A DNA stretch of 33,568 nt from a plasmid, in assembly GCF_988242995.1 (NCBI RefSeq), contig NZ_OZ547045.1; one strand, given 5' to 3'. Positions within the stretch are counted from its first letter, which is position 1. Each line of letters opens with the position of its first letter. Below, piece by piece: positions 1 through 33,568 of the stretch. Made by a program: the position numbers and the translations under genes. Below the pieces are notes generated by a model. It did not search any database. It was given only the letters and a program-made list of their open reading frames with translations, and was not told the origin of the DNA.

Positions 1-398
1 TTTTCTTCCGGTGTCAGTTCCTTTTTCTGGTTATTCAACGATTGCCGGGCAACCTGTTGCTGCTGCTGCTGCTGCGACGTCTGCAACGGCGGAACCACAT
101 CATTTTTCGGCGTGTTGTCGATAGTCGGCGGCACATCATCGAAAGACTGGCGCGGTAATGAGCTGGTCATAACCTGCTCTTTGTCCTTTTTGGGATCGTC
201 GGCCAGCTTCTTAACGTGCATCTGGTTATAGACGAACCATCCCACCATTGCCGTACCTATCAGCACCATCAGACCGACAAAGGCCCGCGCACCGGCAATA
301 CGCTTTTTAGGTGAGCCACTAAAGCCCTGGCGCTCATCCTCGATGCCGGTATCTTCTTCATCGAGGTAATCTAAGTTTTCCTCTCTGTCTTTGCTCAT
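1..398 (-). CDS. virB10: VirB10/TrbI-family T4SS protein, N-terminal part; frame runs off position 1 and resumes in frame at 33568 (C-terminal part at 32809..33568)
   Basis: ATG at 398..396 overlaps virB9 stop (ATGA). Translation MSKDREENLDYLDEEDTGIEDERQGFSGSPKKRIAGARAFVGLMVLIGTAMVGWFVYNQ... has a TM helix and Gln/Pro-rich linker. 398 nt + 760 nt = 1158 nt = 386 codons with no stop across the junction. Confidence 0.85.
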   Translation of the reverse strand, partial: MSKDREENLDYLDEEDTGIEDERQGFSGSPKKRIAGARAFVGLMVLIGTAMVGWFVYNQMHVKKLADDPKKDKEQVMTSSLPRQSFDDVPPTIDNTPKNDVVPPLQTSQQQQQQQVARQSLNNQKKELTPEE

Positions 399-1282
399 GA
401 TTTATCCCCCTCATCTTTTTTTACGCGCTTAACGTCTGGTGACGTAGTGCCGGTATTGATCGCCCCAAGATTTGGGTTGTAATTCATATTCAGGACGCCG
501 ACGACTTTATTCCCGTAACGAACACGCCATTCTTTAGCTACCGTTTCAGCAACAACAACGTTGTTATATTCACCGGCAGGGTGCTGATTAGGGGTATGCT
601 CTTTGCCATCAGCGCCAATATAAAACACAACGGGTAAATCTGCGTTTGCAGGGAATTTAAAATAGGTGAAACGGAAATTATCCCAGACGTTTACCGGGGC
701 CAAAGACCGCGATTCATCCTCATCGGACATTTTATAAAGCAGGTTGTAAGGCCCATTCTGAAGGTCTTTTAACGCCTTTTTCACGCGGTTGCTTTCCAGC
801 GTTTTATTTGCTTTTTTCATATCCTCAAACGGATAGAGATAAGTAAGCTGGAGAGTGGCATTTTTCATGCTCCACGGGGTTTTGATAAAGTTGGCTTTAA
901 CATTACCCTGGGCGTCTGTCGTGGTGTAGTCACCTACATAGTGCAGCACGATGTTATAAGTGCGCTTATTTGTGACCAGCACAAGGTTGGTGTCGCTGGG
1001 TACTTCCCCCTTCGGTTTGATGAACATGTTATTTTCTACATGGGTAAACGCATAACTATTGCTGTCACCAAAAGCATGTGTCACATAGCTTTCATCAGGC
1101 GCAACCACTATATGAGTGGCAACACCGGCAACGGAATCAATGCGCACCACATCAACCGGGTTATACACCACAGATTTAATCCGGTAGTCATATGGGCTAC
1201 CTTTCCCCACTTCCAGCGCCAGCGCCTGACCAGAAAGGCCAAGACTGACCAGAATTAAACCGGCAATTAATTGTTTTTTCAT
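395..1282 (-). CDS. virB9: VirB9/TrbG-family T4SS outer-membrane complex protein
   Basis: 295 aa, N-terminal signal peptide, beta-rich VirB9-like sequence, located between virB8 and virB10. Confidence 0.85.
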   Translation of the reverse strand: MKKQLIAGLILVSLGLSGQALALEVGKGSPYDYRIKSVVYNPVDVVRIDSVAGVATHIVVAPDESYVTHAFGDSNSYAFTHVENNMFIKPKGEVPSDTNLVLVTNKRTYNIVLHYVGDYTTTDAQGNVKANFIKTPWSMKNATLQLTYLYPFEDMKKANKTLESNRVKKALKDLQNGPYNLLYKMSDEDESRSLAPVNVWDNFRFTYFKFPANADLPVVFYIGADGKEHTPNQHPAGEYNNVVVAETVAKEWRVRYGNKVVGVLNMNYNPNLGAINTGTTSPDVKRVKKDEGDKS

Positions 1283-1284
1283 GA

Positions 1285-2007
1285 TCAGCCCCCCACAGCG
1301 CCAACGTTCTCAGCGTTCTTACGGTAACTCGTTACACGGAAGCCAAGCGGATTGATATAGCGCTGCTGCGCGGTCATTGGTAACGCTTTGTACTCATATG
1401 CAATCGTGGCAATCCAGTAGCGCGGAGGCTCAGGGTTTGGACGCTGGCGAATGCGCTGCTGCGTGGTGAAGCGAACGGTGGCAACGCCGTGTTCGCGGTC
1501 GGTTATGACAGAGTTGATATGAACGGTCGTCCTTTCCGTGTCGCCCAACCGCTTATCAATGCGGTTAGCGCCTTTGAACATGGAAAGATATTCATCTGCT
1601 ACATCACCGGCAGCCATCAGGCTCATTGCGTCATAATCAACCTGAATGCTGTTGTAGTCGTAGGACTCGCGGTGAATAACAAATTGTGAGATCCAGTATT
1701 GGTCTATCACATCGCCATAAGTGGCCTCATCGCGGGTAATTTTTACCTGCGATACTTCGCCAGTGTCTTTGTTAATCGTTGTGAGGTATGCCGGTAACGG
1801 CTGCGCAAAACGGATAATTACTCCGACCGCAGTAACCATGCTCACAACTGCAAAGACGAAAAAGGCCGTGGCAATCTTCCAGGCGCGTGAACGTGAATTA
1901 AGGATCTCATTAACCATATCGCGCTCAAGCCCTTGAGTTTCCTCATGGTACTTATTCAGCTCATCCCGCGATATTGCCTGATTTTTGTTTTTCTTAAACA
2001 TTGTCAC
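1285..2007 (-). CDS. virB8: VirB8-family T4SS inner-membrane protein
   Basis: 240 aa, single N-proximal TM helix followed by a periplasmic domain; synteny. Confidence 0.85.
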   Translation of the reverse strand: MTMFKKNKNQAISRDELNKYHEETQGLERDMVNEILNSRSRAWKIATAFFVFAVVSMVTAVGVIIRFAQPLPAYLTTINKDTGEVSQVKITRDEATYGDVIDQYWISQFVIHRESYDYNSIQVDYDAMSLMAAGDVADEYLSMFKGANRIDKRLGDTERTTVHINSVITDREHGVATVRFTTQQRIRQRPNPEPPRYWIATIAYEYKALPMTAQQRYINPLGFRVTSYRKNAENVGAVGG

Positions 2008-2174
2008 TCTCCGTTATTAGCGGCATCTGCACGATACAGCTCTGCGGGATACGTCTTGTTAACATCAACCAGCTTTCTCATGTTGGGTTCTGGCGGCGGC
2101 TTCGGGCTACTGGAACATGCGGCTAACATCAACCCGATAAGGGCCATTGCCGTGTATTTGAAGAAATGCACCAT
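2004..2174 (-). CDS. virB7: VirB7-like small lipoprotein
   Basis: Lipobox LAAC after a hydrophobic leader, Pro-rich mature part; ATG at 2174 preceded by GGGAG; ORF track extends to 2219 but has no RBS there; overlaps virB8 start. Confidence 0.6.
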   Translation of the reverse strand: MVHFFKYTAMALIGLMLAACSSSPKPPPEPNMRKLVDVNKTYPAELYRADAANNGE

Positions 2175-2213
2175 CTTTGTCACTCCCTTTGAGTCAGTCA
2201 CAAAAAAATAATA

Positions 2214-2243
2214 AGTCATCGAAATTACAATTTCAATGACTTA
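2214..2243. promoter_or_regulatory. 30-bp near-perfect palindrome overlapping a predicted minus-strand promoter (TTGAAA-17-TATTAT) upstream of virB7
   Basis: AAGTCATCGAAATTACAATTTCAATGACTT; shares the core TTGAAATTnCAATTTCAATGA with the site at 8650..8673. Confidence 0.5.
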
Positions 2244-2269
2244 TTAGAAATTTATTTCTACATCGTTTT

Positions 2270-3310
2270 TTAGCGCCGTGAACCCTTTGCGAAACCCTGC
2301 ATTTGAGAGGTCGCAGCGGAGGCCGCACCTGCGCCGGGGCCACCGGCAGCGGTAGCCGCCGCAGTCTTAGCACCAGAGCCGCCACCGGCACCCGCAGAGC
2401 CTTTTTGACCACCATCGCGGAGAGCGCCACCCCCACGGCTACCACCACCACCGTTGTTAGGAACCAGCTCCTGAATGCCCGCAGAAACACCATCCCCCCA
2501 ACGAGCGGCAATTTCAGGTACTCGCTGAAGGATCAGGTAAGAGACAATCATTATCAGCAGACACGCGAACACCGGCCCTAACAGGCTGGTATCAGCCCCG
2601 GAAGCGGTGACGGCATCGAGTGCCTTTTGATAGAACTTAATCATCAAGCCAAACAGCATCGACAGCAGGATTGTAACCAAGCCATAGTTAATCAACGAGC
2701 CAAGCCATTTATTGAACATGCCATGCAGCGGCTTGAATAACAGGCAGAAAATAAAGACAGGCCCAAAGCACACAGTGATTGCCAACAGTAACTTCGCCAT
2801 CAATATCAGCCCGGCCCCGATACCACAGATCAGCACCGTGGAGATAATGACGGCACAAGCCAGGAACAAAGACGCCAACCCGGAACCGCTATAAATATCG
2901 GCGTTATCAAATGCAGTACGTGCAACCTGCATCCCGTCATGAATAGCCTTGTCAATGTTGTTACCCATTGCATCTTCAGTGCCACCAGTCGAACCGTTAA
3001 TAACCAGCACCGAGGAAAACTCATCGGGGATCTTCATGGCCGCATCAGCCAGTTGGGTTTGATACAGCCCGCCCGCACTGGCAAAGCTGATTATCATCGA
3101 CCACACAATGAATTTTTTTATCAACGATGAGAGCGGATCACCATGTGGACGCGCTAATGTAAAAAGCCCGTCCAGGGTTAGTTTGCAAATCAACGCTAAC
3201 CCGATTACCGGTGAAATGGTGGATATAACAATTCCAAGATTAGAGGCCACAAATTCCTTTGTGACCGTATCCATGTAATTGAAAAGATCCGTTGTAAATG
3301 AAAAGGCCAT
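2270..3310 (-). CDS. virB6: VirB6-family polytopic T4SS membrane protein with C-terminal Gly/Ala-rich tail
   Basis: 346 aa, multiple hydrophobic helices, synteny after virB5/eex. Confidence 0.85.
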   Translation of the reverse strand: MAFSFTTDLFNYMDTVTKEFVASNLGIVISTISPVIGLALICKLTLDGLFTLARPHGDPLSSLIKKFIVWSMIISFASAGGLYQTQLADAAMKIPDEFSSVLVINGSTGGTEDAMGNNIDKAIHDGMQVARTAFDNADIYSGSGLASLFLACAVIISTVLICGIGAGLILMAKLLLAITVCFGPVFIFCLLFKPLHGMFNKWLGSLINYGLVTILLSMLFGLMIKFYQKALDAVTASGADTSLLGPVFACLLIMIVSYLILQRVPEIAARWGDGVSAGIQELVPNNGGGGSRGGGALRDGGQKGSAGAGGGSGAKTAAATAAGGPGAGAASAATSQMQGFAKGSRR

Positions 3311-3330
3311 GCTTTCCCCCTACGCCCTGT

Positions 3331-3567
3331 TCAGGGCGTGACTTTTGGCAATGAAAGGCCATCGTCATTTTTGCCAAACACTTTTAAATCTTTCTCTGCC
3401 TCCATCGCGTTCTGACAATCTGGCTTCACTTTGAGCGCCGCATCATCACGGCACTTTTCCACCATTGCTTTACGCTCTTTATCGTGCTCCTTGTACCAGG
3501 AAACAGGATGCTCAGAGTCGCAACCGGCCAGCAGGAAAAGAGCTAAAGGTAAAATCAGTTTTTTCAT
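3331..3567 (-). CDS. Small lipoprotein at the position of the entry-exclusion gene (eex) of pKM101-type T4SS loci
   Basis: 78 aa, lipobox LAGC, located between virB5 and virB6. Confidence 0.6.
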   Translation of the reverse strand: MKKLILPLALFLLAGCDSEHPVSWYKEHDKERKAMVEKCRDDAALKVKPDCQNAMEAEKDLKVFGKNDDGLSLPKVTP

Positions 3568-3570
3568 GGT

Positions 3571-4278
3571 TTATTCCGTTACGTTAGGCATGGAAAGATC
3601 TTCACCATCAGCACCGAGTACAAAGCGCTTCTGGGCGTATTGTTTTTGTTCCTGCAACATCTTGTCTTGCGAGGTTTGCAGCATTGCCATCAGTTGCAGC
3701 TTCGTTTGCTCCCCCTGAATAGCACCTTGCGCGGTCTGGATACGCGCCTGAAGGTCAGCGATTTGTTTCATATCCGTTGTTGAGTCAATTTGATTGGTCA
3801 GCTCCTGAATGTTGTTCAGCTCTGCCATTTCATTGTTATAAGCGGTCTGCGCCATCACGCGGTCATAAGCCCCTTTTTCAGCCAGTTTCTGCTTAATGAA
3901 ACTCATCGCTTCGGAACGGTTCATACCGTCAATCTGCGACTGAAATTCCTTCAGCATGGATTGAGCCGATGAAGTGATACCGGAATTGCTGTTCATGGCA
4001 TCGCTGTAAACCTGCGTCCAGTCAGACGGTAAATTTCCTTTGAGCTTACTAATGTCGCCATTCAGCAAATTACCAATGCCGGAGTTGCCGGTTAACGAGG
4101 CAAGGGTTTGCTCCTGCCTCAGCAATTGAGATTTGAGTTGTTCAATTTGCTGCGTCATTAACGAAACCTGTTCAACAGCCTGGGCCAGATTAGTAGGATC
4201 GTTAACAACCAGTTGCGCATTAACGGCAACCGGTGAAATAGCCAGAGCTAAAAAAACGCTAACAAGTGTCTTTTTCAT
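3571..4278 (-). CDS. virB5: VirB5-family minor pilus protein
   Basis: 235 aa, signal peptide, Gln-rich helical sequence, synteny after virB4. Confidence 0.8.
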
Positions 4279-4287
4279 GTCGTTACC

Positions 4288-6924
4288 TCACGCTGCGAGT
4301 ACAGATTTAAAGTAGGATTCGAGCCATTTATCAGGGGTATCATCCCCAATTTGCTCAATGATTTTCGCCAGTGTTTCGGCGTTTTGTGGTTCCCCTGACA
4401 GGATGCTAAGTATCTTGTCCAGCTTCCTGAAGTTCTCAGGCGTCTTAACGCGCGGGGCCAGGTTGAATTGCGCCATCGCACTTTGACTACCTTGTTTCAC
4501 AAGGAACTGGCGGGAGTTCTCAGGAATAGACAACAGCGCGTCAAACTCTGCCGGTGTCAGCTTGAGACGGGTTACGTAGTCCTCATAATCCGCATCCGGG
4601 TTTTCCAGAAGAATTTTAGTTACGCACTGCTGCATGATGGTTTTGCCAATGGCACTATCCAGCGCATCGTTTGGCTCTTGCGTGGAGAATACGTAAACCG
4701 CGTCTTTCTTACGGTCTGTTTTCAGGCCGCGTTTCACTTCCACCCGCATAATGGGATCGTCAAGGTACTGGTGAAACTCGTCGAATATCTGAATAACCCG
4801 GCGGCGGCCATCAATAGACTGACGCACACGGAAATTGAGATACATCAGCAGCGGTGTACGTGTTGCAGGAGGTATTTCATTATCTGCAACAATGAAATCA
4901 GTCAGGTCAAAACCGTAAATATCGTACTCACCGAGATTGAGGGAATCCGCGTCGTTATCGAACAACCACCCGTTTTCATGGCCGCGAGTCCACGGAACAA
5001 GCAACGATGCCAGCGTTTGTTTGCTACCCGCTGTTTGATATGGGTTAGGCATCTGACGCATCAACATATCCACGGTACGTAAATCCGTAGGGATAAGGGA
5101 GTTCTCATCCATCAAAGCGTCAACAGCGCGGTTAAGGTCATTCACCTGATCAGCATCGAGCACACTGCCTTTGGTAATTTCAGCACACAGGCGCATCAGG
5201 CGCTTACAAAACGCAATGTTAACTTTAGTGCCTGGCATCTGTAGAGGTGCCCACCCGGACGCAACACCTTCTTTCAAAACTGTATAGTGACCGTGTAACG
5301 CTTTAATCAGCGGCATCATGCCCTGATCACGGTCATAGGCAAAAATGCGCGGGTTATACTTCATTGATTGCGTCAGCAGGAAATTAAGCAGCGTCGTTTT
5401 ACCGGCCCCCGAACGGCCAAGCATTAACGTATGCGCCAGCGGGCGCTTACCGAAAGACATTTCATCTGCGGGCGTTACATGAAAGTTCATATACAGCGGC
5501 GTATTTGCCACAGTCTTGAACAACGTCAGTGCTGGCCCCCACGGATTATTGTTTGCTTTCCCGGACATAAAATTATGGAAAGGAGAGAAACAAAGAAAAT
5601 TCCAGCTATTCAGCGGGCAAGGGCGCGGCGATAAATGTTGATTAGCCGGGAGTTTTGCATAATAGGCCGCTTCGGAAGCTAACCCTACCTGGCTGGCGAT
5701 CAAGCCGCAATTGTTCAGCATATTTCTGGCTACACCGGCGTTTGAACGGGCCTCTTTGAGAGACTTGCCAAAGGTGTGTACCGTCAAATGATGCCAGCCC
5801 ATGATAAAGGTACGTGAAACCACGCCATCAACGGCGTCACTCATCTGGTTTATCTGCGTAAAGGACGGATCGCCTGTTTCCAGCAGCGCTTTTTGCTGGT
5901 TAGTAAGGTAAGTTCTTGCCGCTTGCTGGGACATACAGCAATACGTTTGAGTTAATACAAACTCAAACGGTGCTTCCATCAGGATATTGATTTGACCTGG
6001 TTCTGTATCAGAATCGTAATCCCGGATTTCAACGGCAGACGTGTAGCGGCGTTCGTCAGTACCGCGAATCTCGATACCATCCCCCCAAAATGAGGATATT
6101 GGGCGGGTAGTAGCTAAATATTCACGGATTCGGCCACGACAAACCGGCACTGGTGCCCACTCACCGTTAACCAGGTAATAGAGCCACTCAAGCGCTTTAG
6201 AATAGGTGTGTTGAGCACCACTAAAGACTTCTTTATCTTCCTGAATGTCCTGATATTCCACATCAGCCAGTAAATCCTCACGCAGATCGATAATGTCCTC
6301 ATCATCATCTTCTTCTGCATCTTCCTTTTTCTGCTCAGGAATGACATTCCCTCGCTTGTCGCGGAAGTAATAGCCTAAACGGTCGATGCCATAAGGACGC
6401 AGGGAGTTCATGACCTGCTCACAAACATCTTCCAACGCACCAATAGCATCAGTTTGCATTTCGCGCAGCTCGTCAGCCGATGGCTTATCAAACTTTGCCA
6501 GCATTTTTTGAGCGGCATCCCCTACCGGGTTATAAACAACCGTTAGGTAGAGGTCATTTACCATCATAGGAGTATCATCAAACTGATCGCGATAGTATTC
6601 ATTCACCATGCGCGGGAACGTCATATTGTAATGCGTGTCAGGATAATTATTAATTTCGCGGTGGTGTAAGTGAGTCCATAACTTAATATGTTCACTACCA
6701 ATACCCTTTAAAAGCTGATTTAAATCGGCATGCCACTTAATAAGTTCGGCATCAGAAGCGCAATCATGAGTTCGCCCCCGAATTTTAAATACAGAAAGGT
6801 ACTCCCCATTTACCGTACTGATAATATGAGGTGTTACATGGTAGGAGTAAGGAATATATTTTAAAGAGGATGGTTCTTTTCTGTAATCTTTAACCCCCCT
6901 CTTTTTCATTTCCGCTACGGCCAT
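4288..6924 (-). CDS. virB4: VirB4-family T4SS ATPase
   Basis: 878 aa, Walker A GRSGAGKT, characteristic size and position. Confidence 0.95.
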   Translation of the reverse strand: MAVAEMKKRGVKDYRKEPSSLKYIPYSYHVTPHIISTVNGEYLSVFKIRGRTHDCASDAELIKWHADLNQLLKGIGSEHIKLWTHLHHREINNYPDTHYNMTFPRMVNEYYRDQFDDTPMMVNDLYLTVVYNPVGDAAQKMLAKFDKPSADELREMQTDAIGALEDVCEQVMNSLRPYGIDRLGYYFRDKRGNVIPEQKKEDAEEDDDEDIIDLREDLLADVEYQDIQEDKEVFSGAQHTYSKALEWLYYLVNGEWAPVPVCRGRIREYLATTRPISSFWGDGIEIRGTDERRYTSAVEIRDYDSDTEPGQINILMEAPFEFVLTQTYCCMSQQAARTYLTNQQKALLETGDPSFTQINQMSDAVDGVVSRTFIMGWHHLTVHTFGKSLKEARSNAGVARNMLNNCGLIASQVGLASEAAYYAKLPANQHLSPRPCPLNSWNFLCFSPFHNFMSGKANNNPWGPALTLFKTVANTPLYMNFHVTPADEMSFGKRPLAHTLMLGRSGAGKTTLLNFLLTQSMKYNPRIFAYDRDQGMMPLIKALHGHYTVLKEGVASGWAPLQMPGTKVNIAFCKRLMRLCAEITKGSVLDADQVNDLNRAVDALMDENSLIPTDLRTVDMLMRQMPNPYQTAGSKQTLASLLVPWTRGHENGWLFDNDADSLNLGEYDIYGFDLTDFIVADNEIPPATRTPLLMYLNFRVRQSIDGRRRVIQIFDEFHQYLDDPIMRVEVKRGLKTDRKKDAVYVFSTQEPNDALDSAIGKTIMQQCVTKILLENPDADYEDYVTRLKLTPAEFDALLSIPENSRQFLVKQGSQSAMAQFNLAPRVKTPENFRKLDKILSILSGEPQNAETLAKIIEQIGDDTPDKWLESYFKSVLAA

Positions 6925-7238
6925 TATTTTTTATCTCCATAATCGGTAGGTGAGTAACTAGAGCCGCCCCATAGCTTAGTAAATGGGGAGTTAATCATAT
7001 TTAGCCCTTTCGTCATGATAGCGAGCCATATAATGCGAAACATACGGTCGTCATGCTTGCTGATACAAAATTCAATAAACCACAGCAAGCCAAAAAGAAC
7101 TAAGGCCCAAAGGTGGATCGTCATAAATAACGTCGCACAAAATATGAAGGTGGCAATAATCACTGTTCGCGGAACACCGGCAAATGTCGGCAGTCGCGTA
7201 GCGCCTTTAAATAATGGATATTTACCGGATAAATTCAT
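6924..7238 (-). CDS. virB3: VirB3-family T4SS membrane protein
   Basis: 104 aa, two hydrophobic segments, stop overlaps virB4 ATG (ATGA). Confidence 0.85.
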   Translation of the reverse strand: MNLSGKYPLFKGATRLPTFAGVPRTVIIATFIFCATLFMTIHLWALVLFGLLWFIEFCISKHDDRMFRIIWLAIMTKGLNMINSPFTKLWGGSSYSPTDYGDKK

Positions 7239-7287
7239 CGTTTCCTCCCGTTAGATACGGGCCGGGGGAAACCCCCGGCAAACCTTC

Positions 7288-7578
7288 TTAACTCAGCCCA
7301 AACAGGCCAACCAGGTAGGACGCGGAACCGACGACAATCAGACCGACAACAATACGAACCGCCCAGCTAGCAGGGAGCATATGAGCGATCCACGCGATAG
7401 CACTGACGATAATCAGAACGGTGGCCGCAACCGGAATCCACGTCATTAACCAGGAGTTAACCGAACTCATGGAGGATTCACCGGTATCTGCACCGGCGGC
7501 AAGCGCCAGCTCAGGAGCACACAAAGCAACCATCATGAACATTGCCACCGGGAAATAACGTTTAATCGCTGTATTCAT
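7288..7578 (-). CDS. virB2: VirB2/TrbC-family pilin precursor
   Basis: 96 aa, long signal sequence then two hydrophobic helices typical of T-pilin. Confidence 0.85.
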   Translation of the reverse strand: MNTAIKRYFPVAMFMMVALCAPELALAAGADTGESSMSSVNSWLMTWIPVAATVLIIVSAIAWIAHMLPASWAVRIVVGLIVVGSASYLVGLFGLS

Positions 7579-7879
7579 CTTTGTCTAACACTCCATCATC
7601 AGGAAAAATAAAATCAGGCTCATCCAGGAAAAGCCCCACTTCTTTTGCATCAAAATCGTCTCTCAGCATTTCGGCCAGTATCCTCAGATCGGCCCACGTT
7701 CTAACCCCCTCTCCAGACTGGACTCGCAGGGAGCACGTAATTACTCCCCCCTCGCTATTTCTCACATCAAAAAGCGGTATCCATTTCTTTTTATCCATCC
7801 GTTGAATAGCGATACGAATTACTTTTTTTTGATTAAAAACTTCCTCTAACTGCTTCAACAAGATGAGATAAACGCGCAT
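7562..7879 (-). CDS. Hypothetical 105-aa protein between virB1 and virB2 (the position occupied by korA in pKM101/R388-type loci)
   Basis: Intact ORF overlapping virB2 start; no motif recognised; function assigned by position only. Confidence 0.5.
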   Translation of the reverse strand: MRVYLILLKQLEEVFNQKKVIRIAIQRMDKKKWIPLFDVRNSEGGVITCSLRVQSGEGVRTWADLRILAEMLRDDFDAKEVGLFLDEPDFIFPDDGVLDKDEYSD

Positions 7880-7906
7880 TGAGCGAACTCCTGTTACTCC
7901 CTGCTT

Positions 7907-8640
7907 CTACCGAAAAGCGTCACCATCAGATGCACCAAAAGCGTCTTTATCCGAGCCACCAAAGGCATCAGTCATACCGGCATCTTTTGGTTTTTCTTCA
8001 CCAACAGCAGCATCTACCGGCACAGCATCAATAGCAGCATCAACACTTTCTATATCAGTGGAACCATCATCGGCTTTCAGAGCAGGGATTACGGGTTTTG
8101 ATTGCCCTATTTGAGCAACCACCTTCGAAACATAACCGTTTGTAAATCCGGCGGTTAATGAACCCGTATTATAGCAAGACAATGCGTGTCTCAAAGCTGA
8201 CTGCCCCGGCGCATATTCCTTTGTTGCGAGCTGGTAGCAGTAGTTAAGTACCGTTTGTGCAGCTTCAAGATTTTTACAGCCATTAAACAGGTCAGCGGCT
8301 GAAACATTCAATTTTGAGAAATTCGCAGAGTTGATTTGCCCTAAACCTACGTCAAAGTTATAACCATGAGCCGTTAACCATTCGGTCGTTTTCACAGCCT
8401 CATCAAGTGATCGCGGTTGTTTAGCTAGCGGTGATTTCGTACCTTCAGGAACGTTAACGTTTATCGCGTATGGGTTGTTGCGCGATTCATGGCTAACCAA
8501 GTAACCAACAGTTAATGGGTGTACTTCTGGCGCACAACGTTTCGCCAACGCCATAACTGGCGCAGACAGCTCCGCAGTTGCGGGCGTGGCACCCATAAGA
8601 CCAGCAATTAACAGTGGGAAAAGGCTAACAACCTGCTTCA
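7907..8640 (-). CDS. virB1: VirB1-family lytic transglycosylase with C-terminal DAFG-repeat tail
   Basis: Signal peptide MKQVVSLFPLLIAGLMGATPATA, SLT-like core (ESR.NPYA...GLGQIN), start taken at ATG 8640 with AAGGA RBS; ORF track extends further upstream. Confidence 0.85.
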
Positions 8641-8649
8641 TCTCTTTTT

Positions 8650-8673
8650 TCCTTGAAATTGCAATTTCAATGA
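8650..8673. promoter_or_regulatory. Palindromic operator-like site in the divergent virB1 / hns-like promoter region
   Basis: TCCTTGAAATTGCAATTTCAATGA containing the perfect 18-bp palindrome TTGAAATTGCAATTTCAA; overlaps a plausible TTGCAA-17-TATAGT plus-strand promoter. Confidence 0.55.
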
Positions 8674-8703
8674 TTAACTGGTATAGTAAAGGTAAATTAG
8701 AAC

Positions 8704-8940
8704 ATGTCAAGACAAGATGAAAAGAAGCACAAAACAGAGCAGGAGCGCAAAACATCAGTGCCTAGACGAAAAATCATATTCGTACCCTTGCAGTCAGAAA
8801 AAAGCCCCAAAGGGGAGCCGCGCTACAGAGATCCCACCAATCCATTCAACACATGGGTTGGGAGGGGAAAGCGCCCTGACTGGCTAAAAAAGTATCTTGC
8901 TGAAGGCCGCGAGCTTTCGGAGTTTGAGATAACAGAATAA
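8704..8940 (+). CDS. Short H-NS C-terminal-domain-like DNA-binding protein (no oligomerisation domain)
   Basis: 78 aa; C-terminus ...FNTWVGRGKRPDWLKKYLAEGRELSEF matches the H-NS DNA-binding motif TW(T/S)G(R/Q)GR.P. Confidence 0.6.
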   Translation: MSRQDEKKHKTEQERKTSVPRRKIIFVPLQSEKSPKGEPRYRDPTNPFNTWVGRGKRPDWLKKYLAEGRELSEFEITE

Positions 8941-8951
8941 GGAGTTGACGG

Positions 8952-9404
8952 ATGAGTAAAGTTATTGATTTTCCTACCGGGAAAAACAGGGAGAGAAGGG
9001 CTAAGGCGATCCGGGCGCGTCGTAATAAGGCGCAGCAGCGGAGCGGAATAACCCCCTCCCAATTTTGGTGGGTAAAGAAAATAAAGTTTCTCACCGTTAT
9101 TAAAGGGTCGGCACGTTTACTTTTGATACATTCAGGGTTATTAGTTGCCGACATCCTTATCTATCTCATCTTTATTTTAGGAAAACTCCTAAAGGTATTT
9201 ACGATAATTGGCATCATCGCGGCGCTTCTGTTTCTGGTCGTGGAATATAGGAAGGATTGGCAATATACGCAATCCGCAATCCACGTCGCAGCACTATTTG
9301 TTGGCCTGGTAGTAATACGTATCGGGCATGACAAACTACTGAATGGCCTGATAAGGCTTAAATCCTACCTATCCAGAAAAGGGCAACAACAATGCGGAAG
9401 ATAA
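8952..9404 (+). CDS. Hypothetical membrane protein with basic N-terminal region
   Basis: 150 aa, AAGGAG RBS, Arg/Lys-rich N-terminus followed by hydrophobic helices. Confidence 0.6.
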   Translation: MSKVIDFPTGKNRERRAKAIRARRNKAQQRSGITPSQFWWVKKIKFLTVIKGSARLLLIHSGLLVADILIYLIFILGKLLKVFTIIGIIAALLFLVVEYRKDWQYTQSAIHVAALFVGLVVIRIGHDKLLNGLIRLKSYLSRKGQQQCGR

Positions 9405-9709
9405 TACTTGCGTCCGTGGTGATACTGGCATCGTCTTATTCGGCTGCCAGCCTTGCAAAAGATCCATGTAAGACATTAGCTTGCATGGCTGCAAAATCAG
9501 GTGGTGAGTTTGGGAGTGTTGGCGATAGTGATTGCTCTGGTGCCATAGCTGACTTCTTCAACATTGTGAAGAAAAACAAACACGGCTTCCTTCCTAACCA
9601 TACCGCCGATGCTCGCAAAGAATTTATTATGAGTTGTCCAGGAGCGGCGCAGAACACCGCCGCAGTTAACCGGGTTATTTCAATGTTTGGACGTATCAGG
9701 AAAGGTTAA
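9392..9709 (+). CDS. Hypothetical secreted Cys-containing protein
   Basis: 105 aa, signal peptide ending ASLA, several cysteines; overlaps upstream gene end. Confidence 0.5.
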   Translation: MRKIILASVVILASSYSAASLAKDPCKTLACMAAKSGGEFGSVGDSDCSGAIADFFNIVKKNKHGFLPNHTADARKEFIMSCPGAAQNTAAVNRVISMFGRIRKG

Positions 9710-9711
9710 AC

Positions 9712-10026
9712 ATGAAACTTAAAAGCATGATCTTTACCGCCGCTCTTTTACTGACAGGTTGCGCCAGTCAATCACAGGTTGAGCAGCTAACCAAGCAGGT
9801 GAACACGCTCAAAACAGATATGTATAACCTACAGATTCAACAGCGTAACGATACTAAGGCACTTCAGCGCGAGGTACAGAAATCTCGCCCAATCGGTGTT
9901 TGCTACCTTGACGGCCAGCCCTATTCACAGGGAGCGGTCATTGCTGGCCGCATTTGCGCCAGCAATGGCGTTATTGTCAACGACAGGCCCGCAGAAGTTT
10001 CATGGCAGGTTTATCACCGCCGCTAA
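9712..10026 (+). CDS. Hypothetical lipoprotein
   Basis: 104 aa, lipobox LTGC, abuts upstream gene. Confidence 0.55.
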   Translation: MKLKSMIFTAALLLTGCASQSQVEQLTKQVNTLKTDMYNLQIQQRNDTKALQREVQKSRPIGVCYLDGQPYSQGAVIAGRICASNGVIVNDRPAEVSWQVYHRR

Positions 10027-10071
10027 CAGCAAATCCGGGGCTTCGGCCCCGTTTTTTATGGTACAGGTAGC

Positions 10072-10725
10072 ATGGACATACTTTCTCTTTTCCCGTCTAA
10101 CCTCATCGCATTATGGGCCGTCTCATTCGGTTTTCTGGCCGTCCTGTATTGGTGGAAAGTCACCGGCAGAAAACGCAGACACAAGCGCAAACAGCAACAG
10201 GCCCGGCGTGTACTCGCAAAAATTCAGACTCTACCGGGGTTCGGCTACAAGATCGCGTATCTCAGAAAGATAGACCCTTTCACCTTTGAAGAATTATTAC
10301 TGGAGGGGTTTGAATCGCATGGCTTCAGAACTATCAGAAACAAGCGCTATACCGGCGATGGAGGCATTGACGGCCAGGTAATCATTGGAAAGGATCGCTA
10401 TCTCATCCAGGCCAAACGCTATGGCGGTCATATCGCTTTACAGCACGTTCAGGAGTTCGATAAGTTGCTTAAACGTCATAATTGTCGCGGTCTGTTTTGC
10501 CATACCGGAAAAACCGGCGCAGGTTCAAAATCAGTTAGCCTTGCCAGTGATCGGATGGAGATTATCAGCGGCCAGCGCCTTATTGATTTACTCACGCCCG
10601 GCAGCTCCTTCACCATCGCAACCGCACCGCAGACAATGATGAGGCGTACCGCAGCAACGCGAGGAACGAACACCATTGTCGAGGAAGCGGATAAAGAAAC
10701 AACCAACAGCATGAGAGTTAATTAA
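10072..10725 (+). CDS. Membrane-anchored Mrr-like (PD-(D/E)xK restriction-endonuclease-fold) protein
   Basis: 217 aa; N-terminal TM helix and poly-basic stretch, then GDGGIDG ... IQAKRY motifs characteristic of the Mrr catalytic domain. Confidence 0.7.
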   Translation: MDILSLFPSNLIALWAVSFGFLAVLYWWKVTGRKRRHKRKQQQARRVLAKIQTLPGFGYKIAYLRKIDPFTFEELLLEGFESHGFRTIRNKRYTGDGGIDGQVIIGKDRYLIQAKRYGGHIALQHVQEFDKLLKRHNCRGLFCHTGKTGAGSKSVSLASDRMEIISGQRLIDLLTPGSSFTIATAPQTMMRRTAATRGTNTIVEEADKETTNSMRVN

Positions 10726-11127
10726 ATGAAGTCTGTAACTATAGAAGCTAAAGCGTTTGCTGAAATGTTGGGAATAACAGAGGGTGAGTTAGTTATTGCT
10801 ATCAAGACAACTGGAAAATTTAAAAACAAGACTATTCCACAGCCTCATACTCCCCATAAATCGAAGAACAGATTTTTATATTCTGACGTGGTGAAGTTTA
10901 TGGAATCAATAAAGCAAAAAGAAAATCTACATAAAAGTTACTTGATGCGTTTTCGTCGGTGCAGGTCATTAGATACTCTTGAAAAGGTATTTGAAAGTTT
11001 GCGCGAAAAGTTAACGGGTAACGAACTGGACGCAATGATGAGCGCGTCAGACCATCGCAGAGCCGAAATTGCTCACAATACTTTATGGGATAAAGTCCCG
11101 GCATCTGCATGGAGAAATGTAAAATAA
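10726..11127 (+). CDS. Hypothetical protein with putative HTH, AT-rich, translationally coupled to the Mrr-like gene
   Basis: 133 aa; ATG overlaps the upstream stop (TAAATG); visibly lower GC than the neighbouring gene; followed by a terminator. Confidence 0.55.
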   Translation: MKSVTIEAKAFAEMLGITEGELVIAIKTTGKFKNKTIPQPHTPHKSKNRFLYSDVVKFMESIKQKENLHKSYLMRFRRCRSLDTLEKVFESLREKLTGNELDAMMSASDHRRAEIAHNTLWDKVPASAWRNVK

Positions 11128-11130
11128 ACA

Positions 11131-11156
11131 AGGCCCGGCACCGGGCTTTGTTTTTA
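11131..11156. terminator. Bidirectional rho-independent terminator
   Basis: GGCCCGGCACCGGGC hairpin flanked by A-run and T-run, between convergent genes. Confidence 0.7.
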
Positions 11157-11158
11157 GT

Positions 11159-11485
11159 CTATCCAATCAGCACTTTTATTTTAGCCCTAACCTCAGCTAA
11201 TACGACAGGAGGCACTTTTCCCTTTTTAACCGCGCCACGTTCCCGCCAATCAAGGCTTTTCACCTGGTCAGCCAGTACAGCGCTCCCCTCCCCGCTCATA
11301 ACCTCAAACGGATAACCTTTTATTTTTGTTGTCATAGGGCAGCACAGCAACAACCCTATTCTGCCGTTATATACCGCAGGGCTTAACACTAAGGCTGGTC
11401 TATGCCCCGCTTGTTCATGCCCTGCTTGCGGATTAAAATCCATCCATACAATATCACCGGCATCAGGAATATAGTCATTCGCCAT
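11159..11485 (-). CDS. mazF: MazF/PemK-family endoribonuclease toxin
   Basis: 108 aa; YIPDAGDIVWMDFNPQAGHEQAGHRPALVLSP ... LADQVKSLDWRERGA ... KVLIG closely resembles E. coli MazF (from memory). Confidence 0.9.
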   Translation of the reverse strand: MANDYIPDAGDIVWMDFNPQAGHEQAGHRPALVLSPAVYNGRIGLLLCCPMTTKIKGYPFEVMSGEGSAVLADQVKSLDWRERGAVKKGKVPPVVLAEVRAKIKVLIG

Positions 11486-11753
11486 TTTCTAACTTCTTCC
11501 TTCTATAGCCAACCCAGATAAACGTCAAAATGATAACGCCGCAAAGAATAAACATCAGTGCAACTGGAGTTGTATCGAGCACAGAAATAACTTGCTTACC
11601 ACCCTGATCGTCTAATGAAAAAGATTTATCATTAAACAACCTGTCTATACCCAACCATATTGAGTAAACGGCAATCCAAACCCATGCAACCTTACCGGCT
11701 ATATCCAGTAAAGCCACCACTCTTTTAAATATTTTTTTCATTGCAGGAGACAT
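11475..11753 (-). CDS. Hypothetical two-helix membrane protein inserted between mazE and mazF
   Basis: 92 aa; ATG 1 nt after mazE stop, stop overlapping mazF start by 11 nt; two hydrophobic segments. Confidence 0.5.
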   Translation of the reverse strand: MSPAMKKIFKRVVALLDIAGKVAWVWIAVYSIWLGIDRLFNDKSFSLDDQGGKQVISVLDTTPVALMFILCGVIILTFIWVGYRRKKLENGE

Positions 11754-11754
11754 A

Positions 11755-12000
11755 TTACAACACCTCTTTTCCTACTGGTGCGCCGAAAGAAATTTCCTCA
11801 TGAATATTCTCGTTAGTAACACAGGCCATCAAAGCATCCAGTGAATATTCCTTCGTTTTAACCGGCACAATAGTAATTTTCCCGTCCTCAACAGACAGCT
11901 CCACTACATCATTCACGCTTAAAGAAGCCTCCCGGATAATCGAAGAAGGGAGACGAACGGACGGGCTGTTACCCCATTTTTTAATAGTTACTTGAGTCAT
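11755..12000 (-). CDS. mazE: MazE/PemI-family antitoxin (AbrB-fold)
   Basis: 81 aa; KKWGNSPSVRLPSSI ... IHEEISFGAPVGKEVL parallels E. coli MazE (from memory). Confidence 0.9.
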   Translation of the reverse strand: MTQVTIKKWGNSPSVRLPSSIIREASLSVNDVVELSVEDGKITIVPVKTKEYSLDALMACVTNENIHEEISFGAPVGKEVL

Positions 12001-12030
12001 TACGCACCTCAGTTAAAAGCAGTTAGCCGG

Positions 12031-12237
12031 TTATCGGCTATTTAAGATGTACCAGGTTTCTTTAGCTTTAAAGAAAGCCCATACCCACGCCAGAGCTGAA
12101 GCTATACACAACGCCGTCATATTGACGAAGTTTCCCGGCGTGTATTCAGGGCCATGTAAAACAAGACCCGCCAGAGAAGCCAGGCTAATGACTATGAAAA
12201 TCAGTCCAAACATGATGTGAAAAATAAGCCAAAACAC
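12031..12237 (-). CDS. Hypothetical small membrane protein upstream of mazE
   Basis: 68 aa, two hydrophobic helices; start codon uncertain. Confidence 0.4.
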   Translation of the reverse strand: MFWLIFHIMFGLIFIVISLASLAGLVLHGPEYTPGNFVNMTALCIASALAWVWAFFKAKETWYILNSR

Positions 12238-12249
12238 TCACCACCTCCC

Positions 12250-12313
12250 GTATCAACCTTGTTGATACATTAACGCTACACTCTGTAGATTGACGTGTCA
12301 ACATTGTTGATAC
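12250..12313. promoter_or_regulatory. Cluster of palindromes in the divergent TA-operon / resolvase control region
   Basis: GTATCAACcttGTTGATAC (12250..12268), TTGACGTGTCAA (12290..12301), GTCAACattGTTGATAC (12297..12313). Confidence 0.5.
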
Positions 12314-12336
12314 AGGTAGTGTCTCATAAACGATGA

Positions 12337-12441
12337 GTTTTGTTACACCGCTCCCGACCTATCCAAAAGCATCAAAATGTATGTTGCCAGTGTAACAAAA
12401 CTCGTTACAATAGTATGTGTAACAAAAACGGTGTAACAAAA
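12337..12441. promoter_or_regulatory. Putative res (resolution) site: repeated TGTAACAAAA half-sites just upstream of the resolvase gene
   Basis: TGTAACAAAA at 12391, 12418 and 12432, inverted TTTTGTTACA at 12337; position matches res of serine resolvases. Confidence 0.5.
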
Positions 12442-12451
12442 AGCAGGACAT

Positions 12452-13036
12452 ATGAAGATAGGCTACGCCAGAAAGTCAACTAAAGAGCAAGACACATCGC
12501 TTGAGTACCAGATTGAGGCTTTACAAAAAGCCGGGTGCGAAAAGTGGTATGCGGAGCAGGTATCGAGAAGCGGTAGTAAACGGCTTAAAGCAGGTACACC
12601 AGAGTTAGAAAATTGCATCAAAGCGCTTCGCCCTGGTGACACGCTGGTTGTGTGGGCGCTAGATCGGTTGGGCGGGACTCTATTACAGCTTTTGCAGCTT
12701 ATGAATGAGCTACGCAACAAAGGCATTCATTTTGAAAGTATTAAAGAACATATCGACACACAAAGTCCAATGGGTGAAATGTACTATTCGCTCATAGCTA
12801 TTTTTTCCAATTTCGAGGTAGCCAGAAACCACGAAAGGACAATGGCCGGGCTTGCGGCTGCAAAGAAGAAAGGGCGCATTGGTGGCAGAAAACCAAAGCT
12901 ATCACCACAAGACATAAAAGAAATTAACGCGCTTGTTAAATCGCCAGAAGTTACGGTAAAAGAGATCGCGGCTCGTTTTAACGTGTCACGGCCAACGATT
13001 TACAGACACATTACCCCCGATAGTAATACTGATTAA
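12452..13036 (+). CDS. Serine recombinase of the resolvase/invertase family (plasmid multimer resolution)
   Basis: 194 aa; N-terminal GYARKSTKEQ with catalytic Ser, C-terminal HTH (VSRPTIYRHI). Confidence 0.9.
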   Translation: MKIGYARKSTKEQDTSLEYQIEALQKAGCEKWYAEQVSRSGSKRLKAGTPELENCIKALRPGDTLVVWALDRLGGTLLQLLQLMNELRNKGIHFESIKEHIDTQSPMGEMYYSLIAIFSNFEVARNHERTMAGLAAAKKKGRIGGRKPKLSPQDIKEINALVKSPEVTVKEIAARFNVSRPTIYRHITPDSNTD

Positions 13037-13068
13037 CCGGCGGCAAACGGTAGCGAAGGAGCTAAACA

Positions 13069-13953
13069 GTGACAGATAAATCAGTACCAGCGAAGCAGAT
13101 AAAAACGGTAAACACCGGAATCGCGATTAAAGAGAATCCCCCCAAAGGGGATGATATGGCATTCACCCATTCGATATTGTGTCAAGTTGGCCTCCCCCGC
13201 TCTAAAGTGGATGGCCGGGAGTTCATGAGAAAATCAGGCGATGCCTGGCTAGTTGTCCAGGCCGGCTGGCTTGATGAAGGAAGCGGCCCGGTAGAACAAC
13301 CGATCCCCTACGGCTCAATGCCCCGTTTAGCGCTCGCCTGGGTATCGTCGTATGCACTCCGCAAAAAGACCCGCGAAATACCGATCGGTAAGAGTGCTAA
13401 TGAGTTCCTGCAATTAATGGGTTTATCAGGCGGCGGCAGACAATACAAAACACTACGCGAACAAATGCACGCGCTGGCAGCTTGCCGGTTGCAGTTAGGT
13501 TTTAAAGGTCGTTCTTTCAACGGCCAGCCTGTAGAGCAATTCGATGCCTGGCAGAAAGACGACCAAAGCGGCCAGCTAAGTTTATGGCCGGGCGTAATGA
13601 CCCTTTCAGAAGGGTACTTTAATGGGCTGATTGATAGCGCCGTTCCTCTCGATAACCGCGCTCTGTACGCGCTAAAGGGTTCGGCATTGTCGTTAGATGT
13701 TTATACGTGGCTTGCGCATCGTCTACACCGCATCCAGGGCCGACCGATTAAACTTCACTGGATGAATTTACGGGAGCAGTTTGCGCAAGAGTATATGGGT
13801 AAAGACCCTGACAAAGATTTTAAGAAGAAATTTCTTCCAGCTCTGCGCGACGTACTGACTGTATACCCACAGGCGAAGGTGGATAAAGTCACCGGAGGGA
13901 TATTACTGTATCCGTCTCCCCCACCTATCCCGTTCAAGGAAGGAAAAAAATAG
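13069..13953 (+). CDS. repA: Putative replication initiator (RepA-like)
   Basis: 294 aa; immediately upstream of the iteron array and DnaA boxes, downstream of resolvase. Assignment is mainly by context. Confidence 0.65.
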   Translation: MTDKSVPAKQIKTVNTGIAIKENPPKGDDMAFTHSILCQVGLPRSKVDGREFMRKSGDAWLVVQAGWLDEGSGPVEQPIPYGSMPRLALAWVSSYALRKKTREIPIGKSANEFLQLMGLSGGGRQYKTLREQMHALAACRLQLGFKGRSFNGQPVEQFDAWQKDDQSGQLSLWPGVMTLSEGYFNGLIDSAVPLDNRALYALKGSALSLDVYTWLAHRLHRIQGRPIKLHWMNLREQFAQEYMGKDPDKDFKKKFLPALRDVLTVYPQAKVDKVTGGILLYPSPPPIPFKEGKK

Positions 13954-13975
13954 GCCCATACGGGCCTTTTTTTTA
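13951..13975 (+). terminator. Rho-independent terminator after repA
   Basis: GGCCCATACGGGCC hairpin followed by T8. Confidence 0.75.
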
Positions 13976-14056
13976 TTCACAGCAATTCCACTGCGATTTT
14001 CTGACCAGATCGGGGTAATGTGAACAAACCTGTAAAAAACCTGTTGAAACATGAAG

Positions 14057-14370
14057 TTATCCACGTACATCCGACCCCCCTGATTACCGTACATCCGACC
14101 CCCCTTGTCGTACATCCGACCCCCTAGCTTTGTACATCCGACCCCCTAAGTCGTACATCCGACCCCCTTTTTTTGTACATCCGACCCCCTATTTTTTGTA
14201 CATTAGACCCCCTGAAAATACGTACATCAGACCCCCCCTAAACCTATAAGGTGATCTCCTGTAGGTTTCCTGTAGTTTGACCGATAGCACTTAACCTATA
14301 AATTTTGCTTCTAAGAGATCAGCCTGTATGAATGCCCTCCGATAATTTATTCAATAAAATCAGTGGATAA
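14057..14370. other. oriV: DnaA-box-like sites flanking the iterons plus an AT-rich stretch
   Basis: TTATCCACG at 14057..14065; AGTGGATAA at 14362..14370; AT-rich 14280..14400. Confidence 0.7.
14065..14240. repeat. Iteron array: 8 direct repeats of GTACATCCGACCCCC at 21-24 bp spacing (last two degenerate)
   Basis: Repeat units begin near 14065, 14089, 14110, 14132, 14153, 14175, 14198 and 14222. Confidence 0.85.
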
Positions 14371-14713
14371 AATAATAAATCGAATAATTTAAGTTCAGTG
14401 TGTACGTGCCAATATCAGCAGCGGGAGCCTTTGCGCTTCCTCGCTTTTGTTGTTCGTTCCTCGCGTTGCTGCGGTACGCCTCAACAAAAGACTGCGGCGA
14501 GCGCTGCGATCTCTCAGGTAACAGATTGGGATTTAGTGCAAAGGGGGGAGGTAAAAAAGAGTGAGGCCCATCACCGGCAAGTAATGGGCCTCTGTCTTTC
14601 CTGCGAAGGAGCAGATTAGACGTTGTAAGAAGTATAGACGAAAGCAGTGTGGTATTGAAAGGGGATTCAGAGCGCCCTATATTTAATCATCAATACATCA
14701 ATTTTGGTGACTT

Positions 14714-15133
14714 ATGAAAAAAACGCTATTGAGCCTAACCCTGTTAGCTACCACCTGTCAGGCAAGCGCCCAGCCTTGCACAGTGATCTTTGAAAATGGT
14801 CAGTTAATTACGTTACCGGCGGCTGTCACTCAGGCAGACCAGGTGAAAGGGCTATCTGGTGATAATCACAACACCGGCTTAATCCTGGCATGGAACACAG
14901 CAGAACCCCGCGCAGTCTGGATGAAAAACACACCGAATCCACTTACAGCGGCGTTTATCAGTGCAAATGGCGTAATCCAGAGCGTTCAGGATATGCAGCC
15001 CAACAGCGACACCGCGCATTCATCCCTCCACCCGACCATAGCAATCATTGAGATGAGGACGGAAAAATTTAAACAGTTCAAATTATCAAAAGGCGACAAA
15101 GTCATTTCCAGCCAATGTTTCCCCCTCAAATAA
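14714..15133 (+). CDS. Hypothetical secreted protein
   Basis: 139 aa, signal peptide with ASA cleavage motif; no family recognised. Confidence 0.5.
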   Translation: MKKTLLSLTLLATTCQASAQPCTVIFENGQLITLPAAVTQADQVKGLSGDNHNTGLILAWNTAEPRAVWMKNTPNPLTAAFISANGVIQSVQDMQPNSDTAHSSLHPTIAIIEMRTEKFKQFKLSKGDKVISSQCFPLK

Positions 15134-15245
15134 CGCCTCAGAACCCCGTAGAGCCATTCAATCAGAAAAAAGCGGCCTCATGTACAGCTCAACCAAAATA
15201 GCCGCTTACAGAGCCATACAGCGCGTATATAACCAATATCGCCCG

Positions 15246-15690
15246 GCGGCACCGGCGCTAACGTGCCTGTAGGGGCGCTGGCCGCGCTGCGGCCATCCCC
15301 CCAACACCCGGATAAATCGCGCCCGGCCCGTCGCTACGCGCCAGCCCGCCCGCTCAACCGGGCCGTTGTGACGGGCCACTGTTCCGGCAGCGGCATCGTG
15401 TGACAGCCCGCTAAAACCGGCTTTGCAGGGAGGGGGTGGGCGCGTCTCCCGGTTTGATCCCGCAAGGCCCGGCAATTTGACCACGTCGCCCAGGTTGAGA
15501 TCGGCGCAGTTGCCTTTTATTTGTCGGCATCGGCGCTAAATTTAAGTAAATTTATCGTACTATATAATGATACTTAAAGTTGACTTTTGAGGGGGAAAAG
15601 CCTATACTTTATTTACGGTTAGCAATGGTGCTGACCGACCCGGAACCAGTGGCGGCAACCGCTCCGGGGAACTTGCGAAGGGGGCAAGAA
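15246..15690. repeat. CUP-like GC-rich repeat, copy A (5'-truncated; lacks the first ~198 bp of copies B and C)
   Basis: Near-identical to 18515..18959 and 20672..21113. Confidence 0.85.
15580..15636 (+). promoter_or_regulatory. Cassette promoter P1 (TTGACT-17-TATACT) with leader hairpin GGTTAGCAATGGTGCTGACC
   Basis: -35 at 15580..15585, -10 at 15603..15608, inverted repeat at 15617..15636. Confidence 0.7.
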
Positions 15691-15960
15691 ATGAATTTAA
15701 CCACACTGCTTAAAAAGCATTTTGATATTGAGGAATGTACAGATGTAGACCCTATGGTAAACCGGGAGGTTTACGCCATATGGGTTTATGAAAAAGGCGA
15801 GGATTGCGAGCCGCTTTTAATCCTCAAAGATGCTCAGGATGTTATGGGCGTAGACGGCTGGCTTGTCGGGAATATCTATTCCACGTTGCAACATGGCTTA
15901 TTGCTTCAGCATGAAGAACTGAAAATGATGATCCGAAACGGCGAGATTAAGAGCCGTTAA
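15691..15960 (+). CDS. Hypothetical small protein (first gene after cassette P1)
   Basis: 89 aa; ATG 10 nt after the conserved CTGCGAAGG leader end; ORF track shows a longer frame whose upstream part lies in the repeat. Confidence 0.6.
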   Translation: MNLTTLLKKHFDIEECTDVDPMVNREVYAIWVYEKGEDCEPLLILKDAQDVMGVDGWLVGNIYSTLQHGLLLQHEELKMMIRNGEIKSR

Positions 15961-15970
15961 ATGTTTATGC

Positions 15971-16048
15971 GGTCGGCAATGGTGCCGACCGGCCCGGAAT
16001 CAGCGGCGGCAACCGCTCCGGGCAAACTGCGAAGGTACAGAGGCTAAT
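15971..16048 (+). promoter_or_regulatory. Promoter-less copy of the cassette leader (both hairpins plus RBS) in the intercistronic gap
   Basis: GGTCGGCAATGGTGCCGACC (15971..15990), CCCGGAATCAGCGGCGGCAACCGCTCCGGG (15993..16022), CTGCGAAGG, then ATG 16049. Confidence 0.6.
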
Positions 16049-16264
16049 ATGTCAGTAAAAGATTTCTCCCCTACCCTGGAAATTAAATTCCATCGTCGCC
16101 GCTGGCGTATCATGGCTGGATGCTCAAGCCTGGCGTCGTTCCGCTCCGAGCAGGACGCGATTGATGCGCTCAATAAGCGGCGCTCATTCTATGAATATTG
16201 GGCCGGTTCTGCCGGTGTCCAGGCAGAGAACACCGAGCCGGTGATAGTCCACATAACCTATTGA
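16049..16264 (+). CDS. Hypothetical small protein
   Basis: 71 aa; preceded by the leader-only cassette. Confidence 0.55.
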   Translation: MSVKDFSPTLEIKFHRRRWRIMAGCSSLASFRSEQDAIDALNKRRSFYEYWAGSAGVQAENTEPVIVHITY

Positions 16265-16341
16265 ACACTTTTAAAGCCCGTAAACCGGGCTTTTTTAGTC
16301 TTTAAAGTACAATTAAAAGTAAAAAATAATGATACCAATAG

Positions 16342-16399
16342 TTGACTTATGGAGGGTGAACACCTATACTTTATTCATCGGTTAGCAATAGTGCTGACC
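16342..16399 (+). promoter_or_regulatory. Cassette promoter P2 (TTGACT-17-TATACT) with leader hairpin
   Basis: -35 at 16342..16347, -10 at 16365..16370, GGTTAGCAATAGTGCTGACC at 16380..16399. Confidence 0.7.
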
Positions 16400-16453
16400 G
16401 GCCCGGAACCAGCGGCGGCAACCGCTCCGGGCAAACTGCGAAGGAGTAATATT

Positions 16454-17281
16454 ATGTTATCTAGCCGTTTTCGTTCTGCAAATATCCTGCGTTCTGACCG
16501 CCCTCTTAACGATGATCAAATCATGCGTTATGCCCCGTCTATCTTTGCAACTGAAGCGCATGAAAGCCGCTCTGACCGGTACGCTTACATTGCGACCAGC
16601 GAAGTGTTAAACGGTTTGCGTGATAACGGTTTTCATCCGTTTATGGTTTGTCAGACTCGCGTTCGCAACCTGGATAAGCGCGAACACACCAAGCACATGA
16701 TCCGTCTGCGTCATGCCGGGCAAATTAACGGTACAGAAGCGAAGGAAATCATTTTGCTTAACTCGCACGATGGCAGCAGCAGCTATCAAATGCTGGCCGG
16801 TGTATTCCGTTTCGTTTGCCATAACGGTTTAGTGTGTGGTGATACGGTAGCGGATATTCGTATTCCCCATAAAGGCGATGTTACCGAGCGCGTTATTGAA
16901 GGGGCATTTGAGGTGCTGGATCAGTTTGATATGGTTGAAAGCCATATGGAATCTATGAAGTCTGTAACGCTGGATGCGCTGGAGAAGCGTATTTTTGCAG
17001 AAGCGGCGTTAGCACTGCGTTATGACGAACAAAAAGACGGCCCCGCACCAATCGCCGCTAGCCAGCTCCTTGAGGCGCGCCGTTTTGAAGATCGCAAAGA
17101 TGATTTATGGACAACGTTTAACCGCGTACAGGAAAACATTATCCGTGGTGGTTTGAGCGCCAGAACCAAACAGGGGAAATCAACCCGTACCCGCGCCGTA
17201 ACTGGTATGGATAAAGATACGTCTTTAAACCGCGCTTTATGGATTCTCAGCGAGCGCATGAATGAAATTAAAGCCGCTTAA
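16454..17281 (+). CDS. Conserved plasmid leading-region protein, possibly DUF932-type (family name uncertain)
   Basis: 275 aa; ATG after the conserved leader; located immediately upstream of ssb. Confidence 0.6.
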
Positions 17282-17289
17282 TGGCAAAT

Positions 17290-17315
17290 GCCCCGCTTAC
17301 CGGCGGGGCTTTTAT
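17290..17315 (+). terminator. Intrinsic terminator / attenuator between the upstream gene and ssb
   Basis: GCCCCGCttaccgGCGGGGC hairpin followed by TTTTAT. Confidence 0.55.
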
Positions 17316-17337
17316 CAACCCGAAAAAGGTGATTATC

Positions 17338-17838
17338 ATGGCTTCAAGAGGTGTTAATAAAGTAATTCTGGTCGGCAATTTAGGCCAAGATCCTGAAGTG
17401 CGTTATATGCCGAACGGCGGCGCGGTTGCCAACATTACGCTAGCCACGTCAGAAAGCTGGCGCGACAAGCAGACCGGCGAAATGAAAGAACAAACGGAAT
17501 GGCATCGCGTTGTATTATTCGGCAAGCTGGCAGAGGTCGCCGGGGAATATCTGCGCAAGGGTTCGCAGGTGTACATTGAGGGCCAGCTCAGAACACGTAA
17601 ATGGACAGATCAAGCTGGCGTGGACAAGTACACTACAGAGGTTGTCGTTAACGTTGGCGGCACTATGCAGATGTTAGGCGGTCGCCAGCAAAACGGCTCT
17701 CAGCCAGGTAATAATGAATGGGGCCAGTCGCAGCAGCCGCAAGGCGGCCAGCAGTTCAGCGGCCAGCCACAGAACACCGGCGCAGCGCCAGCGGCAGGAA
17801 ATGAGCCGCCTCCTTTTGATGATGATATTCCGTTTTAG
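17338..17838 (+). CDS. ssb: Single-stranded DNA-binding protein
   Basis: 166 aa; OB-fold N-terminus ([43 protein letters not shown]), Gly/Gln-rich linker, acidic C-terminal tail DDDIPF. Confidence 0.95.
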
Positions 17839-17961
17839 CCCTGATAAATATTTAAATGTAAATTTATTTACAGATTTATCTAAATAAATAACCGTTTTAG
17901 AGTTAACCTTCTGTAATTATTGATTAAATCGGCCCGTTTTCGGGCCGTAATGAGGTAAAAA

Positions 17962-18264
17962 ATGGCAGTAGAACGCATTTCCCCTGAAGAATGGCAGCGC
18001 ATCGCACCGGCATTGCGTACATGCAGCCAGGTAACGATCGATATGGCTTATGCCGTACTGGTTGATGGCCGTAAACAAGTAGATGTGGCGTCAGAGTTTG
18101 ACCGGTCAAAGCAAACGGTCAATGCGGCTATCAGGCGCGTTACTGCAATTTTTAACGAGGTTATCCCGGAAGATGAGCAGTTAGAATTTGTACAAGTCTG
18201 GTTGCCGCCAGAGCTGGCGAAGCAGGTAAAAGAAATGGCTAAACCGTATCAGAATAAAAAATAA
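17962..18264 (+). CDS. Small HTH transcriptional repressor, KorA/TrfB-like (possible ArdK-type regulator of the cassette promoters)
   Basis: 100 aa; AYAVLVDGRKQVDVASEFDRSKQTVNAAIRRV resembles the KorA HTH region (from memory). Confidence 0.5.
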   Translation: MAVERISPEEWQRIAPALRTCSQVTIDMAYAVLVDGRKQVDVASEFDRSKQTVNAAIRRVTAIFNEVIPEDEQLEFVQVWLPPELAKQVKEMAKPYQNKK

Positions 18265-18316
18265 CAGGAGTTATCGACATGTGTGAGTACGGATTTAAAA
18301 ACTAACTGAAAAAAAT

Positions 18317-18959
18317 CACTTATGGCGTTCCCTGCGGGGCGGGCTTTCGTGCTGCGCATCGAGCCAGGCAAGCTGTCTCGCCCCTTCGGGCTTCAATCCC
18401 TAACGCCTCCGGGCTGTCGCCCTCCGCGCTCCGCTTGACCCCCACGCCCTGCGCCGGACTTGCCCCGCCTACGGCGGCCCCGCCCCTCCGGGGTGGCTTC
18501 GCCATCCTCTGCCAGCGGCACCGGCGCTAACGTGCCTGTAGGGGCGCTGGCCGCGCTGCGGCCATCCCCCCAACACCCGGATAAATCGCGCCCGGCCCGT
18601 CGCTACGCGCCAGCCCGCCCGCTCAACCGGGCCGTTGTGACGGGCCACTGTTCCGGCAGCGGCATCGTGTGACAGCCCGCTAAAACCGGCTTTGCAGGGA
18701 GGGGGTGGGCGCGTCTCCCGGTTTGATCCCGCAAGGCCCGGCAATTTGACCACGTCGCCCAGGTTGAGATCGGCGCAGTTGCCTTTTATTTGTCGGCATC
18801 GGCGCTAAATTTAAGTAAATTTATCGTACTATATAATGATACTTAAAGTTGACTTTTGAGGGGGAAAAGCCTATACTTTATTTATCGGTTAGCAATGGTG
18901 CTGACCGACCCGGAACCAGCGGCGGCAACCGCTCCGGGCAATCTGCGAAGGTGGGAATT
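18317..18959. repeat. CUP-like repeat, full copy B (GC-rich body ~530 bp plus promoter/leader)
   Basis: Near-identical to 20474..21113. Confidence 0.9.
18849..18906 (+). promoter_or_regulatory. Cassette promoter P3 (TTGACT-17-TATACT) with leader hairpin
   Basis: -35 at 18849..18854, -10 at 18872..18877, inverted repeat at 18887..18906. Confidence 0.7.
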
Positions 18960-19268
18960 ATGAATACTTTCAACGCTGACAAAATCCGCTCTGAACTGGA
19001 TGTTTTAGCGAAAGAAACAATGCCCGGTTGTGGTCTTATTTACGAGCTGTATCAGCGTCGTTTGAGCGCTGCCATTGATAACTTTGTCGCTACCCTGCCA
19101 GCAGAACAACACGCCCAGGCATTTGAACTGGCCCGCCAGGAGTTTGATTACCTTTCTGCGGAAGAAATTGCTGATGAAATCCGCCGCGACTCAGAAAACG
19201 GCTATTGCAGCCACGGCATTGATCGCAATTGCTGCCCTTTGGGTTGCGGGGATTTGGACGATTATTAA
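18960..19268 (+). CDS. Hypothetical small protein with C-terminal Cys cluster
   Basis: 102 aa; ends ...GYCSHGIDRNCCPLGCGDLDDY; ATG after the conserved leader. Confidence 0.6.
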   Translation: MNTFNADKIRSELDVLAKETMPGCGLIYELYQRRLSAAIDNFVATLPAEQHAQAFELARQEFDYLSAEEIADEIRRDSENGYCSHGIDRNCCPLGCGDLDDY

Positions 19269-19351
19269 TTGACAGGGGGCTATTGCCCCCTACAACCAAA
19301 ACGGGCGGCGGCAACCGCCACTATTTAAACAATCTGCGAAGGATATAGATT

Positions 19352-19774
19352 ATGAGCGCATACGTGGTATCTGATAAATCCATTTCTACTATCGTTAAAA
19401 CTCTGGTTATTGCCGGTACACTTCAACCTGTCGAAGCTGTTTCTTTTGGTCAGATGATGCTTAATCTGAATACTCATTCCGTTAATATTCGCTATCAAGA
19501 AAACAGCCCGGCGCACCCTTTTGAATACAGCGACCCGGAATTAAATATCCATGACCCCAAAACTCAAATGCAGGTGATTGTCTGTATTGATGAATATGAA
19601 TATCAGTCCTGCGAGTTTGCCGAATACTATGAAACGATGGTGCATACAGTCCTAAAAGCCATCAAATCAGCGCTTATGCAGGCTTACACGGATATGTTGC
19701 CTAACCCATCGCAATGGAAAGAAAAAAAGTCCTATGACTTGCCAGGCTACTCAGAAGCTGAATGGGGTTTATGA
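19352..19774 (+). CDS. Hypothetical protein
   Basis: 140 aa; preceded by a partial leader (GGCGGCGGCAACCGCC ... CTGCGAAGG); followed by tandem hairpin terminator. Confidence 0.6.
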   Translation: MSAYVVSDKSISTIVKTLVIAGTLQPVEAVSFGQMMLNLNTHSVNIRYQENSPAHPFEYSDPELNIHDPKTQMQVIVCIDEYEYQSCEFAEYYETMVHTVLKAIKSALMQAYTDMLPNPSQWKEKKSYDLPGYSEAEWGL

Positions 19775-19780
19775 TTGAAC

Positions 19781-19830
19781 GGGGGGGAAATCCCCCCCTT
19801 CTACCTGAAGGGGCTACGCCCCTTTTTTTA
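19781..19830 (+). terminator. Tandem hairpins with T-run
   Basis: GGGGGGGaaatCCCCCCC then AGGGGCtacGCCCCT followed by T7. Confidence 0.7.
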
Positions 19831-19845
19831 TGCCGGTTTTATGCC

Positions 19846-20005
19846 GCTTACTTATGGCGTTCCCTGCGGGCCGGGCTTTCGTGCTGCGCATCGAGCCAGG
19901 CAAGCTGTCTCGCCCCTTCGGGCTTCAATCCCTAACGCCTCCGGGCTTTCGCCCTCCGCGCTCCGCTTGGCCTCCGGGCTTTCGCCCTCCGCGCTTTGCT
20001 TGGCC
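19846..20005. repeat. CUP-like repeat fragment D (left arm only) with an internal 33-bp tandem duplication
   Basis: Matches the left ~125 bp of copies B and C; CCTCCGGGCTTTCGCCCTCCGCGCT(C/T)(C/T)GCTTGG duplicated at 19939..19971 and 19972..20004. Confidence 0.8.
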
Positions 20006-20243
20006 TTTCCAGCCGGTGCCAGCTCCGGGCCGCGAGGATAACCGGCGGGAGGCGAACTGTCCTCCACAGCTCCCCGTTCCGTTGGATGGTCTGCCGTTCC
20101 TCCATTACCGGTATTCCACACTAGCGCGGTGTGGCGTCAATAGTTCGCTTCGCCGCTTCGCGCTATTGACCCCACCCCTTGCGCCAGTGTTACACACCGG
20201 TTGTCGGAAACGACAAACCCTCCAACTACCCTACAGGTGCTTT

Positions 20244-20348
20244 ATGGCCGAAATTCTCCAACTCCTCCCGCCGGTTATCCTCGCTATTGCAGCCCTCATC
20301 ACAGCCATCACCGGGCTAATAAAAGTCCTGAAAAGCAAGAAGAAGTAA
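20244..20348 (+). CDS. Candidate 34-aa hydrophobic peptide
   Basis: MAEILQLLPPVILAIAALITAITGLIKVLKSKKK; AGGTG 5 nt upstream; followed by a hairpin at 20354..20373. Confidence 0.35.
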   Translation: MAEILQLLPPVILAIAALITAITGLIKVLKSKKK

Positions 20349-20352
20349 CGGA

Positions 20353-20380
20353 AAGGGGCGGCAAGCCGCCCCTTTCCCCT
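20353..20380 (+). terminator. Hairpin after the small peptide ORF (weak T-tract)
   Basis: AGGGGCGGCaagCCGCCCCT followed by TTCCCCT. Confidence 0.4.
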
Positions 20381-20473
20381 GCTCCCCTTGCTTACCCTGC
20401 TGTACGATCCGTGGATTTCACAGTTGAATAATTTTTTGTGGTCGCCGTAATTGGCCCCGCTGCGCCAGTCGCT

Positions 20474-21113
20474 TACTTAGGGCGTTCCCTGCGGGCCGGG
20501 CTTTCGTGCTGCGCATCGAGCCAGGCAAGCTGTCTCGCCCCTTCGGGCTTCAATCCCTAACGCCTCCGGGCTTCGCCCTCCGCGCTCCGCTTGGCCCCCA
20601 CGCCCTGCGCCGGACTTGCCCCGCCTACGGCGGCCCCGCCCCTCCGGGGTGGCTTCGCCATCCTCTGCCAGCGGCACCGGCGCTAACGTGCCTGTAGGGG
20701 CGCTGGCCGCGCTGCGGCCATCCCCCCAACACCCGGATAAATCGCGCCCGGCCCGTCGCTACGCGCCAGCCCGCCCGCTCAACCGGGCCGTTGTGACGGG
20801 CCACTGTTCCGGCAGCGGCATCGTGTGACAGCCCGCTAAAACCGGCTTTGCAGGGAGGGGGGGGGCGCGTCTCCCGGTTTGATCCCGCAAGGCCCGGCAA
20901 TTTGACCACGTCGCCCAGGTTGAGATCGGCGCAATTGCCTTTTATTTGTCGGCATCGGCGCTAAATTTAAGTAAATTTACCGTACTATATAATGATACTT
21001 AAAGTTGACTTTTTAGGGGGGAAAATCTATACTTTATTTACGGTTAGCAATGGTGCTGACCGACCCGGAACCAGCGGCGGCAACCGCTCCGGGTAATCTG
21101 CGAAGGAAAATGT
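20474..21113. repeat. CUP-like repeat, full copy C
   Basis: Near-identical to copy B over about 640 bp. Confidence 0.9.
21005..21061 (+). promoter_or_regulatory. Cassette promoter P4 (TTGACT-17-TATACT) with leader hairpin
   Basis: -35 at 21005..21010, -10 at 21028..21033, inverted repeat at 21042..21061. Confidence 0.7.
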
Positions 21114-21395
21114 ATGAATACGACCCTTTTTGTTTTAATCCTTGCCGTAGCTGGCGCGTTGTATCTGCCCTGGCGACTTGTGCGCGATGGTTACAAAGAG
21201 CTTGTACAGATGTGTCTGTTTTGCTCCTGTATCGTCACGCTGGCCGCTGTATATGCCGTGTTGGTCAATCTCAATAACCCACACCCGTTTATGCCTATGT
21301 TTATCGCGGTAACGGCGTTCGGTGCGGTATTTGTGGCTGATTGCGCTTTATCTCTCTGGCTCTATCAGCGTAAAGCTAAGACGGCTAACCACTAA
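21114..21395 (+). CDS. Hypothetical small membrane protein
   Basis: 93 aa with three hydrophobic segments; an overlapping alternative frame from ATG 21110 looks non-protein-like. Confidence 0.55.
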   Translation: MNTTLFVLILAVAGALYLPWRLVRDGYKELVQMCLFCSCIVTLAAVYAVLVNLNNPHPFMPMFIAVTAFGAVFVADCALSLWLYQRKAKTANH

Positions 21396-21405
21396 CCACT
21401 AACTA

Positions 21406-21428
21406 AACCGCCCTGCGGGGCGGTTTTT
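21406..21428 (+). terminator. Rho-independent terminator
   Basis: CCGCCCtgcgGGGCGG hairpin followed by T5. Confidence 0.65.
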
Positions 21429-21449
21429 AACCGTGATACGGGGGCAATT

Positions 21450-21692
21450 ATGGGAAACATCATTTTGATGGCCGAGAAGCTAAAAGGCGCGGTTTCCGAT
21501 GAATATGAAGTGTATGAATTTGAGGGCATGGATGATTTGATCCGGTTTCGTAAGAAATACCCGGAACAAATGAAGTATGAATATTCTTACTGTCTATCTG
21601 GCGGTACGAAAGATTTTCACCATATTGCGCTCGTCGAAGCTGACCATTTTAAGCAGTTCAAAAAGCAGGTTGACCAGTACCAGGCTCGATAA
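21450..21692 (+). CDS. Hypothetical small protein
   Basis: 80 aa, hydrophilic; no motif recognised. Confidence 0.5.
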   Translation: MGNIILMAEKLKGAVSDEYEVYEFEGMDDLIRFRKKYPEQMKYEYSYCLSGGTKDFHHIALVEADHFKQFKKQVDQYQAR

Positions 21693-21773
21693 CCTTGAAC
21701 GGCGCGGCAATACCGCGCTGTTTTTTACCCTCTATTTATGTCTTATTTTAGTATCATATTATGATACTAAATA

Positions 21774-21831
21774 TTGACTTATCAGGCCGCAAAAAGTATA
21801 CTTTATTTATCGGTTAGCAATGGTGCTGACC
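21774..21831 (+). promoter_or_regulatory. Cassette promoter P5 (TTGACT-17-TATACT) with leader hairpin but no second hairpin; upstream palindrome AGTATCAtattaTGATACT
   Basis: -35 at 21774..21779, -10 at 21797..21802, inverted repeat at 21812..21831. Confidence 0.65.
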
Positions 21832-21851
21832 GTATGCGAAGGAGTAAAGTT

Positions 21852-22007
21852 ATGAAAAAATTCATTGGCAACCGTAACGGCAAGGCGGTTTTTCAGGAAG
21901 GTGATCGTGAGTTGGTAGCCGCTTACCAGATGAAATCCTCCCCGATTCCGGTAACGCCACGCAAGCTGAAAGCTGAAATGGATGCTATCGCCGCTACAGC
22001 CCGATAA
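21852..22007 (+). CDS. Hypothetical small protein
   Basis: 51 aa; ATG after GCGAAGGAG RBS of the shortened leader. Confidence 0.45.
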   Translation: MKKFIGNRNGKAVFQEGDRELVAAYQMKSSPIPVTPRKLKAEMDAIAATAR

Positions 22008-22082
22008 TCATTCACCCGCGCCGTTGGCGCGGGTAACTCTCACAGCGGCGGCAACCGCTTTTTTATGCGAAGGAGCAACGCG

Positions 22083-22265
22083 ATGTATCTATCTTTGATG
22101 GAACAAGCACGACAGGCAGAGGAATTGCGCGACTGGAAAACCGCCGCGCAACTCTACACCCAGGCGATGGCCGTTAGTCCAAAAGCCAGAACTATGCGCC
22201 AGCGCCGCGAAAGGCTGTATCTGCAACAGCGCATTGAGTTTTGCGAGCGTAATTCGAGAATGTAA
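22083..22265 (+). CDS. Hypothetical small protein
   Basis: 60 aa; preceded by AGCGGCGGCAACCGCT hairpin, T6 and GCGAAGGAG. Confidence 0.45.
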   Translation: MYLSLMEQARQAEELRDWKTAAQLYTQAMAVSPKARTMRQRRERLYLQQRIEFCERNSRM

Positions 22266-22271
22266 AAAACT

Positions 22272-22304
22272 AAAAAAAACCGCCTCAATCCGGCGGTTTT
22301 TTTT
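22272..22304. terminator. Bidirectional rho-independent terminator between convergent genes
   Basis: A8 ... ACCGCCtcaatccGGCGGT ... T8. Confidence 0.75.
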
Positions 22305-22306
22305 GG

Positions 22307-23074
22307 TTAGGCTGCCTGGTATTCTGCCTTTCCGCAGTGTTCGCCGCCACAGTACAGAATTAGGCCCGGTTTCCCCCAAACGTTGGTATGGCATTTCGGG
22401 CAGGTGTATTTTGTCCGGTTTGATTTATTAACCGGCGTATCCGGTGGCGGGTTTACCAGGGAAAGGGCTTGCGTGATCTCATCATCCAGCTCGCCATTGT
22501 CGCTGTAACCCTCATCATCATCGCCATCATCAACATAACCTTTGCCGTCTGCGCCGGTTGGCGTTGGTGGCGTTGGTTTGTGCGGTGGGAACCTGTCCAG
22601 CCAGCTCAGTTTAAACTCCGTGGTTAGCAACTCCTTGCAGGCTGTATCAAACGGGCCGCCGTCCTCGATGTAGTGGCTCATCGACTCACCGACGCGCTTT
22701 CCTCCGGGCTGGCCGCTGTCGGATGGTATCAGGCCGATGCGCTCCATCATCGCCGCCCACTCTTTATTGTGGTATCCACGGCGTCCCGGTTGGCCGGTGT
22801 GTTGTTGGTACTGGTGAACCATTTCATGCACAAGCGTGGAAAGTGTGTCGCGTATCGTGCGGATCGAGAAATAGACCGGATTCATGGCGATTTCATCAAC
22901 GATTTGGCCGGTTGTGCGGCCAACAAAACGGGCATTTGAGAAATAGCCAAACGTTCGTTTTTCGCGCTGAAGGGTGATTAGGCAGGGCGGCAGCGTACTA
23001 TCAAACAGCCGCTGATTGAAAAATTCGTATGCGCGTTGAAGCTCGTCGTAAGTTTCCTGGGTAGGGATGATCAT
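22307..23074 (-). CDS. SprT-like zinc metalloprotease-domain protein with C-terminal zinc ribbon
   Basis: HEMVHQY (HExxH) motif, acidic linker, CPKCH...YCGGEHCG; start taken at ATG 23074 (TGAGG RBS); ORF track extends to 23113 across the operator repeats. Confidence 0.7.
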   Translation of the reverse strand: MIIPTQETYDELQRAYEFFNQRLFDSTLPPCLITLQREKRTFGYFSNARFVGRTTGQIVDEIAMNPVYFSIRTIRDTLSTLVHEMVHQYQQHTGQPGRRGYHNKEWAAMMERIGLIPSDSGQPGGKRVGESMSHYIEDGGPFDTACKELLTTEFKLSWLDRFPPHKPTPPTPTGADGKGYVDDGDDDEGYSDNGELDDEITQALSLVNPPPDTPVNKSNRTKYTCPKCHTNVWGKPGLILYCGGEHCGKAEYQAA

Positions 23075-23095
23075 AGCGGCCTCATAAATTAATTT

Positions 23096-23141
23096 CTGGA
23101 TTGTGCAATCCATTTTATTGCTTATGGATTGTGCAATCCAC
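23096..23141. promoter_or_regulatory. Two copies of the palindrome GGATTGTGCAATCC in the promoter region upstream of the SprT-like gene
   Basis: Copies at 23098..23111 and 23126..23139; the same 14-mer occurs three times inside the stbA-like gene. Confidence 0.6.
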
Positions 23142-23149
23142 TTTTATTT

Positions 23150-23233
23150 TGGGCGTTCCCTGCGGGCGGGCTTTCGTGCTGCGCATCGAGCCAGGCAAGC
23201 TGTCTCGACCCTTCGGGCGTCAATCCCTAACGC
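23150..23233. repeat. Isolated 84-bp left-end module of the CUP-like repeat (copy E)
   Basis: GGGCGTTCCCTGCGGGCGGGCTTTCGTGCTGCGCATCGAGCCAGGCAAGCTGTCTCGACCCTTCGGGCGTCAATCCCTAACGC matches the first 84 bp of copies B, C and D. Confidence 0.8.
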
Positions 23234-23242
23234 AATCCAGGC

Positions 23243-23269
23243 AAAAAAAAGCGGCCCGCATGGGGCCGC
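23243..23269 (-). terminator. Rho-independent terminator of the minus-strand stb-like operon
   Basis: On the minus strand GCGGCCCcatgcGGGCCGC followed by T8. Confidence 0.7.
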
Positions 23270-23287
23270 TTCCGGTCAGGCTTTTTA

Positions 23288-23656
23288 TCAGTGCAGCAGG
23301 AACGTTATAGCCGCCGCGCCGAGCGCTCCACCAACAAAGGAACAGACAACCGTGATAATCAGTATCTGCCTGATAAGCGCTTTCGAAAACCCTGTATGCG
23401 CCCCGGCCAGACGTTCAAAAAATTGTTCGCTAACCTTCTGCTCCTTCTTCAGAGTGTTGACCAGCTCGCGCTGGCTTGCGATCACTTCTGTTTTCGCAGT
23501 CTCCGATGATTTTGCTATCGCGTCGGAGGCTTTATCCAGCCGTTCTATTGCTTCGGTAACGCTTACACTTACACTTTCCAGTTTTGAGGTGATTTCTTTA
23601 GCATCGCCTAAAAACCAGTCCATCAGGACATCTAATTTATCAGGTTGCTTTTCCAT
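23288..23656 (-). CDS. Hypothetical coiled-coil protein with C-terminal TM anchor (third gene of the stb-like operon)
   Basis: 122 aa; helical N-terminal part, hydrophobic C-terminus. Confidence 0.55.
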   Translation of the reverse strand: MEKQPDKLDVLMDWFLGDAKEITSKLESVSVSVTEAIERLDKASDAIAKSSETAKTEVIASQRELVNTLKKEQKVSEQFFERLAGAHTGFSKALIRQILIITVVCSFVGGALGAAAITFLLH

Positions 23657-23657
23657 A

Positions 23658-24368
23658 TTATTCAGCCGTTAATATTTCAAAGGTGCGATCAAGATTACGT
23701 TTAACCGGTAATGCTAATTTCATCCAGCGATAACGACGCGCAGCCGCCGCACGTTCATCGGCATCGGTGCAAGTTTTAGCTTTTGCTTTAAAGGTTTCTG
23801 GATCTTCTGCCAGCAGTTCTTCAAACGAAATTTTGTGATACGCGAGGTATTCATAAATTTCACTTTCAAAAACGGCGGCATCTTTATGAATAGAGGCTTT
23901 TTTAGAATCTTTCGCCCATTCATATACCGAAGCAATATCCTCCTGCGGAGTCGATTTAATGCGGTTAGGCAGAAGAACAATTTTAGATTTAGGAACGCCA
24001 GCGGCACTTAACGCGAGGGCGGTCTTAATACTTTCCTGCCATGCTTTATCATCCGGGGTGACAGGAATCAGATATTTATCAAATTCGTCAATTGCACCCT
24101 CATATTTTGTCATGGTAGAAAGAAACCGCTCAACGTTCGACGCGCCAATATCCACGATGGCATTATCTTCAAATACGATTTCTTCAACGAGTTGACCAAA
24201 GTTATCGCCGGTTAAGCTCATCACTTCATCAACACCCAAATCCGCAGCCGACATATTGATTGTCTCGATGGCAAAGAATTTAGCGCCAGCCATGCGAGGA
24301 TACAGCAGGTATGACGAAATAATGGTTTTGCCGACGCTGCCACTGTAATTCATTACTGCAATTTTCAT
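23658..24368 (-). CDS. stbB: ParA/StbB-like partition ATPase
   Basis: 236 aa; N-terminal deviant Walker A (KIAVMNYSGSVGKT); position as in R388/pKM101 stb operons next to oriT. Confidence 0.75.
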   Translation of the reverse strand: MKIAVMNYSGSVGKTIISSYLLYPRMAGAKFFAIETINMSAADLGVDEVMSLTGDNFGQLVEEIVFEDNAIVDIGASNVERFLSTMTKYEGAIDEFDKYLIPVTPDDKAWQESIKTALALSAAGVPKSKIVLLPNRIKSTPQEDIASVYEWAKDSKKASIHKDAAVFESEIYEYLAYHKISFEELLAEDPETFKAKAKTCTDADERAAAARRYRWMKLALPVKRNLDRTFEILTAE

Positions 24369-24380
24369 CTGTAAGCTCCT

Positions 24381-24815
24381 TTAGAAACCTTTCTTATTAC
24401 CTACGCTACCTTTGAATGAGGTTGCGACTTTCTTTGCCTCATCACCAATTTTTTTAAAATCGGTATCGGATAAAAATTCTTTGTTCCCGCCCATATCCTC
24501 AACTAATTTTTCTGGTTCTGGATTGTGCAATCCAGTTTCCACCGGTTCCGCTTTCTCCTGCTCTTTTGGATTGTGCAATCCAGTATTTACCGTACTTTCT
24601 GGATTGTGCAATCCACCTTTTTTGCGTTTCAATCTTGCCCGGTACAAGGCCATATCTAACGCTTTCACAGTCACAGAAAAGCTGTATTCACTATCAAGAA
24701 GTTGAGCAATTTCTTGCCTACTAATACCCTTGTCTAACAAACCTTCAATCTCATCAAGACGCGCTCTTACAGCCGCAGCGAGATTGCGAGGTTCCAGTAA
24801 AAGGTCTTTTTTCAT
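24381..24815 (-). CDS. stbA: StbA-like DNA-binding protein with N-terminal HTH and C-terminal GLHNP repeats
   Basis: 144 aa; first gene of the operon divergent from oriT; three in-frame GLHNP repeats encoded by palindromic 14-mers. Confidence 0.5.
   Translation of the reverse strand: MKKDLLLEPRNLAAAVRARLDEIEGLLDKGISRQEIAQLLDSEYSFSVTVKALDMALYRARLKRKKGGLHNPESTVNTGLHNPKEQEKAEPVETGLHNPEPEKLVEDMGGNKEFLSDTDFKKIGDEAKKVATSFKGSVGNKKGF
24518..24616. repeat. Three intragenic copies of the operator-like palindrome (C)TGGATTGTGCAATCCA(G)
   Basis: Copies at 24518..24535, 24566..24583 and 24599..24616; spacings 48 and 33 bp. Confidence 0.85.
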
Positions 24816-24839
24816 ACCACCCCCGCTTGTCGAATTTCA

Positions 24840-25290
24840 CTATATGGCAGCCTGTTTTAGCTGTCAATCGGTTTTTGTAGTATTTCAGTAGTATTCCTGT
24901 AGTAATTCAGTAGTAACGCTTGTCGATACCGCTCATTTTTGTAGTATATCTGTAGTAATGGCTATTTCAGTTTGTAGTATTTTAGTAGTAATTCAGTAGT
25001 ATCGGTGTAGAAAACTTTCATGCAAGCATGAAAGTGGTGAATGTGAACGCTTTTTGAGCGTTTTATGCGTGTGTAAGACCTGTTTCTCCCTTAAAAAAGG
25101 CGTGTTATGGTATCCCTTAATGGCTATACACCATACGCAATTACGATTTTCATCGTAAATGCTTGAAAACAAAACAAATTATTCTAATTTGTGTTTTCAT
25201 ATGTAATACACTACGTATTACATATGTGTGTCTAAGCCGCATATATGCTAGATTTAACTGTATTACATCGGTATTACATCAAGGAAACCC
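24840..25290. other. oriT region: 11-bp direct repeats, inverted repeats and a putative nic site
   Basis: About 10 copies of (T/A)GTAGTA(T/A)(T/A)nn in 24876..25010; IR ACTTTCATGCaaGCATGAAAGT (25014..25035); IR CATATGTAATACactacGTATTACATATG (25198..25226) followed by GTGTGTCT|AAGCC. Confidence 0.65.
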
Positions 25291-25638
25291 ATGCCAACAA
25301 TCAGTTTAAGAGTGACCGAAGCGCAAAAAATCGACCTTGAATTTCGTTCGGAGGGCAACGTATCGGACTACATCAAGCAACAGCTTTTTGGACAAAAAGA
25401 GAGTGCCAGCGAAGTGATCTCCCGGCTTGATAAACTTCTGGAACGTCCTGTTTCAGAGCATCAAGCAGCCGGGCGAGATAGGTACATCGAGGCTATGTTG
25501 ATCGAGGTGTTATTGATACTTCGCCAGGTGAGTAAAGCAGATGCGCAGAAAGTAGCCGGTGGTGAAATTCGGCGCTTAGGGCTGGAGCCGTGGTCAGCAG
25601 AACTGGCCCAGGAAAGAGAGGAACAGAGTCATGAATGA
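25291..25638 (+). CDS. trwA: Relaxosome accessory protein (TrwA/TraK-like, ribbon-helix-helix)
   Basis: 115 aa; N-terminal MPTISLRVTEAQK beta-strand typical of RHH proteins; directly upstream of the coupling-protein gene. Confidence 0.7.
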   Translation: MPTISLRVTEAQKIDLEFRSEGNVSDYIKQQLFGQKESASEVISRLDKLLERPVSEHQAAGRDRYIEAMLIEVLLILRQVSKADAQKVAGGEIRRLGLEPWSAELAQEREEQSHE

Positions 25639-27208
25639 AGCGGATAAGGGTAAAATTTGCCTGGGAGCATTGCTGTTTACCCCTCTAGTTACGTGGTTTA
25701 TTGCTGCAAAATCATTGTATGGATTTACGCCAAAAGATGCGCGTGAACGTCTGGTTTTGCTTATTCAACAGACCTTTGATTTATGGCCGTTATGGGGCGC
25801 TTTATTAGCCGGTGAGATAGTTGCCATTATAGGGCTTGTCATCTTTTTTAAATTTAACCACCAGATATTCAAAGGCGCACCATTTAAGAAAATATACCGT
25901 GGCACACGGCTTGTTTCAAAAAGAGCTTTAGCCTCATTAACCAAAGAAAGGGAGCCGCAAATAACGATTGCTGATATTCCAATTCCTACTAAAGCAGAGG
26001 CTACGCATATTTCTATAGCCGGTGCTACAGGCGTTGGTAAGTCAACAATATTTGCTGAAATGATGAAATGTTGTTTAATGCGCGGCAAGATGGAGCGCGT
26101 AGCTTCAAAGAAAGACCGCATGATAATACTAGATCCAGACGGTGATTTTCTTTCTCGCTTTTATAAGAAAGGCGATAAGATTTTAAATCCCTACGATGCC
26201 AGAACGGAGGGGTGGGTATTTTTTAATGAAATTAAAAGTGATTTTGACTTTGAGCGGTTCGGTGTTTCAATCGTACCTACAGCGAAAGATTCACAAACAG
26301 AAGAATGGAATGGATACGGTCGCCTTTTGTTTACCGAGGTAGCGCGGAAGGTATTTAACACAAGCCGAAATCCAACAATGGAAGAAGTATTCTATTGGAC
26401 AAACGAAGTACCATTAGAAGAACTTGAAGGATATGTCAGAGGAACTAAAGCGCAGGCTTTATTTGCCGGTAGCGGTCGGGCCGTGGGTAGCGCTCGCTTT
26501 GTGCTTAGTAATAAACTTGCCGCGCACCTGAAAATGCCGACAGGAGATTTTTCAATTCGTGAATGGCTAGACGATCCAAACGGTGGGAATTTATATATCA
26601 CCTGGACTGATGAAATGCGTGAAGCACTGAAATCACTTATTTCATGCTGGACAGATAGCATTTTCTCTATTGTGTTAGGGATGAGTTCAAGCCATACCCG
26701 GAAAATCTGGACATTTATAGATGAACTGGAATCCCTTGATTACCTACCTTCATTGCGTGATGCGTTAACTAAAGGCCGCAAAAAAGGGCTTAGAGTTGTC
26801 ACCGGCTATCAATCGTATTCACAGGTTATCAGCATCTATGGCAGCGATGTAGCCGAAACCCTTTTATCTAACCATCGTACATCCGTTGTCATGGCCGCCG
26901 GTCGCCTGGGTGAAAGAACACTGGAATTTGTCTCTAAATCATTGGGTGAGATTGAAGGTGAAAGAGAGAAAACAGGAATTAGCCGCCGCTTTGGTCAGTT
27001 GGGAACAAAAAATACCAATGAAGATCACAAGCGCGAACGGGCAGTAACGCCAACCGAAATCGCTACGCTGGATGATTTGACCGGCTACATAGCGTTTCCG
27101 GGAAGTCTGCCAGTGGCAAAATTTGAGACTCATCACGTTAAATACACTCGTTCTAACCCCGTACCGGGCGTTGTCTTACGTGAAAGCACCGCATTTGCAG
27201 GAATGTAA
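25631..27208 (+). CDS. trwB: Type IV coupling protein (VirD4/TrwB family)
   Basis: 525 aa; N-terminal TM helices, Walker A GATGVGKST; overlaps trwA end. Confidence 0.9.
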   Translation: MNEADKGKICLGALLFTPLVTWFIAAKSLYGFTPKDARERLVLLIQQTFDLWPLWGALLAGEIVAIIGLVIFFKFNHQIFKGAPFKKIYRGTRLVSKRALASLTKEREPQITIADIPIPTKAEATHISIAGATGVGKSTIFAEMMKCCLMRGKMERVASKKDRMIILDPDGDFLSRFYKKGDKILNPYDARTEGWVFFNEIKSDFDFERFGVSIVPTAKDSQTEEWNGYGRLLFTEVARKVFNTSRNPTMEEVFYWTNEVPLEELEGYVRGTKAQALFAGSGRAVGSARFVLSNKLAAHLKMPTGDFSIREWLDDPNGGNLYITWTDEMREALKSLISCWTDSIFSIVLGMSSSHTRKIWTFIDELESLDYLPSLRDALTKGRKKGLRVVTGYQSYSQVISIYGSDVAETLLSNHRTSVVMAAGRLGERTLEFVSKSLGEIEGEREKTGISRRFGQLGTKNTNEDHKRERAVTPTEIATLDDLTGYIAFPGSLPVAKFETHHVKYTRSNPVPGVVLRESTAFAGM

Positions 27209-27210
27209 AC

Positions 27211-30117
27211 ATGCTGAATATTACGACTATTACCCGTCAGCGAGTGGATAAGGTTGTCGATTACTACTCTGATGGCGCAGACGATTATTATGCAAAAGAC
27301 GGCAACGCGATGCAGTGGCAAGGCGCTGGCGCGGAGGAATTGGGCCTAACCGGAGAGGTTGAGCAACAACGATTTGCAAAGTTGCTCGATGGTAAAATTA
27401 CGGATGATATTTCCGTGATGCGTAAGACGGCCAACAGCGAAAGCAAAGAGCGGTTAGGTTATGACCTCACGTTTTCCGCGCCCAAAGGCGTTACGCTTCA
27501 GGCGCTGGTCGGTGGTGATAAACGTATAATCGAAGCGCATGATCGGGCCGTGGCAAAAGCTATTGAGGAAGCGGAACGGTTGGCGTTAGGCCGCTTTACC
27601 ATCAACAAAAAAACGCACGTTGAAAACACCAATAAGCTGATTGTTGCGAAATTCAGACATGAAACTTCTCGTGAGTTAGATCCTGAATTACATACCCATG
27701 CGTTTGTAATGAACCTCACCAAAACCAGTGATGGTAAATGGCGTTCACTCACTAATGACGGCATTGTTAACTCGCTTACTTTATTGGGTAACGTCTATAA
27801 ATCGGAGCTGGCAAGAGAGCTGGAGCTGGCAGGTTACAACCTGCGTTATGACCGTAACGGCACATTTGATTTAGCACACTTCACCCCGGAACAAACCGCA
27901 CACTTCAGCCAGCGCAGCCAGCAAATTGAAGATGAGTTAGCAAAAGCGGGATTGACCCGCGAAACAGCCAGCCATGAACAAAAAAATGCGGCCGCACTTA
28001 AAACCCGCAAAAGCAAAAGCGAAGTGGATCGCGATGTTCTCTATGAGGGCTGGAAAACTCGCGCTAAAGAGCTTCAGATTGATTTTGATAGTCGTGAATG
28101 GAAAGGCGCAGCCAAAGACGACATAGCGCGTAATAAGCAACCAGAGCTGGAAAAGCCGATTGAGTATCAGGCTGACAAGGTTATGACCTTTGCTATCCGT
28201 TCGCTCACCGAACGTCAGTCCGTGATCACCGAGCGGGAGCTGATGGATGTAGCAATGAAGCATGGCTATGGCCGTTTAACCGTCAATGATATACGGGCAG
28301 CGAGAGAGCGGGCCATTTCCTCCGGCAACCTCATCAAAGAAGAAACCCGATACGCAGCGGCCACAACCAATAAAAAACAACAGAACGTTGCCATGACACG
28401 CGAACAATGGGTAACGGAACTGGTGAAAGCTGGCCGTAATAAAGATGAAGCCAGAAAACTTGTAGATAAGGGCATCACAAACGGGCGATTGGTACAGCAA
28501 AAAACACGCTATACCACGCAGTTAGCCCAACAACGAGAGCGCAATATCCTGAAACTGGAGAGGGAAGGGCGCGGGAAAATCCAGGCGCCATACACCCGCG
28601 AGTTTAGCGAAGGTTGGTTAGCCAGCAGAACACTAAAACCCGAACAGTTAAAAGCGGTCATGGGGATTATCCACACCTCTAACCAGTTTATTTCTGTACA
28701 TGGGTTTGCCGGTACTGGCAAAAGTTATATGACCAAATCGGCAGCGGATTTTCTCAAAGAGCAGGGCGTACACGTCACCAGTCTTGCCCCCTATGGTAGC
28801 CAGGTAAAAGCGCTACAGGCTGAAGGGCTGGAGTCTCGTACACTCCAGTCTTTCCTCCAGGCGTCAGATAAAAAAATTGGCCCCGGATCAGTCGTTTTTA
28901 TTGACGAAGCCGGGGTAATCCCTGCCCGTCAGATGGAGGAAACTATGCGCGTGATCCGTGATGCGGGCGCACGAGCGGTATTCCTGGGCGATACAAAACA
29001 GACCAAAGCCGTTGAAGCGGGTAAACCTTTCGAGCAGCTTATCAAAGCTGGCATGGAAACAGCCTATATGAAAGATATTCAGCGCCAGAAAGACCCGGAA
29101 TTGTTGAAAGCGGCGCTGAATGCAGCGGAAGGAAAAATAAAGGCATCGCTGGCGCACGTAACCAGTATCGTTGAAGAAAAAAACCATGATCAACGCTATC
29201 GCCGGATTGTCGGGGATTATGTGGCAATGGCACCAACAGAGCGGGCAAACTCCCTGATTATCACCGGCACGAACGACAGCCGGAAAAAAATCAATGAGTA
29301 CATTCAGGCCGAGCTGGGGCTGAAAGGGCAGGGCTTGAATTACCAGCTACTGAATCGCCTTGATACCACTCAGGCCCAGCGCCAGCACAGCAAGTATTAT
29401 GAGAAAGGAGCCGTAATCATCCCGGAGCGGGATTACAGTAACGGGTTGAAGCGTGGGGGCGTTTATACCGTTCTCGATACCGGCCCCGGCAATAAACTAA
29501 CGGTAAGCGACAGCAGCGGCGACACTATCGCATTTTCACCGGCGCGATTTTCAAAGTTATCCGTGTACTCAGTAGAAAAAACGGAGCTGGCCGTGGGCGA
29601 CCAGGTAAGGATCACCCGTAACGATGCACACCTTGATTTAGCGAACGGCGACCGTTTTAAAGTTAAGGGCGTCCAGAGTGGTGAGGTATTACTGGAGAAC
29701 GAAAGAGGGCGTCTGGTAAAAATTGATGCCAGCAAGCCTATGTACTTAGGGCTGGCATACGCCTCGACCGTACATAGCGCTCAGGGGCTGACCTGCGATA
29801 AAGTTTTTATCAATATGGATACCCGATCACTCACAACGGCCAAAGATGTTTATTACGTAGCTGTCACCCGCGCTAAACACGAAGCCGTCATTTATACCGA
29901 CGATGAGAAAAAGCTGGATAAAGCGGCCAGCCGTGAAGGGTTCAAAACCGCAGCGCTTGAGCTGGAACAACTCAAACGCTACGCCAAAGAGCAGCAACAT
30001 GATTCCCGCGAAAAAGGCCGCGACAAAGCAGAGCCGACACCGGAGAAAGATAATTCCCGGCGTAAAGGCAAGGGCCATGAAAAAAATAACGACGACAGAG
30101 CATTTAACCCGCTCTAA
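27211..30117 (+). CDS. trwC: MOBF relaxase-helicase (TrwC/TraI family)
   Basis: 968 aa; N-terminal relaxase domain with tyrosine pairs (DYYSDGADDYYAKDG), HTHA motif (ELHTHAF), C-terminal helicase Walker A GFAGTGKS. Confidence 0.95.
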   Translation: MLNITTITRQRVDKVVDYYSDGADDYYAKDGNAMQWQGAGAEELGLTGEVEQQRFAKLLDGKITDDISVMRKTANSESKERLGYDLTFSAPKGVTLQALVGGDKRIIEAHDRAVAKAIEEAERLALGRFTINKKTHVENTNKLIVAKFRHETSRELDPELHTHAFVMNLTKTSDGKWRSLTNDGIVNSLTLLGNVYKSELARELELAGYNLRYDRNGTFDLAHFTPEQTAHFSQRSQQIEDELAKAGLTRETASHEQKNAAALKTRKSKSEVDRDVLYEGWKTRAKELQIDFDSREWKGAAKDDIARNKQPELEKPIEYQADKVMTFAIRSLTERQSVITERELMDVAMKHGYGRLTVNDIRAARERAISSGNLIKEETRYAAATTNKKQQNVAMTREQWVTELVKAGRNKDEARKLVDKGITNGRLVQQKTRYTTQLAQQRERNILKLEREGRGKIQAPYTREFSEGWLASRTLKPEQLKAVMGIIHTSNQFISVHGFAGTGKSYMTKSAADFLKEQGVHVTSLAPYGSQVKALQAEGLESRTLQSFLQASDKKIGPGSVVFIDEAGVIPARQMEETMRVIRDAGARAVFLGDTKQTKAVEAGKPFEQLIKAGMETAYMKDIQRQKDPELLKAALNAAEGKIKASLAHVTSIVEEKNHDQRYRRIVGDYVAMAPTERANSLIITGTNDSRKKINEYIQAELGLKGQGLNYQLLNRLDTTQAQRQHSKYYEKGAVIIPERDYSNGLKRGGVYTVLDTGPGNKLTVSDSSGDTIAFSPARFSKLSVYSVEKTELAVGDQVRITRNDAHLDLANGDRFKVKGVQSGEVLLENERGRLVKIDASKPMYLGLAYASTVHSAQGLTCDKVFINMDTRSLTTAKDVYYVAVTRAKHEAVIYTDDEKKLDKAASREGFKTAALELEQLKRYAKEQQHDSREKGRDKAEPTPEKDNSRRKGKGHEKNNDDRAFNPL

Positions 30118-30330
30118 GTGACACCCCCGGACAGTACCGGCACAACGCACCCTGGATTATTGGGAGCCGGTTTTGTCGGGGGTTTTCCTGTATTTATATT
30201 GCGTCTAACCCGTACAATCTTTTTCAGGCAGCTTGAATGACTGCCACCTTTTTTTCGTCGCCGGCAGCTGATGGCCAACGCGGGCGCCCAACCAGCTAAA
30301 TCAATAAAAACAGTATGTTAACGGAGGGGG

Positions 30331-30370
30331 AAATAAAAAAAGGGCATTCAAATAATTTGATGCCCTTTGT
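30331..30370. terminator. Hairpin terminator between convergent trwC and the nuc operon
   Basis: A-run, AGGGCATtcaaataatttgaTGCCCT, then TTTGT. Confidence 0.6.
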
Positions 30371-30419
30371 GGGAATTTGCGTACCGGAGTAGTTAGCGGC
30401 TTTTAAGTTTGTGAACAGC

Positions 30420-30687
30420 CAAGAAGGGGTCAGTTTGGAGATCGGAAATTTTTGTACGTTAAGCGCATTATTTAACCAATCTTGGTTCGTAAGGGGTTGA
30501 TTTTGCGTCAGTGGCTATCGCTTTTAAGTTGTCGCTCTTGCAGTATCGCATTTAGGTTATCCGATTAAGGTCAAACCTCTGAAAATGCCGTATAGCGCGG
30601 GAGTACACCCTATTGCTATAGGTAAGTCTGTTCAAAAAACAGGCTTACCGTACAATAATTCTCTATATCCAAACTGACCCCAAGAAG
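30420..30687. mobile_element. MITE-like non-autonomous element: 12-bp terminal inverted repeats flanked by a 7-bp direct repeat
   Basis: CAAGAAG (30420..30426) - GGGTCAGTTTGG (30427..30438) ... CCAAACTGACCC (30669..30680) - CAAGAAG (30681..30687); 254 bp between TIR ends; no ORF inside. Confidence 0.55.
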
Positions 30688-30770
30688 CAAAGCCCCACGA
30701 CCACCACACCGACAAACACACAAAGTGAAAGTGTCAAAATAGCATCATTGAATCTATCGGCTGCTGTCAT
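30657..30770 (-). CDS. Candidate 37-aa single-TM peptide, translationally coupled to the GNAT gene; 3' end formed by the MITE-like insertion
   Basis: MTAADRFNDAILTLSLCVFVGVVVVGLCFLGSVWI; GGAGG 7 nt upstream of ATG; ATG 2 nt after the GNAT stop. Confidence 0.4.
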
Positions 30771-30772
30771 GG

Positions 30773-31267
30773 TTAACCCTCCAATCGGTACGTTTTTTTA
30801 CCGCCTTGCGTTTCATTGATGATAGTAAACCCACTTCCGGCCAGCAATCCCATCATTTTAGTTGATGGAGGCAAACAGGACGCTTCCAGCCGGTGGCCGG
30901 GGGTGGCTTCAATAATGGAGTTGAGCATACTCTTACCAATGCCTTTACCCTGCTTATCGGCTGAAACAGCGAACATGCGGATCTCAAGATGAGACGCAAG
31001 GCCAGCAAAGTTATTGCGTCCGGTTAACAGCGCAAACCCTACCGGTTTACGTGTTAATTGCTCATCAAAGATAAAGAGATAATCCGCAACGGGGATATTA
31101 GCGCTGTATTTTTGAGTGACAGCTTGTAGCTCAGATTTGACCGTTTCCAGGCCATCACCATTAGCATAGAAAAATGCGCCAGATGTAATGCCCTCGCGCA
31201 CCAGATTCATGATAAAAGGAATATCTTTGTCGTTTCCTAACCGCATATCGAGCATAGCGCCCTCCAT
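30773..31267 (-). CDS. GNAT-family N-acetyltransferase
   Basis: 164 aa; acetyl-CoA-binding motif region ...VSADKQGKGIGKSML...; ATG adjacent to nuc stop. Confidence 0.75.
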   Translation of the reverse strand: MEGAMLDMRLGNDKDIPFIMNLVREGITSGAFFYANGDGLETVKSELQAVTQKYSANIPVADYLFIFDEQLTRKPVGFALLTGRNNFAGLASHLEIRMFAVSADKQGKGIGKSMLNSIIEATPGHRLEASCLPPSTKMMGLLAGSGFTIINETQGGKKTYRLEG

Positions 31268-31822
31268 TCAATAAGACGGGGTAAAATCCCGGCCCTGATC
31301 CCAGCGAGATTGCCAGTGCTTCTGATACTGCGCGGCCAGTTCCGGCGCATCCCACATCACAATAGCGTTTTCAGAGTTATATTTTTCGGCGCTGGCCGTG
31401 TAGTTAAAACTACCGGTTTCCACATGGCGACCATCAACTATGATCACTTTGTCATGCTGGATTTTGTAATTACCGTTAACCCGCAGAGGAATACCGGCAC
31501 TTGTAACCAGATTCATTGCCGCACGACTCGCCCGGCCAGTATTACCATTCTCATCAATGACGATTTTCACATCGACGCCCCGGCGTTTAGCCGCAATCAG
31601 CGCTTTCATAATATCGGGGGCGGTAAAGCTGTAGGCCATCATTCTGATGTTCTCTTTTGCCGAACCGATAACGTTGATAACAAGCTCCTGCGCCGTCCCT
31701 TCTGGCGAAAAACCTACTTGCGCCGATGCAGCATAAACAGACGGGGCCGCAGCCCCGTAAAGTACGGCGGCAACCAGTGCCGCTTTAAAGAGAAAGTTGC
31801 GCTTTTTTAAACGCTGGATCAT
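31268..31822 (-). CDS. nuc: Phospholipase-D-superfamily endonuclease (Nuc-like), secreted
   Basis: HKD motif (IQHDKVIIVDG), signal peptide; start taken at ATG 31822 (ORF track extends to 31864); overlaps virB11 3' end. Confidence 0.8.
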   Translation of the reverse strand: MIQRLKKRNFLFKAALVAAVLYGAAAPSVYAASAQVGFSPEGTAQELVINVIGSAKENIRMMAYSFTAPDIMKALIAAKRRGVDVKIVIDENGNTGRASRAAMNLVTSAGIPLRVNGNYKIQHDKVIIVDGRHVETGSFNYTASAEKYNSENAIVMWDAPELAAQYQKHWQSRWDQGRDFTPSY

Positions 31823-32816
31823 AAAGAACCTCAACAATCTGGCGGTGTTCCATGTACACAACAATATCTATCGTGGTGTACAGCGTTTTCATAATTACGT
31901 CATAATCCAGCGTCTGGCCGATGCCGGTTTGCTTGATAAGTAGTGCAATGCGGCTGAAAGTCGATTTTGCATCATCGGCATGAGTGGATGTGATCCCGCC
32001 AGGATGCCCGGTATTAAGCGAGTTAATGTAATCCCATGCCGCATCATCCCTAAGCTCTGTCATCATGATACGGTCGGGAGAAAGGCGCATACACGCTTTC
32101 AGACTGACCGCCGGGGCCAGGCGGCCCTCCTGATCGCCGTACAGCATATAAACCATTTCATGATGTAGCTCAGACCCAATTTCGTGAACGTCCTCAGAAA
32201 CCACAATACGCTCTGTATAAGGCACTTCACGAAGCAGAGAACGGGTAAACGTTGACTTACCCGAACTTGTAGACCCCGATACAACGATATTCAGCTTATT
32301 GCGTACCGCTATTTTGAAAAACGAAACAAGGTCGTCTTTATCAAGCAATTCCAGTAATTCTTGCTCGAATGGCAGTAGGGCCACTTCACCCTGAATCTTT
32401 CGTTTCCAGCCAGTAAAACGGCCCTCATCGCGGAGTTGTTCGAGAGACTTATCAACCGGTAAATGCTTACGAAACGCGATTGCTACCGTACCCTCCAATA
32501 CGGCAGGGGGTAAGCAGATAATCCCCCTTGAGCCGTCCGGCAGAAGAACGTTATTAACGGACTCTTTCGGCAGACCGTTGAAGCCACACAGCGTATCGGT
32601 TAATCGGGAGATATACTCAGCGGTGATTTTCTCATTTTCATGGAAAACACGGCCTTTCGATGTTTCACAAACAACCTGCTGATACTTGTTGATTCTCAAC
32701 TCCCACACATCGGGATCGTTCAGGTACATCAGAAGTGGTTCGAGCGTCAGCCATACGCCCTGCTCACGGCGGGGGCGCTGGCGAATATCTTCAATATTGC
32801 TGATTAAATCACTCAT
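31785..32816 (-). CDS. virB11: VirB11-family T4SS ATPase
   Basis: 343 aa; Walker [10 protein letters not shown]; overlaps virB10 stop. Confidence 0.9.
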
Positions 32817-33568
32817 TCATTTCTAACCCATAAACAGTGCTGAAATCGAGATCGCGGGCTACGTAGATGGATACAGCATCGCCCTGGGCGGCATAGAGTG
32901 TTGGCGGGATATTGATTTTCGCCCGTAATGCCTCCGTAGCAAGCTGGTCGGTACTGTTTTCCGTTGTGTTAAACGTCACATCAGAGCTGTTGTTGTTTAT
33001 CGACGCGATACCGGCTTTCATCCCATCAGTCAGCACAGAGAAAAAGATTGCATCGCCCATGCGTTCCCAAAAGTGAGAATTAACCTGGCCGGGAATGCCC
33101 GCACTACCTAAAGAGTTAGTGCCGCTGCTGTCGAGGTTAACAAGCGTCTGATCCGGGTTACGCAAGCGTGACCAGAGGACAAACACACGATTCTGGCCGT
33201 TCTGGATACCGCTATTCTGCTCACCCGTTACTACAGCCCCTTTATCAATCAGTTTCACAGTGCCATCGGCAGAGTACACATCACGGCTAACGGTACATTT
33301 AACCTGGCCCGGAACAGTGGTATCCAGTTCGGTATTTGTACCGCAAGGGATCATAGTGCCTTGCGCAATTGTCAGATTGGGATGTGGCATTACAGATGCC
33401 TGGGCGACGGCCATACGCGCCGGTTTCATACGGCTAGCCAGTGCCTGGCTGCTTGAGCTGGTTTCTGTATTGTCCTGACCGGCCCGGCGCTCCTGGTCTT
33501 TCGCTGTCGTGGCCTGTTTTTCAGGATCTACACCGTTGAAAGACACACCTAACCGGGCGCGCATTATT
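32809..33568 (-). CDS. virB10: VirB10/TrbI-family protein, C-terminal part (continues in frame from positions 2..1 across the window junction)
   Basis: VirB10 C-terminal beta-barrel-like sequence; frame continuous with the N-terminal part at 1..398. Confidence 0.85.

Follow-up and report, generated by a model that had tools for sequence, protein, structure and literature searches.

The IncN3 plasmids pR16.0676_34k, pN-Cit, and pKP2648-34 have been grouped together (PMC9430514), and self-transmissibility has been shown experimentally for pKP2648-34 (PMC9430514). Members of this family transfer at very high frequency and, in Klebsiella, mobilise virulence and carbapenemase plasmids that are themselves nonconjugative (PMC9430514). 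We use IncN3 in the sense of the literature, with membership anchored on pR16.0676_34k (NZ_CP029801), which is grouped there with pN-Cit (JQ996149); the PlasmidFinder reference for “IncN3” is pJIE137, a label that conflicts with the treatment of pJIE137 as IncN2 in PMC5371602. The window, by which we mean the whole stretch of 33,568 nt analyzed here, encodes a RepA with 98.3% amino acid and 90.3% nucleotide identity to that of pR16.0676_34k and has the same iteron core, and its backbone is syntenic with IncN3 and clearly apart from IncN1 and IncN2. On its sequence, the plasmid is assigned to the IncN3 (pN-Cit/pKP2648-34) helper family, as a sister lineage that has diverged by about 10% at the nucleotide level.

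The likeness to IncN3 plasmids includes size class (34 to 35 kb versus 33.6 kb in the window), gene order around the whole circle, and MOBF and MPF_T typing, together with the CUP repeats, mazEF, Mrr, Hha, nuc, and GNAT genes and the lack of resistance genes. Most type IV secretion system (T4SS) and Dtr proteins are 91 to 99% identical to their IncN3 counterparts. The closed relatives have about 90% nucleotide identity to the window, whereas two of them, L001 and L017, are about 98% identical to each other. Several small accessory ORFs of L001 (3808-4350, 4941-5378, and 31909-32250 in L001) are missing from the window, which in turn has a unique stretch at 18968-19304. The window also differs in one extra Gln in the poly-Q tract of VirB10 and in a 256-bp miniature element inserted at 30426. 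The lack of a resistance gene is consistent with the role described for IncN3 members as cryptic, highly transmissible helper plasmids. This second, ~10%-diverged lineage already occurs in numerous public draft assemblies, a sign that the helper family extends further than its handful of closed members would imply. Being resistance-free, it is easily overlooked.

In the window, virB10 lies between virB9 and virB11 and is divided between the two ends of the record. Its 5′ part (1..398, minus strand) begins with an ATG at 398 and runs for 132 codons, with 2 nt remaining at base 1; bases 2, 1, and 33568 then form codon 133 (AAA, Lys133). From there the frame stays open until a TGA at 32809-32811, with the listed ORF at 32809..33564 as its downstream part. 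The 3′ part (32809..33568, minus strand) thus covers everything from the final base of codon 133 through the stop and contains the TrbI domain. The remaining two minus-strand frames over the junction have many stops. The earlier note had described a 386-codon virB10 split in frame by the window ends and had proposed joining and translating them; direct translation bears this out and gives an uninterrupted VirB10 of 385 sense codons, the TGA being the 386th. Pfam TrbI (PF03743) matches residues 199 to 375 of the joined protein (E = 4.2e-50; 170.7 bits, with a Pfam gathering cut-off of 35 bits). Aligned end to end, the joined protein is 95% identical to the RefSeq VirB10 WP_001224296, and the residues at the junction, EEKIMRARLG, are the same in both and are aligned there without a gap. 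By inspection, the translation has a hydrophobic stretch, AFVGLMVLIGTAMVGWFVY, followed by a P/Q-rich segment, and these are predicted to be an N-terminal membrane anchor and a low-complexity linker. One in three random joins keeps the reading frame, and the in-frame join might have been a coincidence between ORFs that are unrelated to each other and cut off where a linear piece of DNA ends. We give this a negligible chance, since one half is the N-terminal and the other the C-terminal part of a single member of the protein family, and the joined protein aligns with VirB10 homologues without a gap at the junction and is the same as a database entry at every residue.

Three independent lines support a circularly permuted, complete replicon as far as sequence comparison can tell, namely, the junction in a closed relative, collinearity over the whole circle, and assemblies that read through the junction. 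When the final 1500 bases of the window were joined to its initial 1500 (3 kb) and compared with the closed circular plasmid NZ_CP143356.1, a single HSP was obtained in which base 33568 of the window pairs with base 16718 and base 1 pairs with base 16717, so that the two are adjacent. Over its entire length, the window is collinear with the full NZ_CP143356.1 circle (32,653 of 33,568 nt aligned) and also with the closed plasmid pR16.0676_34k. Among near-identical, independently assembled sequences, contig L005 passes through the junction at 99.97% identity over 13,287 nt, contigs L006 to L010 do likewise, and the metagenome contig OIWQ01001231.1 passes through it gap-free at 99.65% identity over 5,702 nt. 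The exact 42-nt junction pattern matched the metagenome contig and had no match in representative genomes (one genome per species); the exact 385-amino-acid VirB10 is present, uninterrupted and in a virB9-virB10-virB11 context, on at least 24 public contigs, L005 among them. The two window ends have no overlapping sequence of at least 8 nt, and there is therefore no assembler duplication to trim. The complete, circularly permuted replicon proposed in the earlier note thus holds up, given that the two end bases are neighbours in a closed relative and that near-identical contigs cross the junction ungapped.

Very probably, the window represents, in a single complete copy, a circular conjugative plasmid of 33,568 bp from the IncN3 (pN-Cit-like) family, which the assembler cut open arbitrarily within virB10 (traF in pKM101 nomenclature). 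A head-to-tail multimer would give the same linear sequence as a single circle. The window might instead be an excerpt of a larger molecule (a cointegrate, a hybrid plasmid, or a copy integrated in a bigger replicon), as IncN3-type backbones are found inside 87- to 142-kb plasmids (H4-H6, H11, and H13), parts of the window's lineage are found in a 53.9-kb contig and a 336-kb record (L008 and L009), and fusion of IncN3 with other plasmids has been documented (PMC9430514). The ends of an excerpt, however, would not abut to the base within one gene. Positions 33568 and 1 are neighbours in relatives, the joined protein is identical to database entries, and the sole foreign DNA in the window is the 256-bp miniature element, all of which makes an excerpt very unlikely. 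Knowing that the record is a circle cut in virB10 avoids both the annotation of two truncated virB10 pseudogenes and the conclusion that the T4SS is defective.

A CUP-type leading-region regulon (for the concept, see PMC5371602) occupies 15148..21106 on the plus strand. It has three conserved upstream repeats of ~400 to 530 nt (15148-15681, 18417-18951, and 20573-21106), in which 300-nt stretches are 99 to 100% identical. Between the repeats, genes on the same strand encode a DUF932 protein (16349-17281), Ssb (17281-17838), a KorA/ArdK-like repressor (17962-18264), a CcgAII-like protein (~18906-19268), and a hypothetical protein (19352-19774), and there are also small ORFs, most of which had no match in Pfam. 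An ORF of 172 amino acids at 19830-20348 was rejected as a gene, as it is made up of GC-rich repeats and has no annotation in relatives. In draft assemblies from the lineage of the window, contigs stop exactly at window position ~15243, in the CUP region. Because of the repeats and these breaks, the number and order of the segments in the 5.9 kb at 15243-21106 are taken solely from this assembly and from ~90%-identical relatives. The circle could thus be real and its assembly inexact, with a segment in the 15.2- to 21.1-kb region collapsed, lost, or reordered through the CUP repeats and a true size or order that differs from ours. In addition to the near-identical repeats and the contig ends, such an error would fit with the small indels by which relatives differ from the window in this region (for example, absence of the L001 gene at 31909-32250 and the unique window stretch at 18968-19304) and with the CUP-mediated inversions and deletions reported for IncN2 (PMC5371602). 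The order and number of the CUP-bounded segments nevertheless agree with those of closed L001 and L017, and the remaining ~27.7 kb of the circle fit the length of independent ~28-kb contigs. We regard an error of this kind as unlikely.

The T4SS operon (395..8755, minus strand) was delineated with Pfam, with amino acid identities of 91 to 99% to annotated IncN3 proteins, and by comparison with R46. It contains virB9 (395-1282; Pfam CagX), virB8 (1285-2007; VirB8), virB7/traN (2004-2174; P_T4SS_TraN), virB6 (2270-3310; TrbL), eex (3331-3567), virB5 (3571-4278; T4SS), virB4 (4288-6924; CagE_TrbE_VirB), virB3 (6924-7238; VirB3), virB2 (7288-7578; TrbC), a small ORF of 105 amino acids (7562-7879) that is 42% identical to R46 KorA, and virB1 (7907-8755; SLT). 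Together with virB10 and the gene for the VirB11/TraG ATPase (31785..32816, minus strand; T2SSE), homologues of VirB1 to VirB11 of an MPF_T system were all found, each by Pfam. On the plus strand, genes for a 115-amino-acid Dtr accessory protein (25291-25638) and a TrwB/TraD-type coupling protein (25631-27208) precede that for a MobF relaxase-helicase (27211-30117), which matches NCBIfam models NF041492 (280.5 bits; cut-off, 100) and TIGR02686 (289.8 bits; cut-off, 145.5). All T4SS and Dtr families have confirmation from Pfam or NCBIfam; within NCBIfam, no family was available for RepA, the GNAT protein, or the 115-amino-acid Dtr accessory protein. Plus-strand genes at 8704..11127 encode an H-NS-like protein in the korB position (8704-8940), a hypothetical protein (8952-9404), TrbM/KikA (9392-9709), another hypothetical protein (9712-10026), an Mrr-like nuclease (10072-10725), and a Hha-domain protein (10726-11127); a GNAT acetyltransferase (30773-31267) and a nuclease of the PLD family (nuc; 31268-31822) are encoded on the minus strand. 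By homology, transfer would proceed via the VirB-type (MPF_T) secretion system, the TrwB-type coupling protein, and the MobF relaxase, which would act at an oriT that resembles that of R388 and lies on the minus strand, and the combination of T4SS, Dtr, and oriT homologues predicts that the plasmid is self-transmissible.

Replication would depend on RepA (13069..13953, plus strand; RepA_C family) and on seven iterons at 14064..14238 (plus strand), which have the core (C/T)GTACATCCGACCCCC at ~22-nt spacing and form the presumed oriV. A serine recombinase gene (12452..13036, plus strand) encodes a multimer resolvase that would resolve multimers. StbABC and a mazEF-type toxin-antitoxin operon would position and stabilise the plasmid, again by homology. 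The latter (11159..12000, minus strand) consists of mazE (11755-12000), an ORF of 92 amino acids (11475-11753), and mazF (11159-11485); stbC (23288-23656), stbB (23658-24368), and stbA (24381-24815) are likewise on the minus strand, with a stbA promoter, TTGACA-17-TATAGT, at 24867-24839. Direct repeats phased at 11 nt (..GTAGTA..) form two arrays (24872..25013, plus strand) between this promoter and the oriT core (25060..25165, minus strand), a block conserved across IncN1, IncN2, and IncN3. Within oriT, GCGTATGGTGT/ATAGCC (25138-25122, minus strand) has a predicted nic between 25128 and 25127, and alignment with the R388 nic region scored 57, compared with 18.6 ± 3.7 for shuffles. With oriT in this orientation, the first DNA to enter the recipient would be that of the stb operon and of the CUP-controlled ssb/ardK leading region. 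Overall, the backbone modules (RepA with its seven iterons, the resolvase, stbABC, virB1 to virB11 with eex, the Dtr trio, and the R388-like oriT) are each present once, in line with the earlier note.

The view that the plasmid has no cargo stands for resistance genes and calls for a small correction as regards mobile DNA. No resistance gene was detected in the window and no resistance family was matched, and each ORF of at least 100 amino acids is matched by a backbone ORF in relatives likewise devoid of resistance genes. A 256-bp element is present at 30426-30681 (30421..30686 with its flanks), with terminal inverted repeats (IRs) of ~38 nt, 32 of 39 positions of which match, and a 5-bp duplication, AAGAA; it contains neither an ORF nor a transposase. 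Its ends (GGGG...TAAG) are what we take to be the Tn3-family type. The site is empty in L005, L007, and L009, which lack exactly 261 nt relative to the window, and in L008 a Tn3-family transposase adjoins the same IR. These properties identify the element as a Tn3-derived miniature inverted-repeat element (TIME-like). The other accessory DNA in the window comprises the mazE-orf-mazF operon and the genes for the Mrr-like nuclease, the Hha- and H-NS-like proteins, and the GNAT protein. Rfam gave no matches for the window at gathering thresholds.

Two copies of a near-palindrome, GGATTGTGCAATCC, are located at 23098..23139 (plus strand), upstream of a gene for an SprT-like metalloprotease (22307..23074, minus strand; start taken at ATG 23074). 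Three copies of the same near-palindrome lie in frame inside stbA, at 24520, 24568, and 24601, where each spans 16 nt and encodes G-L-H-N-P or V-L-H-N-T. Across IncN1, IncN2, and IncN3, the arms of the stbA copies covary with identical sites upstream of the SprT-like gene. The palindromes may be protein-binding sites that overlap the coding sequence, in analogy to the parS site inside spo0J, and would then be a candidate operator or centromere-like element of an Stb stability/transfer switch. A LexA box was ruled out as the identity of the stbA palindrome, as its spacing is CTG-N12-CAG and not N10, and string searches of the literature for the palindrome sequence returned unrelated papers only. 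That the window both represents an undescribed IncN3 sister clade and exposes an unrecognised cis-element common to all IncN plasmids is a possibility that we put forward tentatively and with some doubt.

Compared with IncN1 (R46/pKM101) and IncN2 (p271A), the window has the same layout of kikA-korB, tra/virB with eex, nuc, and traIJK-type Dtr genes, along with oriT beside stbABC, the CUP regulon, res, and rep, and conservation extends to the oriT core block GCGT..GGTGTATAGC. The T4SS and Dtr proteins of these plasmids, however, are only 35 to 58% identical to those of the window, and the window RepA is unrelated to that of R46 and 73% identical to that of p271A. The window also differs in having no mucAB, ardA/ardB, EcoRII, or integron.

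The IncW plasmid R388 has a different replicon, and its StbA lacks the LHN repeats and its stbA the intragenic palindromes seen in the window. Like the window, R388 has a MOBF relaxase, a TrwB-type coupling protein, and a VirB-type T4SS, as well as stbABC beside oriT, with 11-nt-phased repeat arrays located upstream of stbA, and its nic region is homologous to that of the window. The repeat arrays between the stbA promoter and oriT of the window are arranged like stbDR/stbS of R388, for which a model has been described (PMC3098194).

Translation over the joined ends of the window yields a minus-strand ORF that runs from the ATG at 398 to base 1 (132 codons plus 2 nt), has its codon 133 (AAA, Lys) finished by base 33568, and stays open through to the TGA at 32809-32811. 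The product, 385 residues plus stop, contains a full-length TrbI/VirB10 domain (PF03743, E=4.2e-50), and the remaining two frames over the junction have stops throughout. The coordinates that the earlier note gave for the two halves of virB10 are right, and its "386 codons" are 385 residues plus the stop codon. No overlap of at least 8 nt was found between the window ends, so no trimming is needed.

Three independent lines of sequence comparison indicate that this join is real, and all agree with the claim that the window ends split virB10 in frame. A 3-kb junction probe (the window's last 1500 and first 1500 bases) matched the closed circular IncN3 plasmid NZ_CP143356.1 in one HSP at 91.1% identity, pairing window base 33568 with record base 16718 and window base 1 with 16717. 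The residues flanking the junction (EEKIMRARLG) are identical in the two VirB10 proteins, and their sole indel, a single additional Gln, lies in a poly-Q tract clear of the junction. Among public contigs, at least 24 carry the exact 385-aa joined protein uninterrupted, in every case flanked by virB9 and virB11; one of them, GCA_025258405.1 (L005), runs through the junction and shares 99.97% identity with the window over 13,287 nt, and L006 to L010, records of the same lineage, are likewise near-identical through it. Finally, an exact-match search with 42 nt from across the junction found metagenome contig OIWQ01001231.1, which corresponds to window 31181-33568 and then 1-3314 (99.65%, zero gaps). 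The poly-Gln tract, a CAG/CAA run in the VirB10 linker (window ~50-75, codons ~108-114), reads QQQQQQQ in the window versus QESQQQ in ~90%-identical relatives and is one codon longer and purer.

The window is collinear with the entire circle of NZ_CP143356.1 (32,653/33,568 nt aligned) and with that of pR16.0676_34k, which, together with the contiguity of the junction in relatives, supports the proposal of a complete, circularly permuted replicon. MOB-suite types the relatives as IncN/MOBF/MPF_T. Identity to R46 (IncN1) is only 35-58% for the T4SS and DNA-transfer (Dtr) proteins, and the two RepA proteins are unrelated; identities to p271A (IncN2) are similar for T4SS and Dtr, with RepA 73% identical. 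In contrast, pR16.0676_34k shares the iteron core and has a RepA that is 98.3% identical at the amino acid level (90.3% nt). The IncN3 group includes pR16.0676_34k, NZ_CP026060, and LN824136 with pN-Cit and pKP2648-34 (PMC9430514), and the first three are all among the database matches of the window. This grouping, the RepA and iteron match, and the distance from IncN1 and IncN2 place the window as an IncN3-type plasmid. Members are ~34 kb and resistance-free, and pKP2648-34 transfers at ~0.75 per recipient cell and mobilises nonconjugative virulence and KPC plasmids (PMC9430514).

Nucleotide identity to the described IncN3 members is only ~90%, whereas NZ_CP143356.1 and pR16.0676_34k share ~98%; the window is read as representing a sister lineage within IncN3 on which purifying selection is strong. 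Many public draft assemblies already contain this lineage, but no closed record with more than ~91% identity was found in PLSDB or E. coli RefSeq. An embedded fragment of it, 99.96% identical, lies at 8482-13509 of the 336-kb record CP063225.1 (L009), where a truncated virB8, virB9, virB10, virB11, nuc, and GNAT adjoin resolvase, KfrA, integrase, and chromate-resistance genes. Overall, the split-gene observation is confirmed and its interpretation supported: the window is an ordinary conjugative plasmid of the IncN3 type, complete and circularly permuted.

Gene-by-gene mapping bears out the expectation of one copy each of the replication, resolution, stability, T4SS, Dtr, and oriT modules. Replication genes are repA (RepA_C; 13069-13953) with seven iterons (14064-14238), and a serine recombinase for multimer resolution lies at 12452-13036. 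Stability is represented by stbABC (NCBIfam StbA_2, StbB, and StbC), upstream of which are a sigma-70 promoter (11/12 match) and two 11-nt-phased repeat arrays similar in layout to the stbDR arrays of the IncW plasmid R388. The T4SS consists of virB1 to virB11 plus eex, and Dtr of a 115-aa accessory gene, a TrwB/TraD-type coupling protein, and a MobF relaxase-helicase. The oriT motif, GCGTATGGTGT/ATAGCC (25138-25122, minus strand), lies within a block invariant over IncN1, N2, and N3, and the R388 nic region aligns with it at a score of 57 versus 18.6 +/- 3.7 for shuffles. Because nic is on the minus strand, the leading region would comprise stbABC and ssb/ardK, the latter controlled by conserved upstream (CUP) repeats, in accord with IncN/IncW organisation.

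CUP-type repeats occur at 15148-15681, 18417-18951, and 20573-21106, with partial copies at 15902-16035, 16302-16444, and 21734-21832. The three share 300-nt stretches that are mutually 99-100% identical, yet the backbone differs from that of relatives by ~10%, which implies ongoing homogenisation (gene conversion). Because of these near-identical repeats, and because same-lineage draft assemblies stop exactly at window ~15243, only this assembly and its collinearity with ~90%-identical relatives back the structure inside 15.2-21.1 kb.

The suggestion of no obvious cargo resistance genes holds: no resistance genes were found in the window, although accessory genes are present and a 256-bp mobile element had been overlooked. 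All ORFs of at least 100 aa correspond to backbone ORFs of IncN3 plasmids, themselves without resistance genes, and the GNAT protein matched no NCBIfam resistance family. Accessory content comprises a mazE-orf92-mazF operon, an Mrr-like nuclease, Hha- and H-NS-domain proteins, a PLD nuclease, GNAT, DUF192, and DUF932. The maz operon (11159-12000) has an unusual three-gene toxin-antitoxin layout; its intervening 92-aa ORF has no family match and is only 50% identical to its counterpart in NZ_CP143356.1, which has two ORFs there. What looks like local IncN1/IncN3 mosaicism occurs at 10072-11127: amino acid identity to R46 is ~80% for the Mrr-like nuclease and for the Hha-domain protein in its N-terminal half, versus 35-58% for the remaining backbone. 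A 53-nt inverted repeat (10637-10689 and 14434-14486; 89% complementary), also in NZ_CP143356.1, has one arm at the 3' end of the Mrr-like gene and encloses the 3.7-kb hha-mazEF-res-repA-iteron module; it may be a scar from insertion or inversion of the module.

The mobile element is a Tn3-type miniature inverted-repeat element (30426-30681; 30421-30686 with flanks) with ~38-nt inverted ends, GGGGTCAGTTTGGA...GTACGTTAAG, and a 5-bp target duplication, AAGAA. The near-identical L005, L007, and L009 have an empty site exactly 261 nt shorter with a single AAGAA, which fits the expectation for Tn3-family-style insertion. At the same position, L008 carries a full Tn3-family transposon with the right IR in common, and related element copies occur in ~4,500 PLSDB plasmids, p271A among them. 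Insertion has broken a possible 38-aa hydrophobic ORF.

The one item of the window that possibly deserves further study is a set of palindromes embedded in stbA. The near-palindrome GGATTGTGCAATCC occurs in 5 copies versus 0.19 expected (IncN3 form, 14-16 nt, TGGATTGCACAATCCA): three inside stbA (24520-24533, 24568-24581, and 24601-24614) and two in the promoter region just upstream of a SprT-like gene (23098-23111 and 23126-23139). The stbA copies share one reading frame and encode G-L-H-N-P in the C-terminal half of StbA, and NZ_CP143356.1 has the same layout (25503-25597 and 26979). String searches of the searchable literature found no description of the motif; parts of the StbA literature describe the C-terminal domain as nonconserved and unstructured. 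Nothing comparable occurs in StbA of R388. In R46 and p271A, a variant, TGTATTGCACAATACA, is found in frame three times within stbA and encodes V-L-H-N-T, with identical codons in 5/6 copies despite the high divergence of both plasmids, and the variant also lies upstream of SprT-like genes and beside orfD (sites at 20734, 20785, 30005, and 22548 in R46 and at 20485, 20536, 20587, 18175, and 18847 in p271A). Since the palindrome arms co-vary between stbA-internal and external sites (IncN3 versus IncN1/IncN2) and the codons are near-invariant over diverged plasmids, the comparison suggests a candidate protein-binding DNA site overlapping the stbA coding sequence.

Follow-up and report, generated by a model that had tools for sequence, protein, structure and literature searches.

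Two near-identical palindromes in the type IV secretion system (T4SS) region of this IncN-type plasmid are very probably operator boxes of the plasmid's kor circuit, a negative-feedback circuit acting on the T4SS genes, and we put the probability of this reading at roughly 85%. One box lies between korB and virB1, the other between virB6 and virB7, within the stretch of 33,568 nucleotides that we analyzed (NZ_OZ547045.1, hereafter the window). The preliminary description of this DNA had proposed that one repressor governs both the divergent virB1 promoter and an internal virB7 promoter. Comparison with related plasmids supports this proposal and suggests that it corresponds to the known kor regulon of IncN and IncW plasmids. 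The repressor-operator circuit is already known experimentally from pKM101 and R388, and the finding is in this respect correct but ordinary. The lineage that hosts the box pair here is an unstudied, IncN3-like one.

The window was typed as IncN, MOBF and MPF_T from the MOB-suite types of matching PLSDB plasmids. Approximately 1,370 PLSDB plasmids match its first 12 kb; those that match best over the full length reach 91% identity, measure about 35 kb and come from Klebsiella, Escherichia, Salmonella and Citrobacter. The 33.8-kb Salmonella plasmid CP074311.1 is 98-99% identical to the window in the three regions compared, and the window (about 33.6 kb) therefore represents nearly the whole plasmid. 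The order of genes, korB / virB1-korA-virB2...virB6 / virB7..., is that of R46/pKM101 (korB / traL-korA-traM...traD / traN...) and of R388. The T4SS genes are encoded on the minus strand. They start with virB1 (7907..8641), a homologue of the lytic transglycosylase genes traL and trwN, which is followed by korA (7562..7879), virB2 (7288..7578), virB3 (6924..7238), virB4 (4288..6924), virB5 (3571..4278), eex (3331..3567) and virB6 (2270..3310; traD/trwI homologue, PF04610 with 126.7 bits). Beyond the second box follow virB7 (2004..2174), the traN/trwH homologue encoding a 56-aa lipoprotein with a signal peptide ending in LMLAAC/S, virB8 (1285..2007) and virB9 (395..1282). Divergently from virB1, the plus strand encodes korB (8704..8940, ATG at 8704), which forms a group with a 150-aa ORF and with kikA (9392..9709), the latter lying within the korB operon.

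The palindromes are TTGAAATTGCAATTTCAATGA at 8653..8673 and TCGAAATTACAATTTCAATGA at 2219..2239, at the coordinates and with the close likeness that had been claimed for them. Both are parts of 24-bp KorA-type operator boxes, box A (8650..8673) and box B (2216..2239), which we defined by motif, by weight matrix and by their occurrence at the same positions in ten other lineages. The core of box A is a perfect 18-bp palindrome, TTGAAATTGCAATTTCAA, at 8653..8670. Around box B the symmetry extends further, and the palindrome first described here as 30 bp long in fact spans 38 bp (2209..2246), its two 18-nt arms being 94% complementary around a 2-nt centre. When the 33.6-kb window was searched with the degenerate 21-mer allowing up to three mismatches, only the box A and box B loci were matched; being palindromes, both appeared on the two strands. 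By chance, 0.01 matches were expected from this search, and none of 100 dinucleotide shuffles reached four. A position weight matrix derived from homologous boxes gave the same picture, scoring box A at 36.4 bits, box B at 34.4 bits and the next-best site of the window at 10.3 bits. The looser core GAAATTNNAATTTC, searched with two mismatches, was not enriched in the window (6 matches vs 3 expected), and specificity therefore resides in the full box only. An Rfam scan of the whole window returned no matches.

Several other repeat families were seen in the window. At 14064..14238 there are seven iteron-like direct repeats of about 22 bp (CGTACATCCGACCCCC...) spaced 21-24 bp, an array that is probably the replication origin. 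Three copies of a repeat of at least 300 nt, 99-100% identical, occupy 15148..15542, 18417..18811 and 20573..20967, and five promoter-like units of about 100 nt (...TTGACTTTTGAGGGG...TATACT...) are located at 15540, 16302, 18809, 20965 and 21734; repeat and units resemble the IncN 'conserved upstream repeat' elements that front leading-region genes. A different perfect 16-bp palindrome, TGGATTGTGCAATCCA, is present in five copies at 23084..23144 and 24506..24619 and constitutes a second, unrelated operator-like family. About ten tandem 11-bp repeats, T(T/A)TCAGTAGTA, at 24872..25013 are reminiscent of the StbA-type direct-repeat binding arrays near oriT. Finally, a 53-nt inverted repeat (10637..10689 and 14434..14486, 89% complementary) flanks a 3.7-kb segment that contains the iteron array and, by comparison with an IncN3 plasmid, Hha-like and MazEF-like genes; it may be a rearrangement scar or a module boundary.

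Both palindromes had been said to overlap predicted promoters, and three of the four best sigma-70-like matches (10/12) in positions 1..13000 indeed sit there. The sigma-70 consensus scan as a whole showed no enrichment over shuffled sequence, for which reason the promoter calls rest mainly on conservation across lineages. The predicted virB7 promoter (2208..2236, minus strand, 10/12) consists of a -35 TTGAAA (2236..2231), a 17-nt spacer and a -10 TATTAT (2213..2208). Its -35 is the left arm of box B, and TATTAT follows directly after the box, a placement kept in seven of ten lineages in the anchored alignment. The predicted promoter of virB1-korA-virB2..virB6 (8683..8710, minus strand, 10/12) has a -35 TTGACA (8710..8705), a 16-nt spacer and a -10 TACTAT (8688..8683), and its CTTGACA is invariant across all aligned lineages. 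Box A begins about 9 nt past this -10 and is predicted to span about +4..+27; the Shine-Dalgarno sequence of virB1, AAGGA (8654..8650), overlaps the end of the box. On the opposite strand, the predicted korB promoter (8659..8687, 9/12 with TG present) uses the centre of box A, TTGCAA (8659..8664), as its -35, followed by a 17-nt spacer and a TG-extended -10 TATAGT (8682..8687). Across lineages, reading of the sequences revealed that TTGCAA or TTGTAA at the centre of the box is kept together with the TATAGT-like reverse reading of the -10. The -10 hexamers of virB1 and korB thus overlap on opposite strands and each -35 lies inside the region transcribed from the other promoter; hence, judged from this layout, the two promoters should compete for polymerase and a single repressor should affect both. 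Within the window korA has neither a promoter nor a box of its own, and the gap between virB1 and korA measures 27 bp. Promoter activity is known for the homologous fragments of R388 (PMC3937220).

We compared the korB/virB1 and virB6/virB7 intergenic regions of six loci, namely an IncN3 plasmid (L001), R46 (L002), R388 (L003), a Xanthomonas hortorum plasmid (L004), an IncN2-like plasmid (L005) and a K. africana plasmid (L006). A related palindrome was present at both places in all of them, with the consensus T-Y-R-AAATTGCAATTT-Y-R-A. A 24-nt weight matrix was trained on 12 of the boxes from these loci. With it, the IncN3, K. africana, R46 and IncN2 sequences each showed two strong boxes and no more, located where they are in the window, followed by a large gap in score. 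Six loci, two of them partial, served as hold-outs in which boxes were recovered by a matrix not trained on them. The held-out Xanthomonas virB7 box scored 38.2 bits. In a K. pneumoniae assembly (L007, KorA 64% identical), a P. syringae pv. actinidiae contig (L008, KorA 49% identical) and a metagenomic contig (L009), both boxes were recovered at 33-39 bits with a next-best match of at most 8.4 bits. In a distant 143-kb contig (L012, KorA about 27% identical), the virB7 box is a perfect 24-bp palindrome scoring 31.2 bits, and the upstream box scores 14.8 bits. Two further loci (L010, L011) were left out as too short to reach the promoters. Altogether the box occurs at the same two sites, in the korB/virB1 intergenic region and a short way upstream of virB7, in ten other lineages: IncN1/R46, IncN2, IncN3, K. 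africana, Xanthomonas, P. syringae, IncW/R388 and three metagenomic or assembly loci. Averaged over columns, the majority fraction in the anchored ten-lineage alignments was 0.89-0.90 in the boxes vs 0.52-0.70 in the flanks, and the conserved blocks besides the boxes were the -35 and -10 hexamers.

Some observations on these loci concern their annotation and context. The module of L012, an ENA metagenome scaffold, is complete (korB / ...korA-virB2...virB11 at 7688..18285, with both boxes) and adjoins phage-tail and lysozyme genes, a setting that points to an integrated or far larger element with this circuit on it. On the Xanthomonas plasmid an annotated 'hypothetical protein' (13320..13586) spans the virB7 operator box (13339..13362); the true start of the VirB7 lipoprotein is probably near 13402 (GTGATGCGTTCTCGG...). 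The korB genes of L007 and L008 are present in the DNA and uncalled by the annotation. A full-text literature search for the box sequence retrieved irrelevant matches only.

The closest link to experimental data comes from the IncW plasmid R388. Here, KorA alone represses PtrwH (the promoter of the virB7 homologue, about 90-fold), PkorA and PkikA, and none of the promoters responded significantly to korB alone, in assays that were run in E. coli (PMC3937220). A later paper by the same group describes the TRA operons of R388 and of pKM101 as auto-repressed by KorA (PMC11828410). We mapped the published reporter primers onto R388, which places PkikA/PkorB at 279..449, PkorA at 1641..1830 and PtrwH at 7071..7311. 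The matrix finds five boxes in R388, at 374, 1707, 1730, 7198 and 7276, and all five fall inside these three KorA-repressed fragments, which make up 1.8% of the plasmid. R388 shares with the window the gene order korB / (kikA) virB1-korA-virB2..virB6 / virB7..., homologous KorA and KorB proteins, and the box core AAATTGCAATTT both in the korB-divergent region and between the -35 and -10 of the virB7-homologue promoter, the PtrwH box sitting between TTTACA and TAGACT. The two plasmids differ in the arms of the box (TCAAAATTG in R388, TTGAAATTG in the window), in the position of kikA (upstream of trwN on the T4SS strand in R388, in the korB operon in the window) and in the number of boxes, R388 having five with a tandem pair (1707, 1730) in a separate PkorA between trwN and korA, whereas the window has two. 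Several boxes per promoter are a feature of R388 that was seen in none of the IncN-type loci. The fifth R388 box (7276..7299, CCATCATTTTTGCAATTTTGATGA) lies within the beginning of the trwH reading frame, on the downstream side of the PtrwH box.

R46, the IncN1 relative, resembles the window even more closely. Like the window it is typed as IncN, MOBF and MPF_T by MOB-suite and carries boxes at the same two positions. Its traN box, GTCGTTGAAATTGCAATTTCGACGAC, barely differs from box B, and its traL promoter has the TTGACA-16-TAnnAT-box layout of the virB1 promoter. In contrast, the right arm of the traL box is degenerate (24.2 bits vs 36.4 bits in the window), and the KorA of the window carries an extra acidic tail of about 15 residues relative to R46 KorA. 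For pKM101, More, Pohlman and Winans reportedly mapped promoters at traL, traN and korB in 1996 and are said to have found that repression needs both KorA and KorB. PMC5062321 cites More et al. 1996 for the statement that in IncN plasmids KorA and KorB negatively regulate kik/kil and T4SS genes.

The name KorA is also used in IncP-1 plasmids (RK2/RP4), and the logic is the same, i.e. a small plasmid repressor, palindromes in several promoters and negative autoregulation. IncP-1 KorA is a helix-turn-helix (HTH) repressor of the TrfB family with the operator OA, GTTTAGCTAAAC. When the window was searched for OA with up to two mismatches, there were no matches. We therefore ruled out that the KorA of the window is an IncP-1 KorA/TrfB HTH repressor: it has no Pfam match and no match to a PDB sequence, its alpha/beta model lacks an HTH and OA is absent. 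The 'KorA family' of PMC9723621 was likewise rejected as a model, as that paper deals with the unrelated IncP KorA/ArdK HTH family.

The preliminary description had named the protein at the korA position and an H-NS-like protein as candidate regulators. By its sequence, the 105-aa product of korA belongs to the IncN/IncW KorA family. It matched the NCBIfam profile NF041289 ('KorA family transcriptional regulator') over profile positions 1-85 of 91 with an E value of 8.5e-23 and 79.9 bits, a score below the curated cut-off of 100 bits, and shares 42% identity with R46 KorA and 30% with R388 KorA, including the conserved RTWAD motif. The family is small. An exhaustive profile search of 1.84 billion proteins yielded 75 representative clusters, and a word-indexed protein search found 8 relatives only. 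The 78-aa H-NS-like product, judged in the same way, is a KorB homologue: it contains one H-NS C-terminal DNA-binding domain (PF00816, 56 bits, cut-off 25.6) and is 57% identical to R46 KorB and 33% to R388 KorB. R46 KorB (L002, 2746..3117) has two such domains in tandem vs one in the proteins of the window, IncN3 and R388, and its start differs between PGAP and an older annotation (123 aa vs 101 aa). korA and korB co-occur in every lineage examined. Between the two candidates, the case for the KorA-position protein has become stronger, and that for KorB alone has become weaker since korB alone had no significant effect in R388.

How might the circuit operate? A KorA dimer most likely binds the two-fold symmetric box, probably aided by the H-NS-like KorB, as the sequences and the analogy to R388 would suggest. 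On box B, the bound repressor would cover the -35 and the spacer and exclude RNA polymerase from the virB7-virB11 promoter. On box A, it would shut the korB(-kikA) promoter by occluding its -35, and the same repressor would block binding or escape of polymerase at the virB1/korA promoter, where the box lies at about +4..+27. Repression of the virB1 promoter from box A would in turn make korA autoregulated. By these means the kor circuit would hold expression of the conjugative type IV secretion genes close to zero in hosts where the plasmid is established. Direct contact between KorA and the box is plausible, and we infer it from the strict dyad symmetry, the extreme conservation of the box and the sufficiency of KorA alone in R388; the dimer stoichiometry, the exact start sites and the likeness of this plasmid's behavior to that of its relatives are inferred as well. 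A search of the accessible literature found no footprint or structure for KorA-box binding. We also sought co-variation between operator and KorA as a means to assign the binder, and the box proved essentially invariant even at about 27% KorA identity, which leaves this comparison without power.

The alternative that deserves most attention holds that KorB, or the host proteins H-NS or StpA, contacts the two A-tract arms of the box and that KorA is a non-DNA-binding adaptor which confers specificity or bridges two KorB molecules. PF00816 in KorB is the sole recognizable DNA-binding domain of the KorA/KorB pair, and the AT-rich core AAATTGCAATTT would suit it. The E. coli host of the R388 assays has its own H-NS and StpA. 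KorA had no Pfam match and no PDB sequence match. Its AlphaFold2 model, which was built from a 73-sequence alignment and is confident (pLDDT 89.9, pTM 0.80), shows the topology beta-alpha-beta3-alpha-beta with an invariant R60-T-W62-A-D loop and an acidic disordered tail (residues 86-105), and in this predicted fold no recognizable DNA-binding motif and no HTH was found. According to the model, KorA would be a small fold for which no relative has been solved, with R-T-W-A-D as an invariant loop, and its acidic tail could contact the basic KorB. The reported need for both proteins in pKM101 and the constant company of korA and korB would fit an adaptor as well. Nevertheless, we consider this explanation unlikely. 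KorA alone achieves repression of up to about 90-fold in R388 whereas korB alone does not repress significantly. Moreover, strict two-fold symmetry and position specificity, both retained in the box from Xanthomonas to Enterobacteria, are usual for the site of a sequence-specific dimer, whereas H-NS domains have a loose preference for AT-rich DNA. The invariant basic and polar residues K31, S50, R60 and T61, which map to the small conserved core of KorA, also count against a role as adaptor only. Direct binding by KorA, with KorB as probable helper, is the reading that we prefer.

The extended palindrome at box B raises a different possibility, namely that the main role of this site, or a further one, is that of an intrinsic terminator or attenuator which ends the virB1-virB6 transcript and would split the T4SS genes into two units, its likeness to box A being secondary. 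Read as sense-strand RNA of the T4SS operon, 2209..2246 would form a 17-bp AU-rich hairpin of -17.5 kcal/mol followed by seven U, a combination that is terminator-like. Shortly before its PtrwH box, R388 carries a GC-rich hairpin as a separate element, and insulation after virB6 may be common. However, the stem contains only three G-C pairs. The U-tract after box B is confined to the clade of the window, IncN3 and K. africana and is absent from R46, IncN2, Xanthomonas, L007, L008, L009 and L012, all of which retain the box together with the -10 that adjoins it. The outer arms carry uncompensated mismatches in L007-L009, which leaves an RNA stem without covariation. Box A has no outer arms, no U-tract and no such hairpin, and termination at box B would leave the identical box at the virB1/korB promoters unexplained. 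We therefore regard a main or additional role of site B as terminator or attenuator as quite improbable; it is not the conserved function, and if read-through from virB6 is attenuated here, this may be an extra of the lineage. That the similarity of the palindromes is a chance or neutral, functionless repeat, for which only the AT-richness of intergenic DNA speaks, carries practically no weight and is already refuted by the shuffled controls and by the retention of position and sequence in ten lineages with KorA identity down to about 27%.

A more far-reaching version of the operator reading is that KorA represents a new kind of operator-binding protein, either reading a 20-24-bp palindrome in a new way or acting as an adaptor that places KorB or host H-NS on the A-tract arms, with box B perhaps serving in this clade also as an RNA attenuator hairpin for virB1 read-through. 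We hold this to be possible, if rather doubtful.

The kor operators identified here mainly allow a confident annotation of the window, with two operators, three predicted promoters and korA and korB as regulators, and the comparison yields as a by-product an explicit consensus box valid from Enterobacteria to Xanthomonas and Pseudomonas. KorA is a genetically named repressor without a recognizable DNA-binding fold and is thus a reasonable target for structural work. The kor circuit sets the expression level of the conjugation pore in a widespread family of resistance plasmids, with more than 1,300 IncN-type records in PLSDB, and it is also behind the burst in transfer-gene expression that has been described for R388 on entering a new host.

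Follow-up and report, generated by a model that had tools for sequence, protein, structure and literature searches.

A single-domain H-NS-like protein as the KorB of an IncN-type plasmid and a probable co-repressor with KorA

The 78-aa protein encoded divergently from virB1 on the plasmid analysed here is, judged by position and sequence, the ortholog of KorB of IncN-type conjugative plasmids. It carries one H-NS C-terminal DNA-binding domain, and the N-terminal coiled-coil domain for dimerisation and oligomerisation which is found in full-length H-NS-like silencers is absent (AlphaFold, NCBIfam, tblastn). We infer that KorB is probably an autoregulated minor-groove co-repressor acting with KorA at an AATT-rich operator, in which case it would bind DNA, contact KorA and take part in repression. 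korB itself is a known backbone gene, of which the one-domain form is uncharacterised; on present evidence a new anti-silencing mechanism is not revealed, and nothing indicates a new kind of system. All coordinates refer to the window, that is, the whole stretch of 33,568 nt that was analysed.

The 78-aa product and its DNA-binding domain

The gene and the parts of its product are as follows.

8704-8940, plus strand: korB coding sequence, single-domain H-NS C-terminal-domain protein of 78 aa (ORF; Pfam; IncN KorB ortholog)
8770-8787, plus strand: conserved N-terminal segment KIIFVP, aa 23-28, family consensus IEFVP with F26 invariant; candidate KorA docking strand
8818-8931, plus strand: H-NS C-terminal DNA-binding domain, aa 39-76 (PF00816; AlphaFold; Foldseek)
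8851-8877, plus strand: loop motif TWVGRGKRP, aa 50-58, predicted minor-groove-inserting element (family alignment; PDB alignments)

According to the ORF listing and translation of the window, korB is an ATG-started frame of 78 codons (product MSRQDEKK...SEFEITE), the counterpart of which in the 98%-identical plasmid CP074311 is annotated as 'H-NS histone family protein'. As an in-frame TAG is located at 8698-8700, two codons upstream of the start, and the frame is already maximal, no longer korB product is possible; a start further upstream that would yield a full-length H-NS, for which the preliminary description had left room, was looked for and is excluded. The residues preceding the domain (aa 1-38) are basic (11 K+R), include 7 hydrophobic residues and are predicted to be disordered and free of helix (AlphaFold; composition). 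Together with the upstream stop codon, this bears out the earlier statement that the protein has no N-terminal oligomerisation domain. The possibility that an H-NS protein is split across the plasmid, with a stretch outside korB coding for the N-terminal domain or for a second C-terminal one, is likewise excluded, as tblastn searches of the window using E. coli H-NS, R388 KorB and pKM101-type KorB as queries matched 8704-8934 only. The gene is under purifying selection: compared with its counterpart on a plasmid that is 91% identical in DNA, korB differs by 10 synonymous versus 5 non-synonymous codon changes. A terminator-like hairpin antisense to korB (8819-8803, minus strand) is formed by the codons for SEKSPKGEP; it was not found to be conserved in the IncN plasmid pKPC-1c5 and was set aside as a by-product of these codons that probably arose by chance.

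The Pfam family Histone_HNS (PF00816) covers aa 39-76 of KorB over the full length of the model (positions 1-38 of 38) at an E value of 4.6e-15, which makes the protein a member of the H-NS C-terminal domain family and rules out a chance match to the TWVGRGKRP motif. The NCBIfam models for H-NS and StpA were matched by KorB only at profile positions 97-135, i.e. at their C-terminal ends, and a sequence search against the PDB with a cut-off of E 0.1 was passed solely by the DNA-binding domains of Bv3F (2l92), StpA (2lrx), H-NS (2l93, 1hnr) and Ler (2lev). Structural modeling by AlphaFold, based on 23 homologues, yielded a beta-hairpin followed by two short helices (aa 59-67 and 71-74) with a pLDDT of about 80 for aa 39-76, thus the beta-hairpin/loop/helix arrangement with a TWxGxGRxP loop that is typical of the H-NS family. 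Foldseek returned 2l93, 1hnr, 2lev and 2l92 as best matches to this model, with probabilities of up to 0.97. The preliminary description had recognised the H-NS C-terminal signature in the 78-aa product and had proposed a formal alignment to the H-NS, StpA and Ler families; the profile, PDB and Foldseek matches agree with that recognition, and the alignment is significant, so the motif match is not spurious. Within the loop, G53, G55, K56, R57 and P58 are invariant in the family alignment, and a lysine takes the place of the canonical minor-groove arginine: K56, which we take to occupy the position of the key arginine in H-NS (R114) and Ler (R90).

The korB locus, its relatives and the remainder of the plasmid

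Over the tested segment, the window shares 98% identity with the 33.8-kb Salmonella plasmid pCFSAN004085, and its identity to some 90 further plasmids typed as IncN / MOBF / MPF_T is about 91%. On its minus strand the order is virB4-virB3-virB2-korA-virB1, while on the plus strand korB is followed by the genes of a 150-aa membrane protein, a KikA/TrbM-like protein and an Lpp-like lipoprotein and then by a terminator-like hairpin. korB is separated from the divergent virB1 (start at 8641, minus strand) by 62 bp and heads this cluster of four genes, so that its earlier placement at the head of an operon divergent from virB1 is correct.

7562-7879, minus strand: korA, 105 aa, presumed partner repressor, between virB1 and virB2 (NCBIfam NF041289 KorA, E 8.5e-23)
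7907-8641, minus strand: virB1/traL lytic transglycosylase, at the head of the divergent mating-pore operon (NCBIfam VirB1, E 6.7e-29; CP074311 annotation)
8952-9404, plus strand: korB operon, 150-aa membrane protein (ORF; order shared by related plasmids)
9392-9709, plus strand: korB operon, KikA/TrbM-like protein (ORF; order shared by related plasmids)
9712-10026, plus strand: korB operon, Lpp-like lipoprotein (ORF; order shared by related plasmids)
10036-10061, plus strand: terminator-like hairpin CGGGGCTTCGGCCCCG (10036-10051) followed by a T-run; the korB operon probably ends here

In the IncN plasmid pKPC-1c5, the gene at the equivalent position is annotated as KorB and is followed by an orf and by 'IncN plasmid KikA protein'; a comparative paper on IncN plasmids counts 'tra and kikA-korB' as the conjugal-transfer backbone. 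The pKM101-type KorB of pKPC-1c5 and KorB of the window share 50% identity over aa 1-76 (E 7e-24), and the likeness reaches the segment in front of the domain, RK(I/V)xxVPLxSEKxPKGEP, and thus extends beyond the generic H-NS domain. As position, this identity, the operator and the partner gene korA all agree, the gene at 8704-8940 is, by these positional and sequence measures, korB; what distinguishes an IncN/IncW KorB, namely its position, homology beyond the H-NS domain, a conserved palindromic operator and a partner korA, is present at this locus.

A search of 5.8 billion proteins revealed 36 close relatives of KorB, mostly of 79-84 aa, from Klebsiella, Salmonella, Xanthomonas, Pseudomonas, Burkholderia and Caballeronia, one of which is named 'probable korB protein' in UniRef. 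In the family alignment, a variable basic head is followed by a conserved (I/L)EFVP...(A/S)EKxPKGEP segment and then by the H-NS domain; the residues F26, P35, G37, Y41-R-D-P, N46-P-F-N-T-W, G53, G55-K-R-P and W60-L are invariant. We fetched the loci from Xanthomonas albilineans, X. phaseoli, Pseudomonas savastanoi, P. putida, Burkholderia stagnalis, Caballeronia and two metagenomic contigs. In every one of these korB is divergent from a virB1-like gene and a KorA-like ORF is located between virB1 and virB2, and in most of them korB is followed by genes for a membrane protein and a KikA/TrbM-like protein.

The architecture of KorB varies between plasmids. In the lineage of the window and in the environmental plasmids, KorB has no more than one H-NS domain. 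The pKM101-type protein of pKPC-1c5 (about 116 aa) has a tandem pair of H-NS domains, as does the 117-aa KorB of the 41-kb IncN plasmid pNDM1, and KorB of R388 (IncW; NC_028464; 95 aa, annotated as 'H-NS histone family protein') joins a helical N-terminal region to one domain. A profile search against 1.84 billion representative sequences demonstrated that short single-domain proteins and proteins with multiple H-NS domains (2-3, even 12 copies) are both common. One protein of 801 aa has 12 matched H-NS stretches, and some proteins combine a helical N-terminus with two domains.

Several further elements were observed on the plasmid. A 133-aa ORF at 10726-11127 (plus strand) ends in 60 aa that form an Hha/YmoA-family domain (PF05321, E 3.3e-20; NCBIfam Hha, E 8.6e-22), and its 68-aa N-terminal extension resembles, by eye, a small excisionase-type HTH; in the 98%-identical plasmid the gene called by PGAP is confined to these last 60 aa, and in CP110489 the region holds a 78-aa Hha/YmoA gene. 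The plasmid thus carries a protein consisting of only the H-NS C-terminal domain together with a partner of the H-NS N-terminal domain. Directly after the korB operon, 10072-10725 (plus strand) encodes a 'restriction endonuclease' protein of the Mrr_cat type whose N-terminal part has a hydrophobic segment, a type of protein that is found at the equivalent place in related Pseudomonas and metagenomic plasmids, and a mazEF-like toxin-antitoxin pair (11159-12000, minus strand) is located nearby. Three direct repeats of roughly 400 bp (15148-15542, 18417-18811 and 20573-20967), whose shared core of ~300 bp is 99-100% identical, and five copies of a promoter-like unit of ~99 nt (among them 16302-16400 and 21734-21832) are elements of the IncN 'conserved upstream repeat' (CUP) regulon. 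Scanning the whole window against Rfam gave no hit.

Operators and the divergent promoters

Two operator-like palindromes and two predicted promoters are central to the proposed role of KorB; the promoter assignments are predictions from consensus and conservation.

8653-8670, no strand: operator 1, perfect 18-bp palindrome TTGAAATTGCAATTTCAA with two AATT tracts (palindrome search; conservation)
2219-2236, no strand: operator 2, TCGAAATTACAATTTCAA, inside a 38-bp palindrome (two mismatches to operator 1)
8659-8687, plus strand: predicted korB promoter, -35 TTGCAA (8659-8664), 17-bp spacer, -10 TATAGT (8682-8687), upstream TG (consensus scan)
8683-8710, minus strand: predicted virB1/traL promoter, -35 TTGACA (8710-8705), 16-bp spacer, -10 TACTAT (8688-8683) (consensus scan, 10/12 matches)

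Operator 1 resides within the 62-bp gap between virB1 and korB. No other part of the intergenic region is as well conserved as its core, in which a spacing of 6 bp separates the two AATT tracts, and the conservation spans plasmids of gamma- and betaproteobacteria: the core AAATTGCAATTT is found in the lineage of the window and in the Pseudomonas, Burkholderia and R388 loci, and one or two bases are changed in the loci of Xanthomonas and of the IncN plasmid pKPC-1c5. In R388 the shared core AAATTGCAATTT is part of the perfect palindrome TCAAAATTGCAATTTTGA, and the related operator sequence of the pKM101 type (IncN) is CGTAATTGTAATTTCGA.

The predicted -35 element of korB, TTGCAA, forms the very centre of the palindrome at 8653-8670, and the earlier remark that the korB promoter overlaps a palindromic operator stands as far as this prediction goes. 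The two predicted promoters are arranged back to back and have their -10 region in common, the -35 of the virB1 promoter overlaps the ATG of korB, and operator 1 thereby coincides with the korB -35 and, on the virB1 side, with the first transcribed stretch. With about 33% GC, the promoter region is AT-rich, and the position of the -10 as well as the context of the korB start, (A/G)TGTCAAG, are largely kept in the Pseudomonas, Burkholderia, Xanthomonas and pKPC-1c5 loci. A conserved AAGG (8689-8692), which is likely the korB Shine-Dalgarno sequence, directly follows the predicted -10 and is upstream of the expected transcription start; this would mean either a korB mRNA with almost no leader or a slightly misplaced promoter. 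The predicted and conserved layout, in which operator and promoter of korB overlap each other, is that of an autoregulated repressor module.

Operator 2 differs from operator 1 by two mismatches, a match for which the chance expectation is 0.04, and overlaps the -35 (TTGAAA) of a predicted minus-strand promoter for the virB7-virB11 genes. A search of the window with a relaxed core pattern for further operator copies returned only 8653-8670 and 2219-2236. The second copy is embedded in a near-perfect 38-bp palindrome between virB6 and virB7 (2209-2246, TAATAAGTCATTGAAATTGTAATTTCGATGACTTATTA), which is followed by a T-run. As the palindrome also scored as a terminator-like hairpin on the minus strand, the element may be both an operator and an attenuator.

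KorA, the proposed mechanism and known systems

KorA of the window is 42% identical to KorA of pKPC-1c5 and 30% identical to that of R388. No match to its fold was obtained in Pfam or in a PDB sequence search, and no significant match in a Foldseek search with a model of KorA fused to KorB. For this model, KorA-(G4S)6-KorB was submitted to AlphaFold with 10 paired orthologues, which resulted in a pTM of 0.65 despite 60 disordered residues and in a confident alpha/beta fold of KorA (pLDDT above 90). In the fusion model, KorB aa 23-27 (KIIFV), which are disordered when KorB is modeled alone, adopt a beta-strand, and aa 26-35 gain in confidence, from a pLDDT of about 58 in KorB alone to one of about 81. 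We take this as a hint that the conserved N-terminal strand of KorB might dock on KorA.

By its title, the original work on pKM101 reportedly places the mating-pore and kil/kik genes under negative control of KorA and KorB. In later papers that cite More, Pohlman and Winans (1996), these pKM101 genes are likewise said to be under negative regulation by KorA and KorB. In R388, according to Fernandez-Lopez et al. (2014), KorA represses PtrwH (the virB7 promoter, about 90-fold), PkorA and PkikA, and PkorB is at background in the presence of the whole plasmid and not significantly repressed by KorA alone; of the proteins expressed singly, six repressed one promoter or more, and KorB was not one of these. 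These results fit a KorB that cannot act without KorA, at PkorB at any rate. Our literature search returned no paper that works out how KorA and KorB act and none that mentions the H-NS nature of IncN/IncW KorB.

As a probable co-repressor, KorB would act as follows. KorA, by homology with its R388 counterpart, would be the operator-specific repressor, and KorB would contribute contacts of its own, reaching with its GRGKRP loop into the minor groove of the operator's AATT tracts or of the neighbouring AT-rich -10 region that the two promoters share. Such a role of the loop would correspond to what is known of the domains of H-NS, Bv3F and Ler. When separated from the rest of H-NS, the C-terminal domain has little affinity for DNA, and dominant-negative effects come from N-terminal fragments of H-NS. 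As a lone H-NS domain binds weakly, KorB probably needs KorA to hold it in place, possibly via the conserved IEFVP strand. The outcome would be a tight shut-off of both divergent promoters and of the virB7 promoter, which would keep the toxic mating-pore and kikA genes silent until, upon entry into a new host, they are expressed in a burst. This function may not transfer from the pKM101 protein, since the KorB characterised there is of the two-domain type, and KorB may even be dispensable or do something else, since in the R388 screen KorA was sufficient at three promoters and KorB was not a repressor.

More specifically, it might be speculated, though at this level of detail we regard it as possible and rather doubtful, that KorA and KorB form a two-part repressor in which a monomeric H-NS domain that is useless alone is delivered to the AATT-rich operator by KorA via the docking strand. 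If this were true, KorA with a one-domain KorB, a tandem pair of domains, and one domain behind a coiled-coil would be alternative evolutionary routes to two AATT readers, and KorB would represent a sequence-targeted, non-filamentous use of the H-NS domain, a mode which to our knowledge has not been described for this domain.

KorB might also read the palindrome by itself, with one domain on each AATT tract, so that KorA acts elsewhere or serves only as a stabiliser. Two domains would be presented in each case, by two monomers here, by a tandem polypeptide in the other IncN plasmids examined and by a coiled-coil dimer in R388, to two tracts that are 6 bp apart in the most conserved intergenic part; the absence of a recognisable DNA-binding fold in KorA and the lack of significant repression of R388 PkorB by KorA alone point the same way. 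We nevertheless consider such autonomous binding unlikely, as R388 KorA alone represses PtrwH about 90-fold and KorB alone is not among the repressors, and as H-NS C-terminal domains are low in sequence specificity and a monomeric domain would have low affinity.

The preliminary description had offered another role, i.e. that of an anti-silencer, H-NS competitor or stealth factor, in which the lone domain sits on AT-rich plasmid or host DNA, forms no filaments and displaces or spares the H-NS of the host. KorB indeed has a true H-NS C-terminal domain without an oligomerisation domain, but this same lack should make it a poor competitor of H-NS filaments, given that isolated C-terminal domains are weak binders and not dominant negative; the proteins known for stealth functions, such as Sfh and Sfx, are full-length H-NS paralogues. 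The Hha-like gene, taken as a sign of interaction with the H-NS system of the host, and the AT-richness of the promoter region (about 33% GC) would suit such a role, yet korB is fixed with korA in the operator/promoter module across Xanthomonas and Burkholderia hosts whose H-NS-like proteins differ, and in the passages that cite the pKM101 work its ortholog appears as a negative regulator of tra/kil genes. The proposal is thus unsupported and in our view quite improbable, and korB orthology, kor genetics and the conserved operator module point to a co-repressor instead. Finally, a non-regulatory accessory role in conjugation, such as coating or compaction of plasmid DNA or a function in the recipient with an incidental position in the kikA operon, is very improbable. 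The basic disordered N-terminus, reminiscent of a general DNA binder, and the co-transcription with membrane or periplasmic mating-pair-associated genes speak for such a role; against it are the kor (kil-override) genetics cited in the literature where the pKM101 work is referred to, the absence of evidence for a secretion or transfer signal and the tight conservation of the self-overlapping operator, which argues for a role of KorB in its own control.

IncN plasmids and their MPF_T relatives rank among the major vehicles of carbapenemase and ESBL genes, and their transfer genes, which are toxic when derepressed, are controlled by KorA and KorB. KorB occurs as an H-NS module in one-domain, two-domain and coiled-coil versions, always beside the same AATT-rich operator. 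These architectures provide a concrete and testable model for how the transfer rate of these plasmids is set, and they offer a naturally occurring case in which the abilities of a lone H-NS domain can be explored.

In comparison with known systems, KorB of the window shares with KorB of the IncN plasmids pKM101/R46 the divergence from traL/virB1, the position at the head of an orf-kikA operon, a korA between virB1 and virB2, the related operator CGTAATTGTAATTTCGA and 50% identity over the N-terminal segment and the first DNA-binding domain; it differs in having one H-NS C-terminal domain, whereas the pKM101-type protein has two in tandem. KorB of R388 (IncW) similarly combines an H-NS domain, 45% identical in the C-terminal part, with a neighbouring kikA/virB1/korA module and the palindrome core AAATTGCAATTT. 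In contrast to KorB of the window, it has a helical N-terminal region like that of short H-NS proteins and no IEFVP motif, its gene order is korB <> kikA-virB1-korA, and KorA alone suffices at most R388 promoters.

With H-NS, StpA, Bv3F and Ler, KorB has the fold of the C-terminal DNA-binding domain and the TWxGxG(R/K)xP loop in common, but the key arginine of the loop is replaced by lysine followed by arginine (GKRP), and the N-terminal coiled-coil that is needed for silencing by H-NS or counter-silencing by Ler is absent. Accordingly, despite the similarity of its C-terminal domain to that of Ler (2lev), KorB lacks the coiled-coil region of a Ler-type counter-silencer. Sfh (R27), Sfx (R6K, IncX) and HppX3 (IncX3) are also plasmid-borne H-NS-type proteins that keep the type IV secretion genes of their own plasmid off, with Sfx acting on elongation together with Rho. 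These are full-length, filament-forming proteins, whereas KorB has no filament-forming domain and has a discrete operator and a partner repressor. H-NST and Hha/YmoA/Cnu are, like KorB, small proteins that are related to or act on one half of H-NS; they concern the N-terminal oligomerisation half and do not bind DNA, and KorB, which corresponds to the opposite half, is not an antagonist of the H-NST/Hha type. With the N-terminal features absent, or the opposite half of H-NS present, KorB thus stands apart from full-length silencers, Ler-type counter-silencers and H-NST/Hha-type antagonists alike.

Follow-up and report, generated by a model that had tools for sequence, protein, structure and literature searches.

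A dense cluster of palindromes and direct repeats lies between a mazEF-type toxin-antitoxin operon and a gene for a serine recombinase. The question that this locus raises is which proteins these elements would bind, and whether they make up one shared control element or two. Our analysis indicates that the region is very likely a divergent control region with two separable modules lying roughly 6 bp apart: a MazE operator-promoter on the left (12249-12314), and on the right a res site (12320-12444) that contains the predicted resolvase promoter. Both elements are homologues of systems that have been studied elsewhere, and they are ordinary plasmid control elements placed back to back.

Plasmid context and gene layout

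The DNA that we analyzed, a stretch of 33,568 nucleotides that we call the window, is a nearly complete IncN-type conjugative plasmid. Over the 3 kb that were tested, it is 99.4% identical to the Salmonella plasmid pCFSAN004085, which belongs to the types MOBF and MPF_T. There are about 130 related records, whose hosts are Escherichia, Klebsiella, Citrobacter and Salmonella. The gap between the two divergent transcription units extends from 12238 to 12451 and is thus 214 bp long. An initial annotation of this DNA had given its size as 213 bp; the motifs that it described are, however, all present.

The leftward unit has the order orf68-mazE-orf92-mazF. The rightward unit consists of the serine recombinase gene and, 32 bp later, repA, followed by eight oriV iterons (14064-14236). 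The genes are the following:

11159-11485, minus strand: mazF toxin (Pfam PemK_toxin, 4.2e-25; E. coli MazF, 1.6e-38)
11475-11753, minus strand: orf92, in the leftward operon between mazE and mazF
11755-12000, minus strand: mazE antitoxin (Pfam MazE_antitoxin, 1.2e-11; E. coli MazE 1ub4, 1.6e-16)
12031-12237, minus strand: orf68, which opens the leftward operon, has a GTG start and is predicted to encode a small membrane protein
12452-13036, plus strand: resolvase of the ResP/Uvp1 family, a small serine recombinase of 194 aa (Pfam Resolvase, 3.8e-38; HTH_7, 1.7e-10)
13069-13953, plus strand: repA, an IncN2/N3-type initiator (Pfam RepA_C)

Among solved structures, the MazE and MazF proteins of the window are closest to those of E. 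coli. A Pfam search with orf68 yielded no match, and this gene is annotated as hypothetical in CP074311.

Repeats in the gap and their conservation

The initial annotation had described two palindromes in the left part of the gap, and three direct repeats with an inverted partner near the start of the resolvase gene. Both descriptions are borne out. The palindromes are pal1, with the structure GTATCAAC-ctt-GTTGATAC (12250-12268), and pal2, with the structure GTGTCAACA-t-TGTTGATAC (12295-12313), and they are conserved in related plasmids. The sequence GTTGATAC is present in three copies in the window, all inside 64 bp, where 0.84 copies are expected; three copies were reached in 2 of 100 shuffles. 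The direct repeats are copies of TGTAACAAAA, of which there are exactly four, all inside 104 bp: three on the plus strand, at 12391, 12418 and 12432, and one on the minus strand, at 12338-12347. For the window as a whole, the expected number of exact copies is about 0.08, and the sole further match, at 9121, has one mismatch. The repeats are thus clustered far more tightly than chance would predict.

A third palindrome in that annotation, TTGACGTGTCAA (12290-12301), is present as an inverted repeat with 5-bp arms. However, it reads ATAGGCGTGTCAA in plasmid L001, and it is likewise not conserved in other relatives. Its GTCAA is part of pal2. Because it is conserved not even in L001, which is 99% identical to the window, we regard this repeat as incidental.

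The alignment of 15 relatives provides a view of which elements have been kept. The conserved islands in otherwise diverged sequence are pal1, pal2, a block of 28 bp at 12320-12347, TGTAACAAAACYCGTTACA and two half-sites downstream of it. Identity within these islands is 90-94%, as compared to 37% in a spacer of 43 bp.

The left palindromes as predicted MazE operators

The elements in the left part of the gap are these:

12250-12268, unstranded: pal1, GTATCAACCTTGTTGATAC, predicted promoter-proximal MazE operator palindrome, over the predicted start of the leftward transcript; conserved in the 15 relatives
12273-12278, minus strand: TAGCGT, which the sequence and alignment suggest as the -10 of the predicted leftward promoter, at a distance of 17 bp from the -35; relatives have TACACT here
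12295-12313, unstranded: pal2, GTGTCAACATTGTTGATAC, predicted second MazE operator palindrome, which holds the -35; its centre is 45 bp from that of pal1

The -35 within pal2 is a perfect TTGACA (12296-12301, minus strand). The leftward promoter is nonetheless a prediction that comes from our reading of the sequence, as it falls below the threshold of the consensus promoter scan. The two palindromes overlap this predicted operon promoter, and pal1 is located just upstream of the Shine-Dalgarno sequence of orf68 (GGAGG at 12244-12248, minus strand).

Two lines of evidence bear on the protein that would bind these palindromes. The first comes from mazE homologues in other locations. The palindrome GTATCAACAATGTTGAYAC is found directly upstream of such homologues in L017, L018, L019 and L021, where MazE is 76, 63, 56 and 46% identical across the set. 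These four homologues occur in unrelated plasmid contexts, beside ParA/ParG or hypothetical genes, and have no adjacent serine recombinase. L017, where the 76% identical MazE is found, lacks a resolvase and has two copies of the palindrome 45 bp apart with TTGACA inside the upstream copy, which is the arrangement seen in the window. Moreover, pal1 and pal2 are absent from classic IncN1 plasmids that lack mazEF, although res is kept in those plasmids.

The other line of evidence is similarity to the operator of mazEF in E. coli K-12. The upstream region of the K-12 operon reads CGTATCTACAATGTAGAT...GTATCTACATATGATAG, and the window has GTATCAACAATGTTGACAC and GTATCAACAAGGTTGATAC. In terms of the core, the comparison is between GTATCAACAATGTTGAYAC here and GTATCTACAATGTAGAT in E. 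coli; the plasmid palindrome differs from the E. coli operator by a symmetric A/T swap that affects one base per arm. The E. coli operator, called 'cab', is 47 bp long and is bound by three MazE dimers, with binding enhanced by MazF and with sites that overlap the promoter (PMC4333400). Overlap with a predicted promoter is also a feature of the window. There are differences as well: two palindromes 45 bp apart are found here, as opposed to three contiguous sites in E. coli, a small membrane ORF is located between the operator and mazE, and another ORF is located between mazE and mazF.

Because the left palindromes accompany mazE homologues that have no resolvase next to them, and because of their homology to the operator of E. 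coli mazEF, the proposal in the initial annotation that they are MazE operators is supported. The left part of the gap can thus be read as the operator-promoter of the orf68-mazE-orf92-mazF operon, and we infer that MazE binds both pal1 and pal2. By analogy with the E. coli mazEF operator, MazE, aided by MazF, would bind the two 19-bp palindromes, which cover the -35 and the transcription start, and this binding would repress the operon. Such an assignment would provide a MazE operator for a widespread plasmid variant of mazEF.

A predicted res site with a probable hix-like crossover site

The elements of the predicted res site are these, together with the promoter that overlaps them:

12320-12347, unstranded: site I, the probable crossover site, TGTCTCATAAACG-AT-GAGTTTTGTTACA, an imperfect inverted repeat of 28 bp with a hix/gix-like 12-2-12 core
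12348-12390, unstranded: spacer between site I and the accessory sites, 43 bp, with a length that is fixed in 7 lineages and a mean identity of 37%
12384-12411, plus strand: predicted resolvase-repA promoter, TTGCCA-16 bp-TACAAT, with 10/12 matches in the consensus scan; the best promoter in the gap
12391-12409, unstranded: putative accessory site B/B', TGTAACAAAACTCGTTACA, in which the outer half-site motif forms a palindrome of 19 bp; it overlaps the promoter's spacer and its -10
12418-12429, plus strand: putative accessory half-site C, TGTAACAAAAAC, conserved in relatives as RTAACAAWAAC
12432-12443, plus strand: putative accessory half-site D, TGTAACAAAAAG, conserved in relatives as RTAAC(A/T)AA

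The half-site, TGTAACAAAA(A)C, consists of an outer recognition block and an inner A-tract. Within site I, TGTCTCATAAAC (12320-12331) pairs with the minus-strand copy of the half-site at 12336-12347, and the central AT is at 12333-12334. Both TGTATCAAAAAC and TGTCTCATAAAC occur as natural variants of the site I half. The 26-bp core is GTCTCATAAACG-AT-GAGTTTTGTTAC in the window and GTCTCACAAACG-AT-GGTTTTTGTGAC in relatives. Site I is the sole inverted dimer-type site in the 33.6-kb window: its score is 32.7, as compared to 1.7 for the next candidate and a maximum of 10.7 in shuffled sequence. In a PWM scan of the whole window, the five proposed half-sites take the five top scores. Conservation across 7 lineages is 90.5% for site I and 94% for B/B', and for the latter it includes R46, pLEW517 and pKOX105.

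Half-sites C and D form a head-to-tail tandem in a 14-bp register (12+2+12) downstream of the -10, and res ends 8 bp before the ATG of the resolvase gene. Our assignment of the accessory subsites is provisional, as B, B', C and D do not add up to a canonical pair of inverted dimer sites: B/B' has a length of just 19 bp, and C and D are direct repeats. We found no IHF site that is conserved across lineages in the 43-bp spacer, and the window has only the near-match CATCAAAATGTAT.

The initial annotation had considered the right half of the gap to be a plausible res site, and these results support that idea. However, res reaches further left than the right half, namely to 12320. The inverted partner of the direct repeats (12338-12347) is real, and it makes up the right arm of the 28-bp element at 12320-12347, a probable crossover site that the annotation had not recognized.

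Properties of the recombinase itself are compatible with this prediction. Across the resolvase lineages, there is no variation in its minor-groove arm (GGRKP) or in its recognition helix (RFNVSRxTIYR), which fits the conserved half-site. Gin (4.6e-38) is a much better match to the protein than are the gamma-delta/Tn3 resolvases (~1e-17 to 1e-15), and several records annotate homologues of the protein as a DNA invertase. It is 59% identical to the R46 recombinase, which is reported to be the resolvase Uvp1 (Tosini 1998, as cited in PMC12217951). The same source refers to ISXc5 as a documented resolvase subfamily that is close to invertases (reference 46 in PMC12217951). In a tblastn search with the resolvase (E<=1e-40), the relatives were all IncN-type, with identities of at least 59-61%, and no more distant characterized system was found.

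Given these features, a resolvase dimer would be expected to bind the hix-like site I, and we infer that it cuts at the central AT. Additional resolvase subunits would bind the half-sites B/B', C and D, with the 43-bp spacer fixing their distance from site I. In a plasmid dimer, the two copies of res would then synapse through the accessory sites, and strand exchange at site I would restore monomers.

Natural recombinants and integron insertions

Pairs of related plasmids reveal abrupt changes in similarity at this locus. Identities in the left and right flanks are 99% and 56% for L002 and L003, 100% and 59% for L002 and L006, 100% and 65% for L003 and L009, 28% and 100% for L009 and pLEW517 (L024), and ~100% and 46% for pLEW517 and pKOX105 (L023). 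Two types of left flank (a mazEF side and an EcoRII side) and two types of right flank (R46-type and pKOX105-type) can be distinguished, and all four combinations exist. The mismatches nearest to the exchange on either side bracket the mosaic junctions to positions 9-16 of site I (AAACGATG), which include the central AT. Junctions in this position match the signature that would be expected of resolvase-mediated exchange. Homologous exchange within the 28 conserved bp could in principle be an alternative source of them. The junctions show where IncN backbones recombine with each other.

The behavior of integrons is also relevant. Tn402-type class-1 integrons are known res hunters (PMC12217951). 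In R46, the IRi junction of In1 is located in the spacer, 15 bp to the right of the position that site I has in an uninterrupted relative. In pKOX105, a second and independent class-1 integron is inserted 66 bp to the left of site I, in the same orientation as that of R46. Integron targeting of res would explain why class-1 integrons are found beside this gene in many clinical IncN plasmids.

A predicted promoter within res

The resolvase promoter overlaps B/B', and C and D are downstream of it. In this lineage, its -35 is carried by the right end of the 43-bp spacer. The -10 is conserved in relatives as TACART/TACTRT, whereas the -35 is not conserved in other lineages. Because the promoter lies inside the accessory sites, occupancy of these sites by the resolvase should repress the resolvase's own operon, as occurs in Tn3/gamma-delta.

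This operon probably includes repA. A scan for promoters and terminators found no promoter-like site and no terminator between the resolvase gene and repA, and the adjacency of these two genes is kept in relatives, in some of which an additional gene follows the promoter and precedes the resolvase gene. For these reasons, repA is probably co-transcribed with the resolvase gene from the promoter at 12384-12411. However, the lack of a conserved -35 in other lineages weakens the generality of a repA promoter embedded in res.

The IncN2/N3 replicon has been described as virtually unexplored (PMC7826253), and in the literature on IncN2/IncN3 plasmids we found no dissection of this region. If repA is indeed driven from the promoter embedded in res, then the resolvase would also influence the copy number of the IncN2/N3 replicon. 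A more ambitious idea is that site I is an exchange point at which IncN backbone modules are swapped, i.e., the mazEF or restriction-modification side versus the resolvase and replication sides, and that resolvase occupancy of the embedded promoter, the one promoter recognizable for repA in the IncN2/N3-type lineage, sets the supply of RepA, so that dimer resolution is linked to replication control. We offer this idea tentatively, and consider it possible rather than likely.

Comparison with known recombination systems

The Per/Uvp1/ResP resolvase of R46 (IncN1) and its res region were reportedly the subject of work by Dodd & Bennett in 1986-87. R46 resembles the window in the presence, order and spacing of B/B', C and D, which directly precede its resolvase gene. 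However, R46 does not have site I, and In1 is found 15 bp to the right of the position where site I would be, whereas the site is uninterrupted in the window and in pLEW517-like plasmids. A further difference is that the resolvase gene in the window is followed by an IncN2/N3-type repA, and that the other flank is the mazEF operon. According to PMC12217951, the active res of R46 is a hybrid in which integron 5'-CS sequence serves as subsites I and II. Given that R46 lacks site I and that its active res uses the integron 5'-CS, the activity of the R46 homologue was not observed on a site I of the type proposed here. Our analysis thus provides a testable map of an uninterrupted res for the IncN ResP/Uvp1 family, whose classical system in R46 has been studied only in its integron-disrupted form.

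The Tn3/gamma-delta res sites share an overall architecture with the region. These, too, are located directly upstream of the resolvase gene and between divergent transcription units, and they are ~125 bp long overall. In both cases, site I is 28 bp long, ends in TGT...ACA and has AT at its centre. The putative accessory sites at a fixed distance and the predicted resolvase promoter inside res also have counterparts in Tn3/gamma-delta, where accessory sites are required at fixed phasing. However, the proteins are only distantly related (~1e-17), and the spacer between site I and the accessory sites is 43 bp in the window, as compared to 22 bp in Tn3/gamma-delta (figures from PMC12217951). The accessory sites also differ: a 19-bp palindrome and tandem direct half-sites are found here, while the two dimer sites of Tn3/gamma-delta are inverted repeats of 34 and 25 bp.

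Regarding the protein and the core of site I, the closest resemblance is to the Din family (hix, gix, cix and pix). Gin is the most similar protein, and the core fits the pattern TTC---AAAC / GTTT---GAA with 12-2-12 spacing, of which hixL, TTCTTGAAAACC-AA-GGTTTTTGATAA, is an example (PMC3241671, Table 3). Unlike Din-family systems, the plasmid has a single site and no invertible segment, the central dinucleotide is AT instead of AA or GA, and putative accessory sites for the recombinase take the place of the Fis enhancer.

The Sin resH system of Staphylococcus is similar in a different respect. The head-to-tail 12+2+12 arrangement of C and D has a counterpart there, as a Sin dimer binds the direct-repeat site II on a 29-bp duplex (PMC2428073), and both systems have a long spacer from site I to the regulatory site. 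However, the proteins are weakly related (~1e-7 to 1e-12), and the palindromic B/B' is an extra element in the window. Moreover, the Sin spacer needs an HU/IHF site, while the 43-bp spacer has no conserved sequence.

Alternative explanations

It might seem attractive to assign the left palindromes to the resolvase as well, either as extra subsites or as sites shared by MazE and the resolvase, which would couple dimer resolution to expression of the addiction module. The initial annotation had raised this possibility. Indeed, only 6 bp separate the end of pal2 from site I, and there is a resemblance between the half-site TGTAACAAAAAC and the palindromes' right arms (TGTATCAACAAK; TGTATCAACAAT/G), although as PWM matches these arms are weak, with plasmid-wide ranks of 7 and 13. 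Some weak cross-binding of the resolvase to these right arms is therefore formally possible. However, in classic IncN1 plasmids, which lack mazEF, the whole res is retained (site I, the 43-bp spacer, B/B', C and D), and there is neither pal1 nor pal2. Conversely, mazE homologues in plasmids with no adjacent recombinase are accompanied by the palindromes, which also match the E. coli mazEF operator. Since res exists without the palindromes in IncN1 and the palindromes exist without res at mazE homologues elsewhere, the two modules are separable and merely adjacent. In addition, the toxin-antitoxin side with its operator and the resolvase side reassort freely and independently, with the junction inside site I. 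Neither the idea of further resolvase subsites nor that of coupled resolution and addiction control is upheld by these observations, and we consider both to be very improbable.

Another explanation concerns the TGTAACAAAA repeats, which could be operators for a regulator other than the resolvase, e.g., RepA in autoregulation or some plasmid or host regulator, with no recombination taking place there. The repeats overlap and follow a good promoter, repA is in the same probable operon as the resolvase gene, and the 19 bp of B/B' are a typical size for a repressor operator and short for a serine-recombinase dimer. However, R46, pLEW517 and pKOX105 also carry these repeats ahead of the resolvase gene, and in these plasmids RepA belongs to an unrelated family and is encoded elsewhere (PMC7826253). 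The half-site motif also builds the 28-bp site I, where the natural recombinant junctions are located, and the region is targeted by Tn402-type integrons. With respect to particular regulators, the oriV iterons (GTACATCCGACCCCC, 14064-14236) have no match in the gap within 3 mismatches, and this result, along with the presence of the repeats in IncN1 plasmids that have an unrelated RepA, led us to reject a RepA operator. We also rejected an operator for a plasmid-wide regulon of the KorA/ArdK type, as GTTGATAC and TGTAACAAAA do not occur elsewhere in the plasmid. Overall, a non-resolvase regulator is an improbable explanation. An even less probable one, which we judge extremely unlikely, is that the Gin-like recombinase is a DNA invertase, and that the 14-bp inverted repeats at 12335-12348 and 12390-12403 flank an invertible promoter that would act as an on/off switch for resolvase and repA. 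The affinity of the protein to Gin rather than to gamma-delta resolvase, the invertase annotations of its homologues and the fit of the 26-bp 12-2-12 core of site I to the Din-family pattern are consistent with inversion, and the 14-bp inverted repeat is perfect, with the -35 between its arms. However, the plasmid contains a single full inverted dimer site, and no half-site is placed at the 12-2-12 distance from B to act as its partner. With 41 bp, the segment that the arms enclose is far shorter than the loops that invertases use, the smallest loop in the Hin system being ~100 bp. The R46 homologue, moreover, is reported to act as a resolvase (PMC12217951). We rejected the invertible promoter on the basis of the single dimer-type site and the orientation of the segment, which is the same in all of the aligned relatives.

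We return, then, to the reading of the gap as a MazE operator-promoter beside a res site, and add one observation on the distribution of the latter. When 100,044 genomes were searched for GTAACAAAACNCGTTAC, the palindrome of B/B', there were 75 matches, which we estimate to be about the chance level for 298 Gb. Just one of these 75 matches is a true relative, an IncN fragment from Atlantibacter.

Spacing and repeats in the res region

Between the probable 28-bp crossover site (site I, 12320-12347) and the 19-bp palindromic accessory site (B/B', 12391-12409) lies a spacer, 12348-12390, that is exactly 43 bp long in the window and in the related records L002, L003, L004, L006, L009 and L024. Its sequence occurs among these plasmids in at least five mutually unrelated versions, with pairwise identities ranging from 20.9 to 100% (mean 37%). 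Because the length is fixed even though the sequences are unrelated, this comparison implies that the distance between site I and B/B' is under strict geometric constraint, while the spacer sequence itself would be unconstrained.

The initial annotation also drew attention to the inverted repeat TTGACGTGTCAA. This repeat is indeed present in the window, at 12290-12301, but it is not conserved among relatives: the 99%-identical plasmid pCFSAN004085 has ATAGGCGTGTCAA in its place, and the repeat is absent in the other relatives compared. On this alignment, TTGACGTGTCAA is not a conserved element.

Similarity of an integron end to site I

In two related plasmids, the outer end of IRi, the Tn402-type class-1 integron end beside res, was located as follows.
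R46 (L016), 33830-33870, minus strand: IRi outer end
pKOX105 (L023), about 1285-1310: IRi outer end

This outer end, GTCTTCTGAAAACGACA, resembles the left half of site I and that of hixL, a Din-family invertase site (TTCTTGAAAACC). In R46, the IRi end and the adjoining spacer (…GTCTTCTGAAAACG/ACATTGCCTATACA, the slash marking their junction) together form a 28-bp stretch whose right outer end is of the TGTATA type. We speculate that this stretch might connect with the reported use of integron sequence by the active R46 res.

Organization of the flanking operons

The toxin-antitoxin operon (11159-12237) is interrupted: its mazE and mazF genes do not adjoin. It includes two small ORFs.
orf68, ahead of mazE: small predicted membrane protein
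orf92, between mazE and mazF: predicted two-helix membrane protein; 11-nt overlap with the mazF start

In L002, L004 and L006, a further ORF of 180 aa is inserted between mazE and mazF. Pfam gave no match for orf92, orf68 or this 180-aa ORF.

On the other side, an additional gene separates the res/promoter region from the resolvase gene in some relatives.
L004, L011 and L013, 2664-3383
L006, 2719-3141
L015, 2560-3277

One group of relatives has it annotated as a TrbG/VirB9-like gene of 239 aa, while in another it is a hypothetical of 140 aa. Given its position, the predicted res-embedded promoter would head a three-gene operon in these relatives, with repA last.

Other repeats in the plasmid

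Repeats elsewhere in the window are as follows.
14064-14236: iterons, eight direct repeats with core GTACATCCGACCCCC and 21-24-bp spacing
24877-24915 and 24974-25002: 11-bp tandem repeat GTAGTATTTCA, 3.5 and 2.6 copies
19937-20006 and 20563-20590: GC-rich tandem repeats

The iteron array begins about 110 bp downstream of repA, has an AT-rich stretch after it (about 14290-14400), and is presumably oriV. The two GTAGTATTTCA arrays, ~60 bp apart, could be binding sites for a partition, stability or transfer protein. The GC-rich repeats, found with Tandem Repeats Finder, consist of a 33-bp unit, GCCTCCGGGCTTTCGCCCTCCGCGCTCCGCTTG, in 2.1 copies and related 14-bp units.

Follow-up and report, generated by a model that had tools for sequence, protein, structure and literature searches.

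The window, that is, the whole stretch of 33,568 nucleotides that was analyzed, is essentially a whole plasmid, and 97% of it is collinear with the IncN3 plasmid pR16.0676_34k at about 90% identity. A serine resolvase gene is followed on the same strand by repA, and the 32-bp gap between them holds a GAAGGAG ribosome-binding site. The resolvase-repA order is also present in the IncW plasmid pIE321 and in a Shigella plasmid (L004), and the two genes appear to be co-transcribed. Downstream of repA lies a non-coding region, bracketed by two terminator-like hairpins, that contains an array of direct repeats (iterons), DnaA-box-like sequences, an AT-rich region and a long hairpin (Table 1). An earlier note on this DNA placed the repeats immediately downstream of repA, which is accurate: iteron 1 begins 111 bp after the end of repA at 13953.

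Table 1. Positions of genes and sequence features in and around the region downstream of repA. Positions are those of the window.
Feature	Position	Strand	Remarks
Probable expression signals of the resolvase-repA operon	12335-12442		Putative function
Serine resolvase gene	12452-13036	+	Directly upstream of repA
repA, 294 aa	13069-13953	+	Pfam RepA_C (PF04796); cognate initiator
Bidirectional intrinsic-terminator-like hairpin AGGCCCATACGGGCCT + T8	13952-13975		Ends repA transcription at the origin edge
DnaA-box-like TTATTCACA	13973-13981	+	Left of the 14019 box
DnaA-box-like TTGTTCACA	14019-14027	-	Matches the family's left inverted box TGTGGATAA in position
DnaA-box-like TTATCCACG	14057-14065	+	8/9 to TTATCCACA; last base shared with iteron 1
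Iteron 1 GTACATCCGACCCCC	14065-14079	+	Exact
Iteron 2	14089-14103	+	Exact
Iteron 3	14110-14124	+	Exact
Iteron 4	14132-14146	+	Exact
Iteron 5	14153-14167	+	Exact
Iteron 6	14175-14189	+	Exact
Iteron 7 GTACATTAGACCCCC	14198-14212	+	2 mismatches
Iteron 8 GTACATCAGACCCCC	14222-14236	+	1 mismatch
Family-wide junction motif CCCCCCCTAAACCTATA	14232-14248	+	Marks the end of the iteron array
Seven CC(T/G)(A/T/G)TA(A/G/T) 7-mers	14243-14345	+	Proximal part of the unwinding region
DUE core, AT-rich minimum of duplex stability	14341-14395		From nearest-neighbor energies and GC
DnaA-box-like TTATCCACT	14362-14370	-	8/9 to TTATCCACA; +130 from the junction
ssi/PAS-like hairpin, arms GCTTCCTCGC and TGCGGCGAGCG	14435-14503	-	Putative active strand minus, by homology
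13-bp-stem hairpin with minus-strand T-run	14563-14592	-	Terminator-like

The array spans 14065-14236 and comprises six exact and two near-exact copies of a 15-mer. The start-to-start distances are 24, 21, 22, 21, 22, 23 and 24 bp (mean 22.4), so the earlier description of eight direct repeats with a spacing of about 22 bp, the last two of them degenerate, is borne out. The "degenerate" ATTAGA and ATCAGA variants of iterons 7 and 8 are common in relatives. The repeat, GTAC-ATCCGA-CCCCC, is of the family form with a variable 5' half followed by ATC, two or three further bases and a C-tract. If up to three mismatches are allowed, nine matches to the 15-mer are found in the window versus 0.43 expected, and none of 100 shuffles reaches nine. 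The ninth match, at 13294 inside repA with three mismatches, is at chance level. TRF recovers the array as 7.7 copies of a 22-bp period and as the sole sizeable tandem array of the window, and no second iteron cluster was found elsewhere in the window.

Comparison of six IncN3-lineage origins reveals that all eight iterons are kept in register and are under purifying selection relative to the spacers between them. Only 5 of 120 iteron columns (4%) vary, compared with 15 of 52 spacer columns (29%; Fisher p 1.4e-5), and the iteron changes sit in the ATC-CGA segment, at positions 7-10 of the 15-mer. The rightmost part of the non-coding region is also conserved in the six IncN3-lineage plasmids. 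None of the 45 columns of 14556-14600 varies, while the neighboring 14504-14555 varies at 33%. The hairpin at 14563-14592 probably shields the origin from transcription that comes in from the right; a minus-strand promoter that would feed it was not identified. The segment from the repA terminator to the DnaA-box region (13968-14018) is the most diverged part of the origin, with 25 of 51 columns variable (49%), and looks as if it had been replaced in the window's lineage relative to other IncN3 plasmids.

DnaA-box-like sequences had been reported to flank the array, and the boxes at 14057-14065 and 14362-14370 agree with this. Every DnaA box of the origin is an imperfect or relaxed match, and over the whole window boxes with one mismatch are not enriched (69 found versus 66 expected). 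They do cluster locally: seven lie in 13968-14400, where about 0.9 would be expected from a Poisson estimate at the window's density, although two of the seven are spacer T-runs. Both flanking boxes are conserved in position across the family of related origins described below, which is far stronger support than the scores of the single matches. A box of the TTATCCACG type occupies the same position in most family members. The box at 14019 is conserved in five of the six IncN3-lineage sequences, the remaining one having GTGAATAA in place of GTGAACAA.

An AT-rich stretch following the iterons, as the earlier note described it, is present, with the strongest core lying about 100 bp beyond the last iteron and not right next to it. 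GC content is 27-30% over 14320-14409, and nearest-neighbor energies identify 14341-14381 as the least stable 40-mer of the region, at the 99.9th percentile of the window. The interval between the last iteron and this core is occupied by seven 7-mers that start at 14243, 14258, 14269, 14281, 14295, 14323 and 14339, versus 0.17 expected; relatives have about four. These 7-mers are candidate strand-specific sites. Strand-specific initiator sites in the DUE have been shown for RepE and TrfA. The origin region has no strict IHF consensus site, and an Rfam scan of 12200-15600 at E<=1 returned just two sub-threshold chance matches.

The product of repA matches PF04796 with an E-value of 2.4e-21 and a score of 77 bits (cut-off 26), is 98.6% identical to its homolog L002, and is encoded by the sole annotated replication gene of the collinear plasmid pR16.0676_34k. 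An AlphaFold model built on 41 family sequences has a pLDDT of 89 and a pTM of 0.89. The best PDB matches of this model in a fold search are iteron initiators, with RctB domains 2-3 at an E-value of 2e-6, and further matches include RepE54 in complex with its iteron (1rep) and Rep together with iteron dsDNA and DUE ssDNA (8aan, 8ac8). These matches indicate that RepA_C proteins have the two-winged-helix architecture expected for the binding of one monomer to one iteron. A PDB sequence search with RepA gave no match, so that the fold search alone was informative, and NCBIfam has no model for this protein.

The end of the iteron array served to find related origins. The 17-nt junction CCCCCCCTAAACCNRTA of the window was used to scan one genome per species and was found at 112 loci. 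About 40 of these have a RepA homolog (52-76% identity) immediately upstream on the same strand; they come from Burkholderia, Xanthomonas, Aeromonas, Marinobacter, Acidovorax, Paracoccus, Rhizorhabdus, Azotobacter and others. The rest were discarded as chance matches without RepA. The RepA-bearing loci, plasmid relatives (IncN2, IncW-like and environmental) and the window itself make up a family set of 44 distinct sequences.

The order of elements common to the 44 sequences is a DnaA box on the minus strand, a DnaA box on the plus strand, the iterons, the CCCCCCCTAAACC junction, CCnnTAr 7-mers and a further minus-strand DnaA box. The first box lies near -126 from the junction, and the second, TTATCCACG, lies near -99 and abuts the first iteron. 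There are usually four iterons, spaced 23/34/23 bp, then the junction and about four 7-mers, and 39 of the 44 sequences have the last box at +60 to +99 after the junction. The window has eight iterons that are one base shorter than is usual in the family, with boxes at -213, -175 and +130, and its origin thus reads as an expanded version of the family plan with a DUE region of double length. Across the family the 3' half of the iteron (AATC, two or three bases, C-tract) is conserved, while the 5' half differs between RepA lineages. The distance between RepA sequences is weakly but significantly correlated with the distance between iterons (Mantel r 0.15, attained in 28 of 2000 permutations), the correlation being weak partly because iteron registers differ between lineages. 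In the IncN2 plasmid pKPC-SMH, whose RepA is 73% identical to that of the window, the origin has AAGATAAATyNCCCCCC five times, at 20-26 bp; the repeat of an untyped Shigella plasmid, also in five copies, is AAGATAAATCmGACCCCC. In both plasmids, as in the window, the last repeat is followed by CCCCCCCTAAACCTGTAAGGTGATCCTGTA.

The closest experimentally analyzed relative is the origin of Salmonella Genomic Island 1 (SGI1), for which dependence on RepA has been demonstrated. The SGI1 RepA (S003) is 50-60% identical to IncN2/N3 RepA (Szabo et al. 2021, PMC7826253). Its origin lies just downstream of repA and consists of a conserved segment with DnaA boxes, the 16-bp repeat GGGGGHRATTATGCGY in four copies and an AT-rich region that includes an inverted repeat; in deletion analysis the loss of one repeat or of the AT-rich part abolishes replication, the repeats are shifted by RepA in EMSA, and replication is PolA-independent and IncN1-compatible (PMC7826253). 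The same study describes the cis elements as well conserved in IncN2/N3 plasmids and the IncN2/N3 replicon as "virtually unexplored" (PMC7826253). Our comparison used that description together with genome loci of the same iteron type (L083, L115 and L056). The reverse complement of the SGI1 repeat consensus is the iteron type at these three loci and at L074. Like the window, SGI1 has an IncN2/N3-related RepA, an origin 3' of repA and repeats with a C-tract (RCGCATAATYDCCCCC on the repA strand). It differs in having four 16-bp repeats with another 5' half, where the window has eight 15-mers and a DUE region about twice as long, and in its expression: SGI1 repA is served by an AcaCD-dependent promoter via a leader ORF, whereas repA of the window follows the resolvase gene.

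The anatomy of the region, its conservation, the selection on the iterons, the fold of RepA and the homology to a tested origin all support the earlier reading of an iteron-type oriV for repA. We conclude that the region of about 14019-14400 is, with high confidence, the RepA-dependent vegetative origin of an IncN3-lineage plasmid, served by the RepA encoded upstream. The functional origin probably extends past 14057-14370 on both sides, to include the box at 14019 and the hairpin at 14435-14503. The origin is ordinary and already known in kind, having been analyzed in SGI1 and annotated in IncN2/N3 plasmids. What is specific to this lineage, judging from the comparisons, is the eight iterons, the lengthened DUE, the lack of an operator iteron and the ssi-like module, which are modest variations.

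The hairpin beyond the DUE occurs also outside the IncN3 lineage. A query with 13954-14620 gives some match in 335 PLSDB records, and the context of the hairpin (14397-14522) matches many otherwise unrelated plasmids. The element adjoins rep genes in an IncX5 plasmid, in an Arsenophonus plasmid and in small plasmids of the RepL/MobV type. In the first two, iterons are followed by the element in the same polarity, and in the IncX5 plasmid an AT-rich region separates iterons and element. Within the family it is present in 4 of the 44 sequences, namely three of the IncN3 lineage and IncN2 pKPC-SMH. The plasmids with this element gave no match to an Rfam family, and several GC-rich metagenome matches to the arms were rejected as chance matches in other sequence.

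The inner 8-bp stem of this hairpin is TTTTGTTG/CAACAAAA in the window and TTTTGCTG/CAGCAAAA in other IncN3 plasmids; apart from these two columns, the element does not vary among them. The stem is TTTGGCTG/CAGCCAAA in the IncX5 plasmid and CCTGA/TCAGG in the IncN2 plasmid, and metagenomic variants have unrelated stems. On this alignment evidence the stem appears to be kept by compensatory changes. The folding energy of the hairpin is only modestly better than that of shuffles (z about -1.7).

The arms of the hairpin match ColE1 at 1297-1371 on the opposite strand, collinearly, with 19/22 and 21/27 identities. The E-values, 0.006 and 0.016, are for a search against one 6.6-kb sequence, and the likeness is confined to the arms; the interior of the window hairpin is different and longer. 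The window reads AAGCGC where ColE1 and most relatives have AAGCGG. Measured from the RNA II/DNA switch (the origin), as inferred from RNAI, the matched stretch of ColE1 is 100-175 nt downstream, and the lagging-strand, n'-type primosome assembly site ssiA of ColE1 has been placed in that downstream stretch (PMC3167613). It is this match that leads us to read the hairpin as an ssi/PAS-like element, with its active strand assigned by homology. Once single-stranded, it would probably act as a primosome-assembly or priming site, and it may prime the rightward leading strand and/or load the helicase stopped at the RepA-iteron complex. The place of this element after the DUE is taken in 12 of the 44 family origins (L005, L007, L011, L028, L043, L046, L067, L069, L074, L103, L013 and L098) by a conserved GC-rich hairpin, GGGGCACCCC-loop-GGGGTTCCCCC, followed by GGCTCCCCCTCC, at about +100 to +190 after the junction.

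Occurrence of the ssi-like hairpin in the same polarity in unrelated replicons (IncX5, Arsenophonus), and near RepL, would fit a horizontally exchanged origin-accessory module. The origin might accordingly be viewed as a composite of a RepA_C iteron core with doubled iterons and DUE and a portable hairpin like ColE1 ssiA, with the 7-mers as strand-specific RepA sites. We put this forward tentatively, as a possibility that is less likely to hold than to fail. If it is true, the hairpin module places the first primer or the second helicase and hence determines the direction of replication.

A different role for the repeats is improbable but deserves comparison with the data above. The array could be mainly a locus for copy-number control and incompatibility through handcuffing, with a subset or none of the repeats needed for initiation, as modeled on the dispensable 37-bp repeats of the IncN1 plasmid pCU1 and the control iterons of P1, F and RK2. 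In relatives four iterons at distances of 23/34/23 bp are usually enough, so that half of the eight could be surplus, and the retention of all eight in IncN3 lineages indicates selection for a purpose that it does not specify. The array, however, is at the position of the essential iterons of the family, between conserved DnaA boxes and fused to the junction and DUE; in SGI1 the loss of one of four repeats abolishes replication; and the window has no second iteron cluster. Phased short direct repeats are also typical of plasmid centromeres, and the array could be a partition centromere or be bound by a protein other than RepA (e.g., of the Stb system, or a regulator), yet the repeats track repA rather than partition genes across 44 sequences with very different backbones, their variable half changes with RepA lineage, DnaA boxes and a DUE adjoin them, and stbB and stbC of the collinear IncN3 plasmid are more than 10 kb away, all of which makes such a role exceedingly improbable. 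Equally little speaks for the region being coding or fortuitous, since the 70-aa minus-strand ORF at 13903-14115 over the first iterons, although present in a mechanical ORF list, is annotated in no relative, has a repetitive translation (GGRMY...) that is a by-product of the repeats, and accumulates substitutions that follow the repeat register and not the reading frame; it was rejected as a repeat artifact.

For the assignment as a RepA-dependent origin, a mechanism can be proposed in which RepA binding, melting, priming and copy control in the window plasmid are inferred. Each two-winged-helix RepA monomer would bind a single iteron; with a phasing of about two helical turns, the eight iterons would all be on the same side of the helix. 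The bracketing boxes at 14019, 14057 and 14362 would be bound by DnaA of the host, and the resulting nucleoprotein complex would melt the 7-mers and the AT-rich core. Loading of DnaB and the start of theta replication, independent of Pol I, would follow. Surplus RepA-iteron complexes would pair plasmids by handcuffing and so set copy number and incompatibility, and eight iterons instead of the usual four of the family may provide tighter control.

The earlier note also called the layout classical. This holds for the iterons, the DnaA boxes and the DUE, but at the rep promoter the window lacks an operator that resembles the iteron. Outside the array there is no copy of the iteron or of its conserved half, and none was found near the repA or resolvase promoter; autoregulation of RepA through an iteron-like operator, as in the textbook model, is therefore not visible. 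Not all iteron plasmids have such an operator. The sole good promoter-like site upstream of resolvase-repA is a sigma-70-like TTGCCA-16-TACAAT at 12384-12411. It is overlapped by GTGTAACAAAA sites (three direct, one inverted) that resemble resolvase sites. A palindrome, TATCAACnTTGTTGATACA, occurs twice upstream of the resolvase gene (12249-12269 and 12294-12314, in the region 12242-12442). The TATCAACnTTGTTGATACA and GTGTAACAAAA sites are probably res/operator sites that control resolvase-repA expression.

Phased iterons, DnaA boxes and a DUE are shared with mini-F ori2/RepE, R6K gamma/pi, RK2 oriV/TrfA, pPS10 and pSC101, and the two-winged-helix initiator fold is common to RepA of the window and the classical iteron plasmids. 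Classical initiators, however, are Rep_3 proteins with the origin upstream of rep, whereas the window has a RepA_C protein with the origin downstream of repA, and the inverted half-iteron operator that classical origins have at the rep promoter is missing from the window. The IncW plasmid pIE321 is closer in arrangement, with the same resolvase-repA-oriV order and a RepA that is 30% identical (E 4e-36). Its origin has an inverted DnaA-box pair abutting the first iteron, about seven iterons ACGTGAAATCGCTAAT at about 22 bp, an AT-rich region and then TGTGGACA boxes. The IncW iteron ends in CTAAT and not in a C-tract, and IncW lacks the CCCCCCCTAAACC junction. In this comparison pIE321 stood for R388 (BR000038). 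The IncW pSa/R388 origin has been defined experimentally.

IncN1 plasmids (pCU1/R46) share with the window the name "IncN", the type of conjugation backbone and the CUP regulon, but their replicon is unrelated. The iterons of IncN1 pCU1 are 37-bp repeats, and no such long array of IncN1 type is present in the window. The SGI1 RepA is less than 10% identical to IncN1 RepA, which forms a clade distinct from IncN2/N3, and the IncN1 origin is organized differently (PMC7826253).

Placement of the window in IncN3 rests on pR16.0676_34k, which has the same eight iterons and is >98% identical to an IncN3 plasmid that is itself >98% identical to pN-Cit (PMC9430514); pR16.0676_34k was used here as the reference for pN-Cit (JQ996149). 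A near-identical record from Salmonella, CP074311, is 99.6% identical over the rep region, and the lineage it forms with the window differs by about 10% from the common IncN3 plasmids. IncN2 pKPC-SMH has the same junction and the same ssi-like hairpin as the window, and "repA and its iterons" are annotated in the IncN2 literature (PMC5371602). The subgroup names IncN2 and IncN3 are inconsistent between sources for the group of p271A, pJIE137, pKPC-SMH, pN-Cit and pKP2648-34. The plasmid pTRE-131 is listed as IncN3 by PlasmidFinder in a table of PMC5641379, its backbone is >93% identical to pJIE137 and pKPC-SMH, and these two were named IncN2 by Jiang et al. (PMC5371602). The iterons of the window are nearly identical to those of the other IncN3 lineages, so incompatibility with IncN3 plasmids is to be expected.

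IncN3-type plasmids are small and very efficiently self-transmissible helpers; among Enterobacterales they mobilize plasmids for resistance and virulence (PMC9430514). Copy number, host range and incompatibility of these plasmids depend on the origin and its iterons, and the coordinates of the iterons, DnaA boxes, DUE and ssi-like hairpin can be used in mini-replicon design, incompatibility-based curing and replicon typing. As to the biology, a known design is confirmed and not a new one described.

Several other features of the plasmid were observed. In the detrended cumulative GC skew the minimum falls at 15359, some 1 kb away from the DUE, and the maximum at 30605, about half a plasmid further; this agrees with the origin assignment, but in a plasmid of 33 kb the signal is too weak to be given weight. 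Near-identical, very AT-rich 41-mers, TAAATTTAAGTAAATTTATCGTACTATATAATGATACTTAA, at 15537-15577, 18806-18846 and 20962-21002 are among the least stable DNA of the window and presumably represent the CUP (conserved upstream repeat) promoters of IncN-type plasmids. The ORFs at 15580 and 16349 have similar N-termini. Two small tandem repeats are present: one in an AT-rich region at 24877-24915 (11 bp x 3.5, GTAGTATTTCA), which might be a partition or transfer-related site, and a GC-rich one at 19937-20006 (33 bp x 2.1). A mazE/mazF-type toxin-antitoxin pair, annotated in CP074311, lies on the minus strand at 11159-12000, upstream of resolvase-repA.

Follow-up and report, generated by a model that had tools for sequence, protein, structure and literature searches.

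Why do the same promoter and leader recur ahead of a run of small genes in this plasmid, and what might control them together? A sequence-only reading of the window (the whole stretch analysed, 33,568 nt of contig NZ_OZ547045.1) had proposed five promoter-leader cassettes that form an IncN CUP-like regulon, with a KorA-like protein as candidate regulator. From homology and architecture, it is very probable that each of the five cassettes is the promoter-proximal end of a CUP element, and that together they make up an ArdK-controlled negative-feedback establishment regulon of an IncN-family conjugative plasmid.

Promoters, operons and plasmid context

The motif TTGACT-N17-TATACT occurs exactly five times in the window (pattern TTGACT-N{16,18}-TATACT), always on the plus strand and with a 17-nt spacer in 5/5. 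Shuffled windows gave a mean of 0.01 matches, and none of 100 reached five; all five proposed promoter motifs are borne out. Behind each lie a common leader and the RBS context (C/T/A)TGCGAAGG. This sharing, also claimed before, is real at all five, but the leader of cassette 5 is truncated to hairpin 1, followed directly by ATGCGAAGG. The block CTGCGAAGG is exact in cassettes P2, P3 and P4, with variants TTGCGAAGG in P1 and ATGCGAAGG in P5. The small ORFs under the cassettes, put earlier at about ten, number 11 in five operons (Table 1).

Table 1. Coordinates of the observed and predicted features in the window
Feature	Position	Strand	Details
Orphan anti-leader copy, candidate ~70-nt antisense sRNA	14553–14636	−	near oriV; −10 TATACT 14636–14631
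Segment of orphan stem-loop 1	14611–14601	−	CTCCTTCGCAG; UCCUUC(GC) exposed in predicted loop; anti-SD
Orphan stem-loop 2	14592–14563	−	GAGGCCCAT-tacTTGCCGgtg-ATGGGCCTC; loop UUGCCG
Orphan U-tract	14562–14553	−	rho-independent terminator called on minus strand (terminator scan)
Long CUP 1 body	15243–15556	+	GC-rich; D1/D2 direct-repeat families; 99–100% identical to 18512–18811 and 20668–20967
Cassette P1	15557–15690	+	predicted ArdK operator GTACTATATAATGATAC 15557–15573; −35 TTGACT 15580–15585; −10 TATACT 15603–15608; hairpin 1 15616–15637; hairpin 2 15639–15668 (loop CGGCAA 15653–15658); TTGCGAAGG 15673–15681
Operon 1	15691–16264	+	CcgD-like ORF 15691–15960; ORF 16049–16264; terminator 16273–16293
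Operon 1 promoter-less leader copy	15970–16048	+	hairpin 1 with compensatory changes CGGTCGGC/GCCGACCG
Cassette P2 (short CUP)	16319–16453	+	predicted operator GTAAAAAATAATGATAC 16319–16335; −35 16342; −10 16365; two hairpins; CTGCGAAGG 16436
Operon 2	16454–18264	+	DUF932 gene 16454–17281; ssb 17338–17838; ardK homologue 17962–18264
CUP 5′ module	18318–18445	+	structured element of ~100 nt; repeat family D4
Other 5′ module copies	19850–19975, 20475–20600, 23145–23270
Long CUP 3 GC-rich body	18446–18825	+	same sequence in long CUP 4 at 20601–20981
Cassette P3	18826–18959	+	predicted operator 18826–18842; −35 18849; −10 18872; hairpin 1 18886–18907; hairpin 2 18909–18938 (loop 18923–18928); CTGCGAAGG 18943–18951
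Operon 3	18960–19825	+	CcgAII homologue 18960–19268; ORF 19352–19774; terminator 19807–19825
Operon 3 promoter-less partial leader		+	GGCGG-CGGCAA-CCGCC; CTGCGAAGG 19334
Cassette P4	20982–21113	+	predicted operator 20982–20998; −35 21005; −10 21028; two hairpins; CTGCGAAGG 21098
Operon 4	21114–21721	+	CcgC-like membrane ORF 21114–21395; ORF 21450–21692; terminator 21704–21721
Cassette P5 (short CUP)	21751–21851	+	predicted operator, perfect palindrome AGTATCATA-T-TATGATACT 21750–21768; −35 21774; −10 21797; hairpin 1 only; ATGCGAAGG 21834
Operon 5	21852–22304	+	ORF 21852–22007; ORF 22083–22265; bidirectional terminator 22272–22304
Operon 5 promoter-less partial leader		+	AGCGG-CGGCAA-CCGCT; ATGCGAAGG 22065
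oriT nic region (candidate)	25100–25165	−	IR TTACGAT-gaaa-ATCGTAA, then GTATGGTGT/ATAGCCA

The first ORFs of three operons have relatives in R46: that of operon 1 matches ccgD (42% identity, E 2e-15, tblastn), that of operon 3 CcgAII (63%, E 1e-39) and that of operon 4 CcgC (33%, E 8e-9). The ssb product of operon 2 is assigned by NCBIfam SSB (E 1e-90), and PHROG 12094 was also matched in this operon. The nearest record, CP074311 (98% identity), types as IncN/MOBF/MPF_T. Together with 74–80% identity of the GC-rich 5′ parts to R46 CUPs, the typing and the Ccg homologues support the assignment of the window to an IncN-family (MOBF/MPF_T) plasmid and of the promoter cassettes to the CUP elements of that plasmid, as the sequence-only reading had supposed.

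The CUP block lies between repA/oriV and sprT-stbCBA-oriT. The pattern match of the candidate nic region is weak on its own (three mismatches); the candidate adjoins stbA and the IR architecture is present, and both agree with the nic region of R388. Given its orientation, the minus strand would be the T-strand, which places the CUP operons in the leading region with the T-strand as template. In MOBF11 plasmids, stbABC lies in the leading region (PMC3098194).

Each cassette would act as a strong sigma-70 promoter. The leading-region CUP block would enter the recipient with the T-strand as template and, as soon as this repressor-free cell has synthesized the complementary strand, all five promoters would fire (zygotic induction). 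About 11 establishment genes would be induced, including those for SSB, DUF932 and the CcgD/AII/C-like proteins, until ArdK accumulates and shuts the promoters off. The CUPs of pKM101 are >400 bp and zygotic-induction-like (PMC6294495).

An ArdK-family repressor and its predicted operator

The last gene of operon 2 matches Pfam KORA (E 4e-12) and R46 ArdK (36% identity, E 2e-23), and is annotated in CP074311 as 'ArdK family transcriptional regulator'. No similarity was found to the IncN protein named KorA. The earlier choice of regulator was thus apt, and these matches support an ArdK homologue (KorA/TrfB fold) in that role. Because a repressor operator is predicted at the promoters and the repressor is encoded at the end of the DUF932-ssb-ardK operon, the regulon is expected to be one of negative feedback. 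A promoter scan found no separate consensus promoter before ardK. Operon 2 probably regulates itself, as Pssb-ssb-ardK does in R388 (PMC3937220), and a dedicated ardK promoter may also exist.

Each promoter carries a lineage-specific predicted operator of 17–19 bp, a palindrome or direct repeat that abuts the −35 box. Across 13 loci, a palindrome of this length ends 5–6 nt upstream of the −35 box in 40 of the 42 promoters listed; the two exceptions are a spurious match (L010:34807) and the promoter of IncW pIE321. Each plasmid lineage has a palindrome sequence of its own, with a right arm that matches the −35 hexamer as a repeat in an 11-bp register. In the window, the −35 box and the upstream half-site form an imperfect direct repeat in this register, GATAC(T/C)-N5-TTGACT, with the half-site present again, inverted, still further upstream. 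The half-site GATACT agrees with the hexamer at ACT only; R388, L004 and the IncP-9 plasmids all have a more repeat-like one. This palindrome/half-site region is the predicted operator of the operon 2 repressor. For the window lineage, we infer transcription starts, ArdK binding and repression by homology and footprinting. In the systems described, each CUP operon comprises an ArdK site and a promoter (PMC5371602, PMC5027574), ArdK binding has been demonstrated by EMSA (PMC6289460), and R388 ArdK represses five promoters, its own Pssb among them (PMC3937220), and binds a direct repeat that overlaps the −35 box (PMC9723621).

A structured leader and its orphan copy

Hairpin 1 forms the predicted 5′ end of the mRNA. 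It is followed by hairpin 2, whose loop CGGCAA is invariant, and by an invariant GCGAAGG(AG) Shine-Dalgarno block, of which only 9 nt (GCGAAGGAG) are invariant across the leaders of one plasmid. IncN and Pseudomonas IncP-9-like plasmids alike keep the leader, which also sits between genes that lack a promoter of their own; in the window, three operons have the leader/RBS context before their second gene (16027, 19334, 22065). In covariation alignments, which were built from stems picked under the pairing hypothesis and are therefore biased towards structure, hairpin 2 is 99% paired with double changes in 5/9 pairs (0/500 shuffles as high), and hairpin 1 is 92% paired, versus 64% in shuffles, with double changes in 6/8 pairs. 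The U.G wobbles fall on the mRNA strand, and single-sequence folds give z-scores of −2.4 to −3.7. Covariation and folding together show a predicted two-hairpin leader common to every transcript and to three internal cistrons. We hypothesize that this leader is a shared post-transcriptional handle on the regulon, and a possible target of an antisense RNA from an orphan copy.

The orphan, a mirror copy of the leader near oriV (at 14601), may encode an undescribed antisense RNA. A ~70-nt RNA acting in trans, as a second, post-transcriptional shut-off of the regulon, strikes us as a real possibility, if somewhat short of an even chance; it would extend the CUP/ArdK account rather than compete with it. 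The loop of stem-loop 2 (UUGCCG) would kiss the hairpin 2 loop (CGGCAA) of every leader, the stem-loop 1 loop/5′ region (CUCCUUCGC) would next pair with the Shine-Dalgarno block, and translation block or decay would follow across the whole regulon. In keeping with this, no ORF follows the SD-like block of the orphan in the sense direction, and there is one orphan per plasmid in all ten related plasmids whose rep-proximal region was fetched, as well as once each in ~93 IncN-like records (about as many as have full CUPs, 94). Between about six lineages the stems are wholly different, yet the loop core TTGCCG and CTCCTTCGC never vary. A canonical −10 box stands on the antisense strand in 10/10 (TATACT in six, TACAAT in two, TATAAT in two; A2 and T6 in all), 11–24 nt upstream in otherwise unconserved sequence, and the terminator scan predicts a rho-independent terminator on the minus strand of the window. 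All the predicted RNAs model as two stem-loops with the two complementary motifs in their loops; the stem of stem-loop 1 varies with lineage, and in both the window and NAH7 its U.G pairs fall on the antisense strand. In pEh60-6, the element points the opposite way to the genes. Other observations weigh against an antisense RNA. The −35 boxes are weak (candidates match at 3–4 of 6 positions, at 16–18 nt), the Pseudomonas copies have poor U-tracts, the sense strand could form the hairpins equally well, and the IncP-9-like hairpin could serve as a sense terminator of the upstream gene. The invariant part of the Shine-Dalgarno block is short, as noted above, whole-molecule duplex energies for leaders are not separable from those for control 5′ regions, and R46 and the IncW plasmids run ArdK regulons without an orphan. 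If real, the RNA would be trans-encoded, 1–7.5 kb from its targets, and would hit about eight leaders at once.

Less probable, in our view, is that the loop CGGCAA and GCGAAGGAG are read in the sense RNA by a protein (for example a translational repressor of plasmid or host origin, an RNase or a ProQ/FinO-like chaperone), or that the leader is a 5′ stabilizer or strong translation-initiation module, with the orphan a decoy or gene-less leader. The copies before internal cistrons would suit a translation/stability module that serves each gene, the place of hairpin 1 at the predicted 5′ end resembles that of known mRNA-stabilizing 5′ hairpins, and the orphan motif is in leader orientation in 9/10 plasmids. 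However, no candidate RNA-binding protein was found among the conserved genes, and a decoy or vestige leaves unexplained the conserved antisense −10 box, the orphan-only stem-loop 1 stem and the retention of one copy per plasmid over about six lineages.

The long repeats and their origin

The repeats are much longer than the cassettes, which form just their 3′ ends. Three units of ~440–640 bp (~15243–15681, 18318–18951 and 20475–21106) are 99–100% identical; the first is truncated at its 5′ end and so lacks the 5′ module. The full length of the repeats was absent from the sequence-only reading, as were the promoter-less leaders, the leader structure, the operator at −35 and the orphan near oriV. 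The 5′ module shows covariation in its closing stem and central hairpin, and has matches in 4,645 plasmid records.

In an F-like plasmid, the module is found upstream of Frpo1 and Frpo2, with 76–77% identity to their upstream-edge segment. This homology, together with a T-strand that is template for the CUP genes, would fit single-stranded-DNA promoters of the Frpo/ssi type, which work only as long as the leading region has no complementary strand. We consider this very unlikely. The −35 and −10 boxes are contiguous and form a near-consensus duplex promoter, similarity to the Frpo hairpin proper was not found, and the T-strand of a long CUP lacks a giant hairpin (18300–18960 folded as T-strand DNA, z −1.9 versus −9.4 for the F-like Frpo1 region). 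The GC-rich body is absent from two of the five cassettes (P2 and P5), and a dedicated repressor whose operator lies at the −35 box implies control of duplex DNA. Folded as plus-strand RNA, the GC-rich body at 18446–18825 has no significant global fold (z 0.07). Even more strongly disfavoured is that the repeats arose merely by recent duplication or as recombination scars and are not regulated in common. Near-identity among the three long copies and the documented CUP-CUP recombination in IncN plasmids (PMC5371602, PMC5027574) would fit this, but P2 and P5, the short cassettes, although diverged (75–79% identity), still keep the operator, both hexamers, spacing, hairpin 1 and SD block, and distant plasmids have the same architecture with compensatory changes.

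Comparison with known systems

The preferred reading, an ArdK-controlled CUP regulon, has its closest counterpart in that of IncN pKM101/R46 (Delver & Belogurov 1997, as cited in PMC5371602, PMC5027574, PMC6289460 and PMC6294495). Replicon, MOBF/MPF_T backbone and position between repA/oriV and sprT-stbCBA-oriT are alike. As in R46, the repeats exceed 400 bp, and behind the GC-rich body come AT-rich operator, TTGACT promoter, hairpin leader and RBS. Both plasmids encode ArdK, CcgD, CcgAII and CcgC homologues, and both have a promoter-less leader copy between genes (ccgD-ccgC in R46). Alignment to the published CUPs, which had been proposed as a check, gives 74–80% identity to R46 over the first ~180 nt of the GC-rich 5′ part. 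The earlier caveat that the sequences need not match known CUPs proved well placed for the promoter-proximal ~130 nt, for which neither pattern search nor BLAST finds an R46 match; the case for homology there is architectural, the arrangement being the same when aligned. The −10 box is TATACT in the window and GATAAT in R46, and the operator half-sites are not the same. R46 lacks the second leader hairpin (loop CGGCAA), the GCGAAGG block and the orphan copy. Its cargo is ardA, ardB and ardR, versus DUF932, ssb and unknown ORFs in the window, and its ardK has its own CUPA promoter, whereas that of the window ends an operon.

Plasmid antisense RNAs such as FinP/traJ, CopA/CopT and Sok/hok act by loop-loop kissing at the RBS. 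The candidate RNA, with two stem-loops in ~70 nt and loops complementary to a target loop and the ribosome-binding region, resembles these, but would use two short conserved motifs (6 and 9–11 nt) instead of the full complement of one target.

Frpo1/Frpo2 (ssi) of F and ColIb-P9 (PMC9849209, PMC11541004, PMC12672017) are likewise repeated leading-region cassettes (~550–630 bp), with the T-strand as template, a common 5′ module of ~75–100 nt, and ssb and DUF932 (ygeB-like) genes under their control. In contrast, the window promoter appears to be an ordinary, repressor-controlled duplex promoter, with no giant T-strand hairpin to reconstitute it.

R388 (IncW; PMC3937220, PMC9723621) lacks long GC-rich CUP bodies, the GCGAAGG leader family and an orphan, and its operator is a perfect TTGACA direct repeat, whereas that of the window is imperfect with an inverted third half-site. 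IncW plasmids do have a hairpin-1-like element at their promoters and hairpin 2 at one gene. In R388, as predicted here, a KorA-family repressor governs about five establishment promoters, including that of an ssb-ardK operon, from operators that abut or overlap the −35 box, in a negative feedback with overshoot.

A CUP regulon on a divergent IncN plasmid

Plasmids of the IncN1 and IncN2 groups have several operons in the same orientation, each headed by a conserved upstream repeat (CUP) that contains a site for the repressor ArdK and a promoter (PMC5371602, PMC5027574). Further work documents ArdK binding by EMSA (PMC6289460) and describes the CUPs of pKM101 as exceeding 400 bp and as a probable zygotic-induction system (PMC6294495). 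The region studied here matches about 800 plasmid records. The best of these, pCFSAN004085 (98% identity), is typed IncN/MOBF/MPF_T, and its annotation makes ORF 17962-18264 an ArdK-family regulator and 18960-19268 CcgAII. Gene order (resolvase-repA-iterons...sprT-stbCBA-oriT-T4CP-MobF) agrees with that of R46, the IncN1 reference; rep on one side and stb/oriT on the other enclose the regulon, which is thus part of the leading region. About 8 copies of the iteron GTACATCCGACCCCC, at 22-bp spacing (14089-14240), mark oriV downstream of repA (13069-13953).

The pattern TTGACT-N16-18-TATACT occurs exactly five times in 33.6 kb, always on the plus strand, compared with a mean of 0.01 in dinucleotide-preserving shuffles of the window; these are the five promoters (P1-P5) picked out by the sequence-only reading. 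The spacer is 17 nt in every case, and each promoter reaches 10/12 when scored for the sigma-70 consensus. The common leader and RBS described by that reading are likewise present, as a near-identical leader followed by (C/T/A)TGCGAAGG 8–14 nt upstream of an ATG behind each promoter, except that the leader of P5 is shortened. The same leader/RBS block stands without a promoter before the second gene of three operons (16027, 19334 and 22065) and once as an orphan (14601). Each cassette forms just the 3′ end of a far more extensive direct repeat; three copies are long and two short, each with a promoter and all in one orientation. They serve 11 ORFs in five operons, where about ten small ORFs had been counted.

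Over their 5′ 110–190 nt, the long repeats share 71–80% identity with three CUPs of R46 (E down to 5e-25), and a second block (18688-18785) has 71% identity. Aligned to the R46 CUPs, as the sequence-only reading had recommended, the cassettes show the same order of elements. That reading had also allowed that the sequences might differ from known CUPs, and indeed the promoter-proximal 130 nt have no R46 match by pattern search or BLAST. This part aligns by architecture only: an AT-rich segment with invariant GTA...TAC, TTGAC, a -10 box, a hairpin and an RBS. The exact promoter and leader motifs of the window gave zero matches in R46, and the non-homology to R46 CUPs that this had suggested was overturned by short-word BLAST and the architecture alignment.

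ORF 17962-18264 is 36% identical to R46 ArdK (E 2e-23) and matches Pfam KORA (E 4e-12). Its description as a KorA-like repressor gene thus holds as regards family, but by sequence comparison it has no relation to the IncN protein called KorA. Three other ORFs are homologues of R46 Ccg proteins: 15691 of CcgD (42%), 18960 of CcgAII (63%) and 21114 of CcgC (33%). Since a promoter scan of the window found no consensus promoter upstream of ardK, this gene is probably autoregulated through P2, like the autoregulated ssb-ardK unit of the IncW plasmid R388 (PMC3937220). Among the small ORFs, NCBIfam and PHROGs searches gave matches only to SSB, DUF932/phrog_12094 and phrog_2227 (of unknown function), and allow no anti-defence assignment. 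The DUF932 gene (16454-17281), driven by P2, has a counterpart (L138:6953-7774) at the ygeB position of F-like plasmids, directly 3′ of the ssDNA promoter Frpo1, and nearly all the Pseudomonas plasmids compared have it as the first gene behind an ArdK-type promoter. It is a core early gene.

Given the homology to R46 and the published CUP arrangement, the IncN CUP-like regulon proposed by the sequence-only reading is, as judged from sequence, correctly interpreted: IncN backbone, CUP homology, ArdK homologue and Ccg homologues all point to a CUP/ArdK regulon of a divergent IncN lineage.

Direction of entry

A predicted nic region of oriT adjoins stbA, with an inverted repeat followed by GTATGGTGT/ATAGCCA. 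Its position and its inverted-repeat architecture fit the nic region of R388; the pattern match is weak by itself, with three mismatches. The stbABC operon is part of the leading region in MOBF11 plasmids (PMC3098194). From the minus-strand location of this predicted nic region and the leading position of stbABC, it follows that the minus strand would be the T-strand, that the CUP block would enter early, P5 first, and that the T-strand would be the template for all CUP genes.

Arrays of an 11-bp repeat, (T/C)AGTAGTA(T/A)TT (family D8; 24870-25015), lie upstream of stbA and are probably StbA-binding repeats adjoining oriT. A 16-bp palindrome, TGGATTGTGCAATCCA, has five copies within 23084-23144 and 24506-24619, two in the sprT/stbC intergenic region and three within the coding part of stbA, which translate as the peptide repeat TGLHNP; is this a DNA site embedded in the gene of its own regulator? 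Between CUP fragments there is a 34-aa, strongly hydrophobic ORF (20244-20348, plus strand; MAEILQLLPPVILAIAALITAITGLIKVLKSKKK; SD AGGTG), followed by a strong hairpin (20350-20377). It matches no family; its appearance suggests a small membrane peptide or a type I toxin-like gene.

Features of the regulon and its surroundings
Feature	Coordinates	Strand	Remarks
Operon P1	promoter 15580	+	ccgD-like gene, orf71
Operon P2	promoter 16342	+	DUF932, ssb, ardK
Operon P3	promoter 18849	+	ccgAII, orf140
Operon P4	promoter 21005	+	ccgC-like gene, orf80
Operon P5	promoter 21774	+	orf51, orf60
Long direct repeat units	~15243-15681, 18318-18951, 20475-21106	+	repeat search; 99-100% identical
5′ piece of long repeats, ~126 nt	18318, 19850, 20475, 23145	+	repeat search; 4 copies
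CUP 5′ module copies	18318-18445, 19850-19975, 20475-20600, 23145-23270	+	invariant core GTGCTGCGCATCGAGCC
Promoter-less intercistronic leader copies	15970-16048, 19303-19351, 22044-22082	+	
Orphan motif copy	14563-14611	-	unrelated stem; between iterons (14089-14240) and DUF192 gene (14714)
Orphan -10 box	14636-14631	-	TATACT
Orphan CTCCTTCGCAG	14611-14601	-	
Orphan hairpin	14592-14563	-	9-bp stem, loop tacTTGCCGgtg, then ACTCTTTTTT
oriT nic region (predicted)	~25121-25165	-	

A predicted operator, diversified at a fixed position

Crystallography and genetics of R388 ArdK have shown that this protein binds a direct repeat that overlaps the -35 box, and that it can bind spaced inverted repeats too; direct repeats at the -35 box have likewise been reported for IncP-9 ArdK-like proteins (PMC9723621). 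Promoters built like the cassettes were listed for the window and for 12 further loci of related plasmids (an E. albertii IncN-like plasmid, R46, IncW pIE321, NAH7, pPHE101, pSDM007, pSN0726-36, pGLE121P3, two P. aeruginosa-group plasmids, pUR_RT652 and pEh60-6). A palindrome of 17–19 bp, ending 5–6 nt upstream of the -35 box, accompanies 40 of the 42 promoter matches; the exceptions are the promoter of pIE321 and L010:34807, a spurious match. Its sequence is lineage-specific (GTACTATATAATGATAC in the window, with AGTATCATA-T-TATGATACT at P5; GTAAATAAATTCCGTAC in R46; TGTAAAATAATATTTTACA in pGLE121P3; CGTCAAATATTGTTTGACG in CP027168; GGTCAAATTAGATTTGACC in IncP-9-like plasmids). The right arm repeats the -35 hexamer in an 11-bp register, perfectly in several Pseudomonas plasmids and as GATAC(T/C)...TTGACT in the window. 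The predicted assignment of this operator to the ArdK homologue is based on a good phylogenetic footprint and is consistent with the published operator position.

Other sites lie nearby. In many IncP-9-like cassettes another perfect palindrome, TTCTCGCACGCGAGAA, precedes the ArdK-type operator by ~25 nt (L008:7010-7030, L132:10690-10710 and further Pseudomonas copies); it is absent from the window and is possibly the site of a second regulator. Between ssb and ardK, the palindrome TGTAAATTTATTTACA (17855-17875) resembles the operator of pGLE121P3 and also AAGTAAATTTAT, a segment that immediately precedes the operator of the long CUPs; it may possibly be an extra ArdK (auto)operator or an internal promoter region. 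In pIE321, an R388-type motif, TTGCATCAT, which is a StbA site, overlaps the -10 box of an ArdK-type promoter.

A 5′ module also seen at the edge of Frpo regions

The ~100-nt module at the start of the long repeats is a structured element of its own, with G.U pairs on the plus strand. When the R46 copies are compared, two changes in the closing stem GGCGTT/AACGCC prove compensatory. The central hairpin, flanked by invariant CATCGAGC and GTCTCG, shows complete covariation across copies from the window, R46, F-like plasmids, Xanthomonas, Aeromonas and Pseudomonas (CAGC/GCTG, CGG/CCG, CGC/GCG, CCCGC/GCGGG, GCCGCC/GGCGGC). In total, 10,282 matches to the module are spread over 4,645 plasmid records, which include IncF, IncN, Pseudomonas, Burkholderia, Xanthomonas and Aeromonas plasmids. 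One IncFIA plasmid has the module about 545 nt ahead of ssb and of ygeA, where, by the positions given in PMC9849209, the Frpo2 and Frpo1 regions have their upstream edge. Compared directly, Frpo and CUP sequences match (76–77%) only over a ~75-nt module at that edge, and the hairpin part has no match.

We considered whether the CUP promoters are themselves ssDNA promoters of the Frpo type, and rejected this because the T-strand fold is weak: 18300-18960, which includes the 5′ module, promoter and leader, has z of only -1.9 as T-strand DNA, versus -9.4 for the Frpo1 region, with its known giant hairpin, of an F-like plasmid. The CUP promoter hexamers are contiguous in duplex form, with no long T-strand hairpin of the Frpo/ssi class 1 kind. 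As plus-strand RNA, the GC-rich CUP body (18300-18850) has no significant global fold (z 0.07). CUPs and Frpo regions look like positional relatives sharing a 5′ module, the former with a repressor-controlled duplex promoter, the latter with an ssDNA hairpin promoter. In the searchable literature we found no description of this common module.

A structured leader RNA

The leader comprises two hairpins and a Shine-Dalgarno (SD) block. Hairpin 1, at the predicted 5′ end of the mRNA, has a loop beginning GCAAU and a stem of variable sequence, and is present in R46 and IncW too. Hairpin 2 is built from an outer stem, a bulge on the 5′ side, an inner stem GCGG/CCGC and the loop CGGCAA, invariant in about 40 leader copies; 3–6 nt further on is the SD block, with invariant GCGAAGG(AG). 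Single-sequence folds match this predicted leader, with z of -2.4 to -3.7. MAFFT with RNAalifold on the raw leaders misaligned two clades and gave just 8 pairs; it was replaced by gap-free, stem-anchored pseudo-alignments of distinct stems, in which pairs were counted. Stems having been extracted under the pairing hypothesis, which biases pair counts towards structure, hairpin 2 is 99% paired, with double-sided changes in 5/9 pairs, a result reached by 0/500 shuffles, and slid controls are ≤59% paired; hairpin 1 is 92% paired versus 64% in shuffles, with double changes in 6/8 pairs and a covariation score of 0.69 versus 0.22. Several U.G wobbles occur on the mRNA strand, which on the T-strand would be C.A mismatches. 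The predicted leader structure is therefore an RNA (or plus-strand) feature, not a T-strand DNA feature.

With the 154-nt promoter-plus-leader as BLAST query, full-length copies were confined to about 94 IncN-like enterobacterial plasmids, and 73 Pseudomonas plasmids had just the leader part, at 2–6 places each. Leader-bearing plasmids share the backbone resolvase-rep...DUF932...TrfB/ArdK-like...ssb...SprT-stbCBA-oriT-T4CP-MobF. Promoter-less copies between cistrons also occur in R46, where one lies between ccgD and ccgC, and in Pseudomonas plasmids. In such copies, hairpin 1 is usually substituted by a terminator-like hairpin of the upstream gene. Rfam gave no match at gathering score in the whole window, and at E up to 5 in 14000-23400 only chance-level matches, none on the leader, the orphan or the CUP module. 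The motif strings were not found in relevant context in the searchable literature, including a recent preprint on leading-region translation, and we likewise found no description there of a two-hairpin leader common to IncN-like and Pseudomonas MOBF plasmids.

A single orphan copy per plasmid

A lone mirror copy of the leader motif has no ORF behind it; read on the minus strand, it has in turn a -10 box, CTCCTTCGCAG, a hairpin and ACTCTTTTTT. It lies ~320 nt past the iterons, and its predicted transcription runs towards them; a terminator scan reports its hairpin on the minus strand. All ten related plasmids whose rep-proximal region was retrieved (the window, L011, L004, L133, L010, L009, NAH7, L132, L135 and pUR_RT652) have one homologous orphan and no more, and about 93–108 IncN-like records have it once each. 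Across about six lineages the orphan stems are wholly different, and the loop core TTGCCG and CTCCTTCGC are kept. We found no description of this single mirror copy in the searchable literature.

Two other lines of evidence were set aside. A scan of genome contigs for CTCCTTCGCAG-N10-26-TTGCCG returned 120 loci in unrelated phyla, one match each; with 17 specified bases, 17 gap lengths and 298 Gb, several hundred random matches are estimated, and we treat these as chance. Two nucleotides before GCGAAGGAG that seemed to covary between the NAH7 orphan and the NAH7 leaders were dropped, as IncP-9-like plasmids mix variants within one plasmid.

The orphan looks like an antisense RNA gene. We propose, tentatively, that each plasmid of the MOBF family (IncN-like enterobacterial, IncP-9-like and other Pseudomonas plasmids) may encode one small trans-acting antisense RNA that recognises the standardised leader and silences the early regulon. 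Its target would be the structured 5′ leader, through the hairpin loop CGGCAA and GCGAAGGAG, which precedes most leading-region establishment and anti-defence genes, and binding would combine a loop-loop kiss with anti-Shine-Dalgarno pairing. In addition to ArdK repression, the early regulon as a whole would thus be silenced post-transcriptionally, and newly acquired genes could plug into both controls through the standardised leader.

Several observations argue for this antisense RNA. Besides the presence of one orphan per plasmid and of invariant complementary loop motifs despite wholly different stems, an antisense -10 box is kept in 10/10 orphans (TATACT in six, TACAAT in two, TATAAT in two), 11–24 nt upstream and in otherwise unconserved sequence; by a rough estimate, the chance of such a hexamer is about 0.08 per lineage, or ~1e-7 for six lineages. 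All predicted antisense transcripts fold into two stem-loops. SL1 shows the anti-Shine-Dalgarno sequence UCCUUC(GC) in its loop, on lineage-specific stems (GUCU..UCUGC/GCAGG..AGAC, UUUUUGC/GCGAAAAA, GUGUUC/GAACAC, GGUU..CUGC/GCAG..AACC), two of them with U.G pairs that on the sense strand would be C.A; the leaders themselves have no SL1-type stem. SL2 shows UUGCCG, the exact complement of the hairpin-2 loop. Complementary motifs are thus in the loops of both partners.

Other observations weigh against it. The -35 boxes of the orphans are weak, and the terminator, good in enterobacterial copies, is weak in Pseudomonas copies, with poor U-tracts. In IncP-9-like plasmids the hairpin, read in sense, could terminate transcription of the upstream gene, and the invariant part of the SD block within a plasmid is only 9 nt. 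RNAduplex did not discriminate between leaders and control 5′ regions as partners of the predicted sRNA, GC-rich full-length duplexes with huge internal loops dominating. Somewhat less likely, in our judgement, the leader acts at the protein or ribosome level and the orphan is a decoy; this is the main alternative to the antisense RNA.

Discussion

That IncN and IncW establishment genes are under ArdK and subject to zygotic induction is textbook plasmid biology. Confirming the regulon mainly tidies annotation: in this lineage, with about 100 IncN-like, resistance-associated plasmids sequenced, every small ORF carries the label 'hypothetical'. Less ordinary are the diversified putative operator, the two-hairpin leader across enterobacterial and Pseudomonas plasmids, and the one orphan mirror copy in each. 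A predicted ArdK operator that has diversified in each lineage, at an exactly kept position, offers a natural set of orthogonal repressor/operator pairs, and the 5′ module that CUPs share with the edge of the F Frpo regions joins two leading-region control systems regarded as different. Should the antisense RNA exist, expression of the leading region would be subject to a post-transcriptional layer that current models ignore, one that would matter for anti-defence, SOS suppression and the establishment of resistance plasmids, and that would present one short target for blocking plasmid establishment.

The regularity first noticed in the sequence is thus real and was correctly interpreted, and the orphan copy may encode a trans-acting antisense RNA. 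The type of regulon is already known, namely the IncN CUP / IncW ArdK establishment regulon, of which the cassettes of this lineage are a divergent version. The kissing-loop antisense regulators FinP and CopA are of the same design as that proposed for the orphan RNA. Unlike FinP and CopA, the orphan RNA would be trans-encoded and aimed at all leaders simultaneously.

Follow-up and report, generated by a model that had tools for sequence, protein, structure and literature searches.

Delver & Belogurov reportedly described, in 1997, the conserved upstream repeat (CUP) elements of the IncN plasmids pKM101/R46, which form an ArdK-controlled regulon. As described, a CUP element is an ArdK-binding site, a promoter and a recombination substrate. 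CUP elements are promoters under the control of ArdK (PMC6289460, PMC5371602, PMC5027574), and the operator, for ArdK of R388, is a direct repeat of TTGACA at the −35 box (PMC9723621). The accessible CUP/ArdK literature, not counting the primary papers of 1993 and 1997, which may note inverted repeats, makes no mention of hairpins, covariation, an invariant loop or a spread beyond IncN. The locus analysed here lies in a stretch of 33 568 nucleotides of plasmid DNA (the window) and corresponds to the CUP locus of pKM101/R46, with promoter modules in front of leading-region genes, ardK, a near-identical repeat of approximately 300 bp and promoters of the form TTGACT-17-TATACT. However, it also includes two types of transcribed hairpin, referred to here as HP1 and HP2.

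Short leader hairpins are known from other systems. mRNA is stabilised by the ompA 5′ UTR, with its 5′-terminal hairpin and a second hairpin by the RBS, and by 5′ stem-loops in T7 late mRNAs. The module found here resembles them in architecture, with one hairpin a few nt from the predicted 5′ end and another shortly before the SD, and in being portable between genes. However, the sequences are unrelated, the loop of the second hairpin is invariant in the module, where this hairpin also serves promoter-less leaders, and a stabilising effect is putative here. The guanidine-II (mini-ykkC) riboswitch consists of two small hairpins with ACGR loops upstream of the SD. Like the module, it has stems that covary and loops that are conserved, placed directly 5′ of the SD, but the module has a CGGCAA loop in HP2 and a variable loop in HP1, and HP2 also occurs without HP1. 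A search of the whole window with Rfam 15 gave no hits at the gathering thresholds, and no model matched over any copy of HP1 or HP2 at E≤5. Most probably, then, the two-hairpin module represents a leader-RNA element that has not been described before.

Hairpins downstream of CUP promoters in an IncN plasmid

The window is part of an IncN plasmid, being 99.4 % identical to pCFSAN004085, which carries genes for ArdK, CcgAII, SSB, stbB and a MOBF relaxase. The hairpins have ArdK, CcgAII, SSB, DUF932, stbB and MOBF relaxase genes as neighbours, placing them in the leading region, inside the CUP/ArdK-controlled regulon of early establishment genes. The ardK gene (17962..18264, + strand) encodes the KorA/TrfB-like repressor of the regulon; binding of ArdK at the promoters of the window is predicted. 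Upstream repeats of 300 nt (99–100 % identical) begin at 15243, 18512 and 20668, and there are five promoters, P1 to P5, all on the + strand with the same hexamers, TTGACT-17-TATACT, at 15580..15608, 16342..16370, 18849..18877, 21005..21033 and 21774..21802. The window therefore shows the hallmark of CUP elements, conserved upstream repeats that lead into a strong promoter.

Each of the five promoters has HP1 8 nt downstream of its −10 hexamer, so that the hairpin starts at approximately +1 to +3 of the predicted transcript. HP2 comes next at four of the five, and every one of these leaders ends with a strong SD (GCGAAGG…) and the start codon. The form GGTTAGCA-ATGG-TGCTGACC of HP1 is located at 15617, 18887, 21042 and 21812, a variant with an ATAG loop at 16380, and a second variant, GGTCGGCA-ATGG-TGCCGACC, at 15971. 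This makes six copies on the + strand (0.03 expected), and a flanking C-G pair lengthens each of the stems to 9 bp. The complete form of HP2, CCCGGA-ACC-AGCGG-CGGCAA-CCGCT-CCGGG, has copies at 15639, 15992, 16401, 18909 and 21064, and partial copies at 19304–19319 and 22044–22059 bring the total in the window to seven. All of the copies of HP1 and HP2 are on the + strand and are confined to the region from 15.6 to 22.1 kb. When folded as RNA, the leaders form precisely HP1 and HP2, with z-scores of −2.1 to −3.9 relative to shuffled sequences. Thus, the hairpins reported in an initial annotation of this DNA are present, and beyond what chance would give.

The leader behind P1 includes HP1 in its extended form, CGGTTAGCA-ATGG-TGCTGACCG (15616..15637, 9 bp including one U.G), HP2 with the inner stem AGTGG (U.G) and the CGGCAA loop (15639..15668, 47.7 bits), and the SD GCGAAGGGGG with the ATG at 15691 of an ORF of 89 aa (15675..15693). 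Behind P2 are the HP1 copy with the ATAG loop (16379..16400), a loop change that had been noted correctly, and HP2 (16401..16432, 55.9 bits), with the SD at 16438 and the ATG of a DUF932/DUF945 gene at 16454. The corresponding features are HP1 at 18886..18907, HP2 at 18909..18938, SD at 18945 and ATG at 18960 (CcgAII) for P3, and HP1 at 21041..21062, HP2 at 21064..21093, SD at 21100 and ATG at 21114 for P4. At P5, HP2 is absent and HP1 (21811..21832) is followed directly by an SD at 21836 and an ATG at 21852.

The remaining copies are in leaders of other types. As originally described, one leader without a promoter (15970–16023) lies between two ORFs, at 15691–15960 and 16049–16264. It is made up of the HP1 variant CGGTCGGCA-ATGG-TGCCGACCG (15970..15991), which is perfectly paired, and an intercistronic HP2 (15992..16023, 53.9 bits), with an SD at 16029 and the ATG at 16049. 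For this leader, a putative role in processing, stability or translational control of the mRNA had been suggested. In a second promoter-less leader, a GC-rich hairpin, AGGGGGCTATTGCCCCCT, at 19274..19291 replaces HP1, and is followed by the partial HP2 at 19304..19319 (GGCGG-CGGCAA-CCGCC, 27.1 bits), in which the outer stem is missing, an SD at 19336 and an ATG at 19352. The partial copy at 22044..22065 (22.3 bits) comprises the inner stem-loop and a run of six T, and precedes an SD at 22067 and an ATG at 22083. This truncated, terminator-like variant is the only one with the features of an intrinsic terminator, as a T-run was found after none of the five full HP2 copies.

Base pairing and the HP2 apex in related plasmids

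The initial annotation had argued, from substitutions within the window, that covariation indicated RNA structure rather than only an operator for a protein. Within the window, covariation had been over-counted. The HP1 copy at 15971 is perfectly paired, as claimed, but the changes are two in the 5′ arm and one in the 3′ arm rather than two in each, and represent a single truly compensatory pair (A-U to G-C) together with a change from a wobble to a Watson–Crick pair (U.G to C-G). The AGUGG/CCGCU stem at 15647 had also been counted as covariation, but is a C-to-U change that produces a U.G wobble. On the other hand, the GGCGG/CCGCC stem at 19304 was rightly counted as compensatory.

Cassettes from related plasmids, the comparison proposed at that time, are more informative. 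For HP2, in an ungapped, loop-anchored alignment of 91 distinct copies, 85 % of the cells are paired compared with 34–47 % when the partners are slid, and there are 86 double-change cells compared with 30 in shuffles, with 86 reached in none of 500; for HP1, among 45 distinct copies, 93 % of the cells are paired (69 % in shuffles), with 66 double-change cells compared with 19 and none of 500 shuffles reaching 66, although, as the copies share descent and the shuffle test is not phylogeny-aware, these statistics overstate independence. Changes on both sides were seen in nine of 11 pairs of HP2 and six of eight pairs of HP1, and the slid controls collapse for both hairpins. The enterobacterial and Pseudomonas clades of HP1 have both-sided differences at five stem positions, so the hairpin is retained while the sequence of the stem is clade-specific. 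Compensatory maintenance of base pairs across diverged homologues, found for both HP1 and HP2, would mark them, from comparison of sequences, as structured cis-acting RNA. The related plasmids thus uphold the claim of a selected nucleic acid structure as opposed to a protein operator, and the structure of the hairpins is well supported, with RNA likelier than ssDNA as the form that folds.

The apex of HP2, GG-CGGCAA-CC, does not vary among the 91 distinct copies. Part of the sample was gathered using a pattern that fixes GCGGCGGCAACCGC, which inflates the invariance of the inner stem in the loci collected in this way. However, when the loop was left as NNNNNN in a pattern used on metagenomes, CGGCAA was the sole loop in all 81 matches in a leader context. 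For the anchored alignment, RNAalifold proposed a shifted register, GGCGG-CAA-CCGCU. This was rejected in favour of the register with a CGGCAA hexaloop because the GGGG/CCCC stem of R388 and the GAGG/CCTC stem of a P. syringae plasmid can pair only in the latter, and would otherwise have C.C and C.U mismatches.

Covariance-model matches on the gene strand and upstream of ORFs were found in IncN1 plasmids, R388 (IncW), and IncP-9-like, P. syringae, P. mosselii, Rouxiella and Enterobacter plasmids. A pattern scan of genome contigs added copies from P. asuensis, P. moorei, P. huaxiensis, P. turukhanskensis and Burkholderia; as matches in GC-rich genomes were mostly due to chance, only those that are multi-copy and SD-linked were kept. 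Using blastn, 202 PLSDB records matched. Among 5426 complete E. coli genomes, 44 have a match, which is plasmid-borne every time, with no chromosomal copies, and no match was found in phage records. Each of the 10 plasmid loci examined codes for an ArdK homologue, and tblastn detected one in 24 of the 36 loci that have the HP2 core and a length of 6 kb or more. In these searches, the module is confined to plasmids and linked to ardK. The leaders of the ArdK-target genes of R388 also bear HP2.

The genes behind the common leader are mutually unrelated, and the copies on any one plasmid are nearly identical. Both observations would fit a leader that is retained chiefly as recombination homology, namely as a portable junction for the shuffling of CUP cassettes and for gene conversion, with hairpins that have no function. 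Indeed, rearrangements mediated by CUP repeats, namely deletions, inversions and translocations, have been reported (PMC5371602, PMC5027574, PMC3490853). However, homogenisation cannot explain how IncN, IncW, Pseudomonas and Burkholderia plasmids come to have an identical 10-nt apex on stems that have diverged but can still pair, and leaves unexplained why the pairing of HP1 is kept with entirely different sequences. We consider this explanation very unlikely.

Position relative to the SD and the strand that folds

The distance between the HP2 apex and the SD is 15–17 nt in 63 of 98 copies (median 16 nt), and that to the start codon is 25–43 nt. HP2 accompanies 43 of the 48 genes that have an extended SD, and in the approximately one-third of leaders from which a promoter is absent, HP2 and the SD are retained. 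The constant spacing between HP2 and the SD points to a role at the level of the mRNA.

The position of HP1, at approximately +1 to +22, is also a classic one for an operator, and the palindromes might be duplex-DNA operators at which a second repressor, ArdR, StbA or another dimer, blocks transcription just past the start. pKM101 is said to possess two regulators, ArdK and ArdR (PMC6294495, PMC8744291), and StbA too represses these promoters in R388 (PMC3937220). However, the half-sites are asymmetric at the G.U pair and change in a compensatory manner rather than being conserved, as an operator would be, and the portion of HP2 that is invariant is a loop that is not palindromic. The promoter-less leaders and the ArdK target, TTGACA direct repeats that are unlike the hairpin palindromes, also argue against operators. 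Upstream of the R388 leaders there are repeated TGCATCAT motifs, which match the StbA binding repeats and differ in sequence from the hairpins. An operator function is thus highly improbable.

The nut boxB and HK022 put sites are phage RNA antitermination signals. They are also small promoter-proximal hairpins with a fixed loop and a covarying stem, and are repeated in operons, and HP2, alone or with HP1, could similarly load a factor or modify the polymerase directly to give processive antitermination through multi-gene cassettes. There are terminator-like hairpins between cassette genes, and the establishment/conjugation genes of pLS20-type plasmids are under antitermination control (PMC6294495). 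Nevertheless, no leader contains a boxA (YGCTCTTTA-like) match, no N- or Q-like protein was recognised among ten neighbouring proteins, and it is to the SD rather than the promoter that the spacing is constant. Moreover, operon-end terminators lie just before the next promoter, so a need for read-through is not obvious, and antitermination appears quite unlikely.

Both DNA strands of the hairpins can fold, and the interior wobble pairs were used to distinguish between them. For HP2, 18 G.U and 6 A.C favour the sense strand, and for the enterobacterial HP1 there are 17 G.U and no A.C, whereas the Pseudomonas-type HP1 has 11 G.U and 16 A.C. The MFE of HP2 is about 1 kcal/mol better on the antisense strand, but this comparison is confounded by the G/U-rich complement (GGUU) of the bulge, and folding energy was set aside as a strand test. 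The A.C excess in the Pseudomonas HP1, the antisense MFE and the folding of both strands leave room for an action as ssDNA, with the hairpins forming on the transferred strand, or its complement, at conjugative entry and serving as ssi-like priming or loading signals or as sites for a protein that binds ssDNA, for example SSB or ArdC. The elements are restricted to the leading region, the orientation of the genes with respect to oriT (stbABC followed by the relaxase genes) implies that it is the template strand that is transferred, and the A.C pairs in the Pseudomonas-type HP1 and at some HP2 junctions would be G.T on the antisense strand. Hairpin-forming ssDNA signals (Frpo/ssi), repeated before early genes, are known from other leading regions (PMC11541004, PMC12672017).

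In Frpo, a large hairpin rebuilds the −35 and −10 boxes in its stem, whereas the hairpins of the module are 20–32 nt, are transcribed, and lie downstream of an ordinary duplex promoter whose hexamers are outside the stems. Frpo hairpins are far longer. A DNA signal would offer no reason for the narrowly kept distances to the SD and start codon in the 98 copies, the 17 interior wobbles of the enterobacterial HP1 would be C.A mismatches on the transferred strand, and the HP2 strand test, at 18:6, also favours the sense strand. We therefore regard a single-stranded DNA signal as doubtful and action of the hairpins as RNA as likely.

Proposed role of the leader

On balance, the leader is probably a cis-acting mRNA element of a portable CUP/ArdK expression module, in which HP1 would serve as a 5′ stabiliser and HP2 would be linked to the start of translation, with its apex read by a putative partner. 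The full module consists of an ArdK-type sigma-70 promoter, approximately 8 nt, HP1, 0–1 nt, HP2, 6–8 nt, a strong SD (GCGAAGGAG) and the start codon, with HP2 made up of an outer stem, a 4-nt bulge, an inner stem and the invariant GG-CGGCAA-CC apex.

The 5′-terminal stem-loops of ompA and T7 late mRNAs protect against 5′-end-dependent decay. As HP1 is predicted to be at the extreme 5′ end and its shape is conserved over its sequence, it may likewise cap the transcript against such decay (RppH/RNase E). HP2 may be part of the translation-initiation region, its spacing to the SD being fixed even in promoter-less intercistronic copies. Because the stems of HP2 covary while the loop and closing pairs are constant, we infer that the apex is recognised by a conserved partner. 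This putative partner, a host or plasmid protein, would give the establishment regulon a common post-transcriptional setting on top of ArdK repression. A more specific version of this proposal, which we put forward only tentatively, is that HP2 serves as the recognition hairpin, in cis, of a post-transcriptional regulon that has gone unnoticed, in which a conserved trans-acting factor, encoded by the host or the plasmid, reads the GG-CGGCAA-CC apex 6–8 nt 5′ of the SD of establishment genes. This regulon might span IncN, IncW and IncP-9-like plasmids and their MOBF relatives, in hosts from the Enterobacterales to Burkholderia, as a second layer over ArdK that sets the early burst of expression after conjugative entry.

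Several candidates for what HP2 does or binds were considered and discarded. A simple role as an insulator that holds the SD open is unsupported, as the gain in accessibility is negligible (the unpaired probability from the SD to the AUG is 0.54 in native and 0.51 in shuffled leaders). Searches of the ten neighbouring proteins using NCBIfam and PHROGs revealed no RNA-binding family, only SSB, DUF932-like and ANR-like proteins. A potential antisense partner of the apex, GGTTGCCGCC, is located within the ardK gene of the window, of R388 and of three other plasmids. However, it encodes a conserved W-L-P-P motif, for which synonymous codons are used in other plasmids, and the match is a coincidence; no other conserved site complementary to the apex was found on the plasmids. 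Comparison of the apex with the 16S, 23S and 5S rRNAs of E. coli gave only chance 6-mers and no complementarity of at least 7 nt.

Plasmids of the IncN, IncW and IncP-9 types have a broad host range and are major vehicles for resistance and catabolic genes, and the genes of the leading region (anti-restriction, SSB, methylases and others) decide the success of transfer. The control of establishment genes is now described as purely transcriptional, via ArdK and StbA. The 91 distinct HP2 sequences, which covary and are absent from Rfam, supply a candidate RNA family. If the proposed leader-RNA module is real, it would add a post-transcriptional layer to the control of establishment. It would also be of practical use as an expression cassette that is portable and independent of the host, and would offer one small RNA as a target through which the establishment of plasmids could be weakened by disruption.

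The two-hairpin leader and its setting in the IncN plasmid

Hairpin 1 (HP1) and hairpin 2 (HP2) of the establishment-gene leaders were found where the initial annotation had placed them. In the window, HP1 is present in six copies, all on the + strand, at 15617, 15971, 16380, 18887, 21042 and 21812 (0.03 expected), and the HP2 core in seven. A covariance model built from 91 homologues recovered five full HP2 copies (48-56 bits) and two partial copies (27 and 22 bits), and no further HP2 in the window below E=0.1. The RNA fold of every leader is precisely the proposed pair of hairpins (z = -2.1 to -3.9). HP1 (9 bp, 4-nt loop) begins 8 nt past the five identical promoters P1-P5 (TTGACT-17-TATACT), and HP2 has two stems, an outer one of 5-6 bp and an inner one of 5 bp, separated on the 5' side by a 4-nt bulge (AACC), with CGGCAA as the loop. 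The full module consists of promoter, 8 nt, HP1, 0-1 nt, HP2, 6-8 nt, a Shine-Dalgarno sequence (SD; GCGAAGG…) and ATG.

The copy at 15970-16023 lies between two ORFs and has no promoter, as had been reported. At P5 (21774) HP1 is followed directly by the SD, at 19304 only the inner part of HP2 is found, after a different GC-rich hairpin, and at 22044-22065 the HP2 inner stem plus T6, just ahead of the final small ANR-like gene (60 aa), scores as an intrinsic terminator. These last three variants indicate that the parts of the module are separable. At 13036-13071, the repA gene (GTG at 13069) has the extended SD GCGAAGGAG also seen in module genes and is preceded by a degenerate HP2-like sequence (ACCGG-CGGCAA-ACGGT), which suggests that its leader derives from the module.

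The 1-kb stretch around the hairpins shares 99.4 % identity with pCFSAN004085, an IncN plasmid (MOBF relaxase, MPF_T), and approximately 89 % with about ninety further IncN plasmids. The annotated gene order in pCFSAN004085 is repA, DUF945, SSB, ArdK family regulator, CcgAII, SprT-like and StdB/StbB. Homology to this plasmid also places, at 10072-12000, genes for a restriction endonuclease and for a mazEF-type toxin-antitoxin pair in the backbone, upstream of resP and repA. Iteron-like direct repeats, GTACATCCGACCCCC (family D7), lie downstream of repA at 14089-14196 and are probably the replication origin. Three 300-nt direct repeats (15243-15542, 18512-18811 and 20668-20967; 99-100 % identical), directly upstream of P1, P3 and P4, correspond to the CUP 'bodies' and are GC-rich, with small ORFs in either direction. 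A 36-nt GC-rich repeat, GCCTCCGGGCTGTCGCCCTCCGCGCTCCGCTTGACC (family D6), occurs four times between cassettes (18405-18440, 19937-19972, 19970-20005 and 20561-20596). A terminator-like hairpin with a T-run (17290-17309), adjoined by a weak promoter-like site (17312-17339), separates the DUF932 gene from the true ssb start and probably marks the boundary of a separately controlled ssb-ardK unit.

Covariation of the stems and the invariant apex

The 91 distinct HP2 sequences were anchored on the apex (GG-CGGCAA-CC) alone and, as MAFFT added no gaps, the alignment was not fitted to the structure. Of its cells, 85 % are paired, a share that falls to 34-47 % on shifting the 3' partners by 1-3 columns, and both sides change at 9 of the 11 pairs. 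Double-change cells number 86 against 30 ± 4 in shuffles (0/500 as high); because the copies share descent and intra-plasmid homogenization, shuffling, here and for HP1, exaggerates their independence. Outer-stem variants include CCCGG/CCGGG, CCTGG/CCAGG, CTTGG/CCAAG, ACCGG/CCGGT, CATCAG/CTGATG and CCGGG/CCCGG, and inner-stem variants GACGG/CCGTC, GGCGG/CCGCC, GGGG/CCCC and GAGG/CCTC. RNAalifold preferred a shifted triloop register, but GGGG/CCCC and GAGG/CCTC fit only the hexaloop register.

HP1 was aligned gap-free on the common GCAAT. Among 45 distinct sequences, 93 % of cells are paired compared with 69 % in shuffles, and there are 66 double-change cells compared with 19, in a set from which seven spurious anchors had been removed and in which at least 5 Watson-Crick pairs were required, which biases it toward pairing. 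Between the enterobacterial stem (CGGTTAGCA/TGCTGACCG) and that of Pseudomonas (GTCGAAGC/GCTTCGAC) both sides differ at five positions, and further compensations are found inside clades, e.g. CGGTTGGCA/TGCCAACCG and GTCGAGGC/GCCTCGGC. Unrelated hairpins take the place of HP1 in P. silesiensis, P. asuensis, Burkholderia and R388, and a GC-rich hairpin often replaces it in promoter-less leaders.

The covariation proposed from the window gains strong support from homologous cassettes. Two of the examples used for it need correction. HP1 at 15971, described as having two changes on each arm with pairing kept, has two plus one; pairing is kept, with one compensatory change (A-U to G-C) and one conversion of U.G to C-G. 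AGUGG/CCGCU, listed as stem covariation in HP2, is a wobble.

Retention of the CGGCAA loop extends well beyond the window, as the ten bases of GG-CGGCAA-CC show zero variation among the 91 sequences. Several of these loci had been gathered using patterns or models containing the loop, some with the core fixed, and a metagenome scan was therefore run in which the commonest stems were specified but any hexamer (NNNNNN) was allowed as the loop. CGGCAA was present in 81/81 leader-context matches, and the 14 remaining matches were all in one unrelated coding sequence.

Distribution beyond IncN

A blastn search with a 126-nt leader matched 202 plasmids in PLSDB, including 79 from Pseudomonas. Ten loci were fetched and scanned with a model derived from the copies in the window, namely IncN1, IncW R388, an F-type Rouxiella plasmid, an Enterobacter plasmid, two IncP-9-like plasmids, and P. 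syringae, P. mosselii, P. silesiensis and uncultured-bacterium plasmids. Each has 2-8 copies, all on the gene strand and immediately upstream of ORFs. Multi-copy loci in P. asuensis, P. moorei, P. huaxiensis, P. turukhanskensis and Burkholderia came from a genome-wide pattern scan, most of whose single matches were attributed to chance in GC-rich genomes and discarded. In E. coli, the leader is found in 44 of 5426 complete genomes, in 205 places, all on plasmids and none on the chromosome; no phage record matched. An ArdK/TrfB-like protein is encoded in 10/10 plasmid loci, and ArdK was the commonest protein alongside the element by tblastn (in 24 of the 36 loci with the HP2 core that span 6 kb or more).

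Matches in two Streptomyces-labelled assemblies (loci L056, L057, L094 and L095) are short contigs with Pseudomonas IncP-9-like leaders and genes, and are likely to be contamination. R388 also has an HP2-like hairpin outside the ArdK-target promoters (6996-7021; GCCCGA-AAGG-CGGCAA-CCTC-TCGGGC), after a long T/A run and upstream of an annotated 'DNA-binding protein' gene (7169-7798) that, judged by position, is probably kfrA.

Level of action and candidate mechanism

Several known elements do not account for the hairpins. ArdK binds TTGACA direct repeats adjoining the -35 box, and the TGCATCAT motifs upstream of the R388 leaders, which we take to be StbA repeats, differ from the hairpins. A terminator was excluded, except for the truncated 22044 copy, as was a Frpo-type single-stranded DNA promoter, the hairpins being short with the promoter hexamers outside them. 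The leaders contain no boxA and match no Rfam family. The exact HP2 core was not found in this context in the accessible literature, and hairpins go unmentioned in the papers on R388 regulation. The 1993 and 1997 primary CUP and ard descriptions, outside the literature covered, may mention these inverted repeats; later papers citing them give only ArdK sites and promoters.

Action on the mRNA is favoured by four features. The distance from HP2 apex to SD is fixed (median 16 nt; 15-17 nt in 63/98 copies), HP2 is present at 43 of the 48 genes with an extended SD (GCGAAGGAG/GCAGGAG), and approximately one third of leaders are promoter-less with HP2 and the SD retained. Finally, interior wobbles, counted with a strand-neutral register fit, favour the sense strand in HP2 (18 G.U versus 6 A.C) and enterobacterial HP1 (17 versus 0), with two adjacent G.U pairs in one metagenomic clade; Pseudomonas-type HP1 shows the opposite trend (16 A.C versus 11 G.U). 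Folding energies did not discriminate between strands. Gene orientation relative to oriT points to the transferred strand being the template strand, and a function in single-stranded DNA would therefore need the complement. We consider it likely that the module acts at the RNA level.

Searches for a reader of the HP2 apex revealed no complementarity to rRNA, no conserved antisense site and no recognized RNA-binding family among neighbouring proteins. The apex complement GGTTGCCGCC occurs in ardK of five plasmids (window 18200-18209 and, in fetched loci, L002:14862, L003:5900, L004:13573 and L011:3078), but there it encodes a conserved W-L-P-P, and synonymous codons in other plasmids indicate coincidence. 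A simple SD-insulating role was unsupported.

A 5'-terminal stem-loop shields bacterial mRNAs from 5'-end-dependent decay (ompA, T7), and HP1, at the predicted 5' end, would fit such protection. HP2 acts like a component of the translation-initiation region and, as its stems covary freely while the loop and closing pairs are absolutely conserved, its apex is probably read by some factor.

Follow-up and report, generated by a model that had tools for sequence, protein, structure and literature searches.

A GC-rich hairpin followed by a short U-tract was located at positions 17290-17315 of the window, the whole stretch of 33,568 nucleotides that was analysed. It lies between a DUF932 gene and ssb. 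With moderate confidence we regard it as the hairpin that closes the DUF932 cistron at its 3' end and works as a terminator of the intrinsic (Rho-independent) type, constitutive but leaky, inside a transcription unit of the CUP (conserved upstream repeat) regulon. As such it adds one more, unremarkable example to a familiar class, that of partial terminators or 3' hairpins within operons. The preliminary description of this DNA had reported a GC hairpin with a U-tract in the 56-nt gap before ssb, and both its coordinates and its description proved correct.

The window belongs to an IncN-type conjugative plasmid. The best match, with 98.8% identity, was the Salmonella plasmid pCFSAN004085 (CP074311.1), which is typed as IncN/MOBF/MPF_T. 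The CUP regulon of the leading region spans about 14.7-22.3 kb. With a consensus scan and an analysis of repeat families the promoter TTGACT-17-TATACT was found in five copies, at 15580, 16342, 18849, 21005 and 21774. The CUP organisation of IncN plasmids has been described before (PMC5371602; PMC6289460), and CUP promoters are repressed by ArdK (PMC6289460; PMC5371602). Judged by position as in R388, oriT is presumed to lie between stbA (24381-24815) and the traK-like gene (25291). Following this presumed position, the minus strand would be the T-strand and also the template for the leading-region genes. The unit considered here has the order CUP promoter (16342), DUF932, ssb and ardK, with ardK as the last gene. 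Its features are the following:

16342..16370, plus strand: CUP-type sigma-70 promoter TTGACT-17-TATACT, 10/12 consensus match
16379..16432, plus strand: leader of the transcript, composed of the hairpins hp1 and hp2
16379-16400, plus strand: hp1, CGGTTAGCA-ATAG-TGCTGACCG, starting about 2 nt past the predicted transcription start
16401-16432, plus strand: hp2, with the invariant core GCGGCGGCAACCGC at 16412-16425
16454..17281, plus strand: DUF932 gene, 275 aa (Pfam DUF932 2e-55; 55% identical to F-plasmid YubP/UPF0380)
17279-17281, plus strand: DUF932 stop codon TAA
17282-17337, plus strand: gap of 56 nt between DUF932 and ssb
17290..17309, plus strand: hairpin GCCCCGC(t)-tacc-(g)GCGGGGC, marking the 3' end of DUF932
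17310..17315, plus strand: short U-tract TTTTAT, invariant in six IncN sequences
17326-17333, plus strand: ssb ribosome-binding site AAGGTGAT, with the ssb ATG at 17338
17338..17838, plus strand: ssb, 166 aa (Pfam SSB 1e-40)
17930..17947, plus strand: second intercistronic hairpin, CGGCCC-N6-GGGCCG, without U-tract and abutting the ardK ribosome-binding site
17962..18264, plus strand: ardK, KorA/TrfB-family repressor (Pfam KORA/TrfB 3e-12; 43% identical to R388 ArdK)

The only strong promoter upstream of the hairpin is the CUP promoter at 16342-16370, and it most likely drives DUF932, ssb and ardK together. No usable sigma-70-like site for ssb or ardK was detected between 16900 and 17961 in a relaxed consensus scan (at least 8/12), a scan which does not amount to proof. 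The matches in this interval were a weak site at 16908, the sites at 17311, 17312 and 17333, and a promoter-like site at 17822, which sits in an AT-rich insertion specific to the window. For the sites at 17311, 17312 and 17333 the -10 element ends on or past the ssb start codon. TTATCA-16-TATCAT and a variant of it end at 17339, on the start codon itself (17338-17340), so that transcription from there would start downstream of the ssb ATG. For the relative L002, the consensus scan likewise gave no usable promoter for ssb or ardK. Hence, ssb and ardK most likely depend on read-through, and without it ardK would not be expressed. Co-directional genes are present on both sides with no promoter between them in the consensus scan, which is the setting of a partial terminator. 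The hairpin had been placed within one operon before, and this placement was confirmed insofar as it lies on the coding strand of what is most likely a single unit transcribed from 16342. It had been missed in that description that the gene of the CUP repressor, ardK, lies downstream of the hairpin.

The stem consists of eight pairs, seven G-C and one U-G, with a loop of four nucleotides in the consensus scan; overall, the loop of the hairpin 17290-17309 counts 4-6 nt. For the isolated hairpin a dG of -15.7 kcal/mol was calculated. Each G-C pair had a probability of at least 0.976, whether the hairpin was folded within a 150-nt context or in a segment that stops where it ends. The U-tract TTTTAT contains four contiguous T's and has T in 5/6 positions. 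Thus, the element has the anatomy of an intrinsic terminator, which calls for a GC-rich stem (about 5-14 bp; loop 3-8 nt) that is stable on its own and for a U-rich tract directly 3' of the stem. On an approximate d'Aubenton-Carafa-type scale, for which a formula from the literature was combined with ViennaRNA energies, the hairpin scored +21.6 (a positive value predicts a terminator) with a tail score of 3.45. The operon-end terminators of the leading region score 17-32 on the same approximate scale. Operon-end hairpins (about 16276, 19810, 21701) carry T6-7, and the internal hairpins of the leading region (17290, 21407) carry T4-5. The short U-tract predicts a weak-to-moderate terminator at 17290, not a strong one.

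Hairpins of this class, defined by at least seven pairs, at least six of them G-C, a loop of 3-8 nt and at least four T's in the next 6 nt, are far from random in the window. Eight were counted on both strands, compared with 0.25 +/- 0.54 expected from 40 dinucleotide-preserving shuffles of the window. The remaining members on the plus strand (11127, 21407 and 21698) are likewise located 3' of genes. Among these, the hairpin at 21407-21424 is the other one built like that at 17290. A stop codon precedes it by 11 nt, its 7-bp stem is followed by a T4-5 tract, and the next ATG comes 25 nt on. Furthermore, the 76-nt gap region around the hairpin between DUF932 and ssb gave a folding z-score of -2.4.

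The DUF932 stop codon TAA (17279-81) and the first stem base, G17290, are separated by 8 nt, and only 28 nt lie between the end of the hairpin and the ssb ATG. The stem is therefore within the distance of about 10-15 nt from a stop codon at which a terminator can be occluded by a ribosome. The operon-end terminators of the leading region also stand 5-8 nt past stop codons. The short distance may simply reflect compaction.

The junction between DUF932 and ssb was covered by only 93 plasmid records. Six IncN sequences were aligned and yielded four loop variants (TTACCG, TTGACCT, TTGTTC and TTGATC). No change was seen in any of the six in the 14 bases of the stem, in the T-tract plus downstream flank (TTTTATCAACCC) or in the ribosome-binding site of ssb. 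Outside the loop, the sole change in the 56-nt gap was one base just 5' of the stem. The genes around the hairpin differ by about 10% at the DNA level among the IncN relatives. Together with this divergence, an invariant stem carrying a variable loop indicates selection on the helix, not on sequence content or coding frame. Judged from the alignment, hairpin and U-tract are under purifying selection on structure. Compensatory changes were not found within the stem, which is invariant in the six aligned sequences with their four loop variants. The second hairpin, between ssb and ardK (17930-17947), likewise combines an invariant stem with a variable loop. Homology with the ssb of unrelated trbM-ssb plasmids can be followed back to about 17323 (AAAAAGGTGATTATCATG), directly behind the hairpin and T-tract. 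Thus, the hairpin belongs to the DUF932 side of the junction.

This assignment was extended to homologues of the DUF932 gene. Seven plasmids with 55-97% amino acid identity were included, and also 80 genome loci, mostly beta- and gamma-proteobacterial integrative elements, with 61-66% identity. From 53 distinct sequences downstream of homologues with 55-66% amino acid identity the best local hairpin had a median dG of -18.5 kcal/mol; the control medians were -10.9 kcal/mol for shuffled segments and -12.3 kcal/mol for coding windows of the same loci. The hairpins begin at a median of 6 nt past the stop codon (interquartile range 3-9; 53 distinct sequences), and the 9-nt tails behind them contain 41% T, compared with a background of 21%. 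The following gene is usually co-directional, in most cases a ParB-like open reading frame of about 500-800 aa after a gap of 42-134 nt. Between DUF932 lineages the hairpin sequences are unrelated. A stop-proximal hairpin that recurs throughout the family in unrelated sequences points to an old, positionally conserved attribute of DUF932 genes. On the same comparison, the IncN hairpin is the enterobacterial form with a clean T-tract. A strong hairpin without T-tract follows DUF932 in the Pseudomonas plasmids L009 and L010. The synteny of DUF932, an intervening gene and a TrfB gene is kept in L009; in L010 the TrfB-related gene is located upstream of DUF932. For a widespread family of unknown function it is of some general interest that its genes on plasmids and in integrative elements are nearly always closed by a strong stop-proximal hairpin, even with a co-directional gene behind them.

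Several other candidate functions were tried and rejected. In the window, the ATG at 17281 (overlapping the DUF932 stop codon as TAATG) shares the frame of ssb and could start an N-terminally extended SSB. In three relatives this start is out of frame by a 1-nt indel in the loop, no ribosome-binding site precedes the ATG, and distant homologues do not have it. A pseudoknot between loop and ribosome-binding site (UUACC with GGUGA) is not compatible with the loop variants TTGTTC and TTGATC, which are unable to pair. A bidirectional terminator was rejected, as the tail on the minus strand is ATTTGCC and there is no converging gene. Read-through of the stop codon stimulated by the hairpin would add just 20 residues ending in the ssb ribosome-binding site, and these show no conservation. 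Finally, a Frpo-type promoter or single-strand initiation site, which would need an imperfect hairpin of about 100-300 nt in the T-strand that reconstitutes -35/-10 boxes or a primosome site, was rejected for the element of 20 nt. The CUP itself was rejected as a Frpo-like promoter of single-stranded DNA, since no inverted copy of its promoter was found.

The function that we propose for the hairpin can be outlined as follows. RNA polymerase starting at the CUP promoter (16342) would transcribe DUF932, and a fraction of the polymerases would terminate at 17290-17315. The 3' end of the terminated DUF932 mRNA would be protected by the hairpin, and the remaining polymerases would continue into ssb and ardK. 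Substantial read-through is expected from the short U-tract (U4AU). It is also expected from the ribosome finishing DUF932, which could occlude the 5' arm of a stem located 8 nt past the stop codon. The hairpin would then be leaky during translation of DUF932 and more efficient on untranslated transcripts. As net outcome, DUF932 would be made in excess of SSB and ArdK per transcription event. Since ArdK is the repressor of the CUP promoters, the hairpin would also lower the gain of the ArdK negative-feedback loop. The former suggestion that the hairpin determines how much of the upstream protein is made relative to SSB is thus retained as the most economical reading, based on the conservation of the stem, the single unit and the lack of an internal promoter.

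An effect of this kind was observed in vivo by Li et al. (2016) for the lambda terminator tR2, where termination dropped from about 90% to below 10% with a stop codon 5 bp upstream of the terminator (PMC4824070). Full efficiency of tR2 needed more than 27 nt from the stop codon, and the repression was lost when translation was uncoupled (PMC4824070). For the IncN hairpin, generic occlusion by a ribosome terminating 8 nt upstream is the only conditional behaviour that the data suggest.

Besides the hairpin, a leader of about 55 nt was noticed, which is conserved upstream of most leading-region genes and is more unusual than the hairpin itself. Its core GCGGCGGCAACCGC is present seven times on the gene strand of the window's leading region and nine times in the whole window, compared with 0.36 expected. 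R388 has eight matches in total (1.5 expected), six of them on the gene strand of its leading region. In plasmids of Pseudomonas and Methylorubrum the core precedes DUF932 as well; the leader is common to these plasmids and to those of the IncN and IncW types. Within the outer stem of hp2, five pairs are changed on both sides in a compensatory manner, a number reached by 3/500 shuffles, and a compensatory variant of hp1 is located at 15970-15991. ssb and ardK have no such leader. No match to the leader was obtained in Rfam, either at gathering thresholds or at E<=10, and a literature search with the core sequence did not find it.

It is conceivable, at a very low probability, that the hairpin at 17290 is part of a structured RNA or single-stranded DNA architecture of the whole leading region, with a 3' GC hairpin for each cistron and a 5' leader on most of them. 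The leader could then serve as a cis-acting, put-like signal for processive antitermination or for the loading of factors. During zygotic induction, polymerases from CUP promoters or other promoters controlled by ArdK would ignore hairpins such as that at 17290, and other transcription would be stopped. The idea of antitermination has the co-occurrence of the leader with internal hairpins as its sole basis. Equally, the leader may be an ordinary 5' stabiliser of the mRNA or an operator.

Four further explanations have to be weighed against a leaky terminator. Rather unlikely, in our estimation, is a pure element of RNA stability or processing with negligible termination, which would either block 3' exonucleases on the DUF932 segment of the mRNA or shield the 5' end of a processed ssb-ardK mRNA. 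The main argument for it is provided by the hairpins without U-tract after DUF932 in the Pseudomonas plasmids L009 and L010, and the hairpin between ssb and ardK shows the same pattern of invariant stem and variable loop, also without U-tract. In view of these T-tract-less hairpins, the conserved function may be RNA stability instead of termination. The distance of 28 nt from the hairpin to the ssb ATG also resembles the 25-34 nt between the core of the leader hairpin and the start codons of other leading-region genes. Moreover, promoter strength and mRNA level are poorly correlated in R388 (r2 = 0.49), which its authors attributed to mRNA processing and decay (PMC3937220). However, the U-tract is the same in every IncN variant, the tails of the family hairpins are enriched in T (41% versus 21%), and the anatomy is that of a classical terminator. 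Partial termination and stabilisation can also coexist. Quite improbable is an efficient terminator of a monocistronic DUF932 transcript, with ssb and ardK transcribed from an unrecognised promoter and the hairpin as a relic of recombination at a module boundary. This would agree with the start of the ssb homology to unrelated plasmids directly 3' of hairpin and U-tract, with the positive terminator score, and with R388, where a 198-nt gap holds a separate, ArdK-regulated promoter for ssb. In the IncN plasmid, however, just 28 nt lead from the hairpin to the ssb ATG, and the promoter-like matches there end at 17339 on the start codon. The 3' part of DUF932 has no site of at least 8/12 except the weak one at 16908, and the gap including the ribosome-binding site is invariant in the relatives and has no -35/-10 pair. 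In addition, the arrangement of DUF932, hairpin, intervening gene and TrfB repressor recurs in the distant plasmids L008 and L009.

A DNA-level role is very unlikely. The hairpin would be extruded in the transferred strand, for priming or as a site for a structure-specific protein or recombination, or it would be a mere scar at a cassette boundary. The leading region does reach the recipient as single-stranded DNA, the complement of the hairpin folds as DNA too (-10.4 kcal/mol), and homology breakpoints coincide with the hairpin. Yet known single-strand initiation sites and Frpo-type promoters are far larger than a 7-bp hairpin, no inverted copy of the CUP promoter was found, the conserved T-tract is specific to the mRNA-sense strand, and T-rich tails recur across the family. 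Close to negligible, finally, is the probability of a regulated attenuator, in which the terminator would be switched by a leader peptide, a metabolite, a tRNA or a dedicated RNA-binding protein. This had been offered in the preliminary description as an alternative, and it is not supported. A terminator-like hairpin does lie upstream of ssb within an operon, and the nearby ribosome would give a generic dependence on translation. But the partition function gave a probability of 0.976-1.0 for the terminator stem in two contexts, with no competing antiterminator helix, and the upstream open reading frame is a DUF932 gene of 275 codons, not a leader peptide. Sequence and length of the loop vary freely, which argues against a loop recognised by a specific ligand or protein. 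The frame of the open reading frame from ATG 17281 is broken in relatives by the 1-nt indel in the loop. In Rfam the hairpin matched no family at gathering thresholds, nor any relevant one at E<=10. Since neither an antiterminator nor a sensor, two defining features of an attenuator, was found, the hairpin stands outside the families of regulated attenuators.

If the reading as a leaky terminator is true, the hairpin sets the yield of SSB, and above all of the ArdK repressor, per CUP transcript. It would thereby tune the steady-state repression and the overshoot after transfer of the whole IncN establishment regulon, to which anti-restriction and further leading-region genes belong. This would be of use in modelling plasmid establishment, as a quantitative detail of a known design. 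A literature search gave no RNA data for IncN plasmids of this type; recent transcriptome papers on leading regions do not include them and do not mention terminators.

Partial terminators inside operons are well known from E. coli, for example the rplL-rpoB attenuator and the internal terminator of rpsU-dnaG-rpoD, and read-through was measured in both cases. As in these operons, a constitutive hairpin with U-tract between co-transcribed genes would lower the dose of the downstream genes in the IncN plasmid. In contrast to them, the downstream cargo includes the operon's own repressor. Intercistronic hairpins that stabilise mRNA are represented by the REP element in malE-malF and by the Rhodobacter puf operon. 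There, too, a stable GC hairpin lies just past the upstream cistron within an operon, and differential stability of the segments would be possible for DUF932 and ssb as well. Unlike these elements, the IncN hairpin has a conserved U-tract and is not a REP-type repeat, and each DUF932 lineage has a hairpin of its own.

With the trp and pyrBI attenuators the IncN hairpin shares a terminator hairpin and U-tract upstream of genes, and a predicted sensitivity to the position of the ribosome. It differs from them and from riboswitches by the lack of a leader peptide, of an antiterminator or anti-antiterminator fold and of an aptamer, and it is not located in a 5' leader. The distance of the stem from the stop codon, 8 nt, is comparable to the lambda tR2 series, in which the trailing ribosome left almost no termination with stems within about 5-10 nt (PMC4824070). 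However, tR2 was studied in an engineered reporter with a strong terminator, and occlusion in the IncN plasmid is deduced from the distance.

The closest specific relative of the IncN hairpin is found in R388, a plasmid of the sister family IncW. Five promoters are repressed by ArdK of R388, one of them "P ssb, its own promoter", and transcription units were mapped by RT-qPCR (PMC3937220). Terminators were not mentioned in that study (PMC3937220). In the 51-nt gap between ssb and ardK of R388 we identified GGGCGGG-CTGGCCA-CCCGCCC followed by TTTTTT (NC_028464, 20610-20590, minus strand). Both plasmids carry ssb together with an ardK of the KorA/TrfB family, and the two ArdK proteins are 43% identical. 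In both, a hairpin with T-tract is placed between co-directional genes in a short gap without room for a promoter, and the repressor gene follows downstream. Hence, autoregulation of ArdK via Pssb in R388 requires read-through of the hairpin. The R388 hairpin differs in its location between ssb and ardK instead of upstream of ssb, in its longer T-tract (T6) and in its unrelated sequence, and the R388 ssb has its own promoter and leader. Judged from these two sequences, a terminator-like hairpin between the promoter and the gene of the autorepressor recurs in IncN and IncW plasmids.

The ATG at 17281 overlaps the stop codon of the DUF932 gene (TAATG), and the frame opened there passes through the hairpin at 17290 (17281-17338). 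In the window and in the relatives with a 56-nt gap this frame is in frame with ssb. In those with a 57-nt gap it is out of frame and closes shortly past the ssb start. The frame is not conserved and is therefore probably non-coding.

Two further intercistronic hairpins were located in the window:
21407-21424, ACCGCCC-TGCG-GGGCGGT followed by TTTTAA
17930-17947, CGGCCC-N6-GGGCCG, directly 5' of the ardK ribosome-binding site

The first has the same design as the hairpin between the DUF932 gene and ssb. Within the CUP operon starting at 21005, it begins 11 nt past the stop codon of the gene 21114-21395, and 25 nt separate its end from the ATG at 21450. The stem of the hairpin before ardK is unchanged among the IncN relatives, and its loop is variable (GTTTTC, ATTTTC, TTTACA or GTAACC). 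It has no U-tract, and a terminator was therefore ruled out.

Two differences from the relatives were detected next to these genes. A 53-nt AT-rich insertion lies directly 3' of the ssb stop codon (window 17839-17900), with the 9-bp direct repeat CCGTTTTAG on both sides (17830-17838 and 17892-17900). No relative in the comparison has this segment, not even the 98.8% identical Salmonella plasmid pCFSAN004085 (CP074311.1). It looks like a small insertion with target-site duplication. Downstream of ardK (18280-18306), only an 8-codon remnant is found, in which the ATG is joined to the last approximately 24 nt of a gene. This gene comprises 342 nt and is intact in CP074311.1 (positions 7974-8315 of locus L001). 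Judged by this comparison, the remnant is the result of an internal deletion in the window relative to its closest relative.

Furthermore, most of the leading-region genes are preceded by a leader that is conserved and about 55 nt long. It was identified at the following positions:
15612-15662, 15966-16016, 16379-16432, 18886-18939, 19305-19318, 21041-21094 and 22045-22058, plus strand, leader in the window
18429-18442, 19512-19525, 21015-21028, 21987-22000, 22218-22231 and 23519-23532, minus strand, leader in the IncW plasmid R388 (L096)
1284 and 2452, leader in the Pseudomonas plasmid L009
2446, leader in the distant plasmid L008

The first part of the leader, hp1 (CGGTTAGCA-ATGG-TGCTGACCG), begins about 2 nt past the predicted CUP transcription start. 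The second part, hp2 (CCCGGAAcca-GCGG-CGGCAA-CCGC-t-CCGGG), is followed by CTGCGAAGGAG. Compensatory changes were found in the outer stem of hp2 and also in hp1. The core GCGGCGGCAACCGC is invariant in IncN, IncW, Pseudomonas and Methylorubrum plasmids, lies 25-34 nt upstream of an ATG and is present at intercistronic sites within operons as well as behind promoters. The leader is absent from ssb and ardK. Rfam holds no entry for it, and no paper with the core sequence was found in the literature.

In its long form CUP carries a GC-rich segment of approximately 400-500 bp 5' of the promoter, in which numerous imperfect inverted repeats and also spurious minus-strand ORFs of 94 aa occur:
15148-15542, 18318-18800, 19850-19975 and 20475-20967, GC-rich segments upstream of CUP promoters in the window

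The copy driving DUF932-ssb-ardK (16302-16444) is without this segment.

A hairpin after the DUF932 gene was also detected in integrative elements:
L007 3331-3380 and 19 other integrative-element loci (e.g. L015, L019, L025, L046, L060), GCGGCAGGGG...CCCTTGCCGC

Part of its loop, GCAGCAGC or GCAGCCAT, is the complement of GCTGCTGC or ATGGCTGC, located about 7 nt 3' of the stem. Three of these pairs vary on both sides together (17 cells of the alignment), and 97.5% of the cells are paired versus 34-66% when the pairing is slid. The pattern is suggestive of an H-type pseudoknot, or else of an alternative helix, located 6-9 nt past the stop codon.

A terminator-like hairpin is also present in R388:
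20590-20610, minus strand, GGGCGGG-CTGGCCA-CCCGCCC with TTTTTT

It is situated between ssb and ardK, in a gap of 51 nt, and is not mentioned in the paper on the R388 network (PMC3937220). For the ssb-ardK operon in which it lies, autoregulation by ArdK from Pssb was reported (PMC3937220).
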